DNA of 64,000 bases, taken from positions 372,001 to 436,000 of the forward strand of contig NC_047081.1 of assembly GCF_902459465.1 (NCBI RefSeq). Reading direction: 5' to 3'. The notes under the pieces were generated by a model that saw only the letters and a program-made list of their open reading frames with translations, did not search any database and was not told the origin of the DNA. The DNA comes from Asterias rubens. Taxonomy: Eukaryota. The translations under genes were made by a program, and so were the position numbers. Of this stretch, positions 1 through 64,000 are shown one piece after another (the first letter of the stretch is position 1; the number at the start of each line of letters is the position of its first letter).

Positions 1-3000
1 CACAACTCACAAGACTTTGTATTAGAGCTTTTGATCCACTGTTGCAGGCAAGCTTGATGGACGTGCTGAAGGCTACCCAAACACAGACACGGCGTAACCA
101 ATGGCAACTCATCATCTCCCTCGCAGTGACAAATACGACAGATATCGTTGTTAGATGAAATCACCGAGACTGAGGATTGTGTGGAACCAGTACGGGTTAG
201 AACCCCCTTAGACCAGCGTTGTTGTAAGGGTGGTTTATTTAGTTCGTCATTGTCTTTGTCGGGGGTTGTTGTTGATGTAGGCACAGTGCTTTGGTGTCCT
301 TGTGTTCCTTGTGTTTGTCCATCTACTTGGCTGGGGATGTCTTTTGGGTCCATGATGAAGGCAGGATTTTTCTTAGCATGGTTCTGTTTTTCGTCTTTTT
401 CCTGTAACAAATATAAATCATTGCAATAAGTGAGTCCAGGGGTATAAATGGGTACCTGTTACCTGCAAGGGTAGAGGTTGATTTTGTTAATTACATGATT
501 AGGATTAATGAGCGTGAAGTACAAAATGAGAACAGCCCTATAATATAATGCCATGCGACCAGATGCATTTTCAACCTGTGCATGAATTTGAAATTTTAAT
601 GAGAGATTGCCTAATACCACAATGCTGGACGGTCACTTCAAGCTACACTTGACTGATTAGGGCTGTCCACCCAAATCAAATGTCACCAGGGGTGCGTTGT
701 CAACTACTCCTGGGGTCAATCTCACAAAGATACAACACGTAGTTCTAACTTAGGACAAGTCCCAGGAGTTTACTAGTCCTAAGTAAAAATGAGTATTCCG
801 TCCTAACTTTAGGTAAGACAAATCTTTGTTAAATCAACCCCTGGGATCATTCTGCCAAAAAACAGGGCGATGTAACAAAAGATGAATTTGCAAAATTAAT
901 ATGACATTTCATACAGTATCAGCAAACTCTGACGTCATAATACACTGGTAATAGTAAACAAAATTTACCTTAAGTGCTTTTGGAAATCCCACTCCCGGAT
1001 TTCACTAATTGAGATTTATCTAAAAATAAATTGTCAAAGTAAACGCCACTAGCAGATCAACGATCAGTCTATCAGCGCAGGCCTGGTACTTCACGGAGGC
1101 AACGAAGGCAATTGCCTCCGTGTCCCCTTGTCATTGCCTTGGTGCTCTGAAATGCTCCAGTACAAATTTGCTATTTCATCACAGTTTGCCCTTTACCAAG
1201 AAGAAAATGCCTTGGTGCCCTTGCCCTTTCAAAGACGAAGCATACAGCCCTGCGTCACTACTTCGGTAATTGTCCCTTCATAGCTTAGCAATGACACAAC
1301 ACTATGGTGACAGTAACAATTAACTTGTTTGGCCTCAGTGCTTAGATACATGTACATGGAAATCAGGCAAAGATTTATCTGTTTTAAAATAGATTCACAT
1401 TGTAAGCCCTTTCCCAGTATTTAAGCAACTACATCAACCTACATGTAATGGTGCCCACATTGGTTGTACACGTACTACACATACATAACACTATCTTGCT
1501 ACATTGTAGGTACGTGTGTAGATCTATGCCCTGCACCACATAAAAAAGACATAGGCCTACATGTACATGTAGCAATCTAAAATGTCAGAAACATGTTGAC
1601 ATTTAGAAACTAGGTTTTTTTTTTTTATTGTGCCAGAGTTTTGGGCGCATGTTTGCGATTGGTCAATGCAGAAGGGATCAACCCACGGCGCTTATAACCA
1701 AACAAATCAATAATCGGATACAATACAAATCACACTCTAACGGGGAAAAATAATATGTCTGTGATAAAGAAGTTTGAGAAAATTATAATCCCTTGTGGTT
1801 GTTGTAATAAACAGCTCGCCTTGCAAGATGATTTTTATTGTAGAACTAAAAACAACATTCAAGAAGATGAATTTTGATAATGCTAACAGTGCATGTTGTA
1901 CAATGTACAGTGTGTAGCTAGACCAATGTTGTGGGCTCTAAATCCAATTTAGTCCATAGGGAGGAACGGTTCAACAAAATTATTCATGTTTAGGTATGAC
2001 GATGTGGCCATTTTTTCTTAAGTGCAATCTGGGGGAAATCTGTGCTGGTCGGCACAATGTATTTTGCTCAGAGTGCTGGGCAACATTTGTTAGTTCTGGG
2101 CAGGCCCGCCTGGCACAGCGTGCTTTCCTTCTGACTGTTCGCAACATTGGCTGTACCAAGAATTAAGAACTCTAACCCAGATACTGCATGCGCACCAGTT
2201 GTCACATCACAAAAGGCATTGTCAGTGCTATTGTGATGATTGTGATGTTATTATGAACAGCCACAGCCCTGCTACCTACGACCCTGACATCAGTCCCCCC
2301 TTAAAACAACTCATTATTAAACACAAGGTAAATATTTGTCAAAACTAAGTTGTGTTTAATAATAAACGTCTAAGTGGTCTGCCTATTAAACAGAAAATAA
2401 AAATAATCTTATGGGGCAAGCTCTGAATATAATGTGCTAGCTGTGTAAGCGAAGAATGCCTTTTTAGCAAAATTCCCTGCTAACCTCTGTGAAATACGCT
2501 TGCATTAAGCGCAGACTCCACTGCTTCCATTTACAAACAAAGATTCTTTGCTTACGGTAAGCAAAACCATGAAATTGGGCCCTGCTACGGCCTGAACAGA
2601 TTAATGAGTGCATACATTGTAGCAACCCAACCTTCAAAGCTCTCAGAAAAACACATTTTAAGTATGTTTTTCAGTCAAAAGTCTTGCATAATAGGATTTT
2701 TTTCGATGACATCAGATGTTAATCACAACCGACGGGCGTCTTAAAACACAAAATATTTTACAGCAGGCACATGTTCAGGGGGGGCTCAAAATTAACACCA
2801 AACCGCAAGCCCCAATGCTAGTGATTGTAGTCCAGCCAGTAAAGTTAATCACAACAAATTATGTTTTTCATTTGAGGGATAACACAAACACTGTTTGTCA
2901 TAAACAAAAATTATAAGACCCATGCAGACATCAACTTGTTTTGTAAAACTCAATATGGTTGGAATCAAATTTGCATGAGATTTGCATGGTCTATTGTGCT

Positions 3001-6000
3001 ATATTATAATGTTAAAACGCATACAATTATAAGCTGTTGCAAACTGCTATACATTTTGACTCTGTTTTTCTTGAAGGCAAGACTTCAGAAATATTGACTT
3101 TATGCTCATACGTCATTAATTATTCAAGACATTTAACATTAAACTTGAAACAAATATTCCAATAATATTGGAATTATGGAAATTGAATCAAATTCATTTA
3201 TGATCCACAAGGAAAAAGAAAAGAAAATTCTACATTGGGTCCGCCTATTTATTTCTGCGAAAGAAATTGTTTACAATGCTGGCACTATGATGCAGTCACT
3301 GATGTCATCTGACATTTAAAATTTGACACAGACACACACTACAATAGCAATCTCAACAGAAAACTACATGTCTGGCTTTATGTTCAGATCCTATGAGGAT
3401 AGAATACCGTGGAAATGCTGACACTGCGATTCTTCATTCTCAAGTTCCGTATTGAAAACACAGACTTTACAAAAATGATAATTTCTAGTTTTCTAAAATG
3501 AAAAGACATCTAGCCCTGGGCAATGACAAGCAGGCCTGATACTTCCCTGAGGCAACGGAGGCGATTGCCTTCGTTGCCCCCTGCCATTGCCTTGGTGCCC
3601 TTGTAATGCTCACAGTAGAAATTTACAATTTCCTCATAGGGTACCCTTTGCCAACGAGAAAATGCCTTGGTGCCTTTGCCCTTTCAAAAACGAAGCATAA
3701 AAGGACAAGAAATCTAGCCCTGGCCAATGACAAGACACCTAGCCCTGGCCAATGACGAGACATCTAGCCCTGGCCAATGACCAGGGGCAGGAAGGCAATG
3801 ACCAGGGGCAGGGGAGGCCATGACCAGGGGCAGGGGAGGCCATGACCAGGGGCATGGAGGCAATGACCAGGGGCATGGAGGCAATGACCAGGGGCATTGA
3901 GGCAATGACCAGGGGCATGGAGGCAATGACCAAGGGCATGGAGGCAATGACTAGGGGCATGGAGGCAATGGCCAGGGGCATGGAGGCAATGACCAGGGGA
4001 ATGGAGGCAATGACCAAGGGCATGGAGGCAATGACCAGGGGCATGGAGGCAATGACCAGGGGCATGGAGGCAATGACCAGGGGCATGGAGGCAATGACCA
4101 GGGGTATGGAGGCAATGACCTGGGGCATGGAGGCAATGACAAGGGGCATGGAGGCAATGACCAGGGGCATGGAGGCAATACTAGGGGCATGGAGGCAATG
4201 ACTAGGGGCATTGAGGCATTGACCTGGGGCATGGAGGAAATGACCAGGGGCATTGAGGCAATGACCAGGGGCAGGGAGGCTATGACCAGGGGCATGGAGG
4301 CAATGACCAGGGGCATGGAGGAAATGACCACGGGCAGGGAGGCAATGACCAGGGGAATGGAGGCAAGGACCAGTGGGATGGAGGCAATGACCAGGGGCAT
4401 GGAGGCAATGACCAGGGGAATGAAGGCAAGGACCAGTGGTATAGAGGCAATGACCAGGGGAATGCAAGCAATGACAAGAGGCAGGCAAAGGCAATGACCA
4501 GGGGCATGGAGGCAATGACCAGGGGTATGGAGGCAATGACCTGGGGCATGGAGGCAATGACAAGGGGCATTGGAGGCAATGACCAGGGGAATGAAGGCAA
4601 TAACCAGAGGCTTGGAGGCAATGACCAGAGGCTTGGAGGCAATGACCAGTGACTTGGAGGCAATGACTAGGGGCATGAAGGCCATTACCAGGGGCAAAGA
4701 GGCAATCAAGGGGGCATAGAGGCAATCAAGGGGGCATAGAGGCAATGACTAGAGGGCCTCCACTGCCCCATGACGTATAAGGCCTGCAACTGTATACTTT
4801 AAACTCAAGGTAAACACCAAACTACTTGAAAATTAAAGCAAGCTACATGTATTCAACATCTAGACAAGGCCATGGCTTAATTACATACGATGGAACGACG
4901 GAACATCGCCAGTAGAACTATCTCTTTATTGATTCTTCCCACTATATTTTACCTGTAGATAATGCACATTATGTGCATGACTGTCTTGGCTGATTACCAT
5001 TGATCCAATTCATGGGATGTCTTTTTCTATTTTTGTATTTTATGCACAAGTGCTTCTTGACTTACATAAAACTTAAATTATGTGTTGTGTTTTAGAACTG
5101 CGTATGTACACCTATACGCTGTACTATGTTCAGATTATCAGATTGTTGAAATGCAGCCATGACTAAAAACAAGTGTGTCTTCATTCTTCTCTTAATGCAT
5201 TCAGGGAGTCTACCTTTCACAATCAAAGACTCCTGGGGGAGAAATATATTCTGGCATCTTGGATAAAAACAAAAAAATGGCCTTGTTCTTTTTTTTCAGG
5301 CCCAAAACGACAACCTGTTAACTTTTGTTATGTATAAAAAAATGTTCTCAAACAGGTTTTCCTTCTTTTGTTACAGTTCCATTTTATTAGATGCAATCAT
5401 TAAATGCCAAGGGTTTCCATGGAAACCCTACAATACTCTGCTTATTGCAAAAGAGATGACACGTATGAAAAAAGGTCTGTGTTACTCAATGCTTGACAAA
5501 TTTCAAAGCAATTTGTAGATCACCGTTTCTTTTATTGTTCTCAATAAAGAAACAGGTATGAACACCAGTTAATTTTCTGCTTGATTGCAATACAAGTAGG
5601 CCTACCATACTTCATTTGTGTTCTATTTTGAGTGTTGTTGATTTTAATGCAGGGATTACATGGAAAGAACTTGGCCTCATTTTTAATACTCGTTTTATAA
5701 CCGATAAAATTGTCGCAATTAATTGAAAATGTTCACATTATTCCAAGCAAAAAAATATATAAAAATTAATTAGGCCTAAATAGGGCTTTCTCCAATAGAC
5801 GATCAGAGCATATTGATCAAAACGTCAAGTTGAAACCAACTGTTCTTTTTAGAACCACCACAACTCAATAGAGATAGTCATTACATTGTATTTTTTCCAC
5901 CATGCAAAGTAAGTTACAAATCCTACATAAAAAACCCTAATAAAGTAAAGTAATAGACATTTAGCAACAGTTTCTGCCAATTGTGATGTTCATGACAGGC

Positions 6001-6679
6001 GAACATCAACTAGACCAGATATTTTTTCTCATCTTCCTAAGGATTAAACAGCCTGTGTTTTTTTCCCCTGGTATTCTCTAAGATTTTCCTCCCACAACTA
6101 AACTAAAACTTAGTTCCTTATTATCTCAATTGGATTCCTGGATAGTATAGTGAACTTCAGATCAGTTCTAAGAATCATTGACTTAAAAACCAAGTTTATT
6201 AAACAAAATAAAAACATTATTTCCACCCTCAAAGGTACGTATTTGCTCCTGGGTAAAGGGAAGCAACAGGCATACTGCTCAGTTTGTCCAAAAATTATGT
6301 TTCAAGTTTCATCAAGTACACTATTTAGACTGATGTAAAATACTTTCGAGTGGCACACTTATTTTGTTTCCAGAAAAAAACAAAAAGTCACCCCAAATAA
6401 AGATATTGCCAAAATAGGAGGGAGACCGCCAACAAAGGGCTAGATAGTTAAAAGAGCGTCGGCATTCGGCAAGTTAAACCTTAGGTCGTTGGTTCAAGTC
6501 CCACTCTAGTAAATTTTGTATTTGTTCAACCCCAACCCAAATCAAAAGAGAAAAATAGATGAACTTACTTTGTTACTGTCATTCTCATTTCCCTGGTTGC
6601 AGAGACCCACATCCGTTTCCTCCATGACGCTGGTCTGCTTAGAGATAATCGGAGTGACTGCGATCTTTTTAAGCGGCAT
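1..6679 (-). CDS. MARCHF8: MARCHF1/8-like RING-CH E3 ubiquitin ligase, 5' part; coding exons 6679-6569 and 401-1, continues off the left edge
   Basis: Exon 401-1 (acceptor ttgttacag) reads ...[53 protein letters not shown], a C4HC3 RING-CH very close to MARCHF1/8. Exon 6679-6569 encodes [10 protein letters not shown]... (compare MPLHQISAIP of MARCHF8) and ends at a phase-0 GTAAGT donor matching the phase-0 acceptor. MARCHF1 versus MARCHF8 orthology cannot be separated. Confidence 0.93.
708..845. mobile_element. Short foldback MITE
   Basis: Imperfect terminal inverted repeats cctggggtcaatctcacaaaga and tctttgttaaatcaacccctggg. Confidence 0.5.
1078..1252 (+). mobile_element. ~175-bp dispersed MITE-like repeat, family A
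   Basis: Related copies at 3531-3699 (+) and 42634-42790 (-). Imperfect inverted ends caggcctggtacttc and gaagcatacagccctg. Confidence 0.75.
3531..3699 (+). mobile_element. Family A MITE copy inserted in a 25-bp tandem repeat
   Basis: Aligns by eye with 1078-1252. Flanked by gacatctagccctgg(g/c)caatgacaa units at 3505-3530 and 3704-3780. Confidence 0.75.
3775..4750. repeat. 21-bp minisatellite (GGAGGCAATGACCAGGGGCAT)n, roughly 46 units, in a MARCHF intron
   Basis: Direct inspection. It explains the MTRGMEA / MPLVIAS / PPCPWSL ORFs. One-base slips near 4190, 4495 and 4570 shift the frames. Confidence 0.97.
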
Positions 6680-7384
6680 CGTGATGGCTTAGCGTTTAGA
6701 GCGTAAGACAAACCATGAAACACAACGCTGCATGAGGTCGGAACGAGCGTCAAACACAAAGCACTCAAGAAGTCTGTTATATCACGAAACCCTACAAAGA
6801 ACAGAAGAGATGAATATTTCATTTTATAAGGAAAGTACACGTTTGGTAAAAAATTCACTCTTCAATTTAATGGCAATAAAACCTTTTGATTAGAAGCCTA
6901 CATGTATTGTACGCTATATCTTTTGATATAGCATTTTAAGAAAATTTTCACTTCAAATGATGTTTGTTGTTCTAAAGCAAAATAAAAATTAAGGGTGGCT
7001 GCACAAAGTAAGGGTCGGTCGGGTAATCAGAAACAGCACGTTGTTTTGTTTGGCCCAACAAAAAATGGACTACAGACTTGATGGGCATAGGCCTAGTATG
7101 GAAAATGACAATAAATAATTTACCTTTTATTTCATTATAAAACAGGTTGCTGAATATTAGCATTTTTCCCCTTTTAAAAATTATTATTAGTAATCAAATT
7201 ATTATCAATTAAATTATTATTATCCATTTGCTTGTGAACTAAATTTGGTTTGTCATTATTTGTTTTAATCCACCCAAACACACAATTTCAAAAAATTTAC
7301 CACATTGGTGAATCTTAACTGGCAATTAGTGACTGCCATTAATACTGGTTGCTCTAAAGGACATTCTTTAAAAAAAGGGAAACT

Positions 7385-7754
7385 TGTACTTTTGGTAAAC
7401 AGTATTGTCCAAGGCCCACACTTCATGTATCACACTTTATATAAAAATAAAATAACAAACCTGTGAAAATTTAGGCTCAATCGGCCTTCGGAGTCGGGAG
7501 AAAATAACGAGAAAACCCACCCTTGTTTCCGCTCGTTTCCCCGTGTCATGACATGTGTTTAAAATAAATCCGTAGTTCTCGATATCAAGAATTTATATTG
7601 TTTCAATGTTTCTCAAAAACTAATTTTTAAGCATTTCATGGAATAATATTTCAAGAGAAGTCTTTCACCATTACCTTCTGTAAACCCTGTAAGTTATTTG
7701 TAAATCTGTTACCTTTTTTTTTTTTTTTCTGTTCCAAAATTGTCCAATGGCTTT
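7385..7754 (+). mobile_element. ~350-bp MITE, family B (left end degraded)
   Basis: High similarity to 60961-61309. Right end tgtccaatggcttt. Confidence 0.8.
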
Positions 7755-8184
7755 CAAGGTGTTCAAAGATGTACATTATGTAGATTTGCATCGGTGGTTA
7801 TATAGGCATTTCGTTGTGTCTTGGTACCCTCTGCTAAAGGATTCGAACAGACTCTAGCTACTCTAGCTACTTGGACATCAGCATTGTGGTCAAGTGGTAA
7901 TGCAAAGGGGAAAAGTCTCTGTATGGCGCCACCACTTTTTCACTCGATATGAAATAATTTACCTCAATGAGATATTCCTTTTTGTAAAAAATAGGAAATC
8001 TACTATATATCTAATTACAAATTTTCCAAACAAAGCAGACCTCATAATTCAACAACACACTGACGGTAGACAACTATTCTAACTACACCGACCGGTCGGC
8101 GTGTGCTGGCGGTCTGCTGCCGTCCGTATGCTAAAAATAAAAATAAAAGAACAAAAAACATTACAAAATACATTTGTTTCTTAC

Positions 8185-8300
8185 CAGCATGTCCACGCAG
8201 GAAGTAGAGCCACTTTCCATGATTAGTCCAACGTAAAATGCTGCAGGCATTGACGTAACTGTGTTGTTTTCTCCGCAAAGTAAGTTATATCAGAAAAATA
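8185..8300 (-). other. Probable upstream 5' UTR exon of the MARCHF1/8 gene (5' limit uncertain)
   Basis: Strong donor CTG|GTAAGA at 8185/8184. The next exon has acceptor ttctttgtag at 6792 and includes about 110 nt of UTR before the ATG at 6679. Confidence 0.55.
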
Positions 8301-8954
8301 ATTTTGTACAGGAACAGCTCAGTCAGTCGCCATTGCATTGTTATGTGACAGAGACCATTAGTCAACGGCTGTTTCGCAAACGCGTAGAATTGGATTAGGC
8401 GTTTCTTTGCTAATAGAAAAAGGAACGCTGAAGAAACTAACACACAACAGCCGTTCATTTATGGTTAGCATTTGCTTTGTTTTACTTGGTGGCGCTATTT
8501 GACAACGCGGTGCTCAAAAGGAAAAAAAGGCATGTGCGGGTAAGTTTAAAAACTTTATTTATAACCTTTTGCAAAATAACTCGGCTGGCTTTAAACCTGA
8601 ATAATTTTATCCATACCACTGCATTGTTGAAAACAACCTCCATATTATTGTGTTTATTAAGTGTGCAATATATCCCCTAGCCCAGCCAGGCCCGGAGTCA
8701 GAGTAAGTTGCAGTAGGCTACATCATCCCTTGTACTTGGTAGTTGTACTTTACTTTAACTCTCAACTCATTAGATTTAGAAGCATGTAGCACTCGGTTAA
8801 CTGACCGGTGACCCTAAATTCATTCGGGTCAGTGAGGTAGTATTATACCACCATGATTTAACTTTATTGGTTTGCGGTAATCTACTCCGCGACTGAGAAC
8901 GTTCTCTCGAATTCCGAAAAATCATTAATACTCCGCGCGCGGTATCGCCACCGT

Positions 8955-9080
8955 CAAAGTCGCCCCACAAAGTCGCCCCCAGCAACCCCGCCCCTCTTTG
9001 TACAAACTCGCCGCAAAACAATGTCTCTCCCCGCCAGAGTCGCCCCTAACAAAGTCGCCCCCGACACAGTCGCCCCCACC
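8955..9080. repeat. Degenerate cluster of (aa)gtcgcccc motifs
   Basis: Five to six gtcgcccc-like copies. A related reversed motif (ggggcgac) lies at about 19595-19635. Confidence 0.5.
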
Positions 9081-9548
9081 CCACCTTCGTGCACTGAACT
9101 TTAGAACTTAGGAAGAGTTCTGAGTCTTGACTTTTCTATGACTAGGCCTATTTAGTGTTATTTATTCGAAGTCATTGTGCTAAAATGTATGTTTTAAAAC
9201 TGATTCAGCTAAACTATCTAGATAGTAGGTTGACCTCCATGGTAGGAAGCAATGGTTGAGCAATGGTTGAACTCGCTCCTCAGCCTACCCAACGGGTCGG
9301 CAGCCGTAGAAATTATACACACAATATTCATAACAGTATTTAAAGATTCATTGTATTTATTAAGTCTCAGGAACTATAATTTTATACGTAGTGTACGTAG
9401 AGCGCCATATTTTTTTAATTTACCCAGTCAGTTTCCCTTGCAGTTTATAATAATATTTGATTGTTTTTGCTACTTTATATTTTTGCGAGAAATCTTTCAT
9501 GTTTTAAGTATCTGTTGAGCTGTTTGTACATTTTAGAAGCTGTGTGGA

Positions 9549-9662
9549 AAAAACCCAGCCACAGCCAGGCACCTAGCTGGGAGAACCCCTTCTCTTTTCG
9601 ATAAGTGCACTGGGTTATTTTACATGCGTTACACAACACATGGGATCAATGGTTTTATGTCC
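9549..9662 (-). mobile_element. SINE fragment with DeuSINE/Nin-like core
   Basis: Reverse complement matches the ...acccagtgcacttatcgaaaagagaagggg block of 47060-47100. Confidence 0.65.
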
Positions 9663-10134
9663 CCCCCCCCCCCCTCCCCCAATACATGTTCTTGGAAACT
9701 CACAAACTGGGACGGTCGAACAATGGTGAAACAGCAATAATCTTGTTAGTGCAGACATATTTTGATAACAAAGTTGAATCCAGTGAAAGTGTTGTGTTTT
9801 TTCTGACTCTAGACCTACCAAATTGGGTTTATTATTCCCAAACATACGAATATAATTGGTTAATTATTCAAAACAAAACAAAATCGACTTTCTTTGGACG
9901 AACAAACAATGCTCTCGGGGCCCCCCAAAAGATAACCATTGAAAAAAGGGTTTGGATAATCGTAAAATTCATTTGAAATCATAGTAAGTTGTAAAAATAT
10001 ATGTTTACATCATTAATAGGCTATTACAAAATAGAAGAAACACTAAAAAGTTATGGAAAGAGTAATTAGGAAATTGCAATTATGTATAATAAATTATTTT
10101 TACAGCAAATCCCACATAAATATGATTTTCATTC

Positions 10135-13088
10135 CTACTTGGCCAAGAGGTAATAATAAGAGCCCGACCACGTGTAGCGATTCCTTGCCCAGCCGTGGGT
10201 CCCATCGGCTCCCTGGCCTACCGCTCGGGGACCGAAGAACACTGAGATTAGCACGAGCGGCTTAGACGGCATGTCGATCGGCGGTAAATTCCCCTCACCG
10301 CACTGAGTCAAAATGGCTGTCCCGGAACGACAAGCAAGACGATTGCCTGAAAAGAGAGAATAATAGATGGCGTAAATACCATGCGATAGTAACTAAATTA
10401 TTTCATCGAACTACTCAAGCACCAAACGTAGCTAAAGCCAAACTACCATTTTAGGTGTAGAATTTTTGACTCGTCCCATGCTCATTTTCTGCAGAACATT
10501 GCCAAGCAAATCATCTGAAAAATATGCCTGTGATATTTTTTCCACCGGACACGGGAATACAATAGTGATAAAACACATCGGTCATCGGTATATGAGTAAA
10601 AACCAATAATGTAATATTTACTGCGTTAATAAAAATAATAGCAAATTGGGCCAAGGTACGGTAAGACGAAGCACACCTTGGGTCTGTTATGGTTCTCATT
10701 TAACATCGGTCTATTTAATGGCAATTATGATTAGACTTAGCCATAACAACTGGCACAACAAGGTGGGGCTAGATGATCAAAAACTTCCATTTCTGACCAA
10801 CTGGTCATCATGCGCACATTGTGTAAGCACCATGCGATCGGGGCACTCATCCCTCTTTATTTTGTACTAAAAAAATTGCCAACAGCCCATTATTTACAAT
10901 CTCTATTCTAACTGGGGACCTTTCCCAAAATCCAACCGCTAACTACAGCCCCGTGAAGAAAACGGAGTCTACTAGCACGAGTGTGAAAATGGCTGGAAAA
11001 TAAAGGCGGGAAAAACGAATCAATGAACCAACCTTCCTCCGTCAACTCCAAGTGGGTGTGATCCCGTCCTTGTCCAATGCTAATAGATTTGGGTTCGAGC
11101 GACGGCAGAGTTAATGCGATCAAGGTGGATGGATTCGACGAATCTTCGGCTTGAAGATAAAACTCTACATCTGTGAAGATCTTAAAGGTGTTGAAGTCAG
11201 ACACCTTGATCATTTTGATGTCCTGGGGTGAGATGAGATCGAGGTTTACCTCGGTTTCATCCTCGTCCCTGTAGTTCCATGTCGATTCCATGCCGCCTTT
11301 TCCAAAACGTGTCCAGCCGCCTCCGAACTCGTCCATCAAACAGTACACCTATATGATGGAAAAGGGCAATGATTAAGAGGCACTTACTTCGTGAAAGATT
11401 TTTGATTTCAGCAAGGATATGAAATGATGTCCACCGGCCTGTGGGATATTTGTCTTTTTGTGTACCAATCCATCATGAAATGCCATTTTTCGGCGATCAC
11501 TTTAGGCGGGCACCTCACCCTCGATGCCGCCGTTTTGAAGTTGAACTCCGCACTATTTTTCCCTAGGAAATATTCCAGATTTTTGGCAATCAAACATTAT
11601 GACGTACGTATGTTTTTGGTATAAAAAGTGTTGGGAACTGATCGTGTTCCTAAGTTCTTAGGGCGAGCCTGGGTGGCTATAAATATAAGAGATTTGCATT
11701 TGTTTAAAAAAAAAATGCTCTTAAAATCACAATGCACTGTTCCTAAACAGGACAGGATTATTATTGTGGAATGAAAATGTTTCATTACTTGTGAAGAAGT
11801 CGATCCTTGCACGAAATACAACCCACTAGGCTGTTGTTGGCACGTCTCCATCAGGTTCTTGCACGATACGGCAGGGTACTGGATCGTTCCCATTAACTCG
11901 CACGATCCATGTCCAACACCAATGTGGATAGAAAGACCTGGTGGTACAGACAGGGATACGAGGTTGATCTTTCAGACAAAGTATGATTGGAAATTAACAA
12001 CAATAACATGTATTGACTAGAAATAGACGTGGCCGCCATCTTTGATGTAAAACAATGGAAACGTGCACATGTGTACGCGATGCACACAACACTAAGCCAA
12101 TGACATAATTATCTTGTCTTCATTGATCAGGCAGAGTGAGGGAACTGTTTTGGGGGTTTGTGACGAGGTTGGTCCATTAGGTAAAGTATGATTAGAAATC
12201 AACAACAAGGCAGCGGTAAGCTGCCATTTAACAAATGTATTGTAAGTGAACAATATGGACACCCAGCTTTTAGCACAGTTTATACCCTTTTCCCAAATCT
12301 TGGTTTATACATTACTTCTCGCCACGACACGTCGTAAGTATTGATTAAGATTAAGATGTTTACCTTCAATAAGATGGTACAGTTCCTGCGACTGTTTACA
12401 TTGATCCTCTTCAGGAGTCAGAGCAACATTCAGAGAGGCCAGAGTCAGCTTCTTCATCTTGTTAGTTTCTTGTTTCAATCTGACGATAATCGTCTTAAGA
12501 CTGGAGACACTTGCTTCAAGAAGGGACAATCGAGTCACCATTTCTACATGAAAACATTGTGATTAAAAAGTTTGGTTTTAACTCTTAAAATTATTGGCAG
12601 TACTAAACATACTTGGGTAAAGGTACAGCAGCTTTTGATAGTGTAAAGCATTTTGTAAATCATTTCACTTCGAAGTAATGTGGTTATGCAAAAAGATTTT
12701 GATTTGTATCCCTCCAAATTTTATTCTGAGAACGTTTTTATCGGATACCTTTACTAGATTGCTTATTCCATCAACGGATTATTCTTCCTGTGATGAGGCC
12801 ATTTCTGCCCCACATTTCGGCAAAATAAAATACGCGACCACATTTTGAAATGAAATTGTCCACAAAAATCCACAGAGAATTGTGACAAGGCCATCCAACG
12901 GAAAATCTTTTAGTGGGTTAACAAACAAACAAACAGACAAACAAACAAAGTTGCAAATGTTGGTATTGCTCTTGTTTACCTTTGTATTCGATTGCGTCGC
13001 AGTTGCACTCATGTGCTATCGGCAGACTTGCTGGCCAAGCTACTGCGAGAAGAGCCAGAACTAGCCAAACTTGAAGAAAGTAAACCAT
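10135..13088 (-). CDS. Secreted coiled-coil plus fibrinogen-like-domain protein, 321 aa; exons 13088-12980, 12543-12364, 11937-11789, 11348-11033, 10346-10135
   Basis: Five GT-AG exons with phases 1,1,0,1 total 966 nt. Signal peptide MVYFLQVWLVLALLAVAWPA, heptad-like LSLLEASVSSLKTIIVRLKQETNKMKKL, then GTIQYPAVSCKNL...PSGLYFV...VYCLMDEFGGGWTRF, the motif that opens fibrinogen-C/COLFI-like domains. The last exon follows a strong acceptor (tctctcttttcag) and ends ...WSGSYYYLLAK*. The donor at 11033 (AAG|GTTGGT) is the least certain junction. Confidence 0.8.
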
Positions 13089-16000
13089 CTTGCCAAAAAA
13101 GTACCGCTGCAAAAAACTGCTAACTTGGTCTGGAGGAAAGTCAAGAGATCATAAAGTGGTGAAAACTCAGAGACGCAAATGGTTTTTATAACCACGACGA
13201 GATAAGGTATTTTTAATGTCACTTTTTGGGGGTGTCCAATAAGTCGTCTCTGATTGGTGTCTTGTGATCAGGTGACGGGTGAAGGGAGGGTGGGCATTTT
13301 GCCAACCAAAGCTATCTTCGCGTCATCCAGTTTCTAGCTGACGTAAATCATTGTAAAACTCTCTGTATCTGACGTTGCCGCTAACAAAAATAAAACTAGA
13401 AACTGACTCTAAGCTATTCACCTTTGAACGGTCACGAGCAATCCATCCTGTGTATTTTACACTTTCAATTCATGATTTGTGAGTTGTTTAATATATTTTT
13501 TCTCTCGATGTGTATAAATTTTCTACTGTGGGAACCTCTTATCTAATAAATAACAATCTTATTTCGCCCTAACTATCTAGAACAGAACTTATCAACAATA
13601 GTGAACTTGAGCTTGAGTGAGTGCAGATTTTGAGAGATGGGTGCGGAGTAATGCTTTCCGCCCCCCCCCCCCCCTAAGATGCCTCCTTGCGGGGAGGGTT
13701 GGGGCTGACAGATTCTTGTGAATACATTTTGGAAGGGATTGAAGTCGTTAAGGCCTTTTATATGAAGTCGTTAATACCTTTTGTATGAAGTCGAAGTACT
13801 GTAAAGTATTGTGCTCCTACCTATTGAAGGAACACGAGTTATCAAGGGAAAAAATCGAGACGGGATAAAAGGGACTATGCACTTAGAAGAATGTTGGCTT
13901 CGTATCTAACTTAAAAGGAATATGAGGGTGTGGTTTTGGAAAAAAAACAAATAAACAAATTTGGAGAGGATGAAAACCGAGTCATGCTCACTCAGGTATC
14001 TTGACTCGCAAGTCGCATTGCAGGGTCATTAGCTGACCTCGGCGGATCATTAATGGGTCATTTTGACCCAGGAAAGTTTTCTCCACAAAACAGACAAAAT
14101 GCAGTAATTAGATTTTAAGATTACCAAAGTTTTGCAGTTATTTTTACTGTTCAGCCAGTTACCCAGAATGTAATTTGTGTTTACCATTGTTGTAGAGATT
14201 TTCATTGTCGTGTTTAACCTCCCCCGCCTCGTCCCACGCAAACGTCGCCCACTGCCTCCTTACAATGCCTTCTGGAGTTCGTGAGAGCATTGCCCCGTTT
14301 CCAATGACGCACTTTACGATTTGACTGAAAGTAATAACTTGCTTCCAGACAGCTCATCGGTGAAGAGACTTTCCTCTTGCAGTGGGGTGAAATAGGCTAG
14401 AAAGAAAGAAAGAAAGATGTAATTGCAAAGCGAAGGAAGCCCATATTAATTTTTGCCATACACTGCATGTTGTCAAAGTTCGCGGCGTTGCCGTTGAATT
14501 TCTGCACACCGCGATCCCAAAAGGGGTTGCGGGAAAAAGGTATCATCAAAGTAATGGTGTGATAAGTTTGTAATTGTACTCTAGCCGTTTTAGCCTTCGA
14601 GAAAAGACTGCATTTTTGTCAAGACTTTCGTGGTTCTGTGAAGCTGGCAAACCAAGCCGCGAGCTTGACAAAAGACTACGGTCGTGCCTGAAATTTTGAT
14701 TGGGTCGCTGGCCTACTAAGAGTACGCTAACCGTTTGTCAACTGTCCCTCCGCTGATCTGCCAAAACTAAAATATGAAACTAACAAAACAGAGACAGGTA
14801 TAAAACTATGAACCGTCAAGCATGCAAGCAACCGCACGCATAAAAACAATTATAGATTAGATAGAGTCGACTGATAATGATTTCTTACGGCACTGTCAGT
14901 GTGAATCAAAGGGTGAATTGGGACAAATTTGATAACAAATTCATGAGAGCAAGAGAAAAACAGAACGTCGTGAAGCAGTCACCCTTTCAAATAGAAAACA
15001 CACAAACATCCCGGTTCACATAGAGGTTAAACATCATTTCCAAAGTTCAAGCACCAAGGAACAACCTTTTTTGTTGGTGTGAATTGAAACCTGTTGCAAA
15101 ATGTCATCTGAGTATAGCGCCCTGGGCGGCTAGAGGTGAAAAGTGGTCGCTCATTGGTCAATCTGTGCACTACATTGTACAGGGCGACTAACGTCACTCT
15201 GACGTCAAGCCAACATGGTCGTTCTCATTTCTACTGTTTAGCTGTAATTCTATGGAAGATGGCTCGGTGATGTTTGTAACTAGAGCATAACATTAATATT
15301 TGAATTTTGCTCGCAAAACTTCGAACTTCTGAAGTTGCTTTTATTCTCGAAACCTCCATTGTTTGGCTGACCAATGTCAACACAGTGATCTCTTCGAGAT
15401 CAAGAATGACAACATTATAGGAAGAATTGGTTCCCAACAAATCTCTACACCCACGCTATTCAGGGTTAAAGGGAGGTGAAAGCGTAGGTGGAAAATTACA
15501 ACAATTCTAAGATATAAATCTGAATGGAATTAAGAATACTAAAAGTCAAGCGGCCCTCTTGCACCAGTTATTTTGGAGGTTGAGCGCCCTCTGTTAACAA
15601 AATAGATTTTATAGTCAGACCCCGCCTTTGGTGGTTATTTTGCTGTTAGACCAAAGTGCCACTAAGTCAGGGAGTCGCACAACATGTGTCATGGTGTACA
15701 TTGAGTGGTTTTTGTTTTTGACGGGACGAACTCTAAATTATCCCCCTACTGCCCCAAGTATTCTACACTTACGCTGAAGCCGTTGAATAAAGGTAAGATA
15801 AAGGGACAGATAGATCCGTTTGAAATTGAAATCATGAAAATTACCCATTCAGCTCGAGCGTTATAATTTGACTTTGAGTTCATTAACCCTACCACCAGTC
15901 CAGCGGCACAAGAGACCGGGACCAGTTTGAGTTTTGTTGCAAGTGCAAGCCCCCTCCCGGCCGTGCTTGTCAGGTGAGGTTGTCAATGTCAGCTCGCTTC

Positions 16001-16703
16001 TGCCGGTCAAGTATTTCCTGTGGTTTGCTTTGCATTAACTCTCAACAATAAACTCACTTTTTTGTTATCTAAGTGTGTTGTTTACATGTCCATGTGATGC
16101 CTCGGTTACGTAGGCTTAATTAATTATTAAAAATAACTATATTTAAAATAAAGTTTTACAATTGGCTGCCATCTGGATGATCTGGTCCTTGCGCTATGAA
16201 TATGAATAATTGATGAATCTGCTAATTAAATTTGTATTGACATCGACAGTTGGCATACCGACTTTGTAGACAAAGGATGCTGGCACTCTGGCAGATCCTG
16301 ATGCCATAAAAATAATGCCATGGATTAATTTCATTAAGATGCTTAAGCAGAACATATTGCTTAAATTTTAAAACGTTTTCTGCTAGGCAAAAATAGAAAG
16401 GGGAAAAAGATTTATTTTAAGGTAATTTTTCGGCTGGTAAACCTTTCTGTCTGGTATTGTAAGCAAAATGTTGTTGCGCTTAGCTACTCTTTAAATAATA
16501 CATGGCTCTCAGTCACAGATTCAAGCTGCTTTCTTTTATTTAACCAGAATCTCATGGAGACCGCTTTGCGTAGGACACGGCTCTCATGTTTCCAGCTACC
16601 ACATTATTTTGAAACAAATGAGTTTAAATATTCAATTTCAACTGTTTACTTTTCCCGTCAGGACAAGCAGGACTAACGGCAACGGCAACGGCAACGTGCA
16701 ATC

Positions 16704-17579
16704 ATGGGGTTACAGAAAGTATTAAACACCTTTATCCACCTGTATTCATTTGGCATTATGGTCGGGTATCTACTAATGGTGCTGTTATCTCCGCTTTATC
16801 AAAAGATCTCTAAACCCATGTCCCTGAGACCGGTAAGTAAACGATGCACAAGGTGAAATAAAGCCATGTCATCTCCCCAATAACCCTGACATTTTTTATT
16901 TTTTATTATTAAGGAAAAAGTGCATCGGTAACTTGCGTACATAGTGAATATGTACAACAAAATCAAGAACTAAATTGAACGTAACGATTGTATTTTGCTG
17001 TAGATTCTGGTGGTGTATAACTATGCATGTAGTCTACTCAGCGTCTGTACCTTCGCCATGTTCGCTTACGGTATGTACGACGCCGGGTCGGTATTTCGCA
17101 TGGAATCTACACTGGTACTCAAGCAAGCCTTCCTACTCTACCGCATAGCCAAATACATTGAGCTTCTAGACACCGTCTTTATGATTCTACGCCATAAACG
17201 ACGGCAGATTTCATTTCTTCACGTGTATCACCACGGCAGTATGATAAACCTCGCGGAGTTCTCATACCTCTTAACGCCATGGGCGGCCGTTGCTTTCTCC
17301 CTTGGTCTTAACTCGCTCATACACGTTTGTCTTTACTTCTACTATGGACGGTGCGCAGCAAATCCAGATAGCCCGCCCTCATGGAAGAAACAAATGACCC
17401 AGCTACAGATTGCGCAATTCTTCGTCATACTGGTGCACTGCACGGTTGGTTACCTGTATCATGGTTTCTGCGGCTATTCTATATTCTTTTGTATGACAAT
17501 GATTTATCTTTTTGGTAGTTTTTACGTCGTTGCATTTCTCAGGTCTAAACAGCCAAAGGATCAAATAAAATCAGAATGA
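16704..17579 (+). CDS. GNS1/SUR4 (ELO) fatty-acid elongase, HVYHH type, 234 aa; exons 16704-16832 and 17004-17579
   Basis: Motifs KYIELLDT, QISFLHVYHH, NSLIHVCLYFYY and TQLQIAQF. Phase-0 intron CCG|gtaagt...ttgctgtag|ATT. An in-frame TAA upstream of ATG 16704 fixes the start. Confidence 0.93.
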
Positions 17580-20500
17580 TGCAAAATGTCCACAAAATGT
17601 ATGTTATTATTTTTTAAAGTCTTTTCTAAGTTTTTTTTTTCCAGAACAATGAAGTTGGATGGACAGTAATGTAAGGTACATTAAAACAACATTTAGAATT
17701 AGGTTGTAGGACTTCAGCAACATTTTGAGGAGGTGCCAGATGGTGTTGTTCAGAATGTAAAGGAGTTGAATATTGGCTGAAAATTTAAAACTGTACGCTA
17801 TAACGATGCTTGCTCAAACAAGTCTAGAATTAAACTGCAATTCTTTGTATTTTCATTACATTCCACTGTAAAATGTTTTCTCAAGACCACATGACTTGTG
17901 ATAAGTTTTAGTACTATTAATCATGAGAATAGCAGTGTGTGATTTTTTAATTATTTTTGTTTATATTTAAGAAACAACCAAAAGGTTCCACGTCGTTTAT
18001 CTCCAGCTGTCTAACCGTTAGTTTTGCACACCACTTGGTAGTTTCCTATACATTATGTTAATCCTAACGTCACGTGTTTTGTTTACACAATCTTAGCCAC
18101 AGAGCTCAGTGTTCATGCACGCACTTTTAGTTCACAGTTTAACGGAAGAAAATGTCAAATCTTGTGAAAATTTACATCATCTTTTTTATTTGCCATAGAG
18201 GGTATCATTGTTCAGCTGTTTTTTTATTATTTTTTTATGTTGGAGTTTTTTATGTGAATCACAAATCAACTTGTCTGTCAGAATAAATATTTGGCAAGTT
18301 CTGGATCACACTTTGTTTGTTTTGTAAACGAATTGACAGTAATACTTTTGCGTCTTTCGTATTTTGTGAACAGTATAAAATTTAAGGGGTATTTCTTGAC
18401 CTCATTCCCAGGTGTTTGCTCCGAATATGCCTTACCATATAATAGTAACATGAGGCGGGATCGATATGGTTCTTTGCCTATGGGATCAAGGCTTACACTT
18501 CCTTCATTTATCCAATTTACAAAGAAACAACCATGGAAAATGAGTTTGTTTAAATATTTCAATCTGGAATAAAATTTGAATTTTTCTACCACAATTGTGT
18601 GTTTTTGGTTATATTTGACCCTAAAATATGCGAAATGAGTACATAACCCCATGATAATATCTTTGCATAGTTGAGTAATTTTCATCAACGACTCTTTTTC
18701 CTCTAAGATTATTGATGTCCATTTCATGGTCTGTATACGTTTGGTAATAACTCTGATATCTACGGCAATAAAAACGTGTGTATTTCTAAAACGTTTATTA
18801 TTCATGTGTGGACATAAGCTCCGGATTTTCGGCTATTTTATAAATATCGCGACCACCACCTTTTGAAAATGTTCACGGTTTAACTGTAGACAACTACATT
18901 TATATAGGATTATATACAACAATCAAACGGTTCCTTAACCATTCTTTTAAGTTATTTTATTAATTGCATACTTCTTCTGCAAATTAGGATATGCACGGCA
19001 CGCGTTGAACACGTGCTGTCATGCGAGTTTTAAAATTGCGTTCACTTCAAATACGCTTAACAGTCAAAACCCGGTATCCATCCAGTGTCAAAGTCTTCGT
19101 TTCGAAAAGGACTAAAGATCGGTGATAAAAACCCGGCTCATAAACAGCGCCCTCTTTGAGGTCAAATGAAGTCTTGTCATTGGCTGAGAGTATTTTTGGC
19201 GCGTACACACTAAATACCCACCAGAAGTCTGTATTATGAGCAGACGGTTTCTGCTTACGGGGTAGACATTAATAGCAGAAGTTCTATTTCGTAAAGGCTG
19301 CTAACCGTAAGCAAAGAAAAAGTTAAGCTTGCCAGCCGTTTGTGCTCAACAATGCAAATGTGCTAAGCCACAATCCTTGGACCTGAGTAGCCACACATTT
19401 GTTGTTCGTGTCCATCAGGAACAACCAGTTTAAAAACCACTGATGCAGTTATCTTAATTTTATTTATCAGTTTACAATCGCTGTGTCAATGGTGAATGAA
19501 GTGTTTGAGTTTGTCGAATACAAGACCTGCAAAGCAGTTACTTAATATTTATGTTGTTCATTTGGTGTCTTTGTTAGATGGCAACTCATGGAGTGGGCGA
19601 GCTTGCTGGGGGCGACTTTTTGGTTGGGGCGAGATGAAAGTGTACCCCGGTGATTGTGGCTGTGCACAAATCCATTGCGCTGTTCATTGATTTAAACAGA
19701 GTTAATAAACTTATTTAATCTTTATAATCTGAAACTAAATCAAAGTATTTTTTGTTGTCTGTAATCCTATTACCTTGTCTGCCAGGGGCGGGGCTCTGTA
19801 ATTACCCCCGACCCAATTCCCGCGACCACCCCACAACCCCATGTCGCAAGGCCGTGCGTGACAAAGATCAAAGGTAGACTTGTATTAGTCATTTCCCATT
19901 GTCTTCGATAACGGATTCTCTTGATTTTCAATTAGGGCAGGTACTGAGTACGAAGATCCAAAGTTGTGTGTTTTGAAGAATTTAAAGGGATTGTGTCTTA
20001 GATAAAAGATAATTTGATTACCATTTAGGGCATGCATTGTGTATTTGAAAGAATTGATATGACTTGCGTAATAACATTATCACTGATACAAAATATATGT
20101 GATATACTAGTTTGTCGTTGAAGGGGTACGCCCAATGGGTTACGCCCAATGTTTTTACCAGGGGCGTTTCCTGTTGGGCGGGGTTGTGTGAGGGGTATTA
20201 CTAGACTATTTAGATATGGGTTGCACTTAAGTTGGATCGAAAATTGCGCACAGAGCAACCAAATGCACAAACACCGGTCCCTCTTTACAAATCTCTCCTG
20301 AGCACATCTCTGTTTGTCCCCCGCTCGCTTGTACCCCGGCATGTACCCTCTCTCTCACAAACGCTTTCGAATAACCCCTCGTTATCTAAAACGCACCTCG
20401 ACTTCCCTGTAGGGGTTTTCCGGGCCTAAATTCTTTCTCACCTTCAAATAAATTAGTGAGCAATTAACTAAACGTTACTTCAGAGGAAGCCGTTTCTCAC

Positions 20501-22224
20501 AATGTGTTATGCCACCAACAGCGTCTCCGTTCCTTGTTATAACCAAATAAGTTGTTTTATGCTAACATGTATTTTTTAGTAATTACCAAACGTGTCCAGT
20601 GCTTTTGAGGTACTTGGACAAGTCTACCTTAATTGCGACCTTTGCCTTTGCAACAATGCTTTGGGGTATCGCTGAATCAATACCCAAATCAGCTGAAGGA
20701 CTACCCCATTGACAAACACACTTTTGATAATAATGATTGGGATTTGCAGCTTCCATTATTTTATAAATCATTAATGAATGATAAAGGTGTTTCCTTGCTA
20801 AGGTTGAGCATTGAGGTACCTCCATGGGTTGAGCAACAGTTACGTCAACATGCCCCCCCCCCCCCGGCAACCAAAGATTGCATTGTATTGCTGGGGTCAT
20901 CGGGTGAAGTTATGGCCCCAGTACATACCCATTTATGGTAGCTTCAGGGATGGATATATCAAACATTTATCTGAATTTAAAAATATTGTCACGTCCGCCT
21001 GGTAAATTAAATTCTCAAACATGACACCTTTTGTTTGGGTAAAAGTTGTTAATTTATTTATTTATTTATTTAAAAGTAGAATTTACTCCAGTCCAGTGCA
21101 GTTTCTATCATGTGATCTAAAACTAGATCTAATGTGGTCTAAACCTAGCAAAACATAAATAATGTCACTTTAGGCAACAACACCTTCAAATATTTGTGTA
21201 TTGATAGTCATGTTGTAAACAGCATAACAATTTTTACCAAAATATTAATTTTTATTGATAATCAGCCAAGAAAATACTTAGAGGTACAAAACAATTTCTA
21301 TACAATAATCTTTTATTTTAAATCGAACAAAACAGTTATGATGCATAATGATGCATAATGATGTGGTACACATTCGCAAGTTTCAGTCAATGTGATTGGC
21401 TTATACATCGACTATTTTGTTCTGATTTTCGTGACCAATCTATTGATTATTCTAATGTATCGATTGTTCTTGACATGAACAACTTTATTGACAAGTACGA
21501 AACAACGTATAAACAATACCGAGGTCAGAACGAACGTTTAAGCTCGAGGAAAATTCTACTAGGAATACTAAAAATATAATTTACTCTTTACATTTCTGTC
21601 AATTCTCATACACCTATTCATGCATCTATCGATTTATACAAATTACCTGAAAAATACAATCATTTTTAGTCAAAGAAAGAAAATGTCGGTATCCCAATCT
21701 ACCACTTAAAATCAAAGGTTTAATTCAAAAAGTGCTCGATTTGTACCATAGTTCACCACTGATCAAAACGACTGAAAGAAATGCTATGTATGCATCTCAT
21801 TAGAGGCATAGCCTACATATTTTATACTACAGATATATATATTTATAGGAAGAAAAACATCTATTGCATAATAATTGTGTCACACTTGTAAACAATTTTA
21901 ACAATACCAAAAACTGATATCAATATTGAAAACAATAACACCTACTATTAATTACTGTAGTCGGTCAAGCCCCACTGCACACACTGTGCCGCTTCGCTGA
22001 ACAGACCATAGTACAGGGTTCCCGCCGTTTATAGCTATTCCTTGAATTTAACAATATAATCTAAGATGTTCATGGATTTTTGTTTTGGTGGAAGGTCAAG
22101 AAGTTGGCATAAGCCTCTTTGAGACATGGTTGACACTATAGTAGATGTATTTTGGGTTTGGGTGTTTGAAGTGTGGACCTTAGAACAAAAACCACATAAT
22201 GTAGTGACTTAAACACTGTGTGTG

Positions 22225-22440
22225 CTTACACACGTCCACACAGTGTTATTTACAGAATTGAGGAATAAAAGGTGTGTAGAAAGTGTTCAAAACAAAAGAA
22301 TATCCACTCAGCCACTGCAACACCGTGTGGATCTGAAAACAAAAGACTTGCACACGTCCATACAGTGTTATTTGCAGTGTTGCGGAACAAGATTTTTTAC
22401 CAAAGTGGTCAAAACAAAGGGATTTCCACACAGTGCCTCA
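22225..22440. repeat. Degenerate ~122-bp tandem duplication
   Basis: cacgtcca(c/t)acagtgttattt at 22231 and 22353, with similar downstream caaaacaaa blocks. Confidence 0.65.
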
Positions 22441-23802
22441 TCAAAGAGCTGTGGAGGCCTATACACGTAACAGACTAAATAAAACCCGGCACACCTCAAA
22501 ATGGCCGACTAATACTGCTATCCAATAATTTGGAACATTGAAAAGCATGTTCCTGTTTGACATGTTTTGGCCTTAGTGGTTTTCCTGTATGGGTTCCAGG
22601 AGGTGCCTTATAGGACTTCAACTTGTACTTGTTGCTAGTTCACTTATTTTACACACCAGATCTTTACATACACAAAACAGAACATTGTTAACTGAAGTTT
22701 AATCTCTACAACCAATGTTTGCGATGTATTTGTGGCGCTGACCGGTTGCTACAAATTCTAAAACAACGATAGATTTCTGTACAAAACAGCATAAGAATTT
22801 GTAATGGAAAACACCCTGATTTTGTCCTTGTGGAAAACATGGAATTTCACTGTAATAATAATCTGGGAACCCTGATACGAAAACAGGCCTATTCGCAAAA
22901 AAAAAATCATCACATTTTGATAAAATGTTATTTTAATTATTTTTAAACAGTATTGTGTTTACTAAGTAATTGCACATATAAATTTGGATTGAAATAAACT
23001 CGTGATTCTGACTAAGGGGCTTATCGGGGGCGAACGACTTGTACAAGTTAAGCCGGAAGGAAAAGCAAATTTATAGAGACCGAGGTCAAATTGAAAAATA
23101 TTACTCGTGCATTATCTTTCAATGTCATAAATGCTATAATTCATTCAACCAAACCGCCAACAAAACATAGTCTGGTGCTTGTTCTTGTTAGGAGTTTGAC
23201 CAATCGCATCTTGGACCAAAAGGGGCTCCAGACAAGGATAGGAGACTGCGCAGAACTCGCGCAATTTCGCCCTGTTCAAAGTGCGCATCAATCCTTTTGT
23301 ATGAGTTGGGATCCAAGGTCCCTGGTAATCATTAAAATGCGCGAGACTGGATATGCACAGTCGTCTGGCACCTACGGGTACACAGGTTACAAAATTGAAC
23401 GAGAACTGGTCGTGTTAAATAATATATCTTACTGTAGATAAACCAAACATAAAATTTGTGACAATTAATTCAAACTGCAAAAGTGGTATGTAAGAATGTA
23501 CCCAGTCTGTACCCATTCTGACACCAGAAGGTTACAACTATAAATCAATAGTATTTCAGCCTTGATTGTCTGATGATGGTGGTACAAAAATGAATGGAAT
23601 CCTTTGTGAAATTACATTCATCTCTGTCAGAACGCCACCAACATAAAGGAGAAATAAAATTAATGGACCAATATAAATTTAAAAACCAATATAAAATTTA
23701 AAATTTGTCAACTGCAAACCAACAATAAGATTGCATGATGTAAATTACAAATTCATAATCATGATGTAGAAAGTTTGTTGTCAAAAGTTGTTGGACAACT
23801 TT

Positions 23803-24717
23803 TTAGTTCGTCTTCTTTTCTCCATTGTTGAGTTGACCTCTCGGCTGTTGCATGTCCGACTTGTCAGCAAGTTTCTCCTGTTGCTTAGCGAAGTAAGCCC
23901 TGTAGAAATAGTTCGCGAAGAGCATGAAATAGCTAAGATACATGACGAAGGATACCTCTAGATTTCTCCAGGTGACATCGCATGGCTCACCGCTCTTTAG
24001 GACCTGATGAGCGTATAGATTGATGATAATCCCCATAAACATTTGCATGATTTGCAAAATGGTTATACACACGTTGACTTTACGAGGAATCCTGACCAAT
24101 CGGGATGCTTTAAGGGCATAGTAGGTATACATGAAAGCATGGACGGTGTAGTTCATAACCAGAAAACAGCGCCCAGTCGAGGTGTAGCAGCCATAACTAT
24201 ACCAGGTGTACAATAGTACAGTGATATGATGATACCAATGAAGGAAGATCAACTTCTGCTTTCGTAGTACGATGAACGCAGTATCGCCCAACTCGACCAG
24301 TTTGCTCGCAGCGAAGAGCCAGGCCCACAGACCGCTGGCCCCGATGAAGCCGACCGAGTCACACGCTATAGATTTAGGGCCGTAGGTAGTAGCCATGTAG
24401 TAGCTTTCTTCCCAACCACGGAGCAGTCCGATCCAGCTGAAGATGGCCAGGCCGACCGACCACGCCGTCAGGGCCTGGCGGAGATCGTAAGCCGGCCGGT
24501 CCCTCATGATTCTCTGCCCCACAAGTATGAGTAGAACATAGAGACTGCATAGGGGAATACCCACTGACCAGTACTGCTGGAAAAGGCCCACACCCCACTC
24601 ATGATCGAATCTCCGTTCAAACGCGAACTCATAGGCGTACACCACGGGTACTTTCGTCGTGTTCAACGGCACTTGCAGAGGAAGAGTAACCGGTGGAAAT
24701 CCCCGTGTCTCGGACAT
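23803..24717 (-). CDS. ELOVL6: ELOVL3/6-like elongase, copy 1, intronless CDS, 304 aa
   Basis: SKLVELGDTAFIVLRKQKLIFLHWYHH, MNYTVHAFMYTYY, TILQIMQM, and C-terminal KKTN dilysine ER-retrieval motif. Confidence 0.96.
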   Translation of the reverse strand: MSETRGFPPVTLPLQVPLNTTKVPVVYAYEFAFERRFDHEWGVGLFQQYWSVGIPLCSLYVLLILVGQRIMRDRPAYDLRQALTAWSVGLAIFSWIGLLRGWEESYYMATTYGPKSIACDSVGFIGASGLWAWLFAASKLVELGDTAFIVLRKQKLIFLHWYHHITVLLYTWYSYGCYTSTGRCFLVMNYTVHAFMYTYYALKASRLVRIPRKVNVCITILQIMQMFMGIIINLYAHQVLKSGEPCDVTWRNLEVSFVMYLSYFMLFANYFYRAYFAKQQEKLADKSDMQQPRGQLNNGEKKTN

Positions 24718-24941
24718 TTTCTCTGCCGGTGAAATTCAGATGCCTTCAGATGTATTGACCTATCTTCATATGAACAGGGCGATAGTTCAACCCTTTACAT
24801 AGACCTTGCTATGTGACCACTAGTATAGTAAACTAGCCTTGTATGTACGTCCTCGCCTTGTATCTATGCGTCAAGCCGAAGGTATGTACTCATACATCAT
24901 GCCAAACTAGTTAGCATACGCGGCTCATTAGGGATTATAAT

Positions 24942-25037
24942 TTATACAGTTGTCCCTCATCGGGCAGGCATGAACAGCGAGCGTGTCCCTTGCGCAGTCC
25001 ATTACGCACATATACCTCGCCTTAAAAATCACGCCAT
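24942..25037 (-). promoter_or_regulatory. Candidate promoter of ELOVL6 copy 1: TATA-like TATAAA at about 24942-24947 and SRE-like ATCACGCCAT at 25028-25037
   Basis: Motif matches 225-320 bp upstream of the ATG. The SRE matches the RTCACSCCAY SREBP consensus. Short motifs only, with no functional data. Confidence 0.3.
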
Positions 25038-25767
25038 CTGTTTTTTAACCGTAGAAATAAACCCAGTCAATAGACTTGTCTCATGCCTTTTATTAACTAT
25101 TTTGTAAGGTTCAGTCATGCACAAACTGTTCCATGCGGGTCCTTGAAGCCTTGGAACAGACTTTAGGTCAAAACACTATACAAAATGATTGGCTCCAATA
25201 GGCCTTTTACGCCGGGGTCGAACATAGGTGTCGTTGTGAATTTTTGACATGTGTGTTTTTAATTTCCTACAACTTTTATGTGGAAACGTGACCGTTTAAC
25301 TCTCCCGTTTCCCCTCGCACATTTTTCAACACGCACATAAAATAAATTCACAGTTATAATTCATAATATTATGACTTATATCTCAAATCAGCATATCTAT
25401 TTTATATTTAATAAATTAGCACAAATCATTACTAAGTATAGCTGCGCTGCTCATAGTTAGGAATTACCATAAATCATAACTTATAAAGCATATCTCGTAA
25501 TCATACACAAGCCTATAATTGTGAATATTTCATAAATATGAATTATCACCACTCATAACTATAGCTCGATTTGAATTAGCATAAAACATCAAAATATTGA
25601 CTTTGTATCTCGGTCATGAGTTAGCATAAATTTATCTATGACTTATTTTTCATACGAATTAGCATAAGTCATACTTATTCTGCCAATAAAGTTGTCACTA
25701 TGACAAACTTGTTACGGATTCATCATACGAATAATAAAAACGGTCGTGATTTTGTTTAATTAATGAG

Positions 25768-25891
25768 ATGGGATTCGAACCGGGTCTACAGATTAGAAAG
25801 GCAGGGAAAGAAACATGCTAAGTCAAAGAAACATGCTAAGTCAAAGAAACATGCTAAGTCAAAGAAACATGCTAAGTCAACCTGATCCCCA
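25768..25891 (-). mobile_element. tRNA-derived SINE head with an internal 18-bp unit repeated four times (25807-25878)
   Basis: B box ggttcgaatccc and 5' end ggggatcaggtt on the minus strand. Same family as 59385-59468 and 63175-63330. Confidence 0.7.
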
Positions 25892-25959
25892 AATACCGTG
25901 TAAAACTCTCTAGTTTATGGGAACCCGTTAGTGCACTAATACTCCCATGGTAAGAACAA

Positions 25960-26049
25960 ATTATTACCGTCACGTTGAACTACTACACACATTATTACCG
26001 TCACGTTGAACTACTACACACATTATTACCGTCACGTTGAACTACTACA
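25960..26049. repeat. 31-bp tandem repeat, about 2.9 copies (attattaccgtcacgttgaactactacacac)
   Basis: Direct inspection. Confidence 0.92.
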
Positions 26050-28090
26050 AGCACAACAGAACCAGCCCCCCCCCCCATAACAAATACCAGGAAAGGCCCC
26101 GAATCATACGATACAATAAGTAAAGGACAAATAAATAGAAAGGATACGCTTGAAAACCATGTTGTCCTTGGCATATTAAATTGTTTGTTTCGATTTTAGT
26201 GTAAAGTAGTGGCGACACGCATTATACCATCAGACACACACTGAAAGTTAGTATGGAGCCATACTAAAGATAGCTCCACGGTATTTAGGGCATCATAGTT
26301 TATTGCTACATGAAAAGGGCAGGACTGTCTAGCGTAACTGCACACAAATAAACCCTCACAAAAATTCATTTTATGATAATGCAAACTGTGTGCATTGTCG
26401 AACAAGGTTGCTTGCAATCAAGCGTGCAGGGCAATATCACGAACATGCCTGGGGATTTGTTTTTGGAATAACCTGGGTCGGGGCGGGGTGCACATCCACA
26501 GATCGGCGGTTCAGTATTTCGTCCAAAGTTCTAAACACATTTTTTAAGAAACTTGACACATAATATGTTTCACCAAGTTCTACATGATGACGTAATTTTT
26601 AAATTATTTGTGTGTGAAATATGGTATTTCCCCCATAGTTTACGTTTTGTTCTTCTTCGAATGCCTAAATTTACACTTATTTTGACATTATTTGAAAACG
26701 TGGCAAAAATGTATTTCTGTGGTCGTGACCAATAGGGGCAAAGTAGTTTGCGCTCGTGTTTTGCAGAATGCACATGTCCTTCTCAACTTGTTACGAATCA
26801 AGTGTCTTGCTCAAGGGACCGTAGGTGGGCCATAATCGTTAGTATTTTTGTGTTGTATTCACTTGAAACTGATTTTGCCTCCATGAACGGTTGCCTTGGT
26901 AACAGCTGACCCCATGTAACAATCACTGAATGACCCTAGATATATTTTGGAGAAAACAGAAAGTTTTGAGGTGTTCGGATGCAGAATGCAACCAACGCTA
27001 AACATTCAAACTACTCAATCAACACATTTGATTTAACATAGCAAATTTATGATATTATGTTTATAATATATTGTTATCTATAAAAGGTGAGAGTGTAGTC
27101 TTAGTTGACGAGAGCTGTTCATTTTGAACTATTTCATTTTGTATTTATATTATATTTTCGTGGAAAGGACTTACACAAGTTTAGTTATCCTGGTGTATCA
27201 GTCCGCAACAAAAGGTGCCTAAAGAGGGCGCTATATGATTAACTCGGTAGCAATTTTGGTCCCCAGATAATTATCATTCATCGACATTTGAACTTTAATC
27301 TTCTGCTCAATTAGATATGGGAGTCCCTGTGCCCGTCGCGTTGTTCTATCAGATTAAAACCCTACACCGGTGGAATTTTCTAAACGTCCGAGCACAAGCC
27401 TTAAAGAAATGTCCCTCTCTCTGCAAATGGGACCATTTGTTTCAGGGCCTATAGTTATCCCATATACATCAAGTTCCAAGGTCACAATTAGGCAAACTTG
27501 TTTACACTTTTTCCCCATTGGTGGGCTCTCAGGTCTATCTATATATTTTGTGTGTCCACAGAATATAAATGAGGCCTCCACCCTTTTTCTCCCTTTACTT
27601 TGGTTTGGGTGCATCTAGCTCTCTATGTGTACGAGTGCATCACCCTTAAAGCGCATGATTATGTCACTACCTTTGGGTGTGCCAATTAAAGGTATGTTGG
27701 GGTGGGGTGCCGGGAAAGGGGTGGGGGTGGAATGGTAGATGTATGTTTGTTTGTAATGGAGGAGTCCCATAATAATTATCAGTACTTTTTGATGATAACT
27801 CTATTAGACGTCACAATAAACACCGATACAAAAAACCCATCTGGGTTTTACTTTGTATATTTCACAAAAGATTCAAATAATATTACAAATACACAAACAA
27901 ACTGTATAATATTAAGTATTTAAAATTATTTCTTGATTATTTTTTTATACCAATTATTAATTTACAACATTTTAACAAGAGAAAATGAACCTATTGTGCA
28001 TGATACTTAGTTAGTTACATCAAAAGAGTCACACAAAAAACATTGTACAAAATTCGAAGAAACTAAAGTCTATAGTTTGTTTTTAAGACT

Positions 28091-28273
28091 ATAGTCTTTA
28101 TGCAATGACGTCATATCGCCGCCATCTTAGAAGCAAAACGATCATGCAACTCTGGGGAAAACGCACAGCTATAAACGGATGTCTGAAAGGGTGATGGGCC
28201 AATGAGCAACATTCTTGTGCCCTCTAGCTGAGGGCGCCCTACCCAAATGACGCCATAGAACAATAATGGTCTT
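28091..28273. mobile_element. Short MITE, family C, with tagacc/tcttat-type ends
   Basis: Shares gacgtca, ccatctt and ctctag(c/g)tgagggcgccctac blocks with 45208-45386. Confidence 0.6.
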
Positions 28274-28905
28274 ATAAAATTAATTCTCTCGTTTTAAGTT
28301 ATTTTTAGAAAATAGAACTGCTTTACCAACCAAAAGAGAGCTATAAATGCAAACAAGTAAAATGGTCTGACATTTCGATTAGTGTGAGCCTTTTCCAAAC
28401 CTAGATATAGGAATAAGGGGCTCCGTCCGGAGCAGTGTACATTTTTAGTGCACGTTCAACAACAAACGGAGCCTGGAGCGTAATTGAGGTTTGGAAAAGG
28501 CCCTCCTAGGGTTTCCGTATCAAGGATTATGTTCGTGAAGGTCACACTAATCAGTTTGCGTTTGTGTTTCGTCTCAAATACATTATTTATAAATGTATCC
28601 ATGATTAAGCAAGAATTACCCCTATAAACCAACACCAATGAACATTGGACTCTTAAAACCAGGACCCGATTTCAATAGTTGCGCAATAACCAGTGAATAT
28701 TGCTTAACCATTTTTTGCTATTATGGAAAAATATGCAGAATACTACAGATTGTAAATGTGACATGCGTATTTTGGCTGATAACTTATTCTGGCAATCATG
28801 ATGACAAGAATTATTCGAATATATGAATTTGAGACAAGCACAGTATCAGTTATAACATGGCCACACATCAACACCTCTTTCAGAGCCCCAACAAAATGAG
28901 AGATA

Positions 28906-29295
28906 TTAAAGCAACACGTTGCCTTGGATCGGTCGAGTTGGTCTTTGAAAAGCGTTCTGTTAACGTTTGTTATAAAATGCATATGGTTAGAAAGATGTTG
29001 TAAAAGTAGAATACAATGATCTACACAAATATGCCTCAAAATTGCGTGGTTTTCTTTTTACCTCGTCCGCTAACACGGTCGGCCATTTATGGGAGTCAAA
29101 ATTTTGACTCCCATAAATGGCCGACCGTGATAGTTCGCGACGTAAAAGGAAAACCGTGAAATTTCGAGTGATACTTGTGTGGATCATTATATTCTACTTT
29201 TAAAACATCTTTCTAACCATATGCATTTCATAACAAACAATTTTGAACGCTTTTTATAGACCAATTCGTCCGATCCAATGCAACGTGTGCTTTAA
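28906..29295. mobile_element. ~390-bp foldback element with TTAA ends and a central 56-bp perfect palindrome (29074-29129)
   Basis: Ends ttaaagcaacacgttgccttggatcgg and ccgatccaatgcaacgtgtgctttaa. The arms are complementary along their length. Centre cacggtcggccatttatgggagtcaaaa|ttttgactcccataaatggccgaccgtg. Confidence 0.9.
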
Positions 29296-29464
29296 GAGCC
29301 TTTTACAAAAGAGAAATGTACAATTGTAACCCAAATCAGTTTACATAGCAATAGTTACTTTGCATTATAATTTCCCTCAACCTCGGCTGGATGAAAGCAT
29401 TTGGCTTATACTAGTTAACTGGAATATTTTAATTTAAATATGGAAGTTCCTTCGTCGTATATTT

Positions 29465-30334
29465 CTACAGTCCTTTCTTTTCTTGCAAACTGCTCCCGTT
29501 TTTATTGAGATCTTTTCTCTTCCCATCACTGCCCGGCTTGGAGAGGTATCTACCAATGAAGAAATTGAGAAAGAGCACCAAGTAGCTGAAGTACATCACT
29601 GAAGATACTGTCATGTTCTGTTCGTTGGTTGAACAGTAGCCGCCATTTCGAATTTTCCAGTACGCGTAACCGTTGACAACGCATCCCACCAGCATCTGTG
29701 TGATCTGTAACGTGGTTATCACTAAGCCAACCCAGTTAGGGATGCGTAGTAGACGAGAGGCCTTGATAGCATAGTAGGAGTACATGAGGGAATGAACAGT
29801 GAAGTTCATGAGGCAGAACGAGCCAGCTAGAGCGACAGTCTGAGGATAGGAGTACCATGAGTACATGAGCACAGTGATGTGGTGGTACCAGTGAAGGAAG
29901 ATGAGATTCTGCTTACGTAGCACGATGAATGCCGTATCGATGAGCTCAGGGAGTTTGCTGAGAGTGAAGATCCATAGCCAGAACCCAGCCATACCCTTGA
30001 AGAGGACTGGGTTGCAGATAGTTGCATCCAAGCCGTGGGTCCGGAGTATACTAAAGGTACCGGTAGCGAATCGAATCATACCCATCCAGCTAAACGCAGC
30101 GAGTGCAGCAGACCATACAGCAAGGGGTAGACGCAGATCAAACGGCTGTCTAGACTGCATCAAACGCCTGCCGCCGAAGACTAGAACAACATACAACACG
30201 CTGAATACAATAGACAGTTGCCAGTTGTTGTAAAACCATATCAGGTTGGGTCCAGGTTGGAATTGTCTCTCAAACTCGAACATAAAAGCTGGTTCGAAAG
30301 GTTTGAGGGTAGAATTTACTCGCAAGTGCTCCAT
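29465..30334 (-). CDS. ELOVL6: ELOVL3/6-like elongase, copy 2, intronless CDS, 289 aa
   Basis: SKLPELIDTAFIVLRKQNLIFLHWYHH, MNFTVHSLMYSYY, TTLQITQM, and C-terminal KKGL. Confidence 0.96.
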   Translation of the reverse strand: MEHLRVNSTLKPFEPAFMFEFERQFQPGPNLIWFYNNWQLSIVFSVLYVVLVFGGRRLMQSRQPFDLRLPLAVWSAALAAFSWMGMIRFATGTFSILRTHGLDATICNPVLFKGMAGFWLWIFTLSKLPELIDTAFIVLRKQNLIFLHWYHHITVLMYSWYSYPQTVALAGSFCLMNFTVHSLMYSYYAIKASRLLRIPNWVGLVITTLQITQMLVGCVVNGYAYWKIRNGGYCSTNEQNMTVSSVMYFSYLVLFLNFFIGRYLSKPGSDGKRKDLNKNGSSLQEKKGL

Positions 30335-33300
30335 GGTACAATCCGGCTAGTTGTTGAATCGTTGATGAAAAATAAAAACCACAGGTTTTTTCAACAGTTC
30401 AAGTTCAGGAAATTTAGGTGTATTCTTTCAGGAAGAGCAAGCTCTCGTCGTACTGTCATCATTTAATATGATGAAAGCACATGATACAACCACCACACTG
30501 TACCATGCACATACTTTTCCAATACGGTGGCAAGGGCCACATCACACAGTCATACTGTAGTCGAACCATCGACTGTTACCCCCTATGGTCTGAATATCAA
30601 AGTCAACCTCTATCACACCGATCAGTACACATATTTCACATAGCCGTCAGTGGATAACAAGGGAGGACGTTTGGTTAATAGAACAGCCCTTGATTTACAT
30701 AGATGTTCGCAATTGGCGCTTAAGCGGTCAGGCGGGGATTATCGACGCTGATTGGTCAATACAGCTACGCCTTCATTGCAATGATGAATGAATCCTTTTC
30801 ACAAGCAGACACAAAAATCCTATTGGCACATAAAGACTTATCGCCCCATATGGTGACACGCGATCAGGCCACCAAGCGAGGCAGCCTGTGATCACACAGT
30901 CCATGAATGCAATAAAAGCTATTTTATTAAAGGCATTGGACACGCTTGGTTGCCAAATACCCGTATTTTCACTGGGTGTCTCCGGTCCTTGATGGCCCAC
31001 ATCATGCATACAATTAATAGTCTGTGAACAATTCTGGTTCGTCAAATTTCTATGACCCTGAATGAAAAGCAACTCGAATTCAAACACTTCAACTCGTTCA
31101 AATCTCTAATTGCGAGGACACAATGGAAGTTATCCATGGCATTGTGTCATATAGTAAATATTACACTGCCAGTAGACATCACCTTGTTTCACAGACAGAC
31201 GTCACAAGCAAATAGAACCACCAAAGTTCAATATACATTACTCAATAATTGCGAAATTCTTTGACAGACTGTGGGAGTAAAAGTCACAGATTTAAAGATT
31301 TAAAGATTGTTAGCGTTGAGTATTGTATACAAAAGGCTGTGGTTGAATACATTACGTTCCATTGTTACTTTTGGACCATTAGTTAACTAGAATGCCCCAT
31401 TTCATAATACAAGCTGGTAACGAACAGACAAATATTGCTTAACAAAATCTTCATGCCAGCCAAACTGTCATTAAGTTTGGAAAGGGGACTAAGTGGTAGC
31501 TGGGATAAGGCTTGAATAAGCGCACACGATCGTATCGTTCAATGCACAATGTGTTATCAGGCGTAGTAAATGGATTAAAGAGGATTAAATAATAATGATT
31601 AGTTCTGCACGCATGGTTTACTTAAATGTCTTAATATAGCAATACTGGAAGTAATCTGTTTGCCAACTTAAGTTTATCTTTTTATAAACTTTATATCAGT
31701 GATATATAAACTTAGCTGTATTCCGTTTAATTAAGTTGCATGGACAGTTTTTGTGTTATAGCCGAATTTTGTTTTCTCCTAAGAACTTTTTTATCTGAAC
31801 GAATTTCGATAGGAGCTATTTCAGGACCAAAACTATAGAAAATGTTTTGCATAATATGCAACGAATGCATATGCAAATAAGTTTATTAATAACTTTTTAT
31901 CTGAACGAATTTTGATAGGTGCTATTTCAGAAAACAAAAACATAGAAAATGTTTGCGTATGCAAATGCACATGCATCACACACTATTATATAGGGACCTT
32001 TATTATAATATGGATCGAAAGTTTGTTGAACCCTGCAGGGTGGTATACATGTTCACTACATTTGGTGCTCGGTTTGTGGTATTATTGTATTCTGGTCTTT
32101 TATTGTGCTCTGGGAATGTCATGAATTATTGAGAGGATCCGTTTAATGGAGGGGGGGGATAGGGGTGGTAATTTCATACAAGAGGAAAATTAATTTGTTA
32201 AAGGGTCTTGTACTTTTTCCTAACACAAAACACAATGTCCACAGATTTGCATTGAACTTACACAGTTTGAAGATAATGATAGTAGAAAGCTTCCCTAGAA
32301 ATGTTACTTTACTGAGGTGCTGTAGTTTTTGAGAAATGAGTAAAAGTAATAATTTTCGTCTCGTTTTAGCTTGTAAAATCGTATTAACCAGTTATACTAT
32401 GTTTATGGTAAAACAAATACCCTAACTGGTTAATGGGATTTTACATTCTAAAATAATTTTCGTCTCACTTGAGACGAAAATTATTTTGAGACTTGTTTTA
32501 CCAATTTCTCAAAAACTACAGAACCTCAGTTAGTAATATTTGGAGGAAAGCCTTTCACTATCATTATCTTCAAACCCTGTAAGTTTAATAGGTGACAACT
32601 GTTATTTTATGTAATTATGGTCTCACCATGGAGGCAAAGTTTTTTCTTCTAGGTCCCCAAACTGCAGACACTGGCCTTGATATTGATAGCCACCAAAATG
32701 GCCGTAGGCTTTAACGAGCAAGGGATATATTAATTTCAATTTTGTTTTCATTTCCCAATAAATAAAGTCCTTATGTGGAGTGAGGGGGAAAATACACGTC
32801 TCTGACCTCACTTTAAAACGGTGTAATTTGCACCGCGTTCAATACCCTTGCGGTGCAAAATGTGTCAACATCCAAAAAATCAATTCCTGGAAAAATTGGG
32901 TCTTAAAGTAAAAGGAACAGCATATTGAGATTCGATATGTTTTGTTCTAAATGTTTTAATGAGAATACAATTCCACCCCAGCTTGGCAGCATTAGTATAC
33001 TGTATGCCCAATAATTATCAATTTCATATCTCACAATTCCAACATGGGGTCGAGAGAATCTTGGACACAATCCGAAGAGTAAATATGAAACTTAATCCCG
33101 GTTATATCTCGAAAAATTATCTACAATTCTAAGAGATCAACAAACTTCGAACCAGCAGCCTTCAGGTGACATTTTTTGACATTAATACAAAGACAACACT
33201 GAAAGAACAGGAGAATTTACACAATGATTTGTGTGCAATTTTTTTTTTATATAGAAAATGGGTGAATAGTACTGATCAGAACATAGTTAAATTAGGAAAA

Positions 33301-34207
33301 GAAATCAACATGCTGCAAGGCAAAAAGGCAAAAGCTGGAAATGTATAATGCGTTTATATGTACATACACTAGATTGCTACACTATCACTATCTCAAACAT
33401 TCTAAGATTGGACACTGTAGTAGATTCAAGGTTCAGCGTTGACCATAACCGGGTCAAATAAACCGAGTCAGAAAGCCTTGTAAGGACCACCATGGCTGGA
33501 TGTTTCAGTTCAGGCCCATCTTGGCCATAACACTGGGTTGCCATGGCTTTGTTCGGATCCAATGCGGGTTGTTGGTTGACCATATTTGGGCCATCCTGAC
33601 CCTATTATGGTCAACTGTTTATCCGTTATCTGAGCCTGACCAAGTCACTTCTGACCCCTGTGTTGTCAGTGTTTGAGAACAACCGAGAAAAGCCTTTATC
33701 TTTAGTTAAAAACAAAATGTAAATTTACTTTAAAATCAGCTAGCTGCAAAGAATAATTCCAATGTCACATTCACATCCGGGCACTTTTAATTCATTTGCA
33801 AACTGAACATCATTAACACCCAGTAAATCAATCAGAAATGTTATCCCATAATGGAAGTCTGTTAAGAGGAACAAGTTACGTTCGAAAGTGATAAACACAG
33901 AACAAAATCACAACATATTGACACAAACAACATCTTATTTACAAGCTTACGAAATTAGAGTTGGTACAGGTCGTCCCTTCTCTTTCTTTGCCACAATAGT
34001 TTTTTTTTTCTTGGAAAAAAAAAACACAGCTAAATAAATAAAACAAGAATGAATTAACTTCTGGGATAAAGAAATCAACTAGGATTAAAATGAAAGACTC
34101 TCTGTATTAAAACAATGTAAATTAAAGTCTAAGCATTATCGGGAATTATTAGGAAAAGAAATAAAAATTATTCCAAAGGTCAACACACCAGTAGCGATAC
34201 TCCAGAG

Positions 34208-34460
34208 AAAGGAAAGATTTCGGCCTGAAATCGAGGAAATAGCAATTTAGTACATCGTGCTTTATTTATATTGTAGCAATCAAAATAAAGCCAAGATGAA
34301 CGTTCACATAAGTCGTGAAAAAAACCGAAAAATAAAGGAAAGATTTCGGCCTGAAATCAAGGAAATAGCAATTTAGTACATCGTGCTTTATTTATTTTGT
34401 AGCAATCAAAATAAAGCCCAGATGAACGTGCACAAAAGTCGTGAAAAAAAAACCCCGGAA
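34208..34460. repeat. 126-bp tandem duplication, two near-identical copies
   Basis: aaaggaaagatttcggcctgaaatc begins at 34208 and at 34334. Confidence 0.92.
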
Positions 34461-36537
34461 AATGTATGATCCATTTTACGAAAATTTCCATCAAATTTTA
34501 TGACAGTTTTGCAAAAGTTACTTCTTCTTTATAACAACTGGTACTTTCCCTAATAATTAACACATTGTTTTAACCCGCTGTCCCATATTAAAAGAAACAC
34601 AATAACATATTCATAATTTGTGACTACAAATTAAATTGATGAATATAATTAACATCGATAAACATTGTATTCCCTTCGCCACAGAAATTTTCAGTGTTCA
34701 GCTGCAATTATAATATATATATTCTAATATCCTGTTGCAATAATGAAGGATTCACATAGAATGGTGCCAATACTATTGGCCCATTATTCACAATTCTTAA
34801 TCACTGCAGACTTTCCTTCATGACCCCATAAGAAAAAAACATATTATAATGTTGCTGGCATAGAACGGGCATTACAACAAATGTTAAGCCATTGTCGAAA
34901 CAAGTGGATGTGACAGGTTAAAGCTTATAAGTTGTCCTTAGCAACATCCTTAGCAACAGCCTAAGTCACAGCCGCCAATTCAAAAGTGGCATTAAAAGAC
35001 AAAATGCTGTGAGGTAAATACATGGCAATGATTACCAGGGAAGCAGTCTCATGCATTGGGTGGCATTTTAGCTGGTAAACCGCCAAATAAATCATCTATA
35101 TATATAATAATTGTATAAAGCAAGAGTCGTGTGTGCTCATTTTATCAGCTCCAGATCATTTGTGGATTTTTTTTTAAATAAACATTATTATTTTTAAATA
35201 ATATTCATTTGAACAAAAATATCAGCAATTTCTTAAGGTAAACAAAGTAAAGATCGTTTCCTGAAGACCATTTTGATGAAACGTCGATTTACAAGAGACT
35301 ATAATACAGTGCAACAATATCATTCAATCAATTTGCAAATACATACAATAAGCTTCAAATATTGTTTTTTTTTATGAAGTGCCAATGTAAAGAAACGTTT
35401 CATCCTTTTATGAACATTGTATACATTATTACCTCGTGCAACCATTCACCATAAAAATACACATTATTTAAAAGCACAGCGTACTACGTTTTCCCCCTTA
35501 CAGAACGTAATGACGTCATTCGAAATAAAGCCTACCCTATACAATCTACGTTCAAAAACCACATTGTCTAAAGCCAAGTTGAATTCACAACCCATAGCGC
35601 ACAAGTATGCCACTGGTAGTGATAAAATTGCATTCTGTGGAGCGAAGCTCCGAGTCCTGATTTTCTTTTTTTTAACAATAACTTGTTATTTACTAGCTTT
35701 TGTTACGCTGTTTCAAATTTGATGGGTTGGAACATTTTAATGGTCGGATTTTGGTCAAAAATTAGTCCAAAAATATTCTGCAAGATGCAAAAAAAAAACT
35801 ACAATATTTTGTGGTAGTGCACAACAGGCAACAAAATCACACACATTGCTTGTTAATTTTGTTTTTTTTAAATACTACATTTATGTAATTTGTTTTGATG
35901 CCAACAACAATCTCACAACTTGTTCAGAGGAATGTATTAATTTTGTGTACATGAAGTATTATTGTACAGTTACGTAATTATCATATTTAATCACAAATCG
36001 AGGTTTTCCCTCTAAACACATTTTTTTTTGTCTTAGGCACCTTGTTAAAATACATCCCTTTTAACAAATTATTTCTGCAACATGTTTACAATGCAAGGAA
36101 ATATAAAGCTCCTTTTAATGTGATTGAAAAACTACACTACACTACACTATCAGTTGATGAACATTACACTAATGTCGCATTAAATATCTTGCATACTATG
36201 AAATAAACTGCGCCAATAAAGTATCTAAACACTTACAAATGGTCAGATATATCGGAACCTGAAATAGTATGCCAAAAAATAATTATTCATTTCGAGTCAC
36301 CGTTAATTTCTGCACATTTTGACACATCTTGTGTTGCGCTACGATGTTGTTTGGTGGATTTACGGGCACTTGAGTGGCTTAAGGTCGAATTTCAAAAGCC
36401 CCTATTCAAGCTAAATCGTTGTATTGTGACGGGTAAGATCAGCGTTTCTTTTGCCCGCCTTTTATAAATGATTTTTTGTTTTGGTCGCGTATTGGATAAA
36501 TCGTTTGCGATGAACATCAGCAATAGTTGTCAGTAAT

Positions 36538-36685
36538 CTCGGTGGTCTAGTTGGTAAGACACTGCTCTAGAATGGAAAAGGTCGTGGGTTTGAATCCCAC
36601 CCGAGTAATATGCCTGTGATTTTTTTCACAGAGCTTTGTTTACAGTGCTAACACACATCGGTGTATATGGGTTAAACCAATCAGT
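36538..36685 (+). mobile_element. tRNA-derived SINE
   Basis: A box tggtctagttgg, B box ggtttgaatccc and tail taatatgcctgtgatttttt. Related pieces at about 10490-10610 (-), 42413-42560, 44560-44620, 49815-49900 and 61335-61370 (-). Confidence 0.75.
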
Positions 36686-36939
36686 TGAACTTTATATTGT
36701 GTTACCATTCTACTAAATTCTCTCCACTGATTGGACTCTTGTCTTGTGAAATAGTTTTCATTCTTTTTAAATATAAATATATATATACATACTTGCCACT
36801 CACCTTTTTGTGAAGTTTCAATAATATTTATGTGTTGATGACTTCATTAAGACAATGAAAGGTTGGACTTCCTGTTTTATAATAAATTGGACTTAAAGTG
36901 GAATTATGTCAAGTTTGACAATTTATACTGTGTTCATTA

Positions 36940-37863
36940 TTAAAGAGTTTTCTTTGTTTTATCCATAACGTTCTCATTGGTGTCATGACAGGCTTTCTTG
37001 ATCTGTGCCTCTTGAGCCAATCTTCTCTTTGTCATGTAGGTTTCGTAGAAGAAATGGACGAACAAAGTGAAGTAACTTAGGTACATCAAGAAGGATGCTC
37101 GGAGGTTCTCGTCTGTGGTGGAGCAGAATCCACCACTGCTTCTTACGGAGTAAGCGTAGCAATTGATGGCACATCCCACGAACATCTGAGTGATCTGCAA
37201 GGAGGTGAGCACGATGTTGATCCAGCTAGGGATGCTGACCAGCTTGGAGGCCTTGAGGGCGTAGTAAGTGTACATCAGGGCGTGAACGGAGAAGTTCATC
37301 AGGACGAAGTAGCGAGATGGGGCAACAATCAGGGGGTAAGTGTACCAACAGTAGATGAGGACAGTTATGTGATGATACCAATGGAGGAAAATCAGTTTCT
37401 GTTTGCGTAGCACGATGAAGATGGTGTCGCCCAGCTCCGGAACCTTGCTTAAGACAAATAGCCACGACCAGAAGCCGGCCACGCCTTTATAGAAGATGGG
37501 GTCGCAAGCAGATGCCTTCCATCCGTAGGTACTTACGAAGACGATAGTATCAGCCCATACTCGAATGGCTCCCATCCAGCTAAACACCGCCAGGCTAAAC
37601 GACCACATCGCCAGGCCCAATCGCAGATCAAACCGGGGCCGTTTCTCCATGTACAACCGCCCAGCGAAGATAAGGGCTGCATATAGAGCACTGTACACTA
37701 TCGACTTGGACCAGTTATTCTGGAACCACCATATCTTCTCAGCTGGTTCAAAGTGCTTCTCAAACTCGAAGGGGGCGTGTGGGTCGCATGGTGTTCGGTT
37801 AGTACTTAGTAGCACCTCATAGTTCTCAAAGAAAAGAGCATCTTCCCTTGCAATTGTCGTCAT
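36940..37863 (-). CDS. ELOVL6: ELOVL3/6-like elongase, copy 3, intronless CDS, 307 aa from ATG 37863
   Basis: SKVPELGDTIFIVLRKQKLIFLHWYHH, MNFSVHALMYTYY, TSLQITQM, and C-terminal KKTL. The ORF track starts at a GTG; the first ATG is at 37863. Confidence 0.96.
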   Translation of the reverse strand: MTTIAREDALFFENYEVLLSTNRTPCDPHAPFEFEKHFEPAEKIWWFQNNWSKSIVYSALYAALIFAGRLYMEKRPRFDLRLGLAMWSFSLAVFSWMGAIRVWADTIVFVSTYGWKASACDPIFYKGVAGFWSWLFVLSKVPELGDTIFIVLRKQKLIFLHWYHHITVLIYCWYTYPLIVAPSRYFVLMNFSVHALMYTYYALKASKLVSIPSWINIVLTSLQITQMFVGCAINCYAYSVRSSGGFCSTTDENLRASFLMYLSYFTLFVHFFYETYMTKRRLAQEAQIKKACHDTNENVMDKTKKTL

Positions 37864-39464
37864 TTTCGGTTGAGTATCAACAATATCCTTCACTCAATAG
37901 AAGAACTACAGTTGTCGACGACCAAACTCCCCGAGTTTAGCTTCAAATTATTCTGCCACCGAGGTTGAAGAGAACACCAGTCTTCCCCTGATGGCGAGTG
38001 TATAATATTTTGGTTTAAATTGTGAAATTCGCTGTCGTTCATTCAATAGACAGAAGAAAAAAACGAATTTACATGCAGTCGGTGCGTGTGTACTGTCCAA
38101 GGCAATACTGGCATGATAATGTCACAACGGACGACCCATGTGCGTTTTGACTGGGAAAGCCTTTCATCTGCGTACAACTGTCTGTAGTATGCTGTTACAT
38201 TTAGTGAACCTACTCCCTACTTGAGAAATGCCGGATGCATTAAAGTTTATTTTAGTGCTCGAAATAAAGTGCGACCTTATTTCACGCATTGGGAAGTTAA
38301 CCAAAAGTAAATAATGTTTGTTATGACTCGATCGAGAGAACAACAACATCACACAATTGGTATAATTTAACCACAGAGCTTTTTAACTTGTCAACTTGCC
38401 AAATAAAAAAAATACCAGTTGATCGTCCCCGCCCGGGGCTGGCCTAGGAGCTTTTCCCGAATCTAACGTGATGCTCTCGAACACGTGTAACCGTCTGTTT
38501 CATAAAACAATATTAGTGAATGCCTACCACCAGCAAATCTTGTTAGTGTAATCCGACCCTGTTAGTGTTAACACAGGTCCTCATAAATAGGTATGACTGA
38601 AAAACTGGTGGCCTGTTTGATTTGAAATACTAAGCGGCCATCTTGGAAAAAGAAAGAAAGTAATAAGCAAACAAAAAAGAGGAGGGATGAGGTCCCGCCT
38701 CTTTTTTGAAAAATCTTGACGATCAACTGGTAATTTTTTGTTTTGCCTTATTTTTCTCTACCCAATTAAATGAGTATTACATCTTACTCCATACTGCATC
38801 TGGTTCGCACTGTTTCGATGCTGTTTGAACTTTAATAAATGAAGTATTGTTTTAGTATATTTTAGTATAGTTTTGCAATGGTGTGCATTAATTGGAAGAA
38901 ACTTTAAAATTAATAAATAGTGAACTGGCGTGGTACAAAATAGTGTATATGAGGGGCCCGGCTCTTTTCAGAGCCAACACTCCCATAAAATAAATGTACA
39001 CATTGTTGTACCTGGAAGTTTACTATTGATTTATAGTTTCTTCCTGTTCAATAAAATGTTCAGAGTTGAGTGCTTTGTTTCATGGTCATGAATTGTTTAT
39101 TGCACTCTATTCCAGAGAGTGCAAGTTCATTCCCTGTAAGAGCCACGCCACTTACTGCTGCGCAATCTGATTGGCTAGCTGCAAATCAGGTGGTTATAGC
39201 TGACGTTCTTATGGGCTGTCACATGGAATGTAATGGGCGTGTTTTTATTTATTTCTTCTGCTTGGGGTATTTTACCTGGGGCTGATTTTGCAAGTTTATG
39301 GAAGAAATTGTCACTATCAGTAAAGAAAACATTGGACTTGTTTTTCAACCGCAGATAGTCGTAACTTCTGTGGTATTTTAATTAATAAGCTCTCATCTAA
39401 TCGTAGCTAGCTGGGCTGTTATGCAAATTGAAAAGGTTATTTTGAGGTCAAAGTTTAAAAGAAG

Positions 39465-42400
39465 ATGGCGGCCACCATGAAACATTTTCGTCTCGCAGTC
39501 GCTGCATTACTTCTTATTTCTTTGTCATCTTGTGTACTTTGCGTGGACCTGAATCTTGGTAAGTCATCTCTACGAAAACTGTCCATATCCTGGCAATACT
39601 TGTTCACTAATTTTTACAAACAGGAATATCTTATTTCAGTAATTTTTAGATAATTGTTATTTCATTTTATTAATTAATAATAATGTTGAGAGCGGTCCCG
39701 TTGAGCGAGTGTCGTCTGTCTTTCGGTTTTCGACTCATGGCCAAATTGGTGACTGGTCAAAGCAAGGAGGAAGTTCTTCCTCCATGGTCAAAGCAATTTA
39801 ATGGAGGTCATAGCCAGTGTCATAGCGACAGCTTTTTAAAAAAATTGAGTAGAGGTTCGTCGTACACCTATTTATTTTACAGTTAACTGATGTTCTGTAC
39901 TCATTTGAAGAATAAAAATAATACAGTTGCATTTTTTCCTTCTACATACAACAAAAACATAAATAGTTTGGGGTAATCATCCATCAGTCACTAAATGCAA
40001 GTACCCACTGTGCGAAGGCAGTCAAAAGCGCATACAGAGCCCTGGGGCTAATCTGATAATCAACAGAACCATTACGAACAAAGACAAAACAACAATCATC
40101 AGACTGTACAAAGAACTGGTTAGACCACACCTAGATTACTGTGTACAGGCGTGGAGGCCTCATCTTCAAAGGGACATTGACCTAATAGAAAGAGTTCAAA
40201 AGAGAGCATTGCGAATGACTGGAGGTCTATCTCACCTAGACTACGTTGACAGACTCAGGGAAGTGAAATTGACCACCCTGGACTGCAGGAGGCTGCGATG
40301 AGATCTTATCGAGACCTTTAAGATACTCCGGGGCCTTGATTGAGGGCTTGAACCCTGAACACTTCTTTGATTTGTCAACCGTGCAGCACAGGGGTCACCA
40401 ACTCAAACTGTACAAATCAAGATCCAACCTTAACCTCAGGAAGTTCTGGTTTAGTCAGAGAGTTGTCAACTACTGGAACATTCTCCCTCGAAAGGCAATT
40501 GAAGCTTCAAGTGTGAACATTTTCAAGGGGCATGTGGATAAATTCCTAAAGAACGTCGGGGGGCTCTACATAAGCTTATCTAAGCTGTCTGCCCCAGTAA
40601 CCAGAACCACCGTCTCCTCCCCAGTTGTGTGATGGCGTCGGTGGGTTCAAGTAAGTTCAAGTTCTGGGTCTAGGGAGTAAAGCCTAGGTCCATGCCATGG
40701 AAAGGTTTCCGTATGGCGCCACCACTTTTTCATTCGATATGAAATAATATAGTATCTAATTTACCTCAATGAGATATCCCTTTTGTTGTAAAATGAGTGA
40801 AAAAGTGGTGGTGCCATACGGAAAGTTATCCCATGCCATTGTAACAATGTGAATCCCTGATACGTGTAAACTGCAGTAGCTGTGGCTACTCCCTGGCGTC
40901 ACGCTCAGGTAAGGCCTTTATCCAGGCATGGAGGTAGATCCAGGGTACAACAACAATAACAGCCTTATTGTTTATTCTTGATCGATGCAATAACATGTAT
41001 TTCTTGTCTACAGTTTCAGAAGTAAGAAATGCTGATGAGGAGAGCTCAAATGATCTTTCAAAAGAAACAGAACTCGAAACGCAAGAAATCCCTTTAACCC
41101 AGACTCCGATAGAGACAATTACAAACAATGCCTCACTGGGAAGTACAAAAGAGGCAAACGTCTCACTACCAATCACCTTCATCCACATCGCAGCATCCTA
41201 CATGAGACCAGTCACCTTCCACAGATTCTTAAACGACCTGAACATAACGGTGAACGCAAGTCTAAAATACCCGCATCCGGATGTCACTTACGTCGAGGAT
41301 GAAGCATTATACACGCCCCGTAAGATTAGATACCCTTGTCTTAGGAGATTGTTTGGGAACAGAACGGCTGAAGTACGGATTGTTAACAGTACAGAGCTTA
41401 CTGAAGCTGTGAGCTTCAAGACTGATAAAGGCAGCAATTCGACCACTATGCTGAGTGGGTACTGTGCCTTTGTGATGTTTTTTGCACCCTGGTGTAAGTT
41501 TTCAACTGCTGCTGCGCCACCATTTAACGCCATCGGACGGGCTTTTCCAGATCTTGAGGTTCTGGCTATTGACGCATTTCAGCATAACAGGTAAGCTCAG
41601 TTCAAATATCATAAATTAAAAGAAAAAAAGTTTTCTGGCGTATTATCCCCAATTCTATATTCCTTGAATCATCCATTATACTGAGACAAATCTTCTCTAG
41701 TCTTAAACTGCATCAACATTGTTTTCGTTAAAGTTCTTGTCTTGTAGATAATCAACCCACAAAGAGCCCTGTTGATGATATTGATTGGTCAAACCATAGG
41801 AGGGTTGATGTTGATAATTACAAAACACTGTAAACTAGCAATTCAATTACCCTTTTTGGGGGGAGATGGGTATAGACTTTTATCACGGTGCAGCCATCTT
41901 GTTGCCAAACCGAGGCTGGAAGAACAAAATAGTCTGGTTCCTATTTGCAAAATGATATATTAGCATTCACTATTGTTATTCGATATGAGGAAGATGGAGG
42001 CGGCGTGATAAAGGTCCATAGGGGGTTGTATGCATTTGCACAAGTTATATTTGATGCTGATTTTCTTTCAGTCTGAACACACGCTACAGTATCGTCGCTG
42101 TTCCAAACATCCTCCTGTTCCACAACAATAAACCAGTCATGAGGTTTAATTACAGCGAGAGGACATTCAGCGTCTTCACTGACTTCATTAGGAATTTCAC
42201 AGGTGCGTTTGCTTAGATTTGGTCATAAAACTATCTCATCGTTCATAAGTAGTCCGCTGGTCAAATGTCAGTAAAACACCTACATGCAAGGACCAGTCAG
42301 AATTCACTCGAACTGGTCCAACACTGACAGGCTAGTTGAGAGTTGAAGAAAGCATCCATTTAAATATTGACCCGCTGCTAACACAGGATTCAAACTGCCT

Positions 42401-44128
42401 CTAGTCACCGGACTAGCTCAGTGGTTTAGTGTTAGGGCACCTGCTCTAGCAATTGCAAAGGTTGTGGGTTTGAATTCCAGCCGAGTGATTTTTGGTAACG
42501 TACTGTACTTAGTATACAGGACATTGGTGTAACGGTAAAGACATACTAAATTCTTTATCCCTGATGCAAAATTAACATCTACTTGTAAATGGCTGCAATT
42601 GCTTTGTTAATTCTTCCTACATTACATGTATTTCAGGTCTGTATGCTTCGTATTATGAAAGGGGAAGATCACCAAGGCATTTTTCCTATGAGTAAATTGT
42701 AAATTTCTACTGGAACATTTCACGAGGGCTAGGGCACTAAGGCAATGACCAGAGGGTATGGAGTTGTTGCCTCAGTGACGTAATCAGGCCTGTTATTTTC
42801 AAAGGACATGACATGGTACATCTTCCTATCTATCTAATTTACATAATCTGACTGTGTACAGAGTTCATCAAAGTCGCAATCTCATCACCAACCGACCCTA
42901 CTAATCACAAGGTCAATACACTGGTTCTACAAATAATGATAGCAATAATGTGTATCATCAAACACAGAACATCTGGTGATACTGAAATGTTATATATTTA
43001 TCCAATGTGATTGTTTCAATTCCACTTAGCCTCAGTTTTATCAGATTATCTTAATCCCTTAAAACTTTTAAAACACAACTTTGCGTGTAAGTTTTGTGTG
43101 CTTAAAGCCACAAAAGTTATTGCTGGGAAGAAGTGGTGGTGGAAAGTTACATTTTGAGTTGTTGACTGGTTTACAAAAGACTGGAAGCTTTATTCCACAT
43201 AACAGGAAATGAATCTGGTGAAAAAAGGGCCTGGTGTTTTATTTACTTAGACTTGATTTGCCAGAAGGTAGCCCCGTCAATTTTCTAGGAAATGTAAGGT
43301 CGAGGGGGGGGGGGGCCTTGTACACAAATTTATCTGGTTCAAATATAATTTGAAAGCCAAATTCTGAATTGTATTCGATTCGGTTTATTACTTGATATTT
43401 GGAATAAAAAGTTCACATTCCCATTTAGGAGATCCCTTAGCTTTGAAAAATCTTGTTGAGAATCCTTGGTTGGAGTCATATCAATGTAAAGTGATCTAAT
43501 GCTTTGAGGCTTTTTCAATAACCAGTGTACCATTGGTAAATTGGAAAGTCAGTACACTCTGCTCTACCAGCCAGGCTTCTACATGTAGTAGTGGACGATA
43601 ACCGTAGTGCCTACATGGCCTATATACTTACTGACAGTGTAGGTCTTGCCCTGTTTCAGCCCCATGATAGGATGTAACCCTGTTTCAGCCCCCATGAGTA
43701 GGTGGCAACAGGCCCCTGATGGGAGTAGATTTGGGGGTGACAGCCCAAATCAGTTATTGTAGCCCTCACCTTAAAGTGGTCGGCCGGCCTTGTGATGTTA
43801 GGCGGTCTCTCAAATAAAATATAAAATAAAAATCTCATATTAATTTTATTCTGATTTTCCAACAGGTCTTGAGCCCAACTCCTCCATCACTGTAAATGAG
43901 GCAGACGCCATTGGTCCACTGCCCAGCATACCAACTGAGGAAACCGACTATGCTCTTTGGTTCTCTTGGCTATTCCTTGCCGCTGTAGCCGGGTGGTTCT
44001 TGAAGCAACATCTTGGCAGTTTCGTCATGGACCGTGTCAGGATGTTTCTTGTTTACGCTCGACAAGTTTGGAGGACTGGAGAATTCTATGATCAGGTTGG
44101 TGTGATGGCTCACGAACATCGGGATTGA
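39465..44128 (+). CDS. TXNDC15: Thioredoxin domain-containing protein 15, 354 aa; exons 39465-39558, 41014-41590, 42072-42202, 43866-44128
   Basis: Signal peptide, FFAPWCKFS (CxxS) thioredoxin site, ...HNSLNTRYSIVAVPNILLFH...RFNYSERT..., GPLPS, a C-terminal TM segment and ...HEHRD*. Phases 1,2,1 total 1065 nt. A YY1 motif AAGATGGCGGCC overlaps the ATG. Confidence 0.93.
39990..40645 (+). mobile_element. 5'-truncated, degenerate CR1/L2-type LINE (RT C-terminus and 3' end) in TXNDC15 intron 1
   Basis: Translates LYKELVRPHLDYCVQAWRPHLQRDIDLIERVQKRA... and RGHQLKLYKSRSNLNLRKFWFSQRVVNYWN. It has an in-frame stop, a frameshift and a (ttcaag)-like tail. Confidence 0.88.
40700..40830. mobile_element. 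Hairpin MITE
   Basis: TIRs tttccgtatggcgccaccactttttca and tgaaaaagtggtggtgccatacggaaa. A partial copy lies at about 7910-7990. Confidence 0.8.
42634..42790 (-). mobile_element. Family A MITE copy in a TXNDC15 intron
   Basis: Reverse complement of 1078-1252 and 3531-3699. Confidence 0.7.
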
Positions 44129-44884
44129 AAATGTTTTTAACGACCATAAATCTCTGATGAAAGAGGCTTTTAGATAAGCTGGTCTGAACTTCTGTTGTCT
44201 TAACTTTTGAGGCTTGTAAAAAACATCAGATATGGGCCTTGTGATTGGGAAGACCTGCCAAGTTCCTAGCAGTTTCACCTTTTGGATGGGGTGTCACATG
44301 ACAGTTTCAGGTGGAGGCAATGAGACATCAATCTATGATATTGCTATACTGGCGCCCATCATAGGAAGCAAAATAGATCAGTCACTGGCAATGATTGAAC
44401 GAAATGTGGCTCGAGAAGGTGTCACAGTTAACAGAATAAACTATGATTAGGCGTTTGAGGGAAACAAACTTTTAAAAGTCCACAGAGTTCAAGGATGTTT
44501 CAGGAATGATGTTCATGGACAGAGGAAGTGATAGTTCATGGTGTGAGTATTACATACCTGTGATATTTGTTCACAGGACTCGGGGACAGTACTGAGTATA
44601 CGCTGCTAACACAGTACAGTGGTAGTAAACTTCTGAAAGTCTGTTGTTAAATTTTGAAAGTGTGATTATAGTTGATTAATGCAATTGTAATTTGTGTCAC
44701 TTTCCAAATGTGTTTATACAACAGAAGTGAAACTTCCTGTGCAATGAAGAAATCGTCATTAATGAAATCGTTCGCAAGTTTTGATGTGCAATGTTGTGTT
44801 GAGAAATAAAACCGTTTTAAAATTATGTAAACTGTTTCATGGAGTCATGGTTCACTGGACCTGGAAAAAAAGGCACTGCATTTG

Positions 44885-45004
44885 GAGACTTTAGAACTCT
44901 AGGTGGCAGCAGATTTACCAGATAAATGTCCATTGTTTACGTTGTTCTGAGCTCACATTACCAAGAACAATGGATTTACCTGTCTGCTGCCACCTTGTGT
45001 CCCC
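44885..45004. mobile_element. Palindromic MITE, family D, carrying aggtggcagcag arms
   Basis: Arms ctctaggtggcagcaga and tctgctgccacct. A second copy lies at 51068-51205. Confidence 0.75.
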
Positions 45005-45207
45005 ACTCACTAATGAACAGATAACCTTTTTAAATGGATGTGTGTCTATGCCTTTAACAAAGACTTGTTCTTTTCACATACAAGCCAAGATGTTCTAAAC
45101 AAGGATAACACTTTCAAAGTAAAAATTAGAGCCCCTCTTTAATCTCTTAACTTCTAACAATCTGCTGTTCTTTTTACAAACACACTTACTCCTAAATTTC
45201 AAGTCCA

Positions 45208-45386
45208 ATAGACCTTATGCATTGACATCATCCAGCAGCCATCTTACTGGAAAAACTGTGACAAAACAATCGAAACGCACATATTTATACACGCGGCGCA
45301 CAGGATTGGCAAATGAACAACCTCCTTTTGACCTCTAGGTGAGGGCGCCCTACTGAAATGACGTCATGTGAATTTTTATAAGGTCT
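45208..45386. mobile_element. Short MITE, family C
   Basis: Ends tagaccttat and ataaggtct. Similar to 28091-28273. Confidence 0.6.
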
Positions 45387-46667
45387 GTGCTCTTCCTAAA
45401 AGCTCAGGACAGAATGAATATATACGAGGAAATTACTATGCAATCTTTAAGAATATTTCTGGACCTCCGACCATCCTGAGCTGCTAGACCTTTGGCCGAG
45501 TAGAGATTGTCTTGAAATTTGCAAACTTCAAGTCTTTATTGTGATGTTTCATAAACAATCTTCACTCTTTTTGTACAGAATAAAAAAACTGCAATAAAAA
45601 TCCACATGCCATACACCCGTCACTACATTTCATTGGTTCAGGCAATAAGGTCAGTTTTAATTCAATGCATTTTGAACGATTGTCTTAATAACTTCTTTCT
45701 TTGGCATATTTTGGAGCTCCTTGTAAATGGAGTTTAATGATCAAGAGTGGTCTCCAAAATAATTGTAGGCAAAAAGAAACATTCAGTTTCTACGAAAAAC
45801 ATTTACTTGTGGGTTTTGATGTTTTTGTCAAACATTTTACACTTCCAACTTTTTGACAAGAATGTGTTCGAAAATGCAATAAGTGACCTTACAGAACTGA
45901 GCTGACGATTTGTCTCTTAAAAGTTTCCTGTAAACTGAAATATTTTTCAAGTCTTGATAAAGAGAAACAGTCTCAAGTTCTTCGGATGGATTCAATATTT
46001 ACACTTTTTTTAAAGTTTTATCTTAATTGTGAACGTTCTGTCAAAATTATTTAAAAAAAAACAAACTCACAGCACTAATTATGAACATATCAATAAAAAT
46101 GTGGCATAGGGTCATGCAGCTTTCTGGAAATATATTATACATCTTGTGAAATTACATACTCGAAATTCGTCACTCTTTGTGCATAGGATCTGTCTGATAT
46201 TGTTCAAAATAAAGAATGATTTTTTTGCATCAATATTATGAAATGCCAAACTGTCTTGCTGTGTTTTCCTCAGCCATTCCATGGCTAGAATATTAGACTG
46301 GCCCACCGACCTGAGTCCAGTAGTTTTAGTGTCGGGCAGTAAACTCATGACTGGAAAAAGCTGGAAGATTTGTGTTTTTAATTGTATAAATAAGTGCTCA
46401 CTCTTTAATATGGTGTTCAAATTTGACTTTGAGTCTTATAAAATACATTTCAATTCTATATCATCAACCAATATAAGTTTATATAGGATCCCTACTGCCT
46501 CAATCCTCCAGAATCAACCAATATAGGTTGATACAGGATCCGTACTACCCCAACCTTTGTACCAAACCATGTGCCATCAGCTTTTAAGCTTTGTGTGTCA
46601 GACTTTAAATGAAGTAATTTTCTCTGCACTACCTTACACTATGTCGATAGTATTTCCTGACGCTTTA

Positions 46668-49493
46668 TTACTTCTGGTCCGGGTGAACCTTGTTCAAGCA
46701 CATTACAGTCTTCAAGCAATGTTTGAAGATCGTTAGGACGAATAGGATGATCTCAAAGAGTGTAATGGATGAGATTCCAACGTAGAGTCCCATCAGGCCA
46801 CCAACAGAACCAAGGATGCTCTCAAACTGTAAGTAAGAATATCATTCATGTTGGTCATAACATTACCATTGCCGTGTTGTGGCCAGCGGATAAGGGCACC
46901 GGACTCAAGCTCTGGTGTTTCTAATCAGCAGATTGTGTGTGTAATTGAGTCCCGGTCGTGACACTTGTGTCCTTAATAAGCAAGACACTTTAATAACCAT
47001 GACTGCTTTGTCCTTCAGATGGGACGTAAAGACGTTGGACTCGTGCGTTGTGTACAACGCGTAAAAGAACCCAGTGCACTTATTGAAAAGAGAAGGGGTT
47101 CACCCTGTGCTCCTTGTTTGATTGGCTGCATGTTGCCCCATGGCACCTTGTTAACCATTACATGGTGCTATGTTCAAAATAATGAGTAGTCTCATACTTC
47201 AAACGTAGCCCCACAATCAATATTTTTCAAAGATAGGATTCACTTGTGACAAACAATGGAACATGAATATTAACTCTCCTACTCTTTGACCAATTAATAT
47301 CGTCCACTGTGGTTTTGAATGATAGATGCACTTTGCTAGCCTGCATATAATATCATGGCGTGAATGCATATACAAAGTACACAGTCAACTGTCTGACCAT
47401 TTACCGATGTGGTTGGGAGGGATGGCAACTTTTCTGCTAAATGTTGCCAACAATAATTATGAGAGATTTCTTGACGGGTATTCAACAGACTATGCATCAC
47501 CACATAGTGTGGTAACTTTTCTGCTATATAATACCAACAATATGAGAGTTAATTGAGATTGCTTGAAAGGTATTCAACATATTATCTTGGATATGAACTT
47601 ACCGTCCATGATGGTACCTCAGTCACCGATTGGTAATTCAACTCCTCAAAGTAAATGTGCAAACGGGCCATGTTCTTCCTGCGATCAAGGACAAATTTAG
47701 TAGTCTTTATAACAAAGTTACTTGTATCCAACTAAAGTTTCTTACTTAAGAAACAGTTGGGCTTGCGCCAAAGGTAGGCTTAGCCTAATCATACTGTATT
47801 ATTGAAACAAGTCTAACTGTAGTTTGGCAAAGCCTACTCCAAGACGAGGCCTGACTCCTACGTTGAATACAATAACAGTTTAATGGGTGAATTGGCGCCC
47901 TGCCAAGAAAAGGCAAAAATATAGCTTGCGGGGTTGATCATCACTTTTTATTTGTTTATATTTTCACTTTTTGAATTGTTTTAAAAACCCACAGATTTTA
48001 AAAAGAATCTGCCGAAGACATGATGGATGTTTTTGTGTGAAATGTACACCTTCATTCCTCACGAGAATTTGTTTAAAGTAATTCATTAAAATAAAGTAAA
48101 AATCTCCTTAAAAATGCCAGTCGGGTATGGAAATAAGAAACAGGGAACTAATTTTGTTTGGCGACGTGGTTTATAACTTAGGGACATAGAGCGCCCTCAT
48201 GTGGTGGAAAAGTACTCAGATTTTTGTCTCACCTCGTGGTCTCCACATCTTGCAGAATTCTTGCCGCCACTTCGTTCTTCTCAGCTACACGACTGTACAA
48301 ATGCTCCTGAAAGATTAAATCATACCGCATCAAAATTAAACGGTAACGGCTAATGGCTAATACGACGCAGCCTTAGCCACTTCTGAAGCGGTCAAAGCCG
48401 TGGCTCGAAAGGAGAGAATAATAACATTTATTCAAACTCAAATTCTTCCCTGACTTTCTGACATTTCATGTGCGTGTCAGCGCCATTGCAGTGAGCCATC
48501 CGAATGGCGCCACCAACGGCGAGCATGACTCTCCACTTTCAAATACCCAAAAAGGTTAGTCTGAACTTATAGTTAAAACTTATAAGGGTGCCAGGACTGC
48601 CATTGATTATAACGTCTAGTAGGACTTTGAAATTACACGTATACTTCAGGTAACTACCCTTGCATAATCATTGTTTTCTACTACGTCTTGCAATATGAAA
48701 CCCACCTCATAGCGTTCAGACGGCCACACAGCCACGGACGAGCTAACCTGGAAACCAGTTTCCCTACAAAGAAAACGAACAATGTTCAATGTACAATCAT
48801 TTAAAGATTTTGTATTCATTTTCATTTAACTTGCATTTATTTGCACTTGTTTTATACCAGGGACATAGTGCCAAAAGATGGCGGCCAAAAGGGGTTTAGG
48901 AGATGTAGAGTAGCATTATCAACGCGCGCCGTTCTTGTTTTAATGCAAACTTTTATAGACGTGTTGGCGTTAACAAAAAAAGGTGGAATTTCCCCTCTTT
49001 TTAGGCCCATTTTCTTGGCAACAAGTTACGTGTACTTACTCGCAGGCTACTGGGCAGTAACAGTCAAGCTTGTCATCTTCATAAAGTGTCTCCACGAGCT
49101 GTCTACATCTCTCTGCAAATCAAAACGATCAAAACATACACTTCACATGAACACAATTTCAACCGCAAATTGCTCTAACACTGATGGGAACATGATGGAA
49201 CTTTGCTGACATCACGCCCAATTTTCTGTACAGTAATGTACTAGGTTCGTTTTACGTGCGATACACTACCCACGGGACCTACGGCTTTACGTCCCATCCG
49301 GAGGACGAAGCAATAGTGTTAGCAATTAAGGACACAAGAGTGTCAAGATCGGGACTTGAACACCGGCACCCTGTGTATCAGAAACACCAGAGCTTGAGTC
49401 AGGTGCTCTTATTCGCCCGGCCGCTACACGCCAAGTTATGTATAACCTACATTATCTTCAATGATCGATATTCTTACTTGTCCGCCCTCTCTC

Positions 49494-49539
<46 letters not shown>

Positions 49540-52500
49540 AATATGAATAAGTTAATAACTAAACCCTGATTGATTATAATTTTCAATGAACTTACGTTGT
49601 GTGCTGTTAAGAAAGCTGCACTTTTCACCTTCGAGTAGCAGATCTGAGACGCAGCCGCATGACTCCCTAAGATTCCTCTGCATACATTGCTTCTTACAAG
49701 CCAGTGGTGAATACGTGAAGAAGTCTGACTCGAAAAGAGTATCGCTACCGTCGGTGCAATTACTGTACTTCCCGCCAAGACGATCAATGAAAGTCTGTAG
49801 GTAAAACAAAGGGACAAAGGTCGTGGGTTCGAATCTCACTCGAGTAAATGCCTGTGATCAGAACTCGGGAAAGTTTGTTTTACCCTTTCAGTGTACGTTT
49901 ATATATTTTGTAGACTGAAAGGGTAAAACAAACTAACATCTTTATCTCCAATTCGTATCATCTTAAAAAAGGACCCCCCCCCCAAAAAAAAAATGAAAAA
50001 AAAAAAAAATGATAACTTTCAAGTCAACAGAGGGTGCCCATGGAATGTTTGGCACCCCACCTTCACCCATACCATAAACAATACCTTTCTGATAGCAATT
50101 GAGGTCGCCTGACCAGTGGAGGCAGTGAGACCCGTATCTTCAGGATTGGGAGTCGTCTGCCAATCGTCAACAGAGATCCGGACCCCGGACTCCGGGGAGA
50201 AAAGTCCGACGTATTCCGGCTGTTCGATGAACAATGTAAGATGCAGACCTGTGAAGGAACATTGAACAGTTTTTTTTTAAATATTGAACGGACCGACTTC
50301 AGGCATTTTGGAACAAAAACTTGACTTCGATAGACCGGCCCTGACTGACTAAGCGGTCCAAAGTGCACCGGGTTCATGATAGTGTGAGTTCGAAATTCTG
50401 GTTCCGGTCAAGGCACTCTACTTCTTGTGCCATTACATTAAAATGGTGAACAAGTGCATTATAAACAAGTAAAAATACCATTTCTGTTGAAAACATTCCG
50501 CTCAGGTAGGTGTTAAATATCCTACTCTACTAATCTAAACTAATACAGAGTTCTCCAGGACAAACGATCACTTGCCACGCCCCGAAGCCGTAGGATGTCA
50601 CTGTGGGTTTTTGAGGGACAGCTGACGAGCATTGAGGTCTTTCCGTAGAATGTCAAGTAAGTTAGTTTTGTGACGGCCACGACGGTCTCTCAGGTGTCCC
50701 GATCTAACTACAGCGAAGGGATGTAAGCCACATGTCTAATGTGTGAAGATCCCCAGTGCACCAGAACGTTGGACGAGTGGTATGGGATAATATACTGAGA
50801 GCCCGGGCAAAACAGTAAACATGTATAATTTACTTACCATACTGCGAGCCTGACTTGCTTGTTTCCCTTGCCGTCTCATTTCGGCCGTGGTTGTACGTGA
50901 AACAGTTTCCGAACTGACTGTTTTGAAACTTGTGGAAATCACTGCATAAGAAAAAAACAACAACTTGTCGTTTTTTTTTATAGACTAGGCACTAAACTAT
51001 CGGGTAAACCCCCAGGGCAACCTTATCACGACTTTCTTCCGGCCGGACGCACCAGTTAAACCAATGGGAGACTTTCTGGGACGATAGAGGGCAGCAGACT
51101 TATCAGGTAAATCCATTGTTCTTAGAATTATGCGCATGTTCAGAACTACGTAAACGATGGAAATTTACCCGGTATGTCTGCTGCCACCTAGCGTTGGAAA
51201 GTCTCTTATTATGACAGATATTGTCATGACCCCCAATGTCAGTGCTTAATTTGTCGTCTGCGATGAGGTTCCAGCTCCCTCTAAACACCCGGGGCATCTG
51301 GGCGCTATTGCCCCGTTGGTTCTAACTGGAATGCACGCTCCCGTCCGTCCCGCTGCGTACCTTTGAGTTTGTTGCCTACAAGCTGCCTGTCAATACAACA
51401 CATTTCCCCTACAAAACACTTCAAACTTACGTATAGTTGCAAGGACGCTTGTCAAATGTACACTGCAGAATTAAGTCCTCAGCCTGATGCCCCAACACGT
51501 CCAGCTCTTCTCTGGTTGGGTTGGCAACGTTGATGATGTCACTGTAATCCTCTGATTTGGAGTTCTCTAGGAAGCCATTCCAGTCACTCTCGCCCGTGAC
51601 GTCACCGAAATCGTAGTAGTCAACGTACTCGAAGTTTTGGAAGTCTGTGCTGCCGAAACCGGTGAACCATTCATCGATGAAGGAGAAACTACCACCGGGA
51701 GTGCCGAATCCACCCCCGCCGAAACTTGCACCACCACCGCCAAAACTTCCACCCCCACCGCCAAAACTTCCACCCCCACCGCCAAAACTTCCACCCCCAC
51801 CGCCCAAACTTCCACCCCCACCGCCCAAACTTCCACCCCCACCGCCCAAACTTCCACCCCCACCGCCCAAACTTCCACCCCCACCGCCCAAACTTCCACC
51901 CCCACCGCCCAAACTTCCACCCCCACCGCCCAAACCTCCACCCCCACCGCCCAAACTTCCACCCCCACCGCCCAAACTTCCACCCCCACCGCCCAAACTT
52001 CCACCCCCACCGCCCAAACTTCCACCCCCACCTCCGATAGAGCTGCTTCCACCGGCCCTCCTCTTCCTCCCACCGCCACCACCACCGGCACCCGAAGAAA
52101 GATACGCATCAAGCCAATTAGCCTGCGAAGACCAGTCAAAAAACCAAGAATAATCGGCATCTCCTCCACTGATTCCACCATCGATGGCAATAACTCCTTC
52201 AAACCGGGTACCAACAAGCTTAGACCGCCTCAGCCTATTCATATTACACACCGTAACGGCAGGGAAACCTACGTTGGTCTTTGTGATAACATCAATTGTG
52301 GTACCGTATGGATTGCCCAAGTAATCAAGGACCAGATATGTCCCCTGGTAAGAGAAGAGCGCAAACGCACCGAGCAGAACGATCAACCAAAAAAGACCGA
52401 CAAGGCAGTTGCTGGCATTGGTAATCCTACTCACTCCATGTGCGGTTGTTTCGTTTCCAAAGTCGGTCACAATGGAGCCGATAGTCTCCTTCTGTGGATT

Positions 52501-53230
52501 GGATGGAGAAAATAAAAACACAATGTCAACAATTTACAAGTTATTTCCACGGGTTTTAAAGAAACAATCTTTCCATTTAAGTTCCAGTGAATCTGTTAAA
52601 ACTGCAGGGTCAAAATGGTCCTGGAATTCGGGTCACAGGGAGCCAGTGTAGCAGGAGATTCTGTGCCCCCCCCCCCCCCCCCCATCAATACGGGGAACTG
52701 TGTCCAAACTACATCTTATATCTTCTTTTGAGACATTGTCCTTCAGCCAACATTAATTTCCAATAGGGGGACGTCATCTCCGAGGGGTGGGGTGGAGGCA
52801 GATTACGCTGGGACACCGGACCCTTTCCATGGTCAGTATGAATCTGTCTCAAACTTACCCTGAACATGCGCGAGACTTACGCAGAACCCACCGGCGAGTC
52901 AAAGTCCGAGTATGACCCAAATATGATCCAAATAATATTAAGGGTGTATTTGGTTTTGCGGTGACCTTTAATATAGCCGTAACCTATGGGTTCTTAATCA
53001 TTCTTTTGAGGACATGCTTCTTATTATGCTAACTGGCCGCAGAGTTAATAGTATATTTTTCAGAATTCGAGCAACTTCTCAGATTTTGTCTTCGATCTTA
53101 CCTTTTTAGGGGTATCTTCTTCAGTTGATGTCTTAGGCTTCTCGTAATTGGGTGGACCAGGGTTCTCCATCGGCACGACCATAAAGGCATTGTCGTAGTT
53201 TGCACTAGACTCGATACCGGTCATCGTCAT
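46668..53230 (-). CDS. DEG/ENaC (ASIC-related) amiloride-sensitive channel subunit, 698 aa; exons 53230-53102, 52491-51431, 50941-50838, 50248-50085, 49794-49596, 49112-49040, 48763-48706, 48306-48233, 47678-47603, 46826-46668
   Basis: Ten GT-AG exons with consistent phases (0,2,1,0,1,2,0,2,0) total 2097 nt. Motifs: TTAHG gating motif, TM1, FPAVTVCNMN, LILQCTFD, FGNCFTYN, GLHLTLFIEQPEY, Cys-rich thumb, CYCPVACE, IYFEELNY, and TM2 GSVGGLMGLYVGISSITLFE. Confidence 0.95.
46870..47210 (+). mobile_element. tRNA-headed SINE with DeuSINE/Nin-like core
   Basis: tRNA-like head, gtgtcctt...gcaagacactt, and core gatgggacgtaaag...gtaaaagaacccagtgcactt...gaaaagagaaggggttc. Reverse copies at 49245-49420 and 9549-9662. 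Confidence 0.7.
49245..49420 (-). mobile_element. SINE, DeuSINE-like family, reverse copy
   Basis: Reverse complement contains ggatgggacgtaaagccgtaggtcccg and the tRNA-like head. Confidence 0.7.
49485..49534. repeat. (CT)n microsatellite
   Basis: Direct inspection. Confidence 0.95.
51068..51205. mobile_element. Palindromic MITE, family D, in a DEG/ENaC intron
   Basis: TIRs gagactttc and gaaagtctc. Internal arms gagggcagcaga and tctgctgccacctagcg. Confidence 0.75.
51722..52036. repeat. Coding 21-bp minisatellite, 15 units, encoding GGGGGS(L/F) on the minus strand
   Basis: Unit aaacttccacccccaccgccc runs from 51722 to 52036, in frame inside the large DEG/ENaC exon. Confidence 0.97.
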
Positions 53231-53306
53231 TTGTTGTTTACTAAAAAAACAATTATATGTAAACAAAACCGATCAGCGCACTCGTAATTCATATCAGTGT
53301 AGTACT

Positions 53307-53695
53307 TTAAAGGCACTGGACACTATTGGTAGCTACTACAAAACAATTATTGTTAGCATAAAAACTTACTTGATAACGAGCAATTGAGAGCTGTTGATAG
53401 TATAAAACATTGTGAGAAACGGCTCCCACCGAACATAGTTTCAAGAAAGAGGTAATTTTATTATCACTGAAATAATACAGTTCGGCTGAAGCCTTTTATT
53501 GTGCATTATGGAAGCACACACGTGATGCAACAAGTGTGTTTTTCTTTCATTTTCCTCTTGCAAATTCACAGAGAAACATTGAGTCCAAATTTCACAGGTT
53601 TATTACTTTGCATATGTTGGGATACACCAAGTGATGAAACTGGTCTTTGACAATATTACCAAACATGCCTTTAAAGGGCCTGTGCATATACGCAT
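53307..53695 (+). mobile_element. ~390-bp MITE related to family B
   Basis: Starts ttaaaggcactggacactattgg. A related reverse-oriented copy lies at about 55085-55436. Confidence 0.7.
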
Positions 53696-55084
53696 GGCGG
53701 TGAGTCTGAGAACTATCGGCAATAAAAACTTAATAGGTTGTAAAGTAGGCCCATCGTCAGCTTTTGATACTTACTATTAAGCATTTTGAGAATCTTTTCA
53801 CTTCGAAGAAATGTGGTTATCAGAATAAACTATTATACCACCTTTATGTAGTAATATCACCTAATGTTAAACTTTTTTTTCAAGTATTAACACACAGATA
53901 ATCCTTTGCCTCCATGGCGTCAGATTATACAAAATAAATGTCATAAAAAGAGCTGTGAAAAGGGGGCTTGTTAGGAAAAATGCAAACGGAAACATATAGT
54001 TCTCTCATTGGCCAGAAGTGCCACCTAGAAAAAAATGTACACCCTTGTGTCTCCCTACACGTTGACCCTAGTTGCCCCACTGTTATCAGTTGTGGCACTT
54101 AACTGTTAAGTTCATCTTACCTCATTGTGGTAATCGGGATCAGTCCTGGAGGACTTTATTCCAATTTAATCCGGGGAAAAAAACTCAAGATGAGATCCGG
54201 GAACAGCAAGGAATGTCCCTCCGCGAAACGAAGGGCTACCTTTTAGTCAAACTCAAGCAACGCGTCTGCCCGGTTCTTCTTACGAAGGGCATCTTATCAA
54301 CTACCTCTTGGGATTTTATCGACTGACTCCTCACTTGATCGATCGACTACTTTGTCCAAGAGGGATCATTGATCACTGGGCCGGGGGTACTTTTTGTCCA
54401 CCAAGTTTTCTTTGTCAAGTGGGAGTCATTCTTTTATTGGAGAAAAAAGACGATGCTTAATGTGGAAGCAAAATGAGATAGCAAATAATTGTAGAGGGGC
54501 TCCATCTATTATTTTTACAATATTATTTCTGATCACGGGCTCCAGGCTGGACCCTCTCTGCAATGTAACTTTTGTCGGCTTTGAGACCCATTTCGAGACC
54601 ATTCTCTTGATACCAGCTTCGTCTTAAAGCATGGAGGAAGAAGCAAGCCACAAGGGAAAGCGTTCAACTTGATGGGACCTAAAGACATAACCGAAGTCCT
54701 AGCCGATAGCCCAAAGCCGGAGTAACTTAAGCCGTAGTCTAGTCCTGAACAGGGCTTAGTGTCTTGCAGTGCACCCCTAGGCAATGCTTGGGAGGGTTAA
54801 GCTAAAATCGATGCTATTAATATTTGACATTCTCGTGTGTAAGTCACAAAAAGCGATGCATAGCTACCGAATGATCGATTAGAGCAATCTCCAGAAGACT
54901 AACAGAAGAACATACAACTGTTCTCAAACGAAATCGATCAGCATCCATTGTTTACTTCTGAGGGGAAACTTTTTGGAGATGAATATAACGGGACCGATAA
55001 ACATTGGGCAGCTCACGACATGGATGGCGTGCCCATGCAGGGGCGGGGTCAGAGTGAGATGGGTGGGGTGCTCAGACCGCAATC

Positions 55085-55436
55085 GTAAAGGTATCGGGAA
55101 CGTTTGGTAATGTCAAGAAAGGTATTCTCACTTTGTGTAGCCCAACATCATGCATAAAATAACAAACCTGTGAAATTTGGGCTCAACTGTTCTTTAAAGT
55201 TGCAGGAGAGTATTGAAACAGAAAACATACTTATTGCAATACTTTGTGTGCTCTTCACATGTATAATTAAAGGCTTCGGCTGAAGTATTTTATTATTTAA
55301 TTAAGAAATTACCTCTTTCTCAAAAACTACGCGCACTTCAGAGGGAGCTGTTTCTCACAATGTTTTATACTATCAACAGCTCTTCATTTCTCGTTTACCA
55401 AGTAAGTGTATTTACCAATAGTGTCAAGAGCCTTTA
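55085..55436 (-). mobile_element. MITE, reverse relative of 53307-53695
   Basis: Shares tttctcacaatgttttatactatcaacagctc with the reverse complement of 53390-53420. Confidence 0.7.
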
Positions 55437-57534
55437 GCCAAAACATAACTCTTGTATAGGTCACGGACTACACGTTGCAAACATTCATGGGGGCGGTGAC
55501 AGTAAAAACAACATCACATCGAAGAGCTTCGTCCAGTCTTCGATTTTTGTCCTTCGGTGTCTTTTGTTGACCACACCTCCTCAGCGACACAATCGTCTCC
55601 CACCCCTACTTGTCGTTTTAATAATTCAAAAGAGGATTGTGTCCTTGCCCCTTTGGCTTTAAACCGTGTGTTTGGTCCCCTGTCTCACAGTTAATAAAGA
55701 TAGTTCTCAGTATCATATATGGGGGTCAGACGAACTTGCTCCCAGCCTCGTTTTCGTCACAGTGCCATGGGTGGATAGCAAGATACCTGCCGTGCGATAA
55801 AAGTTTTGTCGAACATCAAGTCGATCATAAGAAACAATTTTCTTTTTTTTACAAATCCAGCAAAATGTATAATCCATCATATACACGGTATATGCGCGGG
55901 GCTTAAGCCGGAGCACCTGGAGGGACGTTTGTAAAATGCCGCGATCTGATGGTCATGAATAAGTGATCATTCCTTTGGAAATAAATAAGCGAAACAAGCA
56001 AAACAAAAAAATATGTTCCCTTTTTTGTTTACTGTTGAGCTTGATGAGACAAGCCTTATCAAACACACTGTAAAACCATTGTCTGAAAGTTTTTACGTTC
56101 GTTTTCTGAGAAGTATTTGTTTATTGGCTTAATTTTATGTGACAAATTATTGATTTGTGTTGAACAAACTTTCAGCTATTGTTTCGCAATCGCCATGGTT
56201 GCTCCTTTATAGTTTCTTGGTTCCACGTTTCAAGGACTCTCTGTGTTTGTGCGAGGCCAGAATGATCAGCCTTCTCCAATCTCTTTGTCTGATCAGTTTC
56301 ATTGGTTTTTGAAAGAGTAGCTCATCCCCATTTCTTTGTTTCAAAAAACATATCACACATCCATGAGGAAAATCCAAAATAGTTGGTCACTTTGAGTGAG
56401 ATGCTAAGCACAAAATAAGCATAAGTCTACCCCCGAGCATGACACCCACAACCAGCCAAAAAGGACCACCAAGCCCTGGGTGTGCCTCCTTCGACCCATA
56501 TCCCTAATCTAGATCAATATTCAGGGTAGAATGTAAGTAGGATTTGAAACTTTGCATGGTGGAAGTAAGATATAGAAAAGTTTGCGGTAACACCATGTAA
56601 AATCCTCGTGTCTTGAGACGCCCCCCCCCCCCCCTTGCAATAGATGCAGGTTCAATCTGGTTCGGGTCGGTTTGATCTGGGCCGAGTTTCATAAAGTGTT
56701 AACTCACATAGAATGTTGGCTGGTAATCTGTTTTTGTAAGCAAGATTTCCCCGTGCTTAGCGGGTTTTTGTGCTAGGCTTTATGAAATTGGGCACATGTT
56801 CTTTGTTGCCACCTTGGAGATTTAAGATTTTTAAAGTTTGAAACGTAGAGTAGAGACTTGGTTATGTTATCTGTGATCGGGGTGTATTTTTAGTCTTACC
56901 AACAACGGTTGCCCCCAAAACGCGCCCTCACACGAGGCAAGTTTGCAATCGCTGATGCAAGAATGCGATCTCAGACTTGAAAGAAGTCTTCAGTACACTA
57001 CAGAATCACTCGGGCTAGAAAGTTTACCATGGCAGTGACATTTTAGTAGCCGTATTTAGCCCCATTTTTGATAAAAAAACATACTTTTCCTTAGTTTCTG
57101 TTTGTTAAAATCTTCGTCAAAGTTTATGATTTACATAATTGTTAGTGTTATTATTATTAGAGGAAAGACAAAAATCTTGAGGCGTCTGCATTGAATACAT
57201 TCTAATTTGAAGCATGCCATGGATGGAGGTATGAAGTGACCTGAAAATGTTTTGAACTTTTATCAGAGCCCAACGCCCACTAAATTGTTAATTTATTTTG
57301 ATCCACGGCGTCGCACTTGAAATACGCGTATGGAAGCCCCATATGGCGACCCAATAATGCATCACAAATCTTTTTAATGGTAGAGTTTTTTTTTTCATTT
57401 TTGTTAAAAATCGACAGTTTCAGGGTCAAAAGAGGACAAAAACGGACACTGGTACCCCGTTTTCCAGCTGTACACACAAAGACAATGTCCCTGGTGTCTG
57501 CGAACCAACTAAGCAAACTTGCCTACGTGGCTTG

Positions 57535-57790
57535 ACTGCGCATGTGCACATCCTGATGTCGGTGTCACTGCTAAACCATACGTGGCATTAAGAAAGTCCG
57601 TAAGTCGATGATTATTTCCAACTTTTGAACCTAGAAAAGATCCAAAGTTCTTGTTCTGGGTTCTCACGAACATAGTTACACATTGTGTGAGTAACATTCT
57701 GCAGTTTTGTTGTTGTTTTGAGGAATTTCAAGGGTAAAATACCGAGTGTTTCCTACCAAAAACGCCGGACGGCGGCCATTTTGACATGTG
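57535..57790 (+). promoter_or_regulatory. Candidate SEC24 promoter with NRF1-like and YY1 motifs
   Basis: tgcgcatgtgca at about 57536 and gcggccattttg at about 57772, 350-600 bp upstream of the SEC24 ATG. Motif-level evidence only. Confidence 0.3.
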
Positions 57791-58119
57791 TGTTAACTGC
57801 ATGTAATGTAATCGTACGGTAAGCAATTCGTGTTTATAGCTACGTGTTTATAGCTACGTGTTTAGAGGTGACGTAATATTACCATTTGAACCGGAAAAGA
57901 CACAATCTAAGAAGATATCAATGACTTGGTACCATTTCTTGATGAACTCACATAGTGAGTTGTAAACTGGAATGTTTTGTTGGTCCTCTCCTGACGACTT
58001 TTTGACTCATTTTTTTTACAAAATCAATCAAAAGTTATTCCTGGACAGCGGTTTCTGTTGTGTGTACTTTTTTTCTGACGATACGTCAATAAGAATTTGA
58101 GCATCTTCGTAGCACAACC

Positions 58120-61100
58120 ATGAGTTATAATCAAGGACCGGCCGGTTATAATCAACAACAGAACTATGGTGTCCCGTCTTCGCAGGCGGGGAGAAATCGT
58201 AGTCAATATGGCGGACCCGCCCCAAACAATTATTACGGAGGAGGGGTAAATGCCCAGCCCCCGCCGCCCAGTAGTGGTGGCCCACCACCAATGGGCCCAC
58301 CACCCCAGGGCAAACAACCAATCGGTGCCTTTGGAGAAGGGCGAGGGAATCCTCCTCAGCAACAGGGTTACGGGGCACCAGCTATGAACGGTCCATCCAG
58401 CCATGGTACCCCACCCCCTACGTCAAATCAACACCAACCGTACGGCCAACCAGGACAAAATGGTTACAGTAGTATGCCGCCGACAACGCAAGGCGCTCCG
58501 ATGGGGTACAGTGGTGGTCAACCAAACAGGTGAGAAGTGTACAATTTATTCAAGGGATTAGGTTTCGCCTCTTCATACATTGACCAATCAAAACCAAGTG
58601 TCATGGCTGGGATTTGAACCCCCTTTGCAATAATAGCCTAGCAACCAGAACTGAAGTGCACTAGACTGCTCAGCCCACATGACACATTAAATTCAATCAC
58701 AACATGTAAACTAAGGTCATTAGTGTTAATTTTGAGCAGAAAAAAAAAAATGATACAACGTGCTGGGGTGGCATTGAGATTCAAATTCCACTGTAAAAAG
58801 GGGCTGAAGTTGATTGCCGCCACTGGTGAAGAAATACATTTTTCAGATCAAACTCTACAGATAGAGACCAATTATGGGGTGATTTTGAAAATATTGGATG
58901 TTTTCCTTCTCAACAATTCAAAATGTTGTTAAAACTTCAATGTTTTGTTATCATCTGGTAGAGTTCCAGCTCAGCCTGGACCTCCTAACCAACCTCCATC
59001 TAGCCAGCCAGGATTCTATCAGCCACAGCCACCACAGCAGCCACAGCCGCCTCAGCAGCCACAGCCGCCACAGCAGCCACAGTCGCCACAGCAGCCACAG
59101 TATGGTGCTACGCAAGGCCAGCTGTCCAACCAAATGAATAATATGAGTCTTAGTGGACCACCTCAAGGGCCTGCTCAAGGGTCACCCCAAGGACCCCCTT
59201 CAGGACCCCCTGCAGGACCCCCCCAAGGAATGGTAAGTAGACAATTGAATGGTGGTTATTTTAATTTAATTTTATTTATTTATTTGATTACACATCCATC
59301 AGCACAATTAGCGCCAACAAAAGGATGCATAGGAAACGAGAAGAAATCTTCAGTTTTAGATTTGGGACTGAAAACCCAATCCACATGCAAGTCTGGGGTG
59401 GAATTCGAACCATGGTTCACAGAAGTGAAATGCAGGGAAAGAAACCACTGAGCCAACCTGATCCCCAGATTTGAGCATGAACCCCAGACCCGATCCAACC
59501 TGTCAGTGAGTCAGGCAGCATGAACCCCAGACCCGATCCAACCTGTCAGTGAGTCAGGCCGGGAATTACACTGAGGCCATACTTTGCTATGGTGTTTTCA
59601 GATGGTATGGGTGTCAAAAAGATTGATAAATTTTTGTAAAATATTCATGAGCAGATTATAATTTTATGGCTAATTATGGTAAGATGATACCAATGATAAC
59701 GAAACTAACTTTCCAATTATTATCTTAACCACCTCAGGGTGCACCACCAACAAACATGGGTCGAAGCCAACCTCCAATGATGAGTGGTCCACCCCCAACA
59801 TCAAGTATGTCAGGTCCACCTCCTGCCAGCAGGCCAGGTCAGCCTCCAACCAGTATGTATGCCCCCCCGCAACCAGGTCAGACCAACATGGCCCCGCCGT
59901 CGATGTACCCACAACAAGGTGGTGGATACAATGCAACTCAGCCCGCTGGTGGTGGAGCCCCTGCACCGTACTCGATAGGTGGAGCTCCCCAGCCGAGCAG
60001 TATGGGATATCAACCATCGGGGTCAGGTCCGACACCCCCGATGTCACCAGCTAGTGGGATGCCTAGACCAGGGGGTCCTCAGCAGTATAGTGGAATGGGA
60101 CAGCCAGGAATGGGACAGCCAGGGATGGGGCAGCCAGGTGTACGGCAACCAGGAATGGCCCAGCCAGGAATGGGCCAACCAGGAATGGCCAATCCAGGAA
60201 TGGGCCAACCAGGAATGTCCCATCCTGGAATGGGCCAACCTGGTATTCAACAGCAGCCTCAGCAACCACAGAAGAAGCTTGACCCTGATCAGATGCCGAG
60301 TGTGGTAAGTGTGGATCAAACCCCACTCATAGTTCAGTACCCATTCAATGTCCAGAATCCATTTAGAGTTCAGAAAACATTTACGGAAAGAACCCATTCA
60401 CAGTCCAGAACTCATTCGATGTCCAGAACCTGTTCAATGTCCAGAACCCTTTCAAAGTATAAAGGCAACACTGGTCTGCTGTGTTCTGTTGCAAGTTTGC
60501 ATGTCCAAATTACTGAACTTCTTTGATAACAGTCTGGTACCCGTTTCAGTCCTGCTTCAGTTTTTACAACATGTAGCATTTCCCCTCTATGATCACTGAA
60601 CACAAGAGTCCAGACATAAAATTGAAATTCTCCTTTATTCCTTTTTAGATTCAAGTTATACAGGACGACAGAAAGAACAAGGGAAACCAACAGTTTATCA
60701 CAAATATCCGAGGACAATGTCCCCCTCTAGTGACAACGGACTTCCAGGTCATTGATCAAGGTATGCAGGGGTTTTCCCCTCTTTTGTTTTCATTTGCCTG
60801 CCTGATGAGTTAACCCAAAGTTTGAGTAGACCTGAAACTTTTTTAGTAAAATCTCTTGTTTTCTTCCACCAAGCTTCGGTTTTTTCCTTCAACAAATGCA
60901 TTCATTACAAGTTTTAGTATCTCTTGTATTGTTTGTTTGTACCCATACACAGATGTGCATTAAAGCCATTGGACACTTGGTTAACAGTACTGTCCAAGGC
61001 CAACACTTCGTGTATCACAACTTATATATGAAATAACAAACTTGTGAAAATTTAGGCTCAATCGGTCATCGGAGTCGGGTAAAAATAACGGGAAAACCCA

Positions 61101-64000
61101 CCCTTGTTTCAGCACGTTTCGCCGTGTGATGACATGTGTTTAAAATAAATCCGTGATTCTCGATATCGAGAATTGATATTGTTTTAAAGTTTTCTCAAAA
61201 AGTAAAGCATTTCATGGAATAATATTTACCTTCTGTAAACCCTGTAAGTTATTTGTAAATCTGTGAACTTTTACAATTTTTCCTGTTCCGAAAGTGTCCA
61301 ATGGCTTTACTGATTCTACACGCATATTACCCTGGTGGGATTTGAACCCACGACCTTTGCCATTCTAGAGCTTGGTCCTTGCAAATCCTTCAATATGGCA
61401 ATTGGATATAGAAAGAACTTGGACTGTAAGGGGTGGGTGAATGCAGAGGAAGCTCATGAGATGCCCAACTCTGTGCTAAGCAATGGTTATTTGGGCCTGG
61501 CAGCCGAAACCCTTCTAAATCCTTCACTTAGAAATAGAAGAAACTGACACTGTGAGGTTTGTGATTTTGTTAAATTGTTACAGGAAACAGCAGTCCACGT
61601 TTTATGCGTTCCACCATGTACAGCATTCCTTGCACCCAAGATATGATCAAACAGTCGCAGGTCCCGATAGGCGTTGTAGTGTCTCCGTTTGCTGAACTAC
61701 CTGAGAATGAGGTCAGTGTTAAATCTGCCAACCATTCCGATGTAGGGTGTCATTGCCGACTGGTTTAGAACATCAAATTCAAGCTCTGATAGTCAAGTCA
61801 ACGGAGTGTGGTTTTGAATCCCAGTCATGTCCTTGAGCACGATGCTTTTCTTAAAGTTGGCTTCTCTTCAGCCTTGGGTATAAAATGGGTTGATATTGTG
61901 TTTGAAAAAGCCTTCTGAGCGCCACGGCAGTCCAGGGTTGTATACTCTCCAGGGAGCTGAGAAAGATTACAAGAACTAAGACTAAGGCACTAATGTAAAG
62001 GGCATTGATATGTTATTGTTCAAGGCACTTGCGGGGCATTTAAAGCACCAAATTCAAGTTTTAGTTTTTGGACCCCAAGGTCAAATGTTGTAAAAACTGA
62101 CCAGCTTATAGGGCATTTTTGTTTACCAAACACTACTGCTCTTGTTATATTTTCTTTGTTGATAAAGTCTCATTATTTTGCTCTTGACACAGGCACCTCC
62201 ACCCATTGCAGATCATGGCCCCAACGGCCCAGTCCGATGCAACAGATGCAAAGCATACATGTGTCCCTTCATGCAGTTTGTCGACGGAGGGCGGCGTTTC
62301 TCGTGTGCTTTTTGCACGTGTGTCACAGATGGTGAGTCAAGTTTTTGTTGTAGTCGCGCTTTGGGCCCCTGCTGATTTATGATTAAATCTATTACAGCAA
62401 CATTTGTTGGGCCCAATTTGTTTAAGTTTTAAACCCTTCAGAGATGCATTTTTTTCATGTCCATTTTATAAACAGCAATTTGAAACCACTGATGTAGCAG
62501 TTATCTCGATGTTATTTATAATAATAATATAACAATAATCTGAGCATTTATATCATCAACTAATCAATCGCTGTATCAATGATCACAAAAAAAGTGCTTG
62601 AGTTTGTTAATACTAGATCTGCAAAGAGTTACTCTGTATTTTTCTGTTGTTCATGTGGCTATGCAAAGATGCATTTATCACATATTGCATGCTGGCATTG
62701 TCTATTTATAATTCAAAACCACATACAGTGCAATATAGTGAATGGTCAGACAATACGACGCCAACAGTTTGTCATTGGTGTCTCTGTAACAAAAAGTGTA
62801 CTCATGATTGTGGCTGTGCACTTTTGCTAACTTTGTTGATTTTTGTGCTTACTGAGTTATGAAATCCTGACACCATCAACTCATTCTTGAATTATTTCTT
62901 GTCGCTCGCTTTAGTTCCCCCGGAGTACTTCCAGCCCCTTGATCACATGAGTCGCAGAGTAGACGCCTACGAGAGACCGGAGTTATCTCTAGGAACATTT
63001 GAGTATATTGCGACGGCGGACTACTGCAAGAATAACAAACTCCCTAAACCACCGGCTTTTATCTTCATGATCGATGTGACGTATCAGAGTATAAAGACAG
63101 GAATGGTTCATCTTCTTTGTAAAGAGCTTGGGTCACTGTTAGAGAAATTACCAAGGTAAGACTGAATGCGTTTCTGGTGGTCAGGTTGGCGTAGTGGTAT
63201 CTTTCCTCGTCTTCCACCTCTGGGACCCTGGTTCAAATCCAACCGGGGCACTATGTGGATTGGGTTCTCAGTGTTTACCTGACTGCTTGGGTTTCCCTTA
63301 ATATTCTAGGTTTTTTTTCTCCTGCATCCAAAACTGAAACTTCCTTCCTTGTCTTCTCTCCATTGGGTTCTTGGCTAGTACAGTTATTATGTTTGCGTTT
63401 CTGAGAGTGAACAAATGAAATATGTCTGTAAAACACTGAACAAAATATGAGATTGCATTCTTGCTTTCTATTCTGATTTCATTGCAACTTTTGTCTTTTC
63501 TTGTCTCCACCAGTGAGCATGGTATGAAGGAATCCATGATACGCGTAGGCTTTGTCACGTACGACTCATCGCTGCACTTTTACAATCTAAACAGCGCCCT
63601 CGCTCAGCCACAGATGCTGGTGGTGTCGGACGTCCATGATGTGTTCCTCCCACTGCTGGATGGGTTCTTGGTCAACTTGTCTGAATCTAGAGCTGTTATC
63701 GAGAGGTAGGGGGATAATTTTGAAACACAAGACACCAAAGTTTTAAAGCGTTAAGACAGAGATGTTTTAAGTTTTGAGACCCATTTTAAATTTTGTTCAC
63801 TTTAAAATGAGGGCATCACTTAAACGATTTGGGCTATCGACCCAAATCAACTGTCAGCAGGGGCACTTTGCACCTACTACTGAGGCTAAAACGGGGTTAC
63901 TCCCTTCACAGTCCTTAAGGATATAGACATTATCAAGTCTTTTGTTGTTTTTGTTGACAGTTTACTGGAGCAGATTCCACAGATGTTTGCTGAAACGAGA
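58120..64000 (+). CDS. SEC24C: COPII coat cargo adaptor SEC24C/D, 5' part; exons 58120-58529, 58962-59232, 59738-60304, 60649-60760, 61584-61711, 62193-62331, 62915-63155, 63514-63705, 63961->64000
   Basis: P/G/Q-rich N-terminus, [11 protein letters not shown]|[15 protein letters not shown], zinc finger [71 protein letters not shown]. All phases are consistent (2,0,0,1,0,1,2,2). SEC24C versus SEC24D cannot be separated. Confidence 0.96.
59385..59468 (-). mobile_element. tRNA-derived SINE head
   Basis: Minus strand ggggatcaggttggctcagtgg...ggttcgaattcc (A and B boxes). Confidence 0.65.
59475..59559. repeat. 43-bp tandem duplication
   Basis: gcatgaaccccagacccgatccaacctgtcagtgagtcaggc occurs twice. 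Confidence 0.92.
60961..61309 (+). mobile_element. Complete family B MITE with perfect 18-bp TIRs
   Basis: TAAAGCCATTGGACACTT at 60961 and AAGTGTCCAATGGCTTTA ending at 61309. Confidence 0.9.
63175..63330 (+). mobile_element. tRNA-derived SINE
   Basis: tcaggttggcgtagtgg (A box) and ggttcaaatcc (B box). Same family as 25768-25891 and 59385-59468. Confidence 0.65.

What the first reader, a model, noticed from the sequence alone, without database searches (positions are those of the whole stretch)
16704..37863. Four-gene fatty-acid elongase cluster combining two deeply divergent ELO clades
Seen: in about 21 kb, one HVYHH-type elongase (+) converges on three tandem HWYHH ELOVL3/6-type genes (-), and I recognised no other gene between them. 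Established: these two motif types mark anciently separated branches (ELOVL3/6 versus ELOVL1/2/4/5/7), and vertebrate ELOVL genes are mostly dispersed. Inference: tandem duplication explains the triplet but not the adjacent gene from the other clade. It may be a relic of ancestral linkage, or a co-regulated cluster making unusual marine lipids such as non-methylene-interrupted, branched or very-long-chain acyl groups.
Basis: partly seen in the sequence, partly recalled or inferred. Interest (0 to 1): 0.7.

Follow-up and report, generated by a model that had tools for sequence, protein, structure and literature searches.

The report
Ancient linked fatty-acid elongase genes
A starfish chromosome carries four intact fatty-acid elongase genes of two very different types side by side, and this odd pairing is an old gene neighbourhood also kept in a sea lily, an acorn worm and a mussel, not a starfish invention.

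Summary
Observation confirmed. In Asterias rubens (contig C21), a 234-aa HVYHH elongase gene (+; CDS 16704-16832 and 17004-17579) converges on three intronless HWYHH ELOVL6-type genes (-; 23803-24717, 29465-30334, 36940-37863). All four keep the four ELO motifs. RNA contigs from three studies confirm the splicing of the plus-strand gene.

The triplet is old. Patiria has the same three genes in the same order, one-to-one orthologous, with dN/dS about 0.1.

The adjacent gene is not an ELOVL1/2/4/5/7 member. It belongs to a separate, well-supported "short ELO" clade (99/97) found from cnidarians to cartilaginous fishes, outside the canonical PUFA-ELOVL clade (95/92).

The linkage is ancestral:
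- Antedon has short(+) and E6(-) 4 kb apart.
- Glandiceps has the same convergent pair 29 kb apart.
- Mytilus has them 20 kb apart.
- A thioredoxin-domain gene lies head-to-head with the ELOVL6-type gene in Asterias, Antedon and Mytilus.

No ELOVL6-type gene lies within 10 kb of the short gene in Diadema, Ptychodera, amphioxus, a chiton or Callorhinchus.

The "relic of ancestral linkage" reading is supported. A co-regulated lipid cluster remains untested and is disfavoured. The echinoderm ELOVL6 expansion is already published. I found no report of the conserved pairing or of the clade's wide range.

The parts
15695..15792 (+). Non-coding first exon (5'UTR) of the short-ELO gene
   Evidence: RNA-type contigs in X1, X8 and X9 join about 15790/15792 to 16660/16662 across a GT..AG intron.
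16662..16832 (+). Exon 2 of the short-ELO gene. The CDS starts at ATG 16704 and covers residues 1-43.
   Evidence: Sequence read directly, with an in-frame TAA at 16674 upstream. The splice joint 16832 to 17004 appears in three runs. The intron position is the same in Antedon and Glandiceps.
17004..17579 (+). Exon 3 coding part of the short-ELO gene (residues 44-234). It carries KYIELLDT, HVYHH, HVCLYFYY and TQLQIAQ. The 3'UTR runs on to at least 18592.
   Evidence: Pfam ELO E 1.2e-34. 100% identical to P0001, annotated 'ELOVL5-like' in A. rubens. Motifs. AlphaFold model pLDDT 93 with seven TM helices, best PDB match ELOVL7 6y7f at TM 0.78.
23803..24717 (-). E6a: intronless ELOVL6-type elongase gene, 304 aa, HWYHH, C-terminal KKTN
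   Evidence: Pfam ELO E 4e-65. Orthologue of the fourth Patiria copy at 100/100. Motifs.
29465..30334 (-). E6b: intronless ELOVL6-type elongase gene, 289 aa, HWYHH, C-terminal KKGL
   Evidence: Pfam ELO E 1e-70. Orthologue of Patiria P0122 at 100/100, and sister to the E6c group at 100/97.
36940..37863 (-). E6c: intronless ELOVL6-type elongase gene, 307 aa from ATG 37863, HWYHH, C-terminal KKTL. It is the slowest-evolving copy and the one closest to the crinoid neighbour gene.
   Evidence: Pfam ELO E 8e-67. 64-65% identical to the Antedon neighbour P0126, against 48-51% for E6a and E6b. Groups with Patiria copy 1 and Acanthaster at 99/95.
39465..44026 (+). Thioredoxin-domain gene lying head-to-head with E6c. 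It is part of the conserved block. The exons seen by similarity are 41463-41591, 42061-42204 and 43865-44026. A first exon with a signal peptide at 39465 is inferred only.
   Evidence: tblastx to the thioredoxin-domain genes next to the ELOVL6-type gene in Antedon and Mytilus, summed E 5e-40 and 2e-26. Weak Pfam Thioredoxin hit. Atlas feature search gives thioredoxin clusters at 0.97.

Best explanation
This is a real locus of four ER fatty-acyl elongase (3-ketoacyl-CoA synthase, ELO family) genes, built in two steps.

Step 1, old: a member of a distinct "short ELO" clade and a single intronless ELOVL6-type gene already lay next to each other in the protostome-deuterostome ancestor. The ELOVL6-type gene was paired head-to-head with a thioredoxin-domain gene. 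The short gene was probably paired head-to-head with USO1.

Step 2, in the starfish lineage before Asterias and Patiria split: the ELOVL6-type gene was duplicated locally into three copies. All three have been kept under purifying selection since.

The clade mixture is therefore inherited microsynteny, not a new assembly of genes.

Shown: the gene models, expression and splicing of the short gene, clade membership, orthology with Patiria, and the shared neighbourhood in four phylum- or class-level lineages.

Inferred: enzyme activity, from intact catalytic motifs and fold. By analogy, the ELOVL6-type copies probably elongate C16-C18 saturated and monounsaturated acyl-CoAs, and possibly C18 PUFA as sea-urchin Elovl6-like C does. 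The substrate of the short ELO is unknown.
For: Gene reality:
- Pfam ELO hits on all four genes, and all four motifs intact.
- Spliced RNA contigs from three studies.
- Short-ELO model at pLDDT 93 with seven TM helices, matching ELOVL7 6y7f at TM 0.78.

Triplet age:
- Patiria L033 holds the three orthologues in the same order and on the same strand, plus one extra frameshifted copy.
- One-to-one orthology at 100/100, 100/100 and 99/95.
- dN/dS about 0.07-0.11, with dS saturated.

Ancestral linkage:
- Antedon L027: short(+) at 10001-10937, intronless E6(-) at 15156-15989, thioredoxin gene(+) at 18044-20558.
- Glandiceps OZ203286.1: E6(+) at 10107386-10108228 and short(-) at 10137075-10139461, convergent and 29 kb apart.
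- Mytilus OZ263153.1: short(+) at 65733596-65736410, thioredoxin gene(-) at 65748767-65755910, E6(+) at 65756117-65756914.
- The thioredoxin gene is also present beside E6c in the window.
- Given the same chromosome, the chance of such proximity is 2.6e-4 in Antedon, 3e-3 in Glandiceps and 4e-4 in Mytilus, from the chromosome lengths in those calls.
- The E6 neighbours fall into an ambulacrarian clade (96/92) and a protostome group (87/84), as expected for orthologues.

USO1:
- It lies head-to-head with the short gene in Glandiceps, Ptychodera, amphioxus and a chiton.
- In A. rubens, USO1 is still on contig C21, 9.9 Mb away.
Against: - The pair is not universal. No ELOVL6-type gene lies within 10 kb of the short gene in Diadema, Ptychodera, amphioxus, Liolophura or Callorhinchus. 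In Diadema the genes found sit on different contigs.
- Only 10-kb flanks could be fetched. About 9 kb of the Glandiceps interval was not seen.
- The position of E6a in the tree is unresolved, so a purely local origin of all three copies is not proven (AU p 0.106 only fails to reject it).
- No enzyme assay exists for any of these four proteins.
Confidence: 0.8

Rival explanations
1. The four genes form a functionally coupled, co-regulated cluster. Selection keeps the two elongase types together because they act in one pathway, for example successive elongation steps towards C20 non-methylene-interrupted or very-long-chain acyl chains.
For: - The linkage has lasted since the protostome-deuterostome ancestor, which could reflect constraint.
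- The same RNA-type runs that hold the spliced short-ELO transcript (X1, X2, X8-X11) also hold 43-81% of the sampled words of 23000-31000, which contains E6a and E6b.
- Sea-urchin Elovl6-like C does make C20 precursors of non-methylene-interrupted fatty acids (PMC11750391).
Against: - Orientation and order differ. The E6/thioredoxin unit is inverted in Mytilus, with the thioredoxin gene lying between the two elongases.
- Spacing varies from 4 to 29 kb.
- No ELOVL6-type gene was found within 10 kb of the short gene in several lineages that keep the short gene.
- Each elongase is paired head-to-head with a non-lipid gene, USO1 or the thioredoxin-domain gene. This suggests separate promoters.
- No conserved non-coding sequence was found between Asterias and Patiria across the cluster.
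- Contigs give no expression levels, so co-expression is not shown.
Confidence: 0.12
2. The pair is the direct relic of the primordial tandem duplication that created the S/MUFA-type (ELOVL3/6) and PUFA-type elongase lineages, and has been kept adjacent ever since.
For: - The short clade branches outside all canonical PUFA-type ELOVLs, so it is an early lineage.
- It sits next to a representative of the other deep lineage in four animal groups.
Against: - The short clade in my tree also holds protist sequences (diplonemids, MMETSP transcripts).
- ELOVL3/6-type genes group with fungal and amoebozoan elongases in published trees (PMC6010785).
- The split therefore predates animals, and adjacency would have had to survive far longer than the evidence covers.
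- No data are available outside Bilateria, because the Nematostella look-up failed.
Confidence: 0.08
3. The juxtaposition is a chance, lineage-specific event in starfish, or an assembly or annotation artefact with pseudogenes.
For: Tandem arrays and local rearrangements are common. One Patiria copy and the Patiria E6a orthologue carry frameshifts in that assembly.
Against: - The same neighbourhood occurs in independent assemblies of Antedon, Glandiceps and Mytilus (four Mytilus assemblies for the E6/thioredoxin pair).
- The ORFs and motifs are intact.
- A spliced transcript is present.
- The genes are under purifying selection.
Confidence: 0.02

Closest known systems
Vertebrate ELOVL6 and the echinoderm Elovl6-like expansion (sea-urchin Elovl6-like A-H; Kabeya et al. 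2025, PMC11750391; Liu et al. 2024, Russ J Genet, not readable here)
   Same: E6a, E6b and E6c have the HWYHH box, K at -5 from the box, KKxx tails and 43-53% identity to turtle ELOVL6. They group with ELOVL6-type proteins at 100/100. Multiple copies in echinoderms are already reported.
   Different: The starfish copies are intronless and sit in a conserved tandem array. Their substrates are untested. In the sea urchin, only one of eight paralogues was active in yeast, and it acted on C18 PUFA and MUFA rather than the vertebrate C16 substrates. I found no published statement on their chromosomal arrangement or on their neighbour from the other clade.
'Elovl-like' of Hemicentrotus pulcherrimus (PMC11750391) and 'Novel ElovlA' of sea anemones (Surm et al. 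2018, PMC6010785)
   Same: Both are described as PUFA-type elongases that cluster with no vertebrate ELOVL. Novel ElovlA is placed as sister to all other PUFA-type subclades. My tree puts the short clade, which includes Nematostella, Acropora and Diadema members, in the same position.
   Different: The papers treat them as echinoderm-wide or actiniarian-specific. Here the clade runs from cnidarians through molluscs, annelids, arthropods, hemichordates and amphioxus to cartilaginous fishes. No bony vertebrate appears among the 140 hits.
Human ELOVL7 (PDB 6y7f), the only solved ELO structure
   Same: phmmer E 2e-22. The model superposes at TM 0.78 over 237 columns. It has seven TM helices and the His box.
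   Different: The short ELO is about 45-50 residues shorter, with a shorter N-terminus, shorter loops and a shorter C-terminal tail. It is only 27-37% identical and lies outside the ELOVL1/7 clade.
Vertebrate Elovl8 (PMC12025145)
   Same: It is a recently recognised extra ELOVL lineage of 263-270 aa that is absent from mammals.
   Different: Elovl8 genes have 7-8 exons and group with Elovl4. A frog 265-aa ELOVL4-like protein, probably Elovl8, and two multi-exon A. rubens genes fall inside the canonical clade, away from the short clade.

Membership tests
ELO / GNS1-SUR4 family (PF01151), 3-ketoacyl-CoA synthases | Significant match to the family profile over most of its length | tested here: met
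   E 4e-65, 1e-70 and 8e-67 for the three minus-strand genes, covering profile positions 1-241. E 1e-34 for exon 3 of the plus-strand gene, covering positions 41-241.
ELO / GNS1-SUR4 family (PF01151), 3-ketoacyl-CoA synthases | Four conserved motifs: KxxExxDT, HxxHH, HxxMYxYY and TxxQxxQ | tested here: met
   All four motifs are present in all four proteins. In the short ELO the third motif is HVCLYFYY, with L in place of M, a feature typical of its clade.
ELO / GNS1-SUR4 family (PF01151), 3-ketoacyl-CoA synthases | Seven-transmembrane-helix fold as in ELOVL7 | tested here: met
   Tested for the short ELO only. pLDDT 93, helices at 14-35, 42-70, 80-105, 114-132, 137-162, 171-196 and 201-223, and 6y7f match at TM 0.78 with prob 1.00.
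ELO / GNS1-SUR4 family (PF01151), 3-ketoacyl-CoA synthases | Condensing (elongase) activity on acyl-CoA plus malonyl-CoA | not testable with these tools
   Needs heterologous expression and GC-MS.
ELOVL3/6 (S/MUFA-type) subfamily | Groups with ELOVL6 in a phylogeny and carries the HWYHH box without Q at -5 | tested here: met
   E6a, E6b and E6c fall in the ELOVL6-type clade at 100/100. Their box reads QKLIFLHWYHH or QNLIFLHWYHH, so position -5 is K in E6a and E6c and N in E6b, not the Q of PUFA-type enzymes.
   That clade is supported at 95/92 and contains all five multi-exon A. rubens elongases. The window's HVYHH gene lies in a separate clade at 99/97. Only 30 representatives in 1.84 billion reach E 1e-30, and canonical ELOVLs score 1e-18 to 1e-25 at 33-40% identity.
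   The short ELO reads RQISFLHVYHH. Q111 is invariant across 35 clade members. The criterion is as quoted in PMC11286186.
Conserved microsynteny block (short ELO, ELOVL6-type gene, thioredoxin-domain gene) | Orthologous genes adjacent in several distantly related genomes | tested here: met
   Found in Asterias, Antedon, Glandiceps (the elongase pair only) and Mytilus. Absent within 10 kb in five other species.
Co-regulated metabolic gene cluster | Correlated expression and products acting in one pathway | not tested
   Only contig presence in the same runs was seen. No expression levels, tissues or enzymology are available.

The most novel reading that the evidence does not exclude
The short ELO is a ninth, pan-metazoan ELOVL lineage, retained from cnidarians to cartilaginous fishes and lost in bony vertebrates. 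Selection has kept it beside an ELOVL6-type gene for over half a billion years because the two enzymes work as a unit, either through shared regulation or as partners in one elongation route. In starfish, the tripled ELOVL6-type partner would then supply diversified C18-C20 chains for echinoderm-specific lipids.
Probability: 0.12. Interest if true: 0.7.

Novelty: new member of a known kind. Interest (0 to 1): 0.45.

Why it matters
Elongase repertoires are used to predict which marine animals can make long-chain and unusual fatty acids themselves. This locus contributes two points.

First, published ELOVL classifications (ELOVL1-8 plus 'novel' Elovl1/7-like) overlook a well-supported, widely conserved short clade. 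Its only assayed candidate member was nearly inactive on the PUFA substrates tested in yeast. Its real substrate is an open and now clearly posed question, also for sharks and chimaeras.

Second, the pairing of this clade with an ELOVL6-type gene and a thioredoxin-domain gene is a bilaterian-age microsynteny marker. It can anchor orthology among the many echinoderm Elovl6-like paralogues, which published trees could not resolve. It also identifies E6c as the ancestral copy and E6a and E6b as starfish-lineage additions worth assaying for new specificities.

Tried and rejected
- **Retrogene origin of the intronless copies.** Rejected as a recent event. The ELOVL6-type neighbour is also intronless in Antedon, Glandiceps, Mytilus and Patiria.
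- **A longer N-terminus hidden in an upstream exon of the short gene.** Rejected. The upstream exon is non-coding and an in-frame TAA precedes the ATG.
- **Elovl8 identity for the short gene.** Rejected on exon structure and the tree.
- **Other genes between the four.** No Pfam hit on any intergenic ORF of 100 aa or more. Only a tRNA-Ser-like sequence was found.
- **Conserved non-coding elements between Asterias and Patiria or Antedon.** None at blastn word 11; only coding matches.
- **USO1 next to the short gene in the window.** Absent. USO1 lies 9.9 Mb away on the same contig.
- **A thioredoxin gene near the Glandiceps E6 gene.** Not found within 10 kb.
- **Liu et al. 2024 (Russ J Genet), which may list chromosomal positions of A. 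rubens Elovl genes.** Not held.
- **Supplement of PMC11750391.** Not held, so the identity of 'Elovl-like' with the short clade stays inferred.
- **A true ELOVL3 reference.** The one protein labelled ELOVL3 (Pelodytes) groups with Xenopus ELOVL6, so ELOVL3 and ELOVL6 could not be told apart here.
- **dS.** Saturated or undefined in all comparisons, so the dN/dS values are rough.


Full report
**1. What is there**

The window is Asterias rubens contig C21:372001-436000 (top hits). The finding's coordinates hold four ELO-family genes.

Three uninterrupted minus-strand ORFs match Pfam ELO end to end, at E 4e-65, 1e-70 and 8e-67:
- E6a, 23803-24717, 304 aa.
- E6b, 29465-30334, 289 aa.
- E6c, 36940-37863, 307 aa from the first ATG.

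The plus-strand gene has coding exons 16704-16832 and 17004-17579, separated by a 171-nt GT..AG intron. It encodes 234 aa and is identical to P0001, annotated 'ELOVL5-like'.

RNA-type contigs from three runs of three studies carry exactly this splice. They also add a non-coding first exon (15695-15792, joined to 16662) and a 3'UTR to at least 18592, or 19644 in one run. An in-frame TAA at 16674 shows that the short protein is complete, not truncated by a missed exon.

All four proteins keep KxxExxDT, the histidine box, the HxxMYxYY-type motif and TxxQxxQ. The box is HVYHH in the short gene and HWYHH in the three others. The three ELOVL6-type proteins end in KKxx.

No intergenic ORF of 100 aa or more has a Pfam hit. 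The only other feature is a tRNA-Ser(AGA)-like sequence at 36536-36608.

**2. The genome's elongase set**

A six-frame PF01151 scan of the whole assembly finds eleven ELO genes:
- Five intronless ELOVL6-type genes: the three here, one on C26 and one on C5.
- Five multi-exon genes: two on C6, two on C23 and one on C13.
- The short gene in this window.

**3. The triplet**

Patiria miniata locus L033 carries ELOVL6-type genes in the same order and on one strand:
- Copy 1, 72% identical to E6c.
- Copy 2, 61% identical to E6b.
- A frameshifted extra copy close to copy 2.
- Copy 4, 67-79% identical to E6a, also with a frameshift in that assembly.

In maximum-likelihood trees each Asterias gene pairs with its Patiria counterpart, at 100/100 for E6a, 100/100 for E6b and 99/95 for E6c together with Acanthaster. 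E6b and E6c are sister groups at 100/97.

The position of E6a is unresolved. Forcing the whole triplet into one clade costs 3.85 lnL units, with p-AU 0.106, so a purely local origin is neither shown nor rejected.

dN against Patiria is 0.14-0.24 with saturated dS, giving dN/dS of roughly 0.07-0.11.

The array therefore predates the split of these two starfish orders and is maintained by selection. E6c is the shortest-branched copy and the closest to non-starfish neighbours, at 64-65% identity to Antedon P0126.

**4. What the HVYHH gene is**

Its nearest relatives are proteins of about 229-247 aa at 50-58% identity. They come from echinoderms, hemichordates, amphioxus, molluscs, annelids, a nemertean, a brachiopod, a barnacle, corals and sea anemones, and many cartilaginous fishes (Callorhinchus, sharks, rays). 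No bony vertebrate appears among the 140 hits.

An exhaustive HMMER search of 1.84 billion representatives gives only 30 at E 1e-30 or better. Canonical ELOVLs follow at E 1e-18 to 1e-25 and 33-40% identity.

I named representatives through cluster look-ups: mammalian ELOVL5, amphioxus Elovl2/5, alligator ELOVL7, and a frog 265-aa 'ELOVL4-like' protein that is probably Elovl8.

A 60-sequence tree built with IQ-TREE under a PMSF mixture model resolves three groups:
- The ELOVL6-type clade, 100/100.
- A canonical PUFA-type clade, 95/92, holding all named ELOVL5, 2/5, 7 and 8-like references, insect and sponge sequences, and all five multi-exon A. rubens genes.
- The short clade, 99/97, holding the window's gene. 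This clade also includes a few protist sequences.

The gene is PUFA-type by the Q(-5)/HVYHH criterion, but it belongs to a third, separate lineage.

Structurally it is a complete elongase. The model has pLDDT 93 and seven TM helices, and its best PDB match is human ELOVL7 at TM 0.78.

The literature has probably glimpsed this clade twice:
- As 'Novel ElovlA', thought to be specific to sea anemones and sister to all PUFA-type subclades (PMC6010785).
- As the unplaced sea-urchin 'Elovl-like', which showed 0.2-1.1% conversion of PUFA substrates in yeast (PMC11750391).

**5. Is the linkage old?**

Yes.
- **Antedon mediterranea (crinoid).** Short(+) at 10001-10937 converges on an intronless 277-aa ELOVL6-type gene(-) at 15156-15989. 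A thioredoxin-domain gene(+) follows at 18044.
- **Glandiceps talaboti (enteropneust).** On the same chromosome record, an intronless ELOVL6-type gene(+) at 10107386-10108228 and the short gene(-) at 10137075-10139461 are convergent and 28.8 kb apart. No gene is called in the 20 kb of that interval that I could see.
- **Mytilus galloprovincialis.** Short(+) at 65733596-65736410, a thioredoxin-domain gene(-) at 65748767-65755910 and an intronless ELOVL6-type gene(+) at 65756117-65756914. The interval is fully covered.
- **Asterias.** The thioredoxin-domain gene is also in the window, head-to-head with E6c, with exons at 41463-41591, 42061-42204 and 43865-44026 (tblastx).

Given the same chromosome, the chance of such proximity is about 3e-4, 3e-3 and 4e-4 in the three other species.

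The ELOVL6-type neighbours fall into an ambulacrarian clade (96/92) and a protostome group (87/84), consistent with orthology.

A second conserved adjacency is USO1(-) head-to-head with short(+). It occurs in Glandiceps, Ptychodera, amphioxus and the chiton Liolophura. In A. rubens, USO1 is still on contig C21 but 9.9 Mb away.

The simplest ancestral arrangement is USO1(-)|short(+) followed tail-to-tail by E6(-)|thioredoxin gene(+). Later events were an inversion of the E6/thioredoxin unit in the mussel, loss of the USO1 adjacency in echinoderms, and separation of the two elongases beyond 10 kb in Diadema, Ptychodera, amphioxus, the chiton and Callorhinchus.

**6. How it most likely works**

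Each gene should encode an ER-membrane condensing enzyme of the elongation cycle. This is inferred from the motifs, the fold and the KKxx tails.

Substrates are not known. The vertebrate ELOVL6 analogy (C12-C16 saturated and monounsaturated substrates) is weak for echinoderms. In the sea urchin only one of eight Elovl6-like enzymes was active in yeast, and it elongated C18 MUFA and PUFA to C20, feeding synthesis of non-methylene-interrupted fatty acids.

The co-regulated cluster idea remains open. Several observations argue against it:
- Orientation, order and spacing vary between species.
- The pair has separated repeatedly in lineages that keep the short gene.
- Each elongase is paired with a non-lipid neighbour.
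- No conserved non-coding sequence was found between Asterias and Patiria.

The same RNA-type runs hold the short transcript and much of 23000-31000, but contigs cannot give expression levels.

**7. Novelty and verdict**

The ELOVL6 expansion in echinoderms is published. The genes themselves are annotated ELOVL-like proteins.

In the searchable literature I found no report of the following:
- The conserved starfish triplet.
- The bilaterian-age short-ELO/ELOVL6-type/thioredoxin block.
- The pan-metazoan range of the short clade, including cartilaginous fishes.

This is a solid, moderately interesting comparative-genomics result about ordinary enzymes. I classify it as a new member of a known kind, with interest 0.45.

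Noticed in passing
window 36536-36608 (+): A tRNA-Ser(AGA) sequence (Rfam 39.4 bits; ARAGORN) lies about 330 bp beyond the stop codon of E6c, inside the cluster. It could be a working tRNA gene or a tRNA-derived repeat.
   Followed up: partly
window 19425-19668: A short segment downstream of the short-ELO 3'UTR is matched only in fragments of about 20 bases by very deep RNA-type contigs (depth 350-770) that run on into unrelated sequence. This is probably a dispersed repeat or transposon fragment.
   Followed up: no
L033 13860-14719 and 19814-20706 (Patiria miniata): Patiria has a fourth, unannotated ELOVL6-type copy close to its E6b orthologue. Both this copy and the E6a orthologue contain a frameshift in that assembly. 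NCBI models the latter with an artificial intron, giving 268 aa. These are either pseudogenes or assembly errors.
   Followed up: partly
G000:C23:1707203-1711201 (-) and 1718880-1722699 (+); G000:C6:5604300-5607974 and 6675834-6678620: Two further elongase pairs exist in the A. rubens genome. One is a divergently oriented pair of multi-exon PUFA-type genes 8 kb apart on C23. The other is two nearly identical multi-exon copies about 1.07 Mb apart on C6, which group with a frog 265-aa Elovl8-like protein.
   Followed up: partly
L029, L040, L026, L028: USO1 (p115) lies head-to-head with the short-ELO gene in amphioxus, a chiton and two enteropneusts. This is a second bilaterian-age gene pair, possibly sharing a bidirectional promoter.
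   Followed up: partly
L039 (Callorhinchus milii) and hits P0028, P0036, P0039, P0042, P0043, P0053, P0061, P0072: Cartilaginous fishes keep a 238-aa member of the short-ELO clade, auto-annotated ELOVL5-like or ELOVL4-like. No bony-vertebrate member appeared among the hits. This may be an overlooked vertebrate ELOVL lineage lost in Osteichthyes.
   Followed up: partly
window 51427-52521 (-): An exon with a Pfam ASC (amiloride-sensitive sodium channel) match at E 4e-20 flanks the block.
   Followed up: no

What the first reader, a model, noticed from the sequence alone, without database searches (positions are those of the whole stretch)
51722..52075. DEG/ENaC channel with a furin-type RKRR site followed by a 105-aa (GGGGGS-L/F)x15 repeat in the finger domain
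Seen: between FPAVTVCNMN and LILQCTFD the in-frame exon reads ...SSGAGGGGGGRKRRAGGSSSI, then GGGGG(S/G)L x11, GGGGGSF x3 and GGGGASF. The array is a nearly homogeneous 21-bp minisatellite, and every other channel motif and splice site is intact. Established: this interval is the variable finger domain, and furin cleavage there activates vertebrate alpha and gamma ENaC. Inference: this may be a protease-gated channel with a length-polymorphic glycine-loop tether that sets the reach of an inhibitory segment, or acts as an extracellular or mechanosensory linker. I know of no DEG/ENaC with such an insert, but cannot confirm novelty without a search.
Basis: partly seen in the sequence, partly recalled or inferred. 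Interest (0 to 1): 0.82.

Follow-up and report, generated by a model that had tools for sequence, protein, structure and literature searches.

The report
Starfish sodium-channel gene with glycine repeat
A starfish (Asterias rubens) DEG/ENaC ion-channel gene really does carry, in a disordered outer loop, a furin-type RKRR site followed by fifteen in-frame GGGGGS-L/F repeats; the site belongs to a conserved pattern across invertebrate relatives that resembles the protease switch of vertebrate ENaC, but no cleavage has been shown.

Summary
The minus-strand exon 51431-52491 belongs to A. rubens LOC117303933, a DEG/ENaC subunit of 696 aa. It encodes RKRR (aa 183-186) and then 15 heptads (aa 194-298) from a 21-bp array found nowhere else in the genome.

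- **Transcription:** spliced RNA contigs from four studies confirm the exon borders. They run into the array from both sides, and no splice skips it.
- **Structure:** AlphaFold2 gives a confident DEG/ENaC fold, with aa 178-309 disordered.
- **Site:** across 28 relatives, the variable finger holds 35 R-x-[KR]-R motifs against 1.1 expected by chance. The rest of these proteins holds 2. The relatives are echinoderms, hemichordates, an annelid and a nemertean. Many carry two sites flanking a conserved tract, as ENaC alpha and gamma do. The window protein keeps only the distal site.
- **Repeat:** the Patiria miniata orthologue has an equivalent (GGGGGSV)n array with a different serine codon family, but no polybasic site.

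Best reading: the loop is probably cut by a proprotein convertase, and the repeat is a spacer constrained in composition. ENaC-like gating is unproven. This is a new variant of a known kind.

The parts
46668..53224 (-). Coding span of A. rubens LOC117303933 (protein P0016, 696 aa), a DEG/ENaC channel subunit. The ATG is at 53224 and the stop near 46668.
   Evidence: tblastn of P0016 on the window; spliced RNA contigs; Pfam ASC.
53102..53224 (-). Coding part of exon 1 (aa 1-41). This is the cytoplasmic N-terminus and contains PPNY at aa 24-27.
   Evidence: The RNA joint 52491|53102 has GT..AG ends (X9 record 20, which extends to 53242).
51431..52491 (-). Exon 2 (aa 42-395): HG motif, TM1, FPAVTVCN, the whole finger region, and LILQCTFD.
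   Evidence: Both borders are fixed by RNA joints 52491|53102 and 50941|51431.
52132..52155 (-). Conserved aromatic block DYSWFFDW (aa 154-161), which opens the variable part of the finger.
   Evidence: Alignment A1; predicted helical at moderate pLDDT.
51688..52083 (-). Predicted disordered loop (aa 178-309). It contains the poly-Gly run, RKRR, AGGSSSI and the heptad array.
   Evidence: AlphaFold2 with 116 sequences gives pLDDT below 50 for 178-192 and 194-309, against 90 or more for most of the rest.
52057..52068 (-). RKRR (aa 183-186), a proprotein-convertase/furin consensus R-x-[KR]-R. P1' is Ala187, followed by GGSSS.
   Evidence: The same R|AG(G)SSS context occurs in Lytechinus P0015, Diadema P0013 and ophiuroid-like P0006.
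51721..52035 (-). 21-bp coding minisatellite of 15 units (aa 194-298): (GGGGGSL)x4, GGGGGGL, (GGGGGSL)x6, (GGGGGSF)x3, GGGGASF. A degenerate 16th unit lies at 51700-51720.
   Evidence: RNA contigs reach 51763 from the 3' side and 52003 from the 5' side.
51475..51687 (-). Conserved acidic/aromatic block that closes the finger (aa 310-380), F.F.Y.DYYD...E.DW.GF...S..D.SD...ANPTREEL..LGHQAED.
   Evidence: Alignment A1; helices with pLDDT 68-97.
50836..50941 (-). Exon 3 (GNCFTYN motif).
50085..50246 (-). Exon 4.
49596..49794 (-). Exon 5.
46668..46826 (-). Last coding exon: TM2 with the G-I-S selectivity-filter motif (GLYVGISSITLFE) and a short C-terminus.

Best explanation
The feature is a real, expressed, in-frame coding minisatellite inside the extracellular finger loop of a DEG/ENaC channel subunit (A. 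rubens LOC117303933).

The loop (aa 178-309) is intrinsically disordered and sits between two conserved aromatic/acidic blocks. It has two parts.

1. RKRR186|A. This is the retained distal site of an ancestral polybasic pattern shared by a clade that includes echinoderms, hemichordates, an annelid and a nemertean. The most likely mechanism is cleavage by a furin-like proprotein convertase in the secretory pathway. That would give a two-chain subunit: an N-terminal fragment of about 21 kDa and a C-terminal fragment of about 52 kDa. This step is inferred.

2. A G5-S-hydrophobic heptad array of about 105 aa. After cleavage it would be the flexible N-terminal tail of the C-terminal chain. The array turns over at the DNA level by slippage or unequal exchange. 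Its composition, period and approximate length are kept between distant starfish, so I read it as a selected flexible or elastic spacer. This step is also inferred.

The protein has one site and no intervening tract. ENaC-style release of an inhibitory peptide is therefore not expected in this protein, although it is plausible in its sea-urchin and hemichordate relatives.
For: Shown:
- Sequence and repeat.
- The unit is unique in the genome.
- Exon borders come from spliced RNA contigs in four runs from four studies. The contigs enter the array from both sides and no joint skips it.
- NCBI's model includes the array.
- The fold is DEG/ENaC, with TMt 0.72-0.78 to ASIC1 and FaNaC, and aa 178-309 have pLDDT below 50.
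- The insert falls where ENaC alpha 142-274 lies.
- There are 35 R-x-[KR]-R motifs in 6549 aa of variable finger, against 1.1 expected from shuffles. The remaining 8960 aa hold 2, and 21 of 28 proteins have at least one.
- 47 of 52 basic clusters end in Arg, and P1' is S, A, D, N, Q or G in 43 of 52.
- The same R|AG(G)SSS context occurs in urchins and an ophiuroid-like fragment.
- Proprotein-convertase P-domains are present in the genome.
- The Patiria orthologue has a 21-bp array of 15.8 copies encoding GGGGGSV/L, with TCT Ser codons against AGT in Asterias.
Against: - No protein-level evidence of cleavage exists.
- The Patiria orthologue lacks the site, as do Amphiura P0010, Antedon P0008 and four urchin paralogues, so the site is dispensable in some lineages.
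- Only one site is present here.
- The enrichment counts are not phylogenetically independent.
- The RNA contigs stop inside the array, so full retention and copy number in mRNA are not proven.
- Similar Gly/Ser arrays could arise in parallel from an ancestral poly-Gly tract by slippage alone.
Confidence: 0.6

Rival explanations
1. The array is a neutral low-complexity expansion. The finger loop tolerates any disordered filler, the array is a by-product of replication slippage in an old poly-Gly tract, and RKRR is a relic that no longer matters in starfish.
For: - Nine of 15 units are nucleotide-identical, so the expansion or homogenisation is recent.
- Inserts at this position differ wildly in sequence and length between paralogues, from 75 aa to over 1100 aa.
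- The Patiria orthologue lost the site.
- Asterias AGT Ser is one step from GGT Gly, which fits an independent origin.
Against: - The same heptad grammar, with similar length, occurs in two starfish orders despite different Ser codon families.
- G-rich tracts with periodic L, Y or W also occur in the sea-urchin orthologues.
- All four basic residues of the 182-aa core form a perfect convertase motif, in a context shared with urchins.
Confidence: 0.25
2. The polybasic patch is a matrix anchor rather than a cleavage site. It would bind sulfated glycans or matrix, and the glycine array would act as an elastic tether for mechanical gating.
For: - DEG/ENaC channels are proposed to need extracellular tethers (PMC6955349, abstract seen).
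- The loop is long, flexible and exposed.
Against: - The basic clusters follow protease grammar rather than charge alone. Arg is the last residue in 47 of 52 clusters, and a small or polar residue follows.
- Many relatives have two sites bracketing a conserved acidic tract.
- Patiria keeps the array without any basic patch.
Confidence: 0.1
3. The array is an artefact or is not in the mature protein. Either it is an assembly error or it is spliced out through cryptic sites.
For: - Short-read RNA contigs have no coverage over 51858-51988.
- The unit contains GT and AG dinucleotides.
- Patiria isoform X3 lacks exactly two units.
Against: - The coverage gap is expected, because k-mer contigs cannot cross a 21-bp repeat.
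- Contigs from four runs read one to two units into the array from both sides, and no joint lies inside exon 2.
- An independent assembly of another genus has an equivalent array.
Confidence: 0.04

Closest known systems
Vertebrate ENaC alpha and gamma subunits, activated by furin/prostasin cleavage in the finger (GRIP) region
   Same: - Same superfamily. The best sequence matches among solved structures are human ENaC alpha, beta and gamma, at E 7e-48 to 1e-44.
- The polybasic site occupies the topologically equivalent stretch between TM1/beta-strands and the LxxxCxF strand.
- Human gamma ENaC uses the very tetrad RKRR (PMC8791634, Table 1).
- Urchin, hemichordate, annelid and nemertean relatives have two sites bracketing a tract, like ENaC.
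   Different: - It is not an ENaC orthologue. ENaC subunits were not found outside vertebrates, and the GRIP domain is described as unique to ENaC (PMC8791634).
- The model shows disorder here, not a GRIP-like sheet.
- There is one site only and no tract.
- There is no C-terminal PY motif, though PPNY sits in the N-terminus.
- Cleavage and its effect are untested.
A. rubens paralogues LOC117295705 (L001) and the L002 gene, and their Patiria, Acanthaster and A. amurensis orthologues (P0001-P0004, P0019)
   Same: Same clade, same exon structure and same insert position. Each has a polybasic site (RKKR, or RRRR plus RKRR) followed by the same acidic/aromatic block.
   Different: Their inserts are Ser/Thr/Gly-rich and mucin-like, 220-380 aa long, and are not heptad minisatellites. 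The L002 group has two sites 10-11 aa apart.
Patiria miniata LOC119731823 (P0192, P0199), the orthologue
   Same: - 72% identical overall.
- Same length for isoform X2 (696 aa).
- A 21-bp array of 15.8 copies encodes (GGGGGSV)x13 and (GGGGGSL)x2, followed by (GGGSL)x4, at the same place.
   Different: - No polybasic site: GGGGGGGGNSSV stands where Asterias has GGGGGGRKRRAGGSSSI.
- The Ser codon is TCT rather than AGT, and Val replaces Leu/Phe.
ASIC1 and FaNaC (solved structures)
   Same: Best structural matches to the model, with Foldseek E about 1e-28 and TMt 0.72-0.78. The palm, beta-ball, thumb and TM architecture is the same.
   Different: Their fingers are compact (about 90 aa in ASIC1) and have no disordered insert. 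They are gated by protons or peptides. No evidence here bears on the gating stimulus.

Membership tests
DEG/ENaC superfamily (Pfam PF00858, ASC) | Profile match over the curated cut-off | tested here: met
   Exon 2 scores 72.5 bits against a 23.6-bit cut-off. Of the two later exon ORFs tested, one passes the cut-off (27.6 bits) and one falls below it (18.6 bits). The full protein is annotated PF00858.
DEG/ENaC superfamily (Pfam PF00858, ASC) | Two transmembrane helices, a large Cys-rich ectodomain, the HG motif, FPAVTxCN, GNC(F/Y)TFN, and G/S-x-S in TM2 | tested here: met
   TTAHG, FPAVTVCN, GNCFTYN and GISS in TM2 can be read in P0016. Conserved cysteines are nearly invariant in A2.
DEG/ENaC superfamily (Pfam PF00858, ASC) | Three-dimensional fold of a channel subunit | tested here: met
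   The AlphaFold2 model has pLDDT 78 and pTM 0.71. Foldseek top hits are ASIC1a and FaNaC, with probability 1.00 and TMt 0.72-0.78.
Protease-activated ENaC-type subunit (alpha/gamma) | Two polybasic cleavage sites in one subunit bracketing an inhibitory tract | tested here: not met
   The disordered loop of P0016 holds only RKRR183-186. RLRR127-130 is an invariant structural motif next to a strand. Relatives in urchins, hemichordates, an annelid and a nemertean do have two or more sites.
Protease-activated ENaC-type subunit (alpha/gamma) | GRIP domain (beta-strands carrying the tract) | tested here: inconclusive
   The model shows helices flanking a disordered segment and no extra sheet. Foldseek's top 50 are ASIC and FaNaC, not ENaC. 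A prediction cannot exclude order on assembly.
Protease-activated ENaC-type subunit (alpha/gamma) | Orthology to vertebrate SCNN1 genes | not tested
   No vertebrate sequences were put in the tree. The literature states that ENaC subunits were not found outside vertebrates (PMC8791634).
Protease-activated ENaC-type subunit (alpha/gamma) | Cleavage that changes open probability | not testable with these tools
   This needs biochemistry and electrophysiology.
Proprotein-convertase (furin) substrate | R-x-[KR]-R followed by a small or polar P1', in a lumenal/extracellular and accessible segment | tested here: met
   RKRR|AG lies between TM1 and TM2, in a segment with pLDDT below 50. Convertase P-domains are present in the genome.
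Proprotein-convertase (furin) substrate | Actual cleavage | not testable with these tools
   No proteomic or blot data were available.

The most novel reading that the evidence does not exclude
A bilaterian clade of DEG/ENaC channels, seen in echinoderms, hemichordates, annelids and nemerteans, may use convertase cleavage in the finger as a maturation or gating switch. Many members have paired sites that bracket a conserved acidic-aromatic tract. This would be an ENaC-like release-of-inhibition mechanism that arose outside vertebrates, either independently of them or long before them. In starfish the tract would have been replaced by a G5-S-hydrophobic heptad array, kept for over 200 million years as an elastic element whose length tunes the channel.
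Probability: 0.3. Interest if true: 0.8.

Novelty: new variant of a known kind. Interest (0 to 1): 0.6.

Why it matters
Proteolytic activation is treated as a speciality of vertebrate ENaC that co-evolved with life on land (PMC8791634). This survey found a roughly 30-fold excess of convertase motifs in the finger loops of marine invertebrate relatives. These motifs are often paired around a conserved tract. That pattern suggests the finger loop is a recurrent or ancient site of proteolytic control in this channel superfamily.

The survey also yields concrete constructs to test: sea-urchin LOC100891818, the Ptychodera and Owenia proteins, and this starfish gene. The starfish heptad array is a natural (G5S-X)n linker inside a channel ectodomain. 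It is shared in kind by two starfish orders, and it gives a tractable case for asking whether linker length and elasticity matter for gating.

Tried and rejected
- **First AlphaFold2 run:** with only 14 aligned sequences the model was unusable (pLDDT 48). It was replaced by a 116-sequence alignment.
- **High RNA depth in the intron (51063-51210):** there was no Rfam family and no tRNA. The depth is explained by a high-copy palindromic repeat, not by a feature of the channel.
- **RLRR at aa 127-130:** I considered it as a possible upstream cleavage site and rejected it as unlikely. It is invariant, directly follows the FPAVTVCN strand, is part of a wider N-x-x-R-x-S motif in distant relatives, and has pLDDT above 90.
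- **P0006 source:** The look-up of encoding contigs returned no DNA and no taxon.
- **P0192:** isoform X2 was not on record. Isoform X1 worked.
- **Asterias amurensis orthologue:** none of the window gene was found in the protein database, so within-genus variation in unit number could not be measured.
- **Literature:** searches for the gene identifiers, for convertase sites in invertebrate DEG/ENaC fingers, and for glycine-rich inserts found no prior description. Absence from this library is not proof of novelty.
- **Earlier scan notes:** they held nothing beyond the finding itself.
Full report
**1. What is in the sequence.**

The minus strand of 51431-52491 is one open exon. It reads from the HG motif and TM1 through FPAVTVCNMN to LILQCTFD. 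Inside it, SSGAGGGGGG-RKRR-AGGSSSI is followed by 15 heptads:
- ten GGGGGSL;
- one GGGGGGL;
- three GGGGGSF;
- one GGGGASF.

The RKRR codons are at 52057-52068 and the array is at 51721-52035. Tandem Repeats Finder reports a 21-bp period, 15.1 copies and 97% matches. Nine units are identical in DNA. The two-unit pattern occurs nowhere else in the 417.6-Mb assembly.

**2. Which gene it is.**

The exon matches Pfam ASC at E 4.8e-20. Of the two downstream exon ORFs tested, one passes the Pfam cut-off and one falls just below it. A database search returned the window's own product, NCBI 'uncharacterized protein LOC117303933 [Asterias rubens]' (XP_033644289.1, 696 aa). That model contains the entire array. 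tblastn places its ten coding exons between 53224 and 46668 on the minus strand.

**3. Whether the array is in the RNA.**

I laid Logan contigs from three marine metatranscriptomes and one run labelled with an organism, four studies in all, on 49500-53400. They contain spliced contigs with GT..AG joints at 52491|53102, 50941|51431, 50246|50836 and 49794|50085.

Contigs continue from unique exon sequence into the array on both sides. X9 record 18 runs 51431-51763. X9 record 20 runs 52003-52491 and is joined to exon 1. No joint lies inside exon 2. The lack of coverage in the middle of the array is what a k-mer assembly gives for a 21-bp repeat. So the edges of the array are transcribed and no splice that removes it was seen. 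Full retention and copy number in mRNA remain unproven.

**4. Where it sits in the protein.**

phmmer against PDB sequences gives human ENaC alpha, beta and gamma as best hits (E 7e-48 to 1e-44), ahead of ASIC1 (1e-39). Query residues 32-131 align to ENaC alpha 42-141, and residues 374-676 align to alpha 275-575. The unaligned stretch 132-373 therefore corresponds to the ENaC finger/GRIP interval.

An AlphaFold2 model built on 116 relatives is confident overall (pLDDT 78, pTM 0.71). It matches ASIC1a and FaNaC structures with TMt 0.72-0.78. Residues 178-192 and 194-309 have pLDDT below 50. Together they cover the poly-Gly run, RKRR, AGGSSSI and the array. The flanking blocks are helical: DYSWFFDW... 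upstream and the acidic/aromatic block downstream.

The site is therefore extracellular and, in the model, exposed. No GRIP-like sheet is predicted.

**5. The polybasic site is part of a clade-wide pattern.**

Two A. rubens paralogues on another chromosome have the same exon architecture. Each has a long Ser/Thr/Gly-rich insert and a polybasic site before the same acidic/aromatic block:
- L001 has RKKR|SIRNIR;
- L002 has RRRR|STDLDERKRR|ALRSSS.

Database and profile searches, with names, show that the family is widespread. It occurs in starfish, brittle stars, sea urchins, sea cucumbers, crinoids, hemichordates, amphioxus, the annelid Owenia and the nemertean Lineus.

I counted strict R-x-[KR]-R motifs in 28 full-length members.

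| Region | Residues | Motifs observed | Expected from shuffles |
|---|---|---|---|
| Variable finger | 6549 | 35 | 1.1 |
| Rest of the proteins | 8960 | 2 | not computed |

Twenty-one of the 28 proteins have at least one site. Of 52 basic clusters in these loops, 47 end in Arg, and 43 are followed by S, A, D, N, Q or G. That is proprotein-convertase grammar rather than a generic charge patch. The counts are not phylogenetically independent. However, the surrounding sequence cannot be aligned, so retention by descent alone is unlikely. Convertase P-domains are present in the genome.

**6. Two sites around a tract in many relatives, one site here.**

Examples of paired sites, with the sequence between them:
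- S. purpuratus: RKKR|AMPYDNLFQDFESVP...RVAR|GASSSS.
- L. pictus: RKKR|ALPYDNLFEDFEMVP...RVAR|AGGSSS.
- Diadema: RRRR|DTPYDNFFDDFELVP...REKR|AGSSSS.
- Ptychodera: RRRRR|AADNVDNQEPSLDEFHP...RKKR|AASSSS.
- Glandiceps: an RRRR|SLERGYGNEEPSFDEFHP tract.
- Owenia: RKKR|...RRKR|.
- Lineus: three sites.

This layout resembles the double cleavage that frees inhibitory tracts from ENaC alpha and gamma. Human gamma ENaC uses RKRR itself (PMC8791634).

The window protein keeps only the distal site. Its context, R|AGGSSS, is identical to that of the distal site in Lytechinus and close to those of Diadema and the ophiuroid-like fragment P0006 (RRRR|AGSSSS). The tree places the window protein in a weakly supported echinoderm clade (77/77). 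That clade is polytomous with the brittle-star and urchin 'A' proteins.

The simplest history is that the distal site is ancestral, and that the proximal site and the tract were lost in the starfish and brittle-star lineage of this orthogroup. The site was also lost outright in some members: Amphiura P0010, Antedon P0008, four urchin paralogues and the Patiria orthologue.

**7. The repeat is not an Asterias oddity.**

The Patiria miniata orthologue is LOC119731823. It is 72% identical overall, and isoform X2 is also 696 aa. At the same place it reads GGGGGGGGNSSV, then (GGGGGSV)x13, (GGGGGSL)x2 and (GGGSL)x4.

Its genomic array has a 21-bp period, 15.8 copies and 93% matches. The unit is GGC GGT GGA GGT GGT TCT GTC, against GGC GGT GGG GGT GGA AGT TTG in Asterias.

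The serine is kept but is encoded by the other codon family, and the hydrophobic residue differs. So the peptide grammar (five Gly, Ser, one hydrophobic residue), the period and the approximate length are shared by two starfish orders. By my own knowledge, those orders separated roughly 200 million years ago or more. Meanwhile the DNA has been homogenised separately in each.

Sea-urchin orthologues also have G-rich tracts with periodic L, Y or W: GGGGGGSLGSSGGGSLGGSGGGM before the first site, and (G6-7 SSS Y/W)n after the second.

This argues for constraint on composition and period. It does not exclude parallel slippage from an old poly-Gly seed. Patiria isoforms X1 and X3 differ by exactly two heptads, which is a weak hint of length variation or cryptic in-frame splicing.

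**8. Mechanism, with what is shown and what is inferred.**

Shown:
- the array is exonic, in frame and transcribed at its edges;
- the loop is extracellular and predicted disordered;
- it carries a perfect convertase motif that is conserved in context.

Inferred:
- a furin-like enzyme cuts after Arg186 in the secretory pathway, giving a two-chain subunit;
- the glycine array then forms a flexible tail of about 120 residues on the C-terminal chain, next to the acidic/aromatic finger block;
- selection keeps the array flexible and of bounded length.

With a single site there is no released tract, so ENaC-type relief of inhibition is not predicted for this protein. It is a reasonable hypothesis for the two-site relatives. 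The gating stimulus is unknown.

**9. Comparison with the literature, and novelty.**

The eLife 2022 study describes the GRIP domain as unique to ENaC. It found no ENaC subunits in non-vertebrate chordates, and it ties double cleavage to the move onto land. Broad DEG/ENaC phylogenies that include echinoderm and hemichordate sequences do not discuss this feature. Searches for the gene identifiers and for convertase sites or glycine-rich inserts in invertebrate fingers found nothing.

The gene itself is already annotated as an uncharacterised protein. What is new is the reading:
- a conserved convertase-site pattern in the finger of an invertebrate clade;
- a conserved heptad array in starfish.

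I class this as a new variant of a known kind, at moderate to high interest. All functional claims still await experiment.

Noticed in passing
window 51058-51212 (intron between exons 2 and 3): An element of about 152 bp with at least 1548 first-look candidates in the genome. The 40 scored copies are 95-97% identical and lie across the genome. Each also matches itself on the opposite strand at about 73%. It looks like a young palindromic MITE-like repeat. It explains RNA depths up to about 5.8e5 in run X9. It has no Rfam family and no tRNA.
   Followed up: partly
window 3775-4757: A second large 21-bp minisatellite of 46.7 copies at 87% matches, with unit CAATGACCAGGGGCATGGAGG. It is open in several frames, for example (MTRGMEA)n. 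It gave spurious tblastn hits to the glycine array. Its gene context was not examined.
   Followed up: no
window 53144-53155 (minus strand; aa 24-27 of P0016): A PPNY (PPxY-type) motif in the cytoplasmic N-terminus. Patiria has LPNY at the matching place. ENaC carries its Nedd4-binding PY motif in the C-terminus. This may be a ubiquitin-ligase docking site.
   Followed up: no
window 52102-52113 (minus strand; aa 127-130, RLRR): The motif N-R-x-R-R-S directly after FPAVTVCN is invariant in the echinoderm clade and also fits R-x-R-R. It lies in a confidently folded segment and is probably structural. It has to be excluded when convertase motifs are counted.
   Followed up: partly
L001 (G000:C11:16304500-16308500) and L002 (G000:C11:16334500-16339000): Two paralogous channel genes about 30 kb apart on another chromosome. 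Their finger inserts are mucin-like and Ser/Thr/Gly-rich, roughly 185-360 aa long, and are followed by one or two polybasic sites. L002's insert contains its own imperfect GTGGSSE(G)GTGVGSSG repeats.
   Followed up: partly
P0029, P0036, P0038 (Branchiostoma proteins, 1262-1559 aa): Amphioxus members of the same clade have finger regions of 800-1100 aa with ordinary composition, which suggests whole extra domains. One cluster includes proteins that NCBI names leucine-rich-repeat-like. A folded domain inserted into a DEG/ENaC finger would deserve its own look.
   Followed up: no
window 58120-60526 (plus strand): Long open frames rich in Pro, Gln and Gly, with PQQ and GMGQP repeats. This looks like a low-complexity protein-coding gene next to the channel gene.
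   Followed up: no
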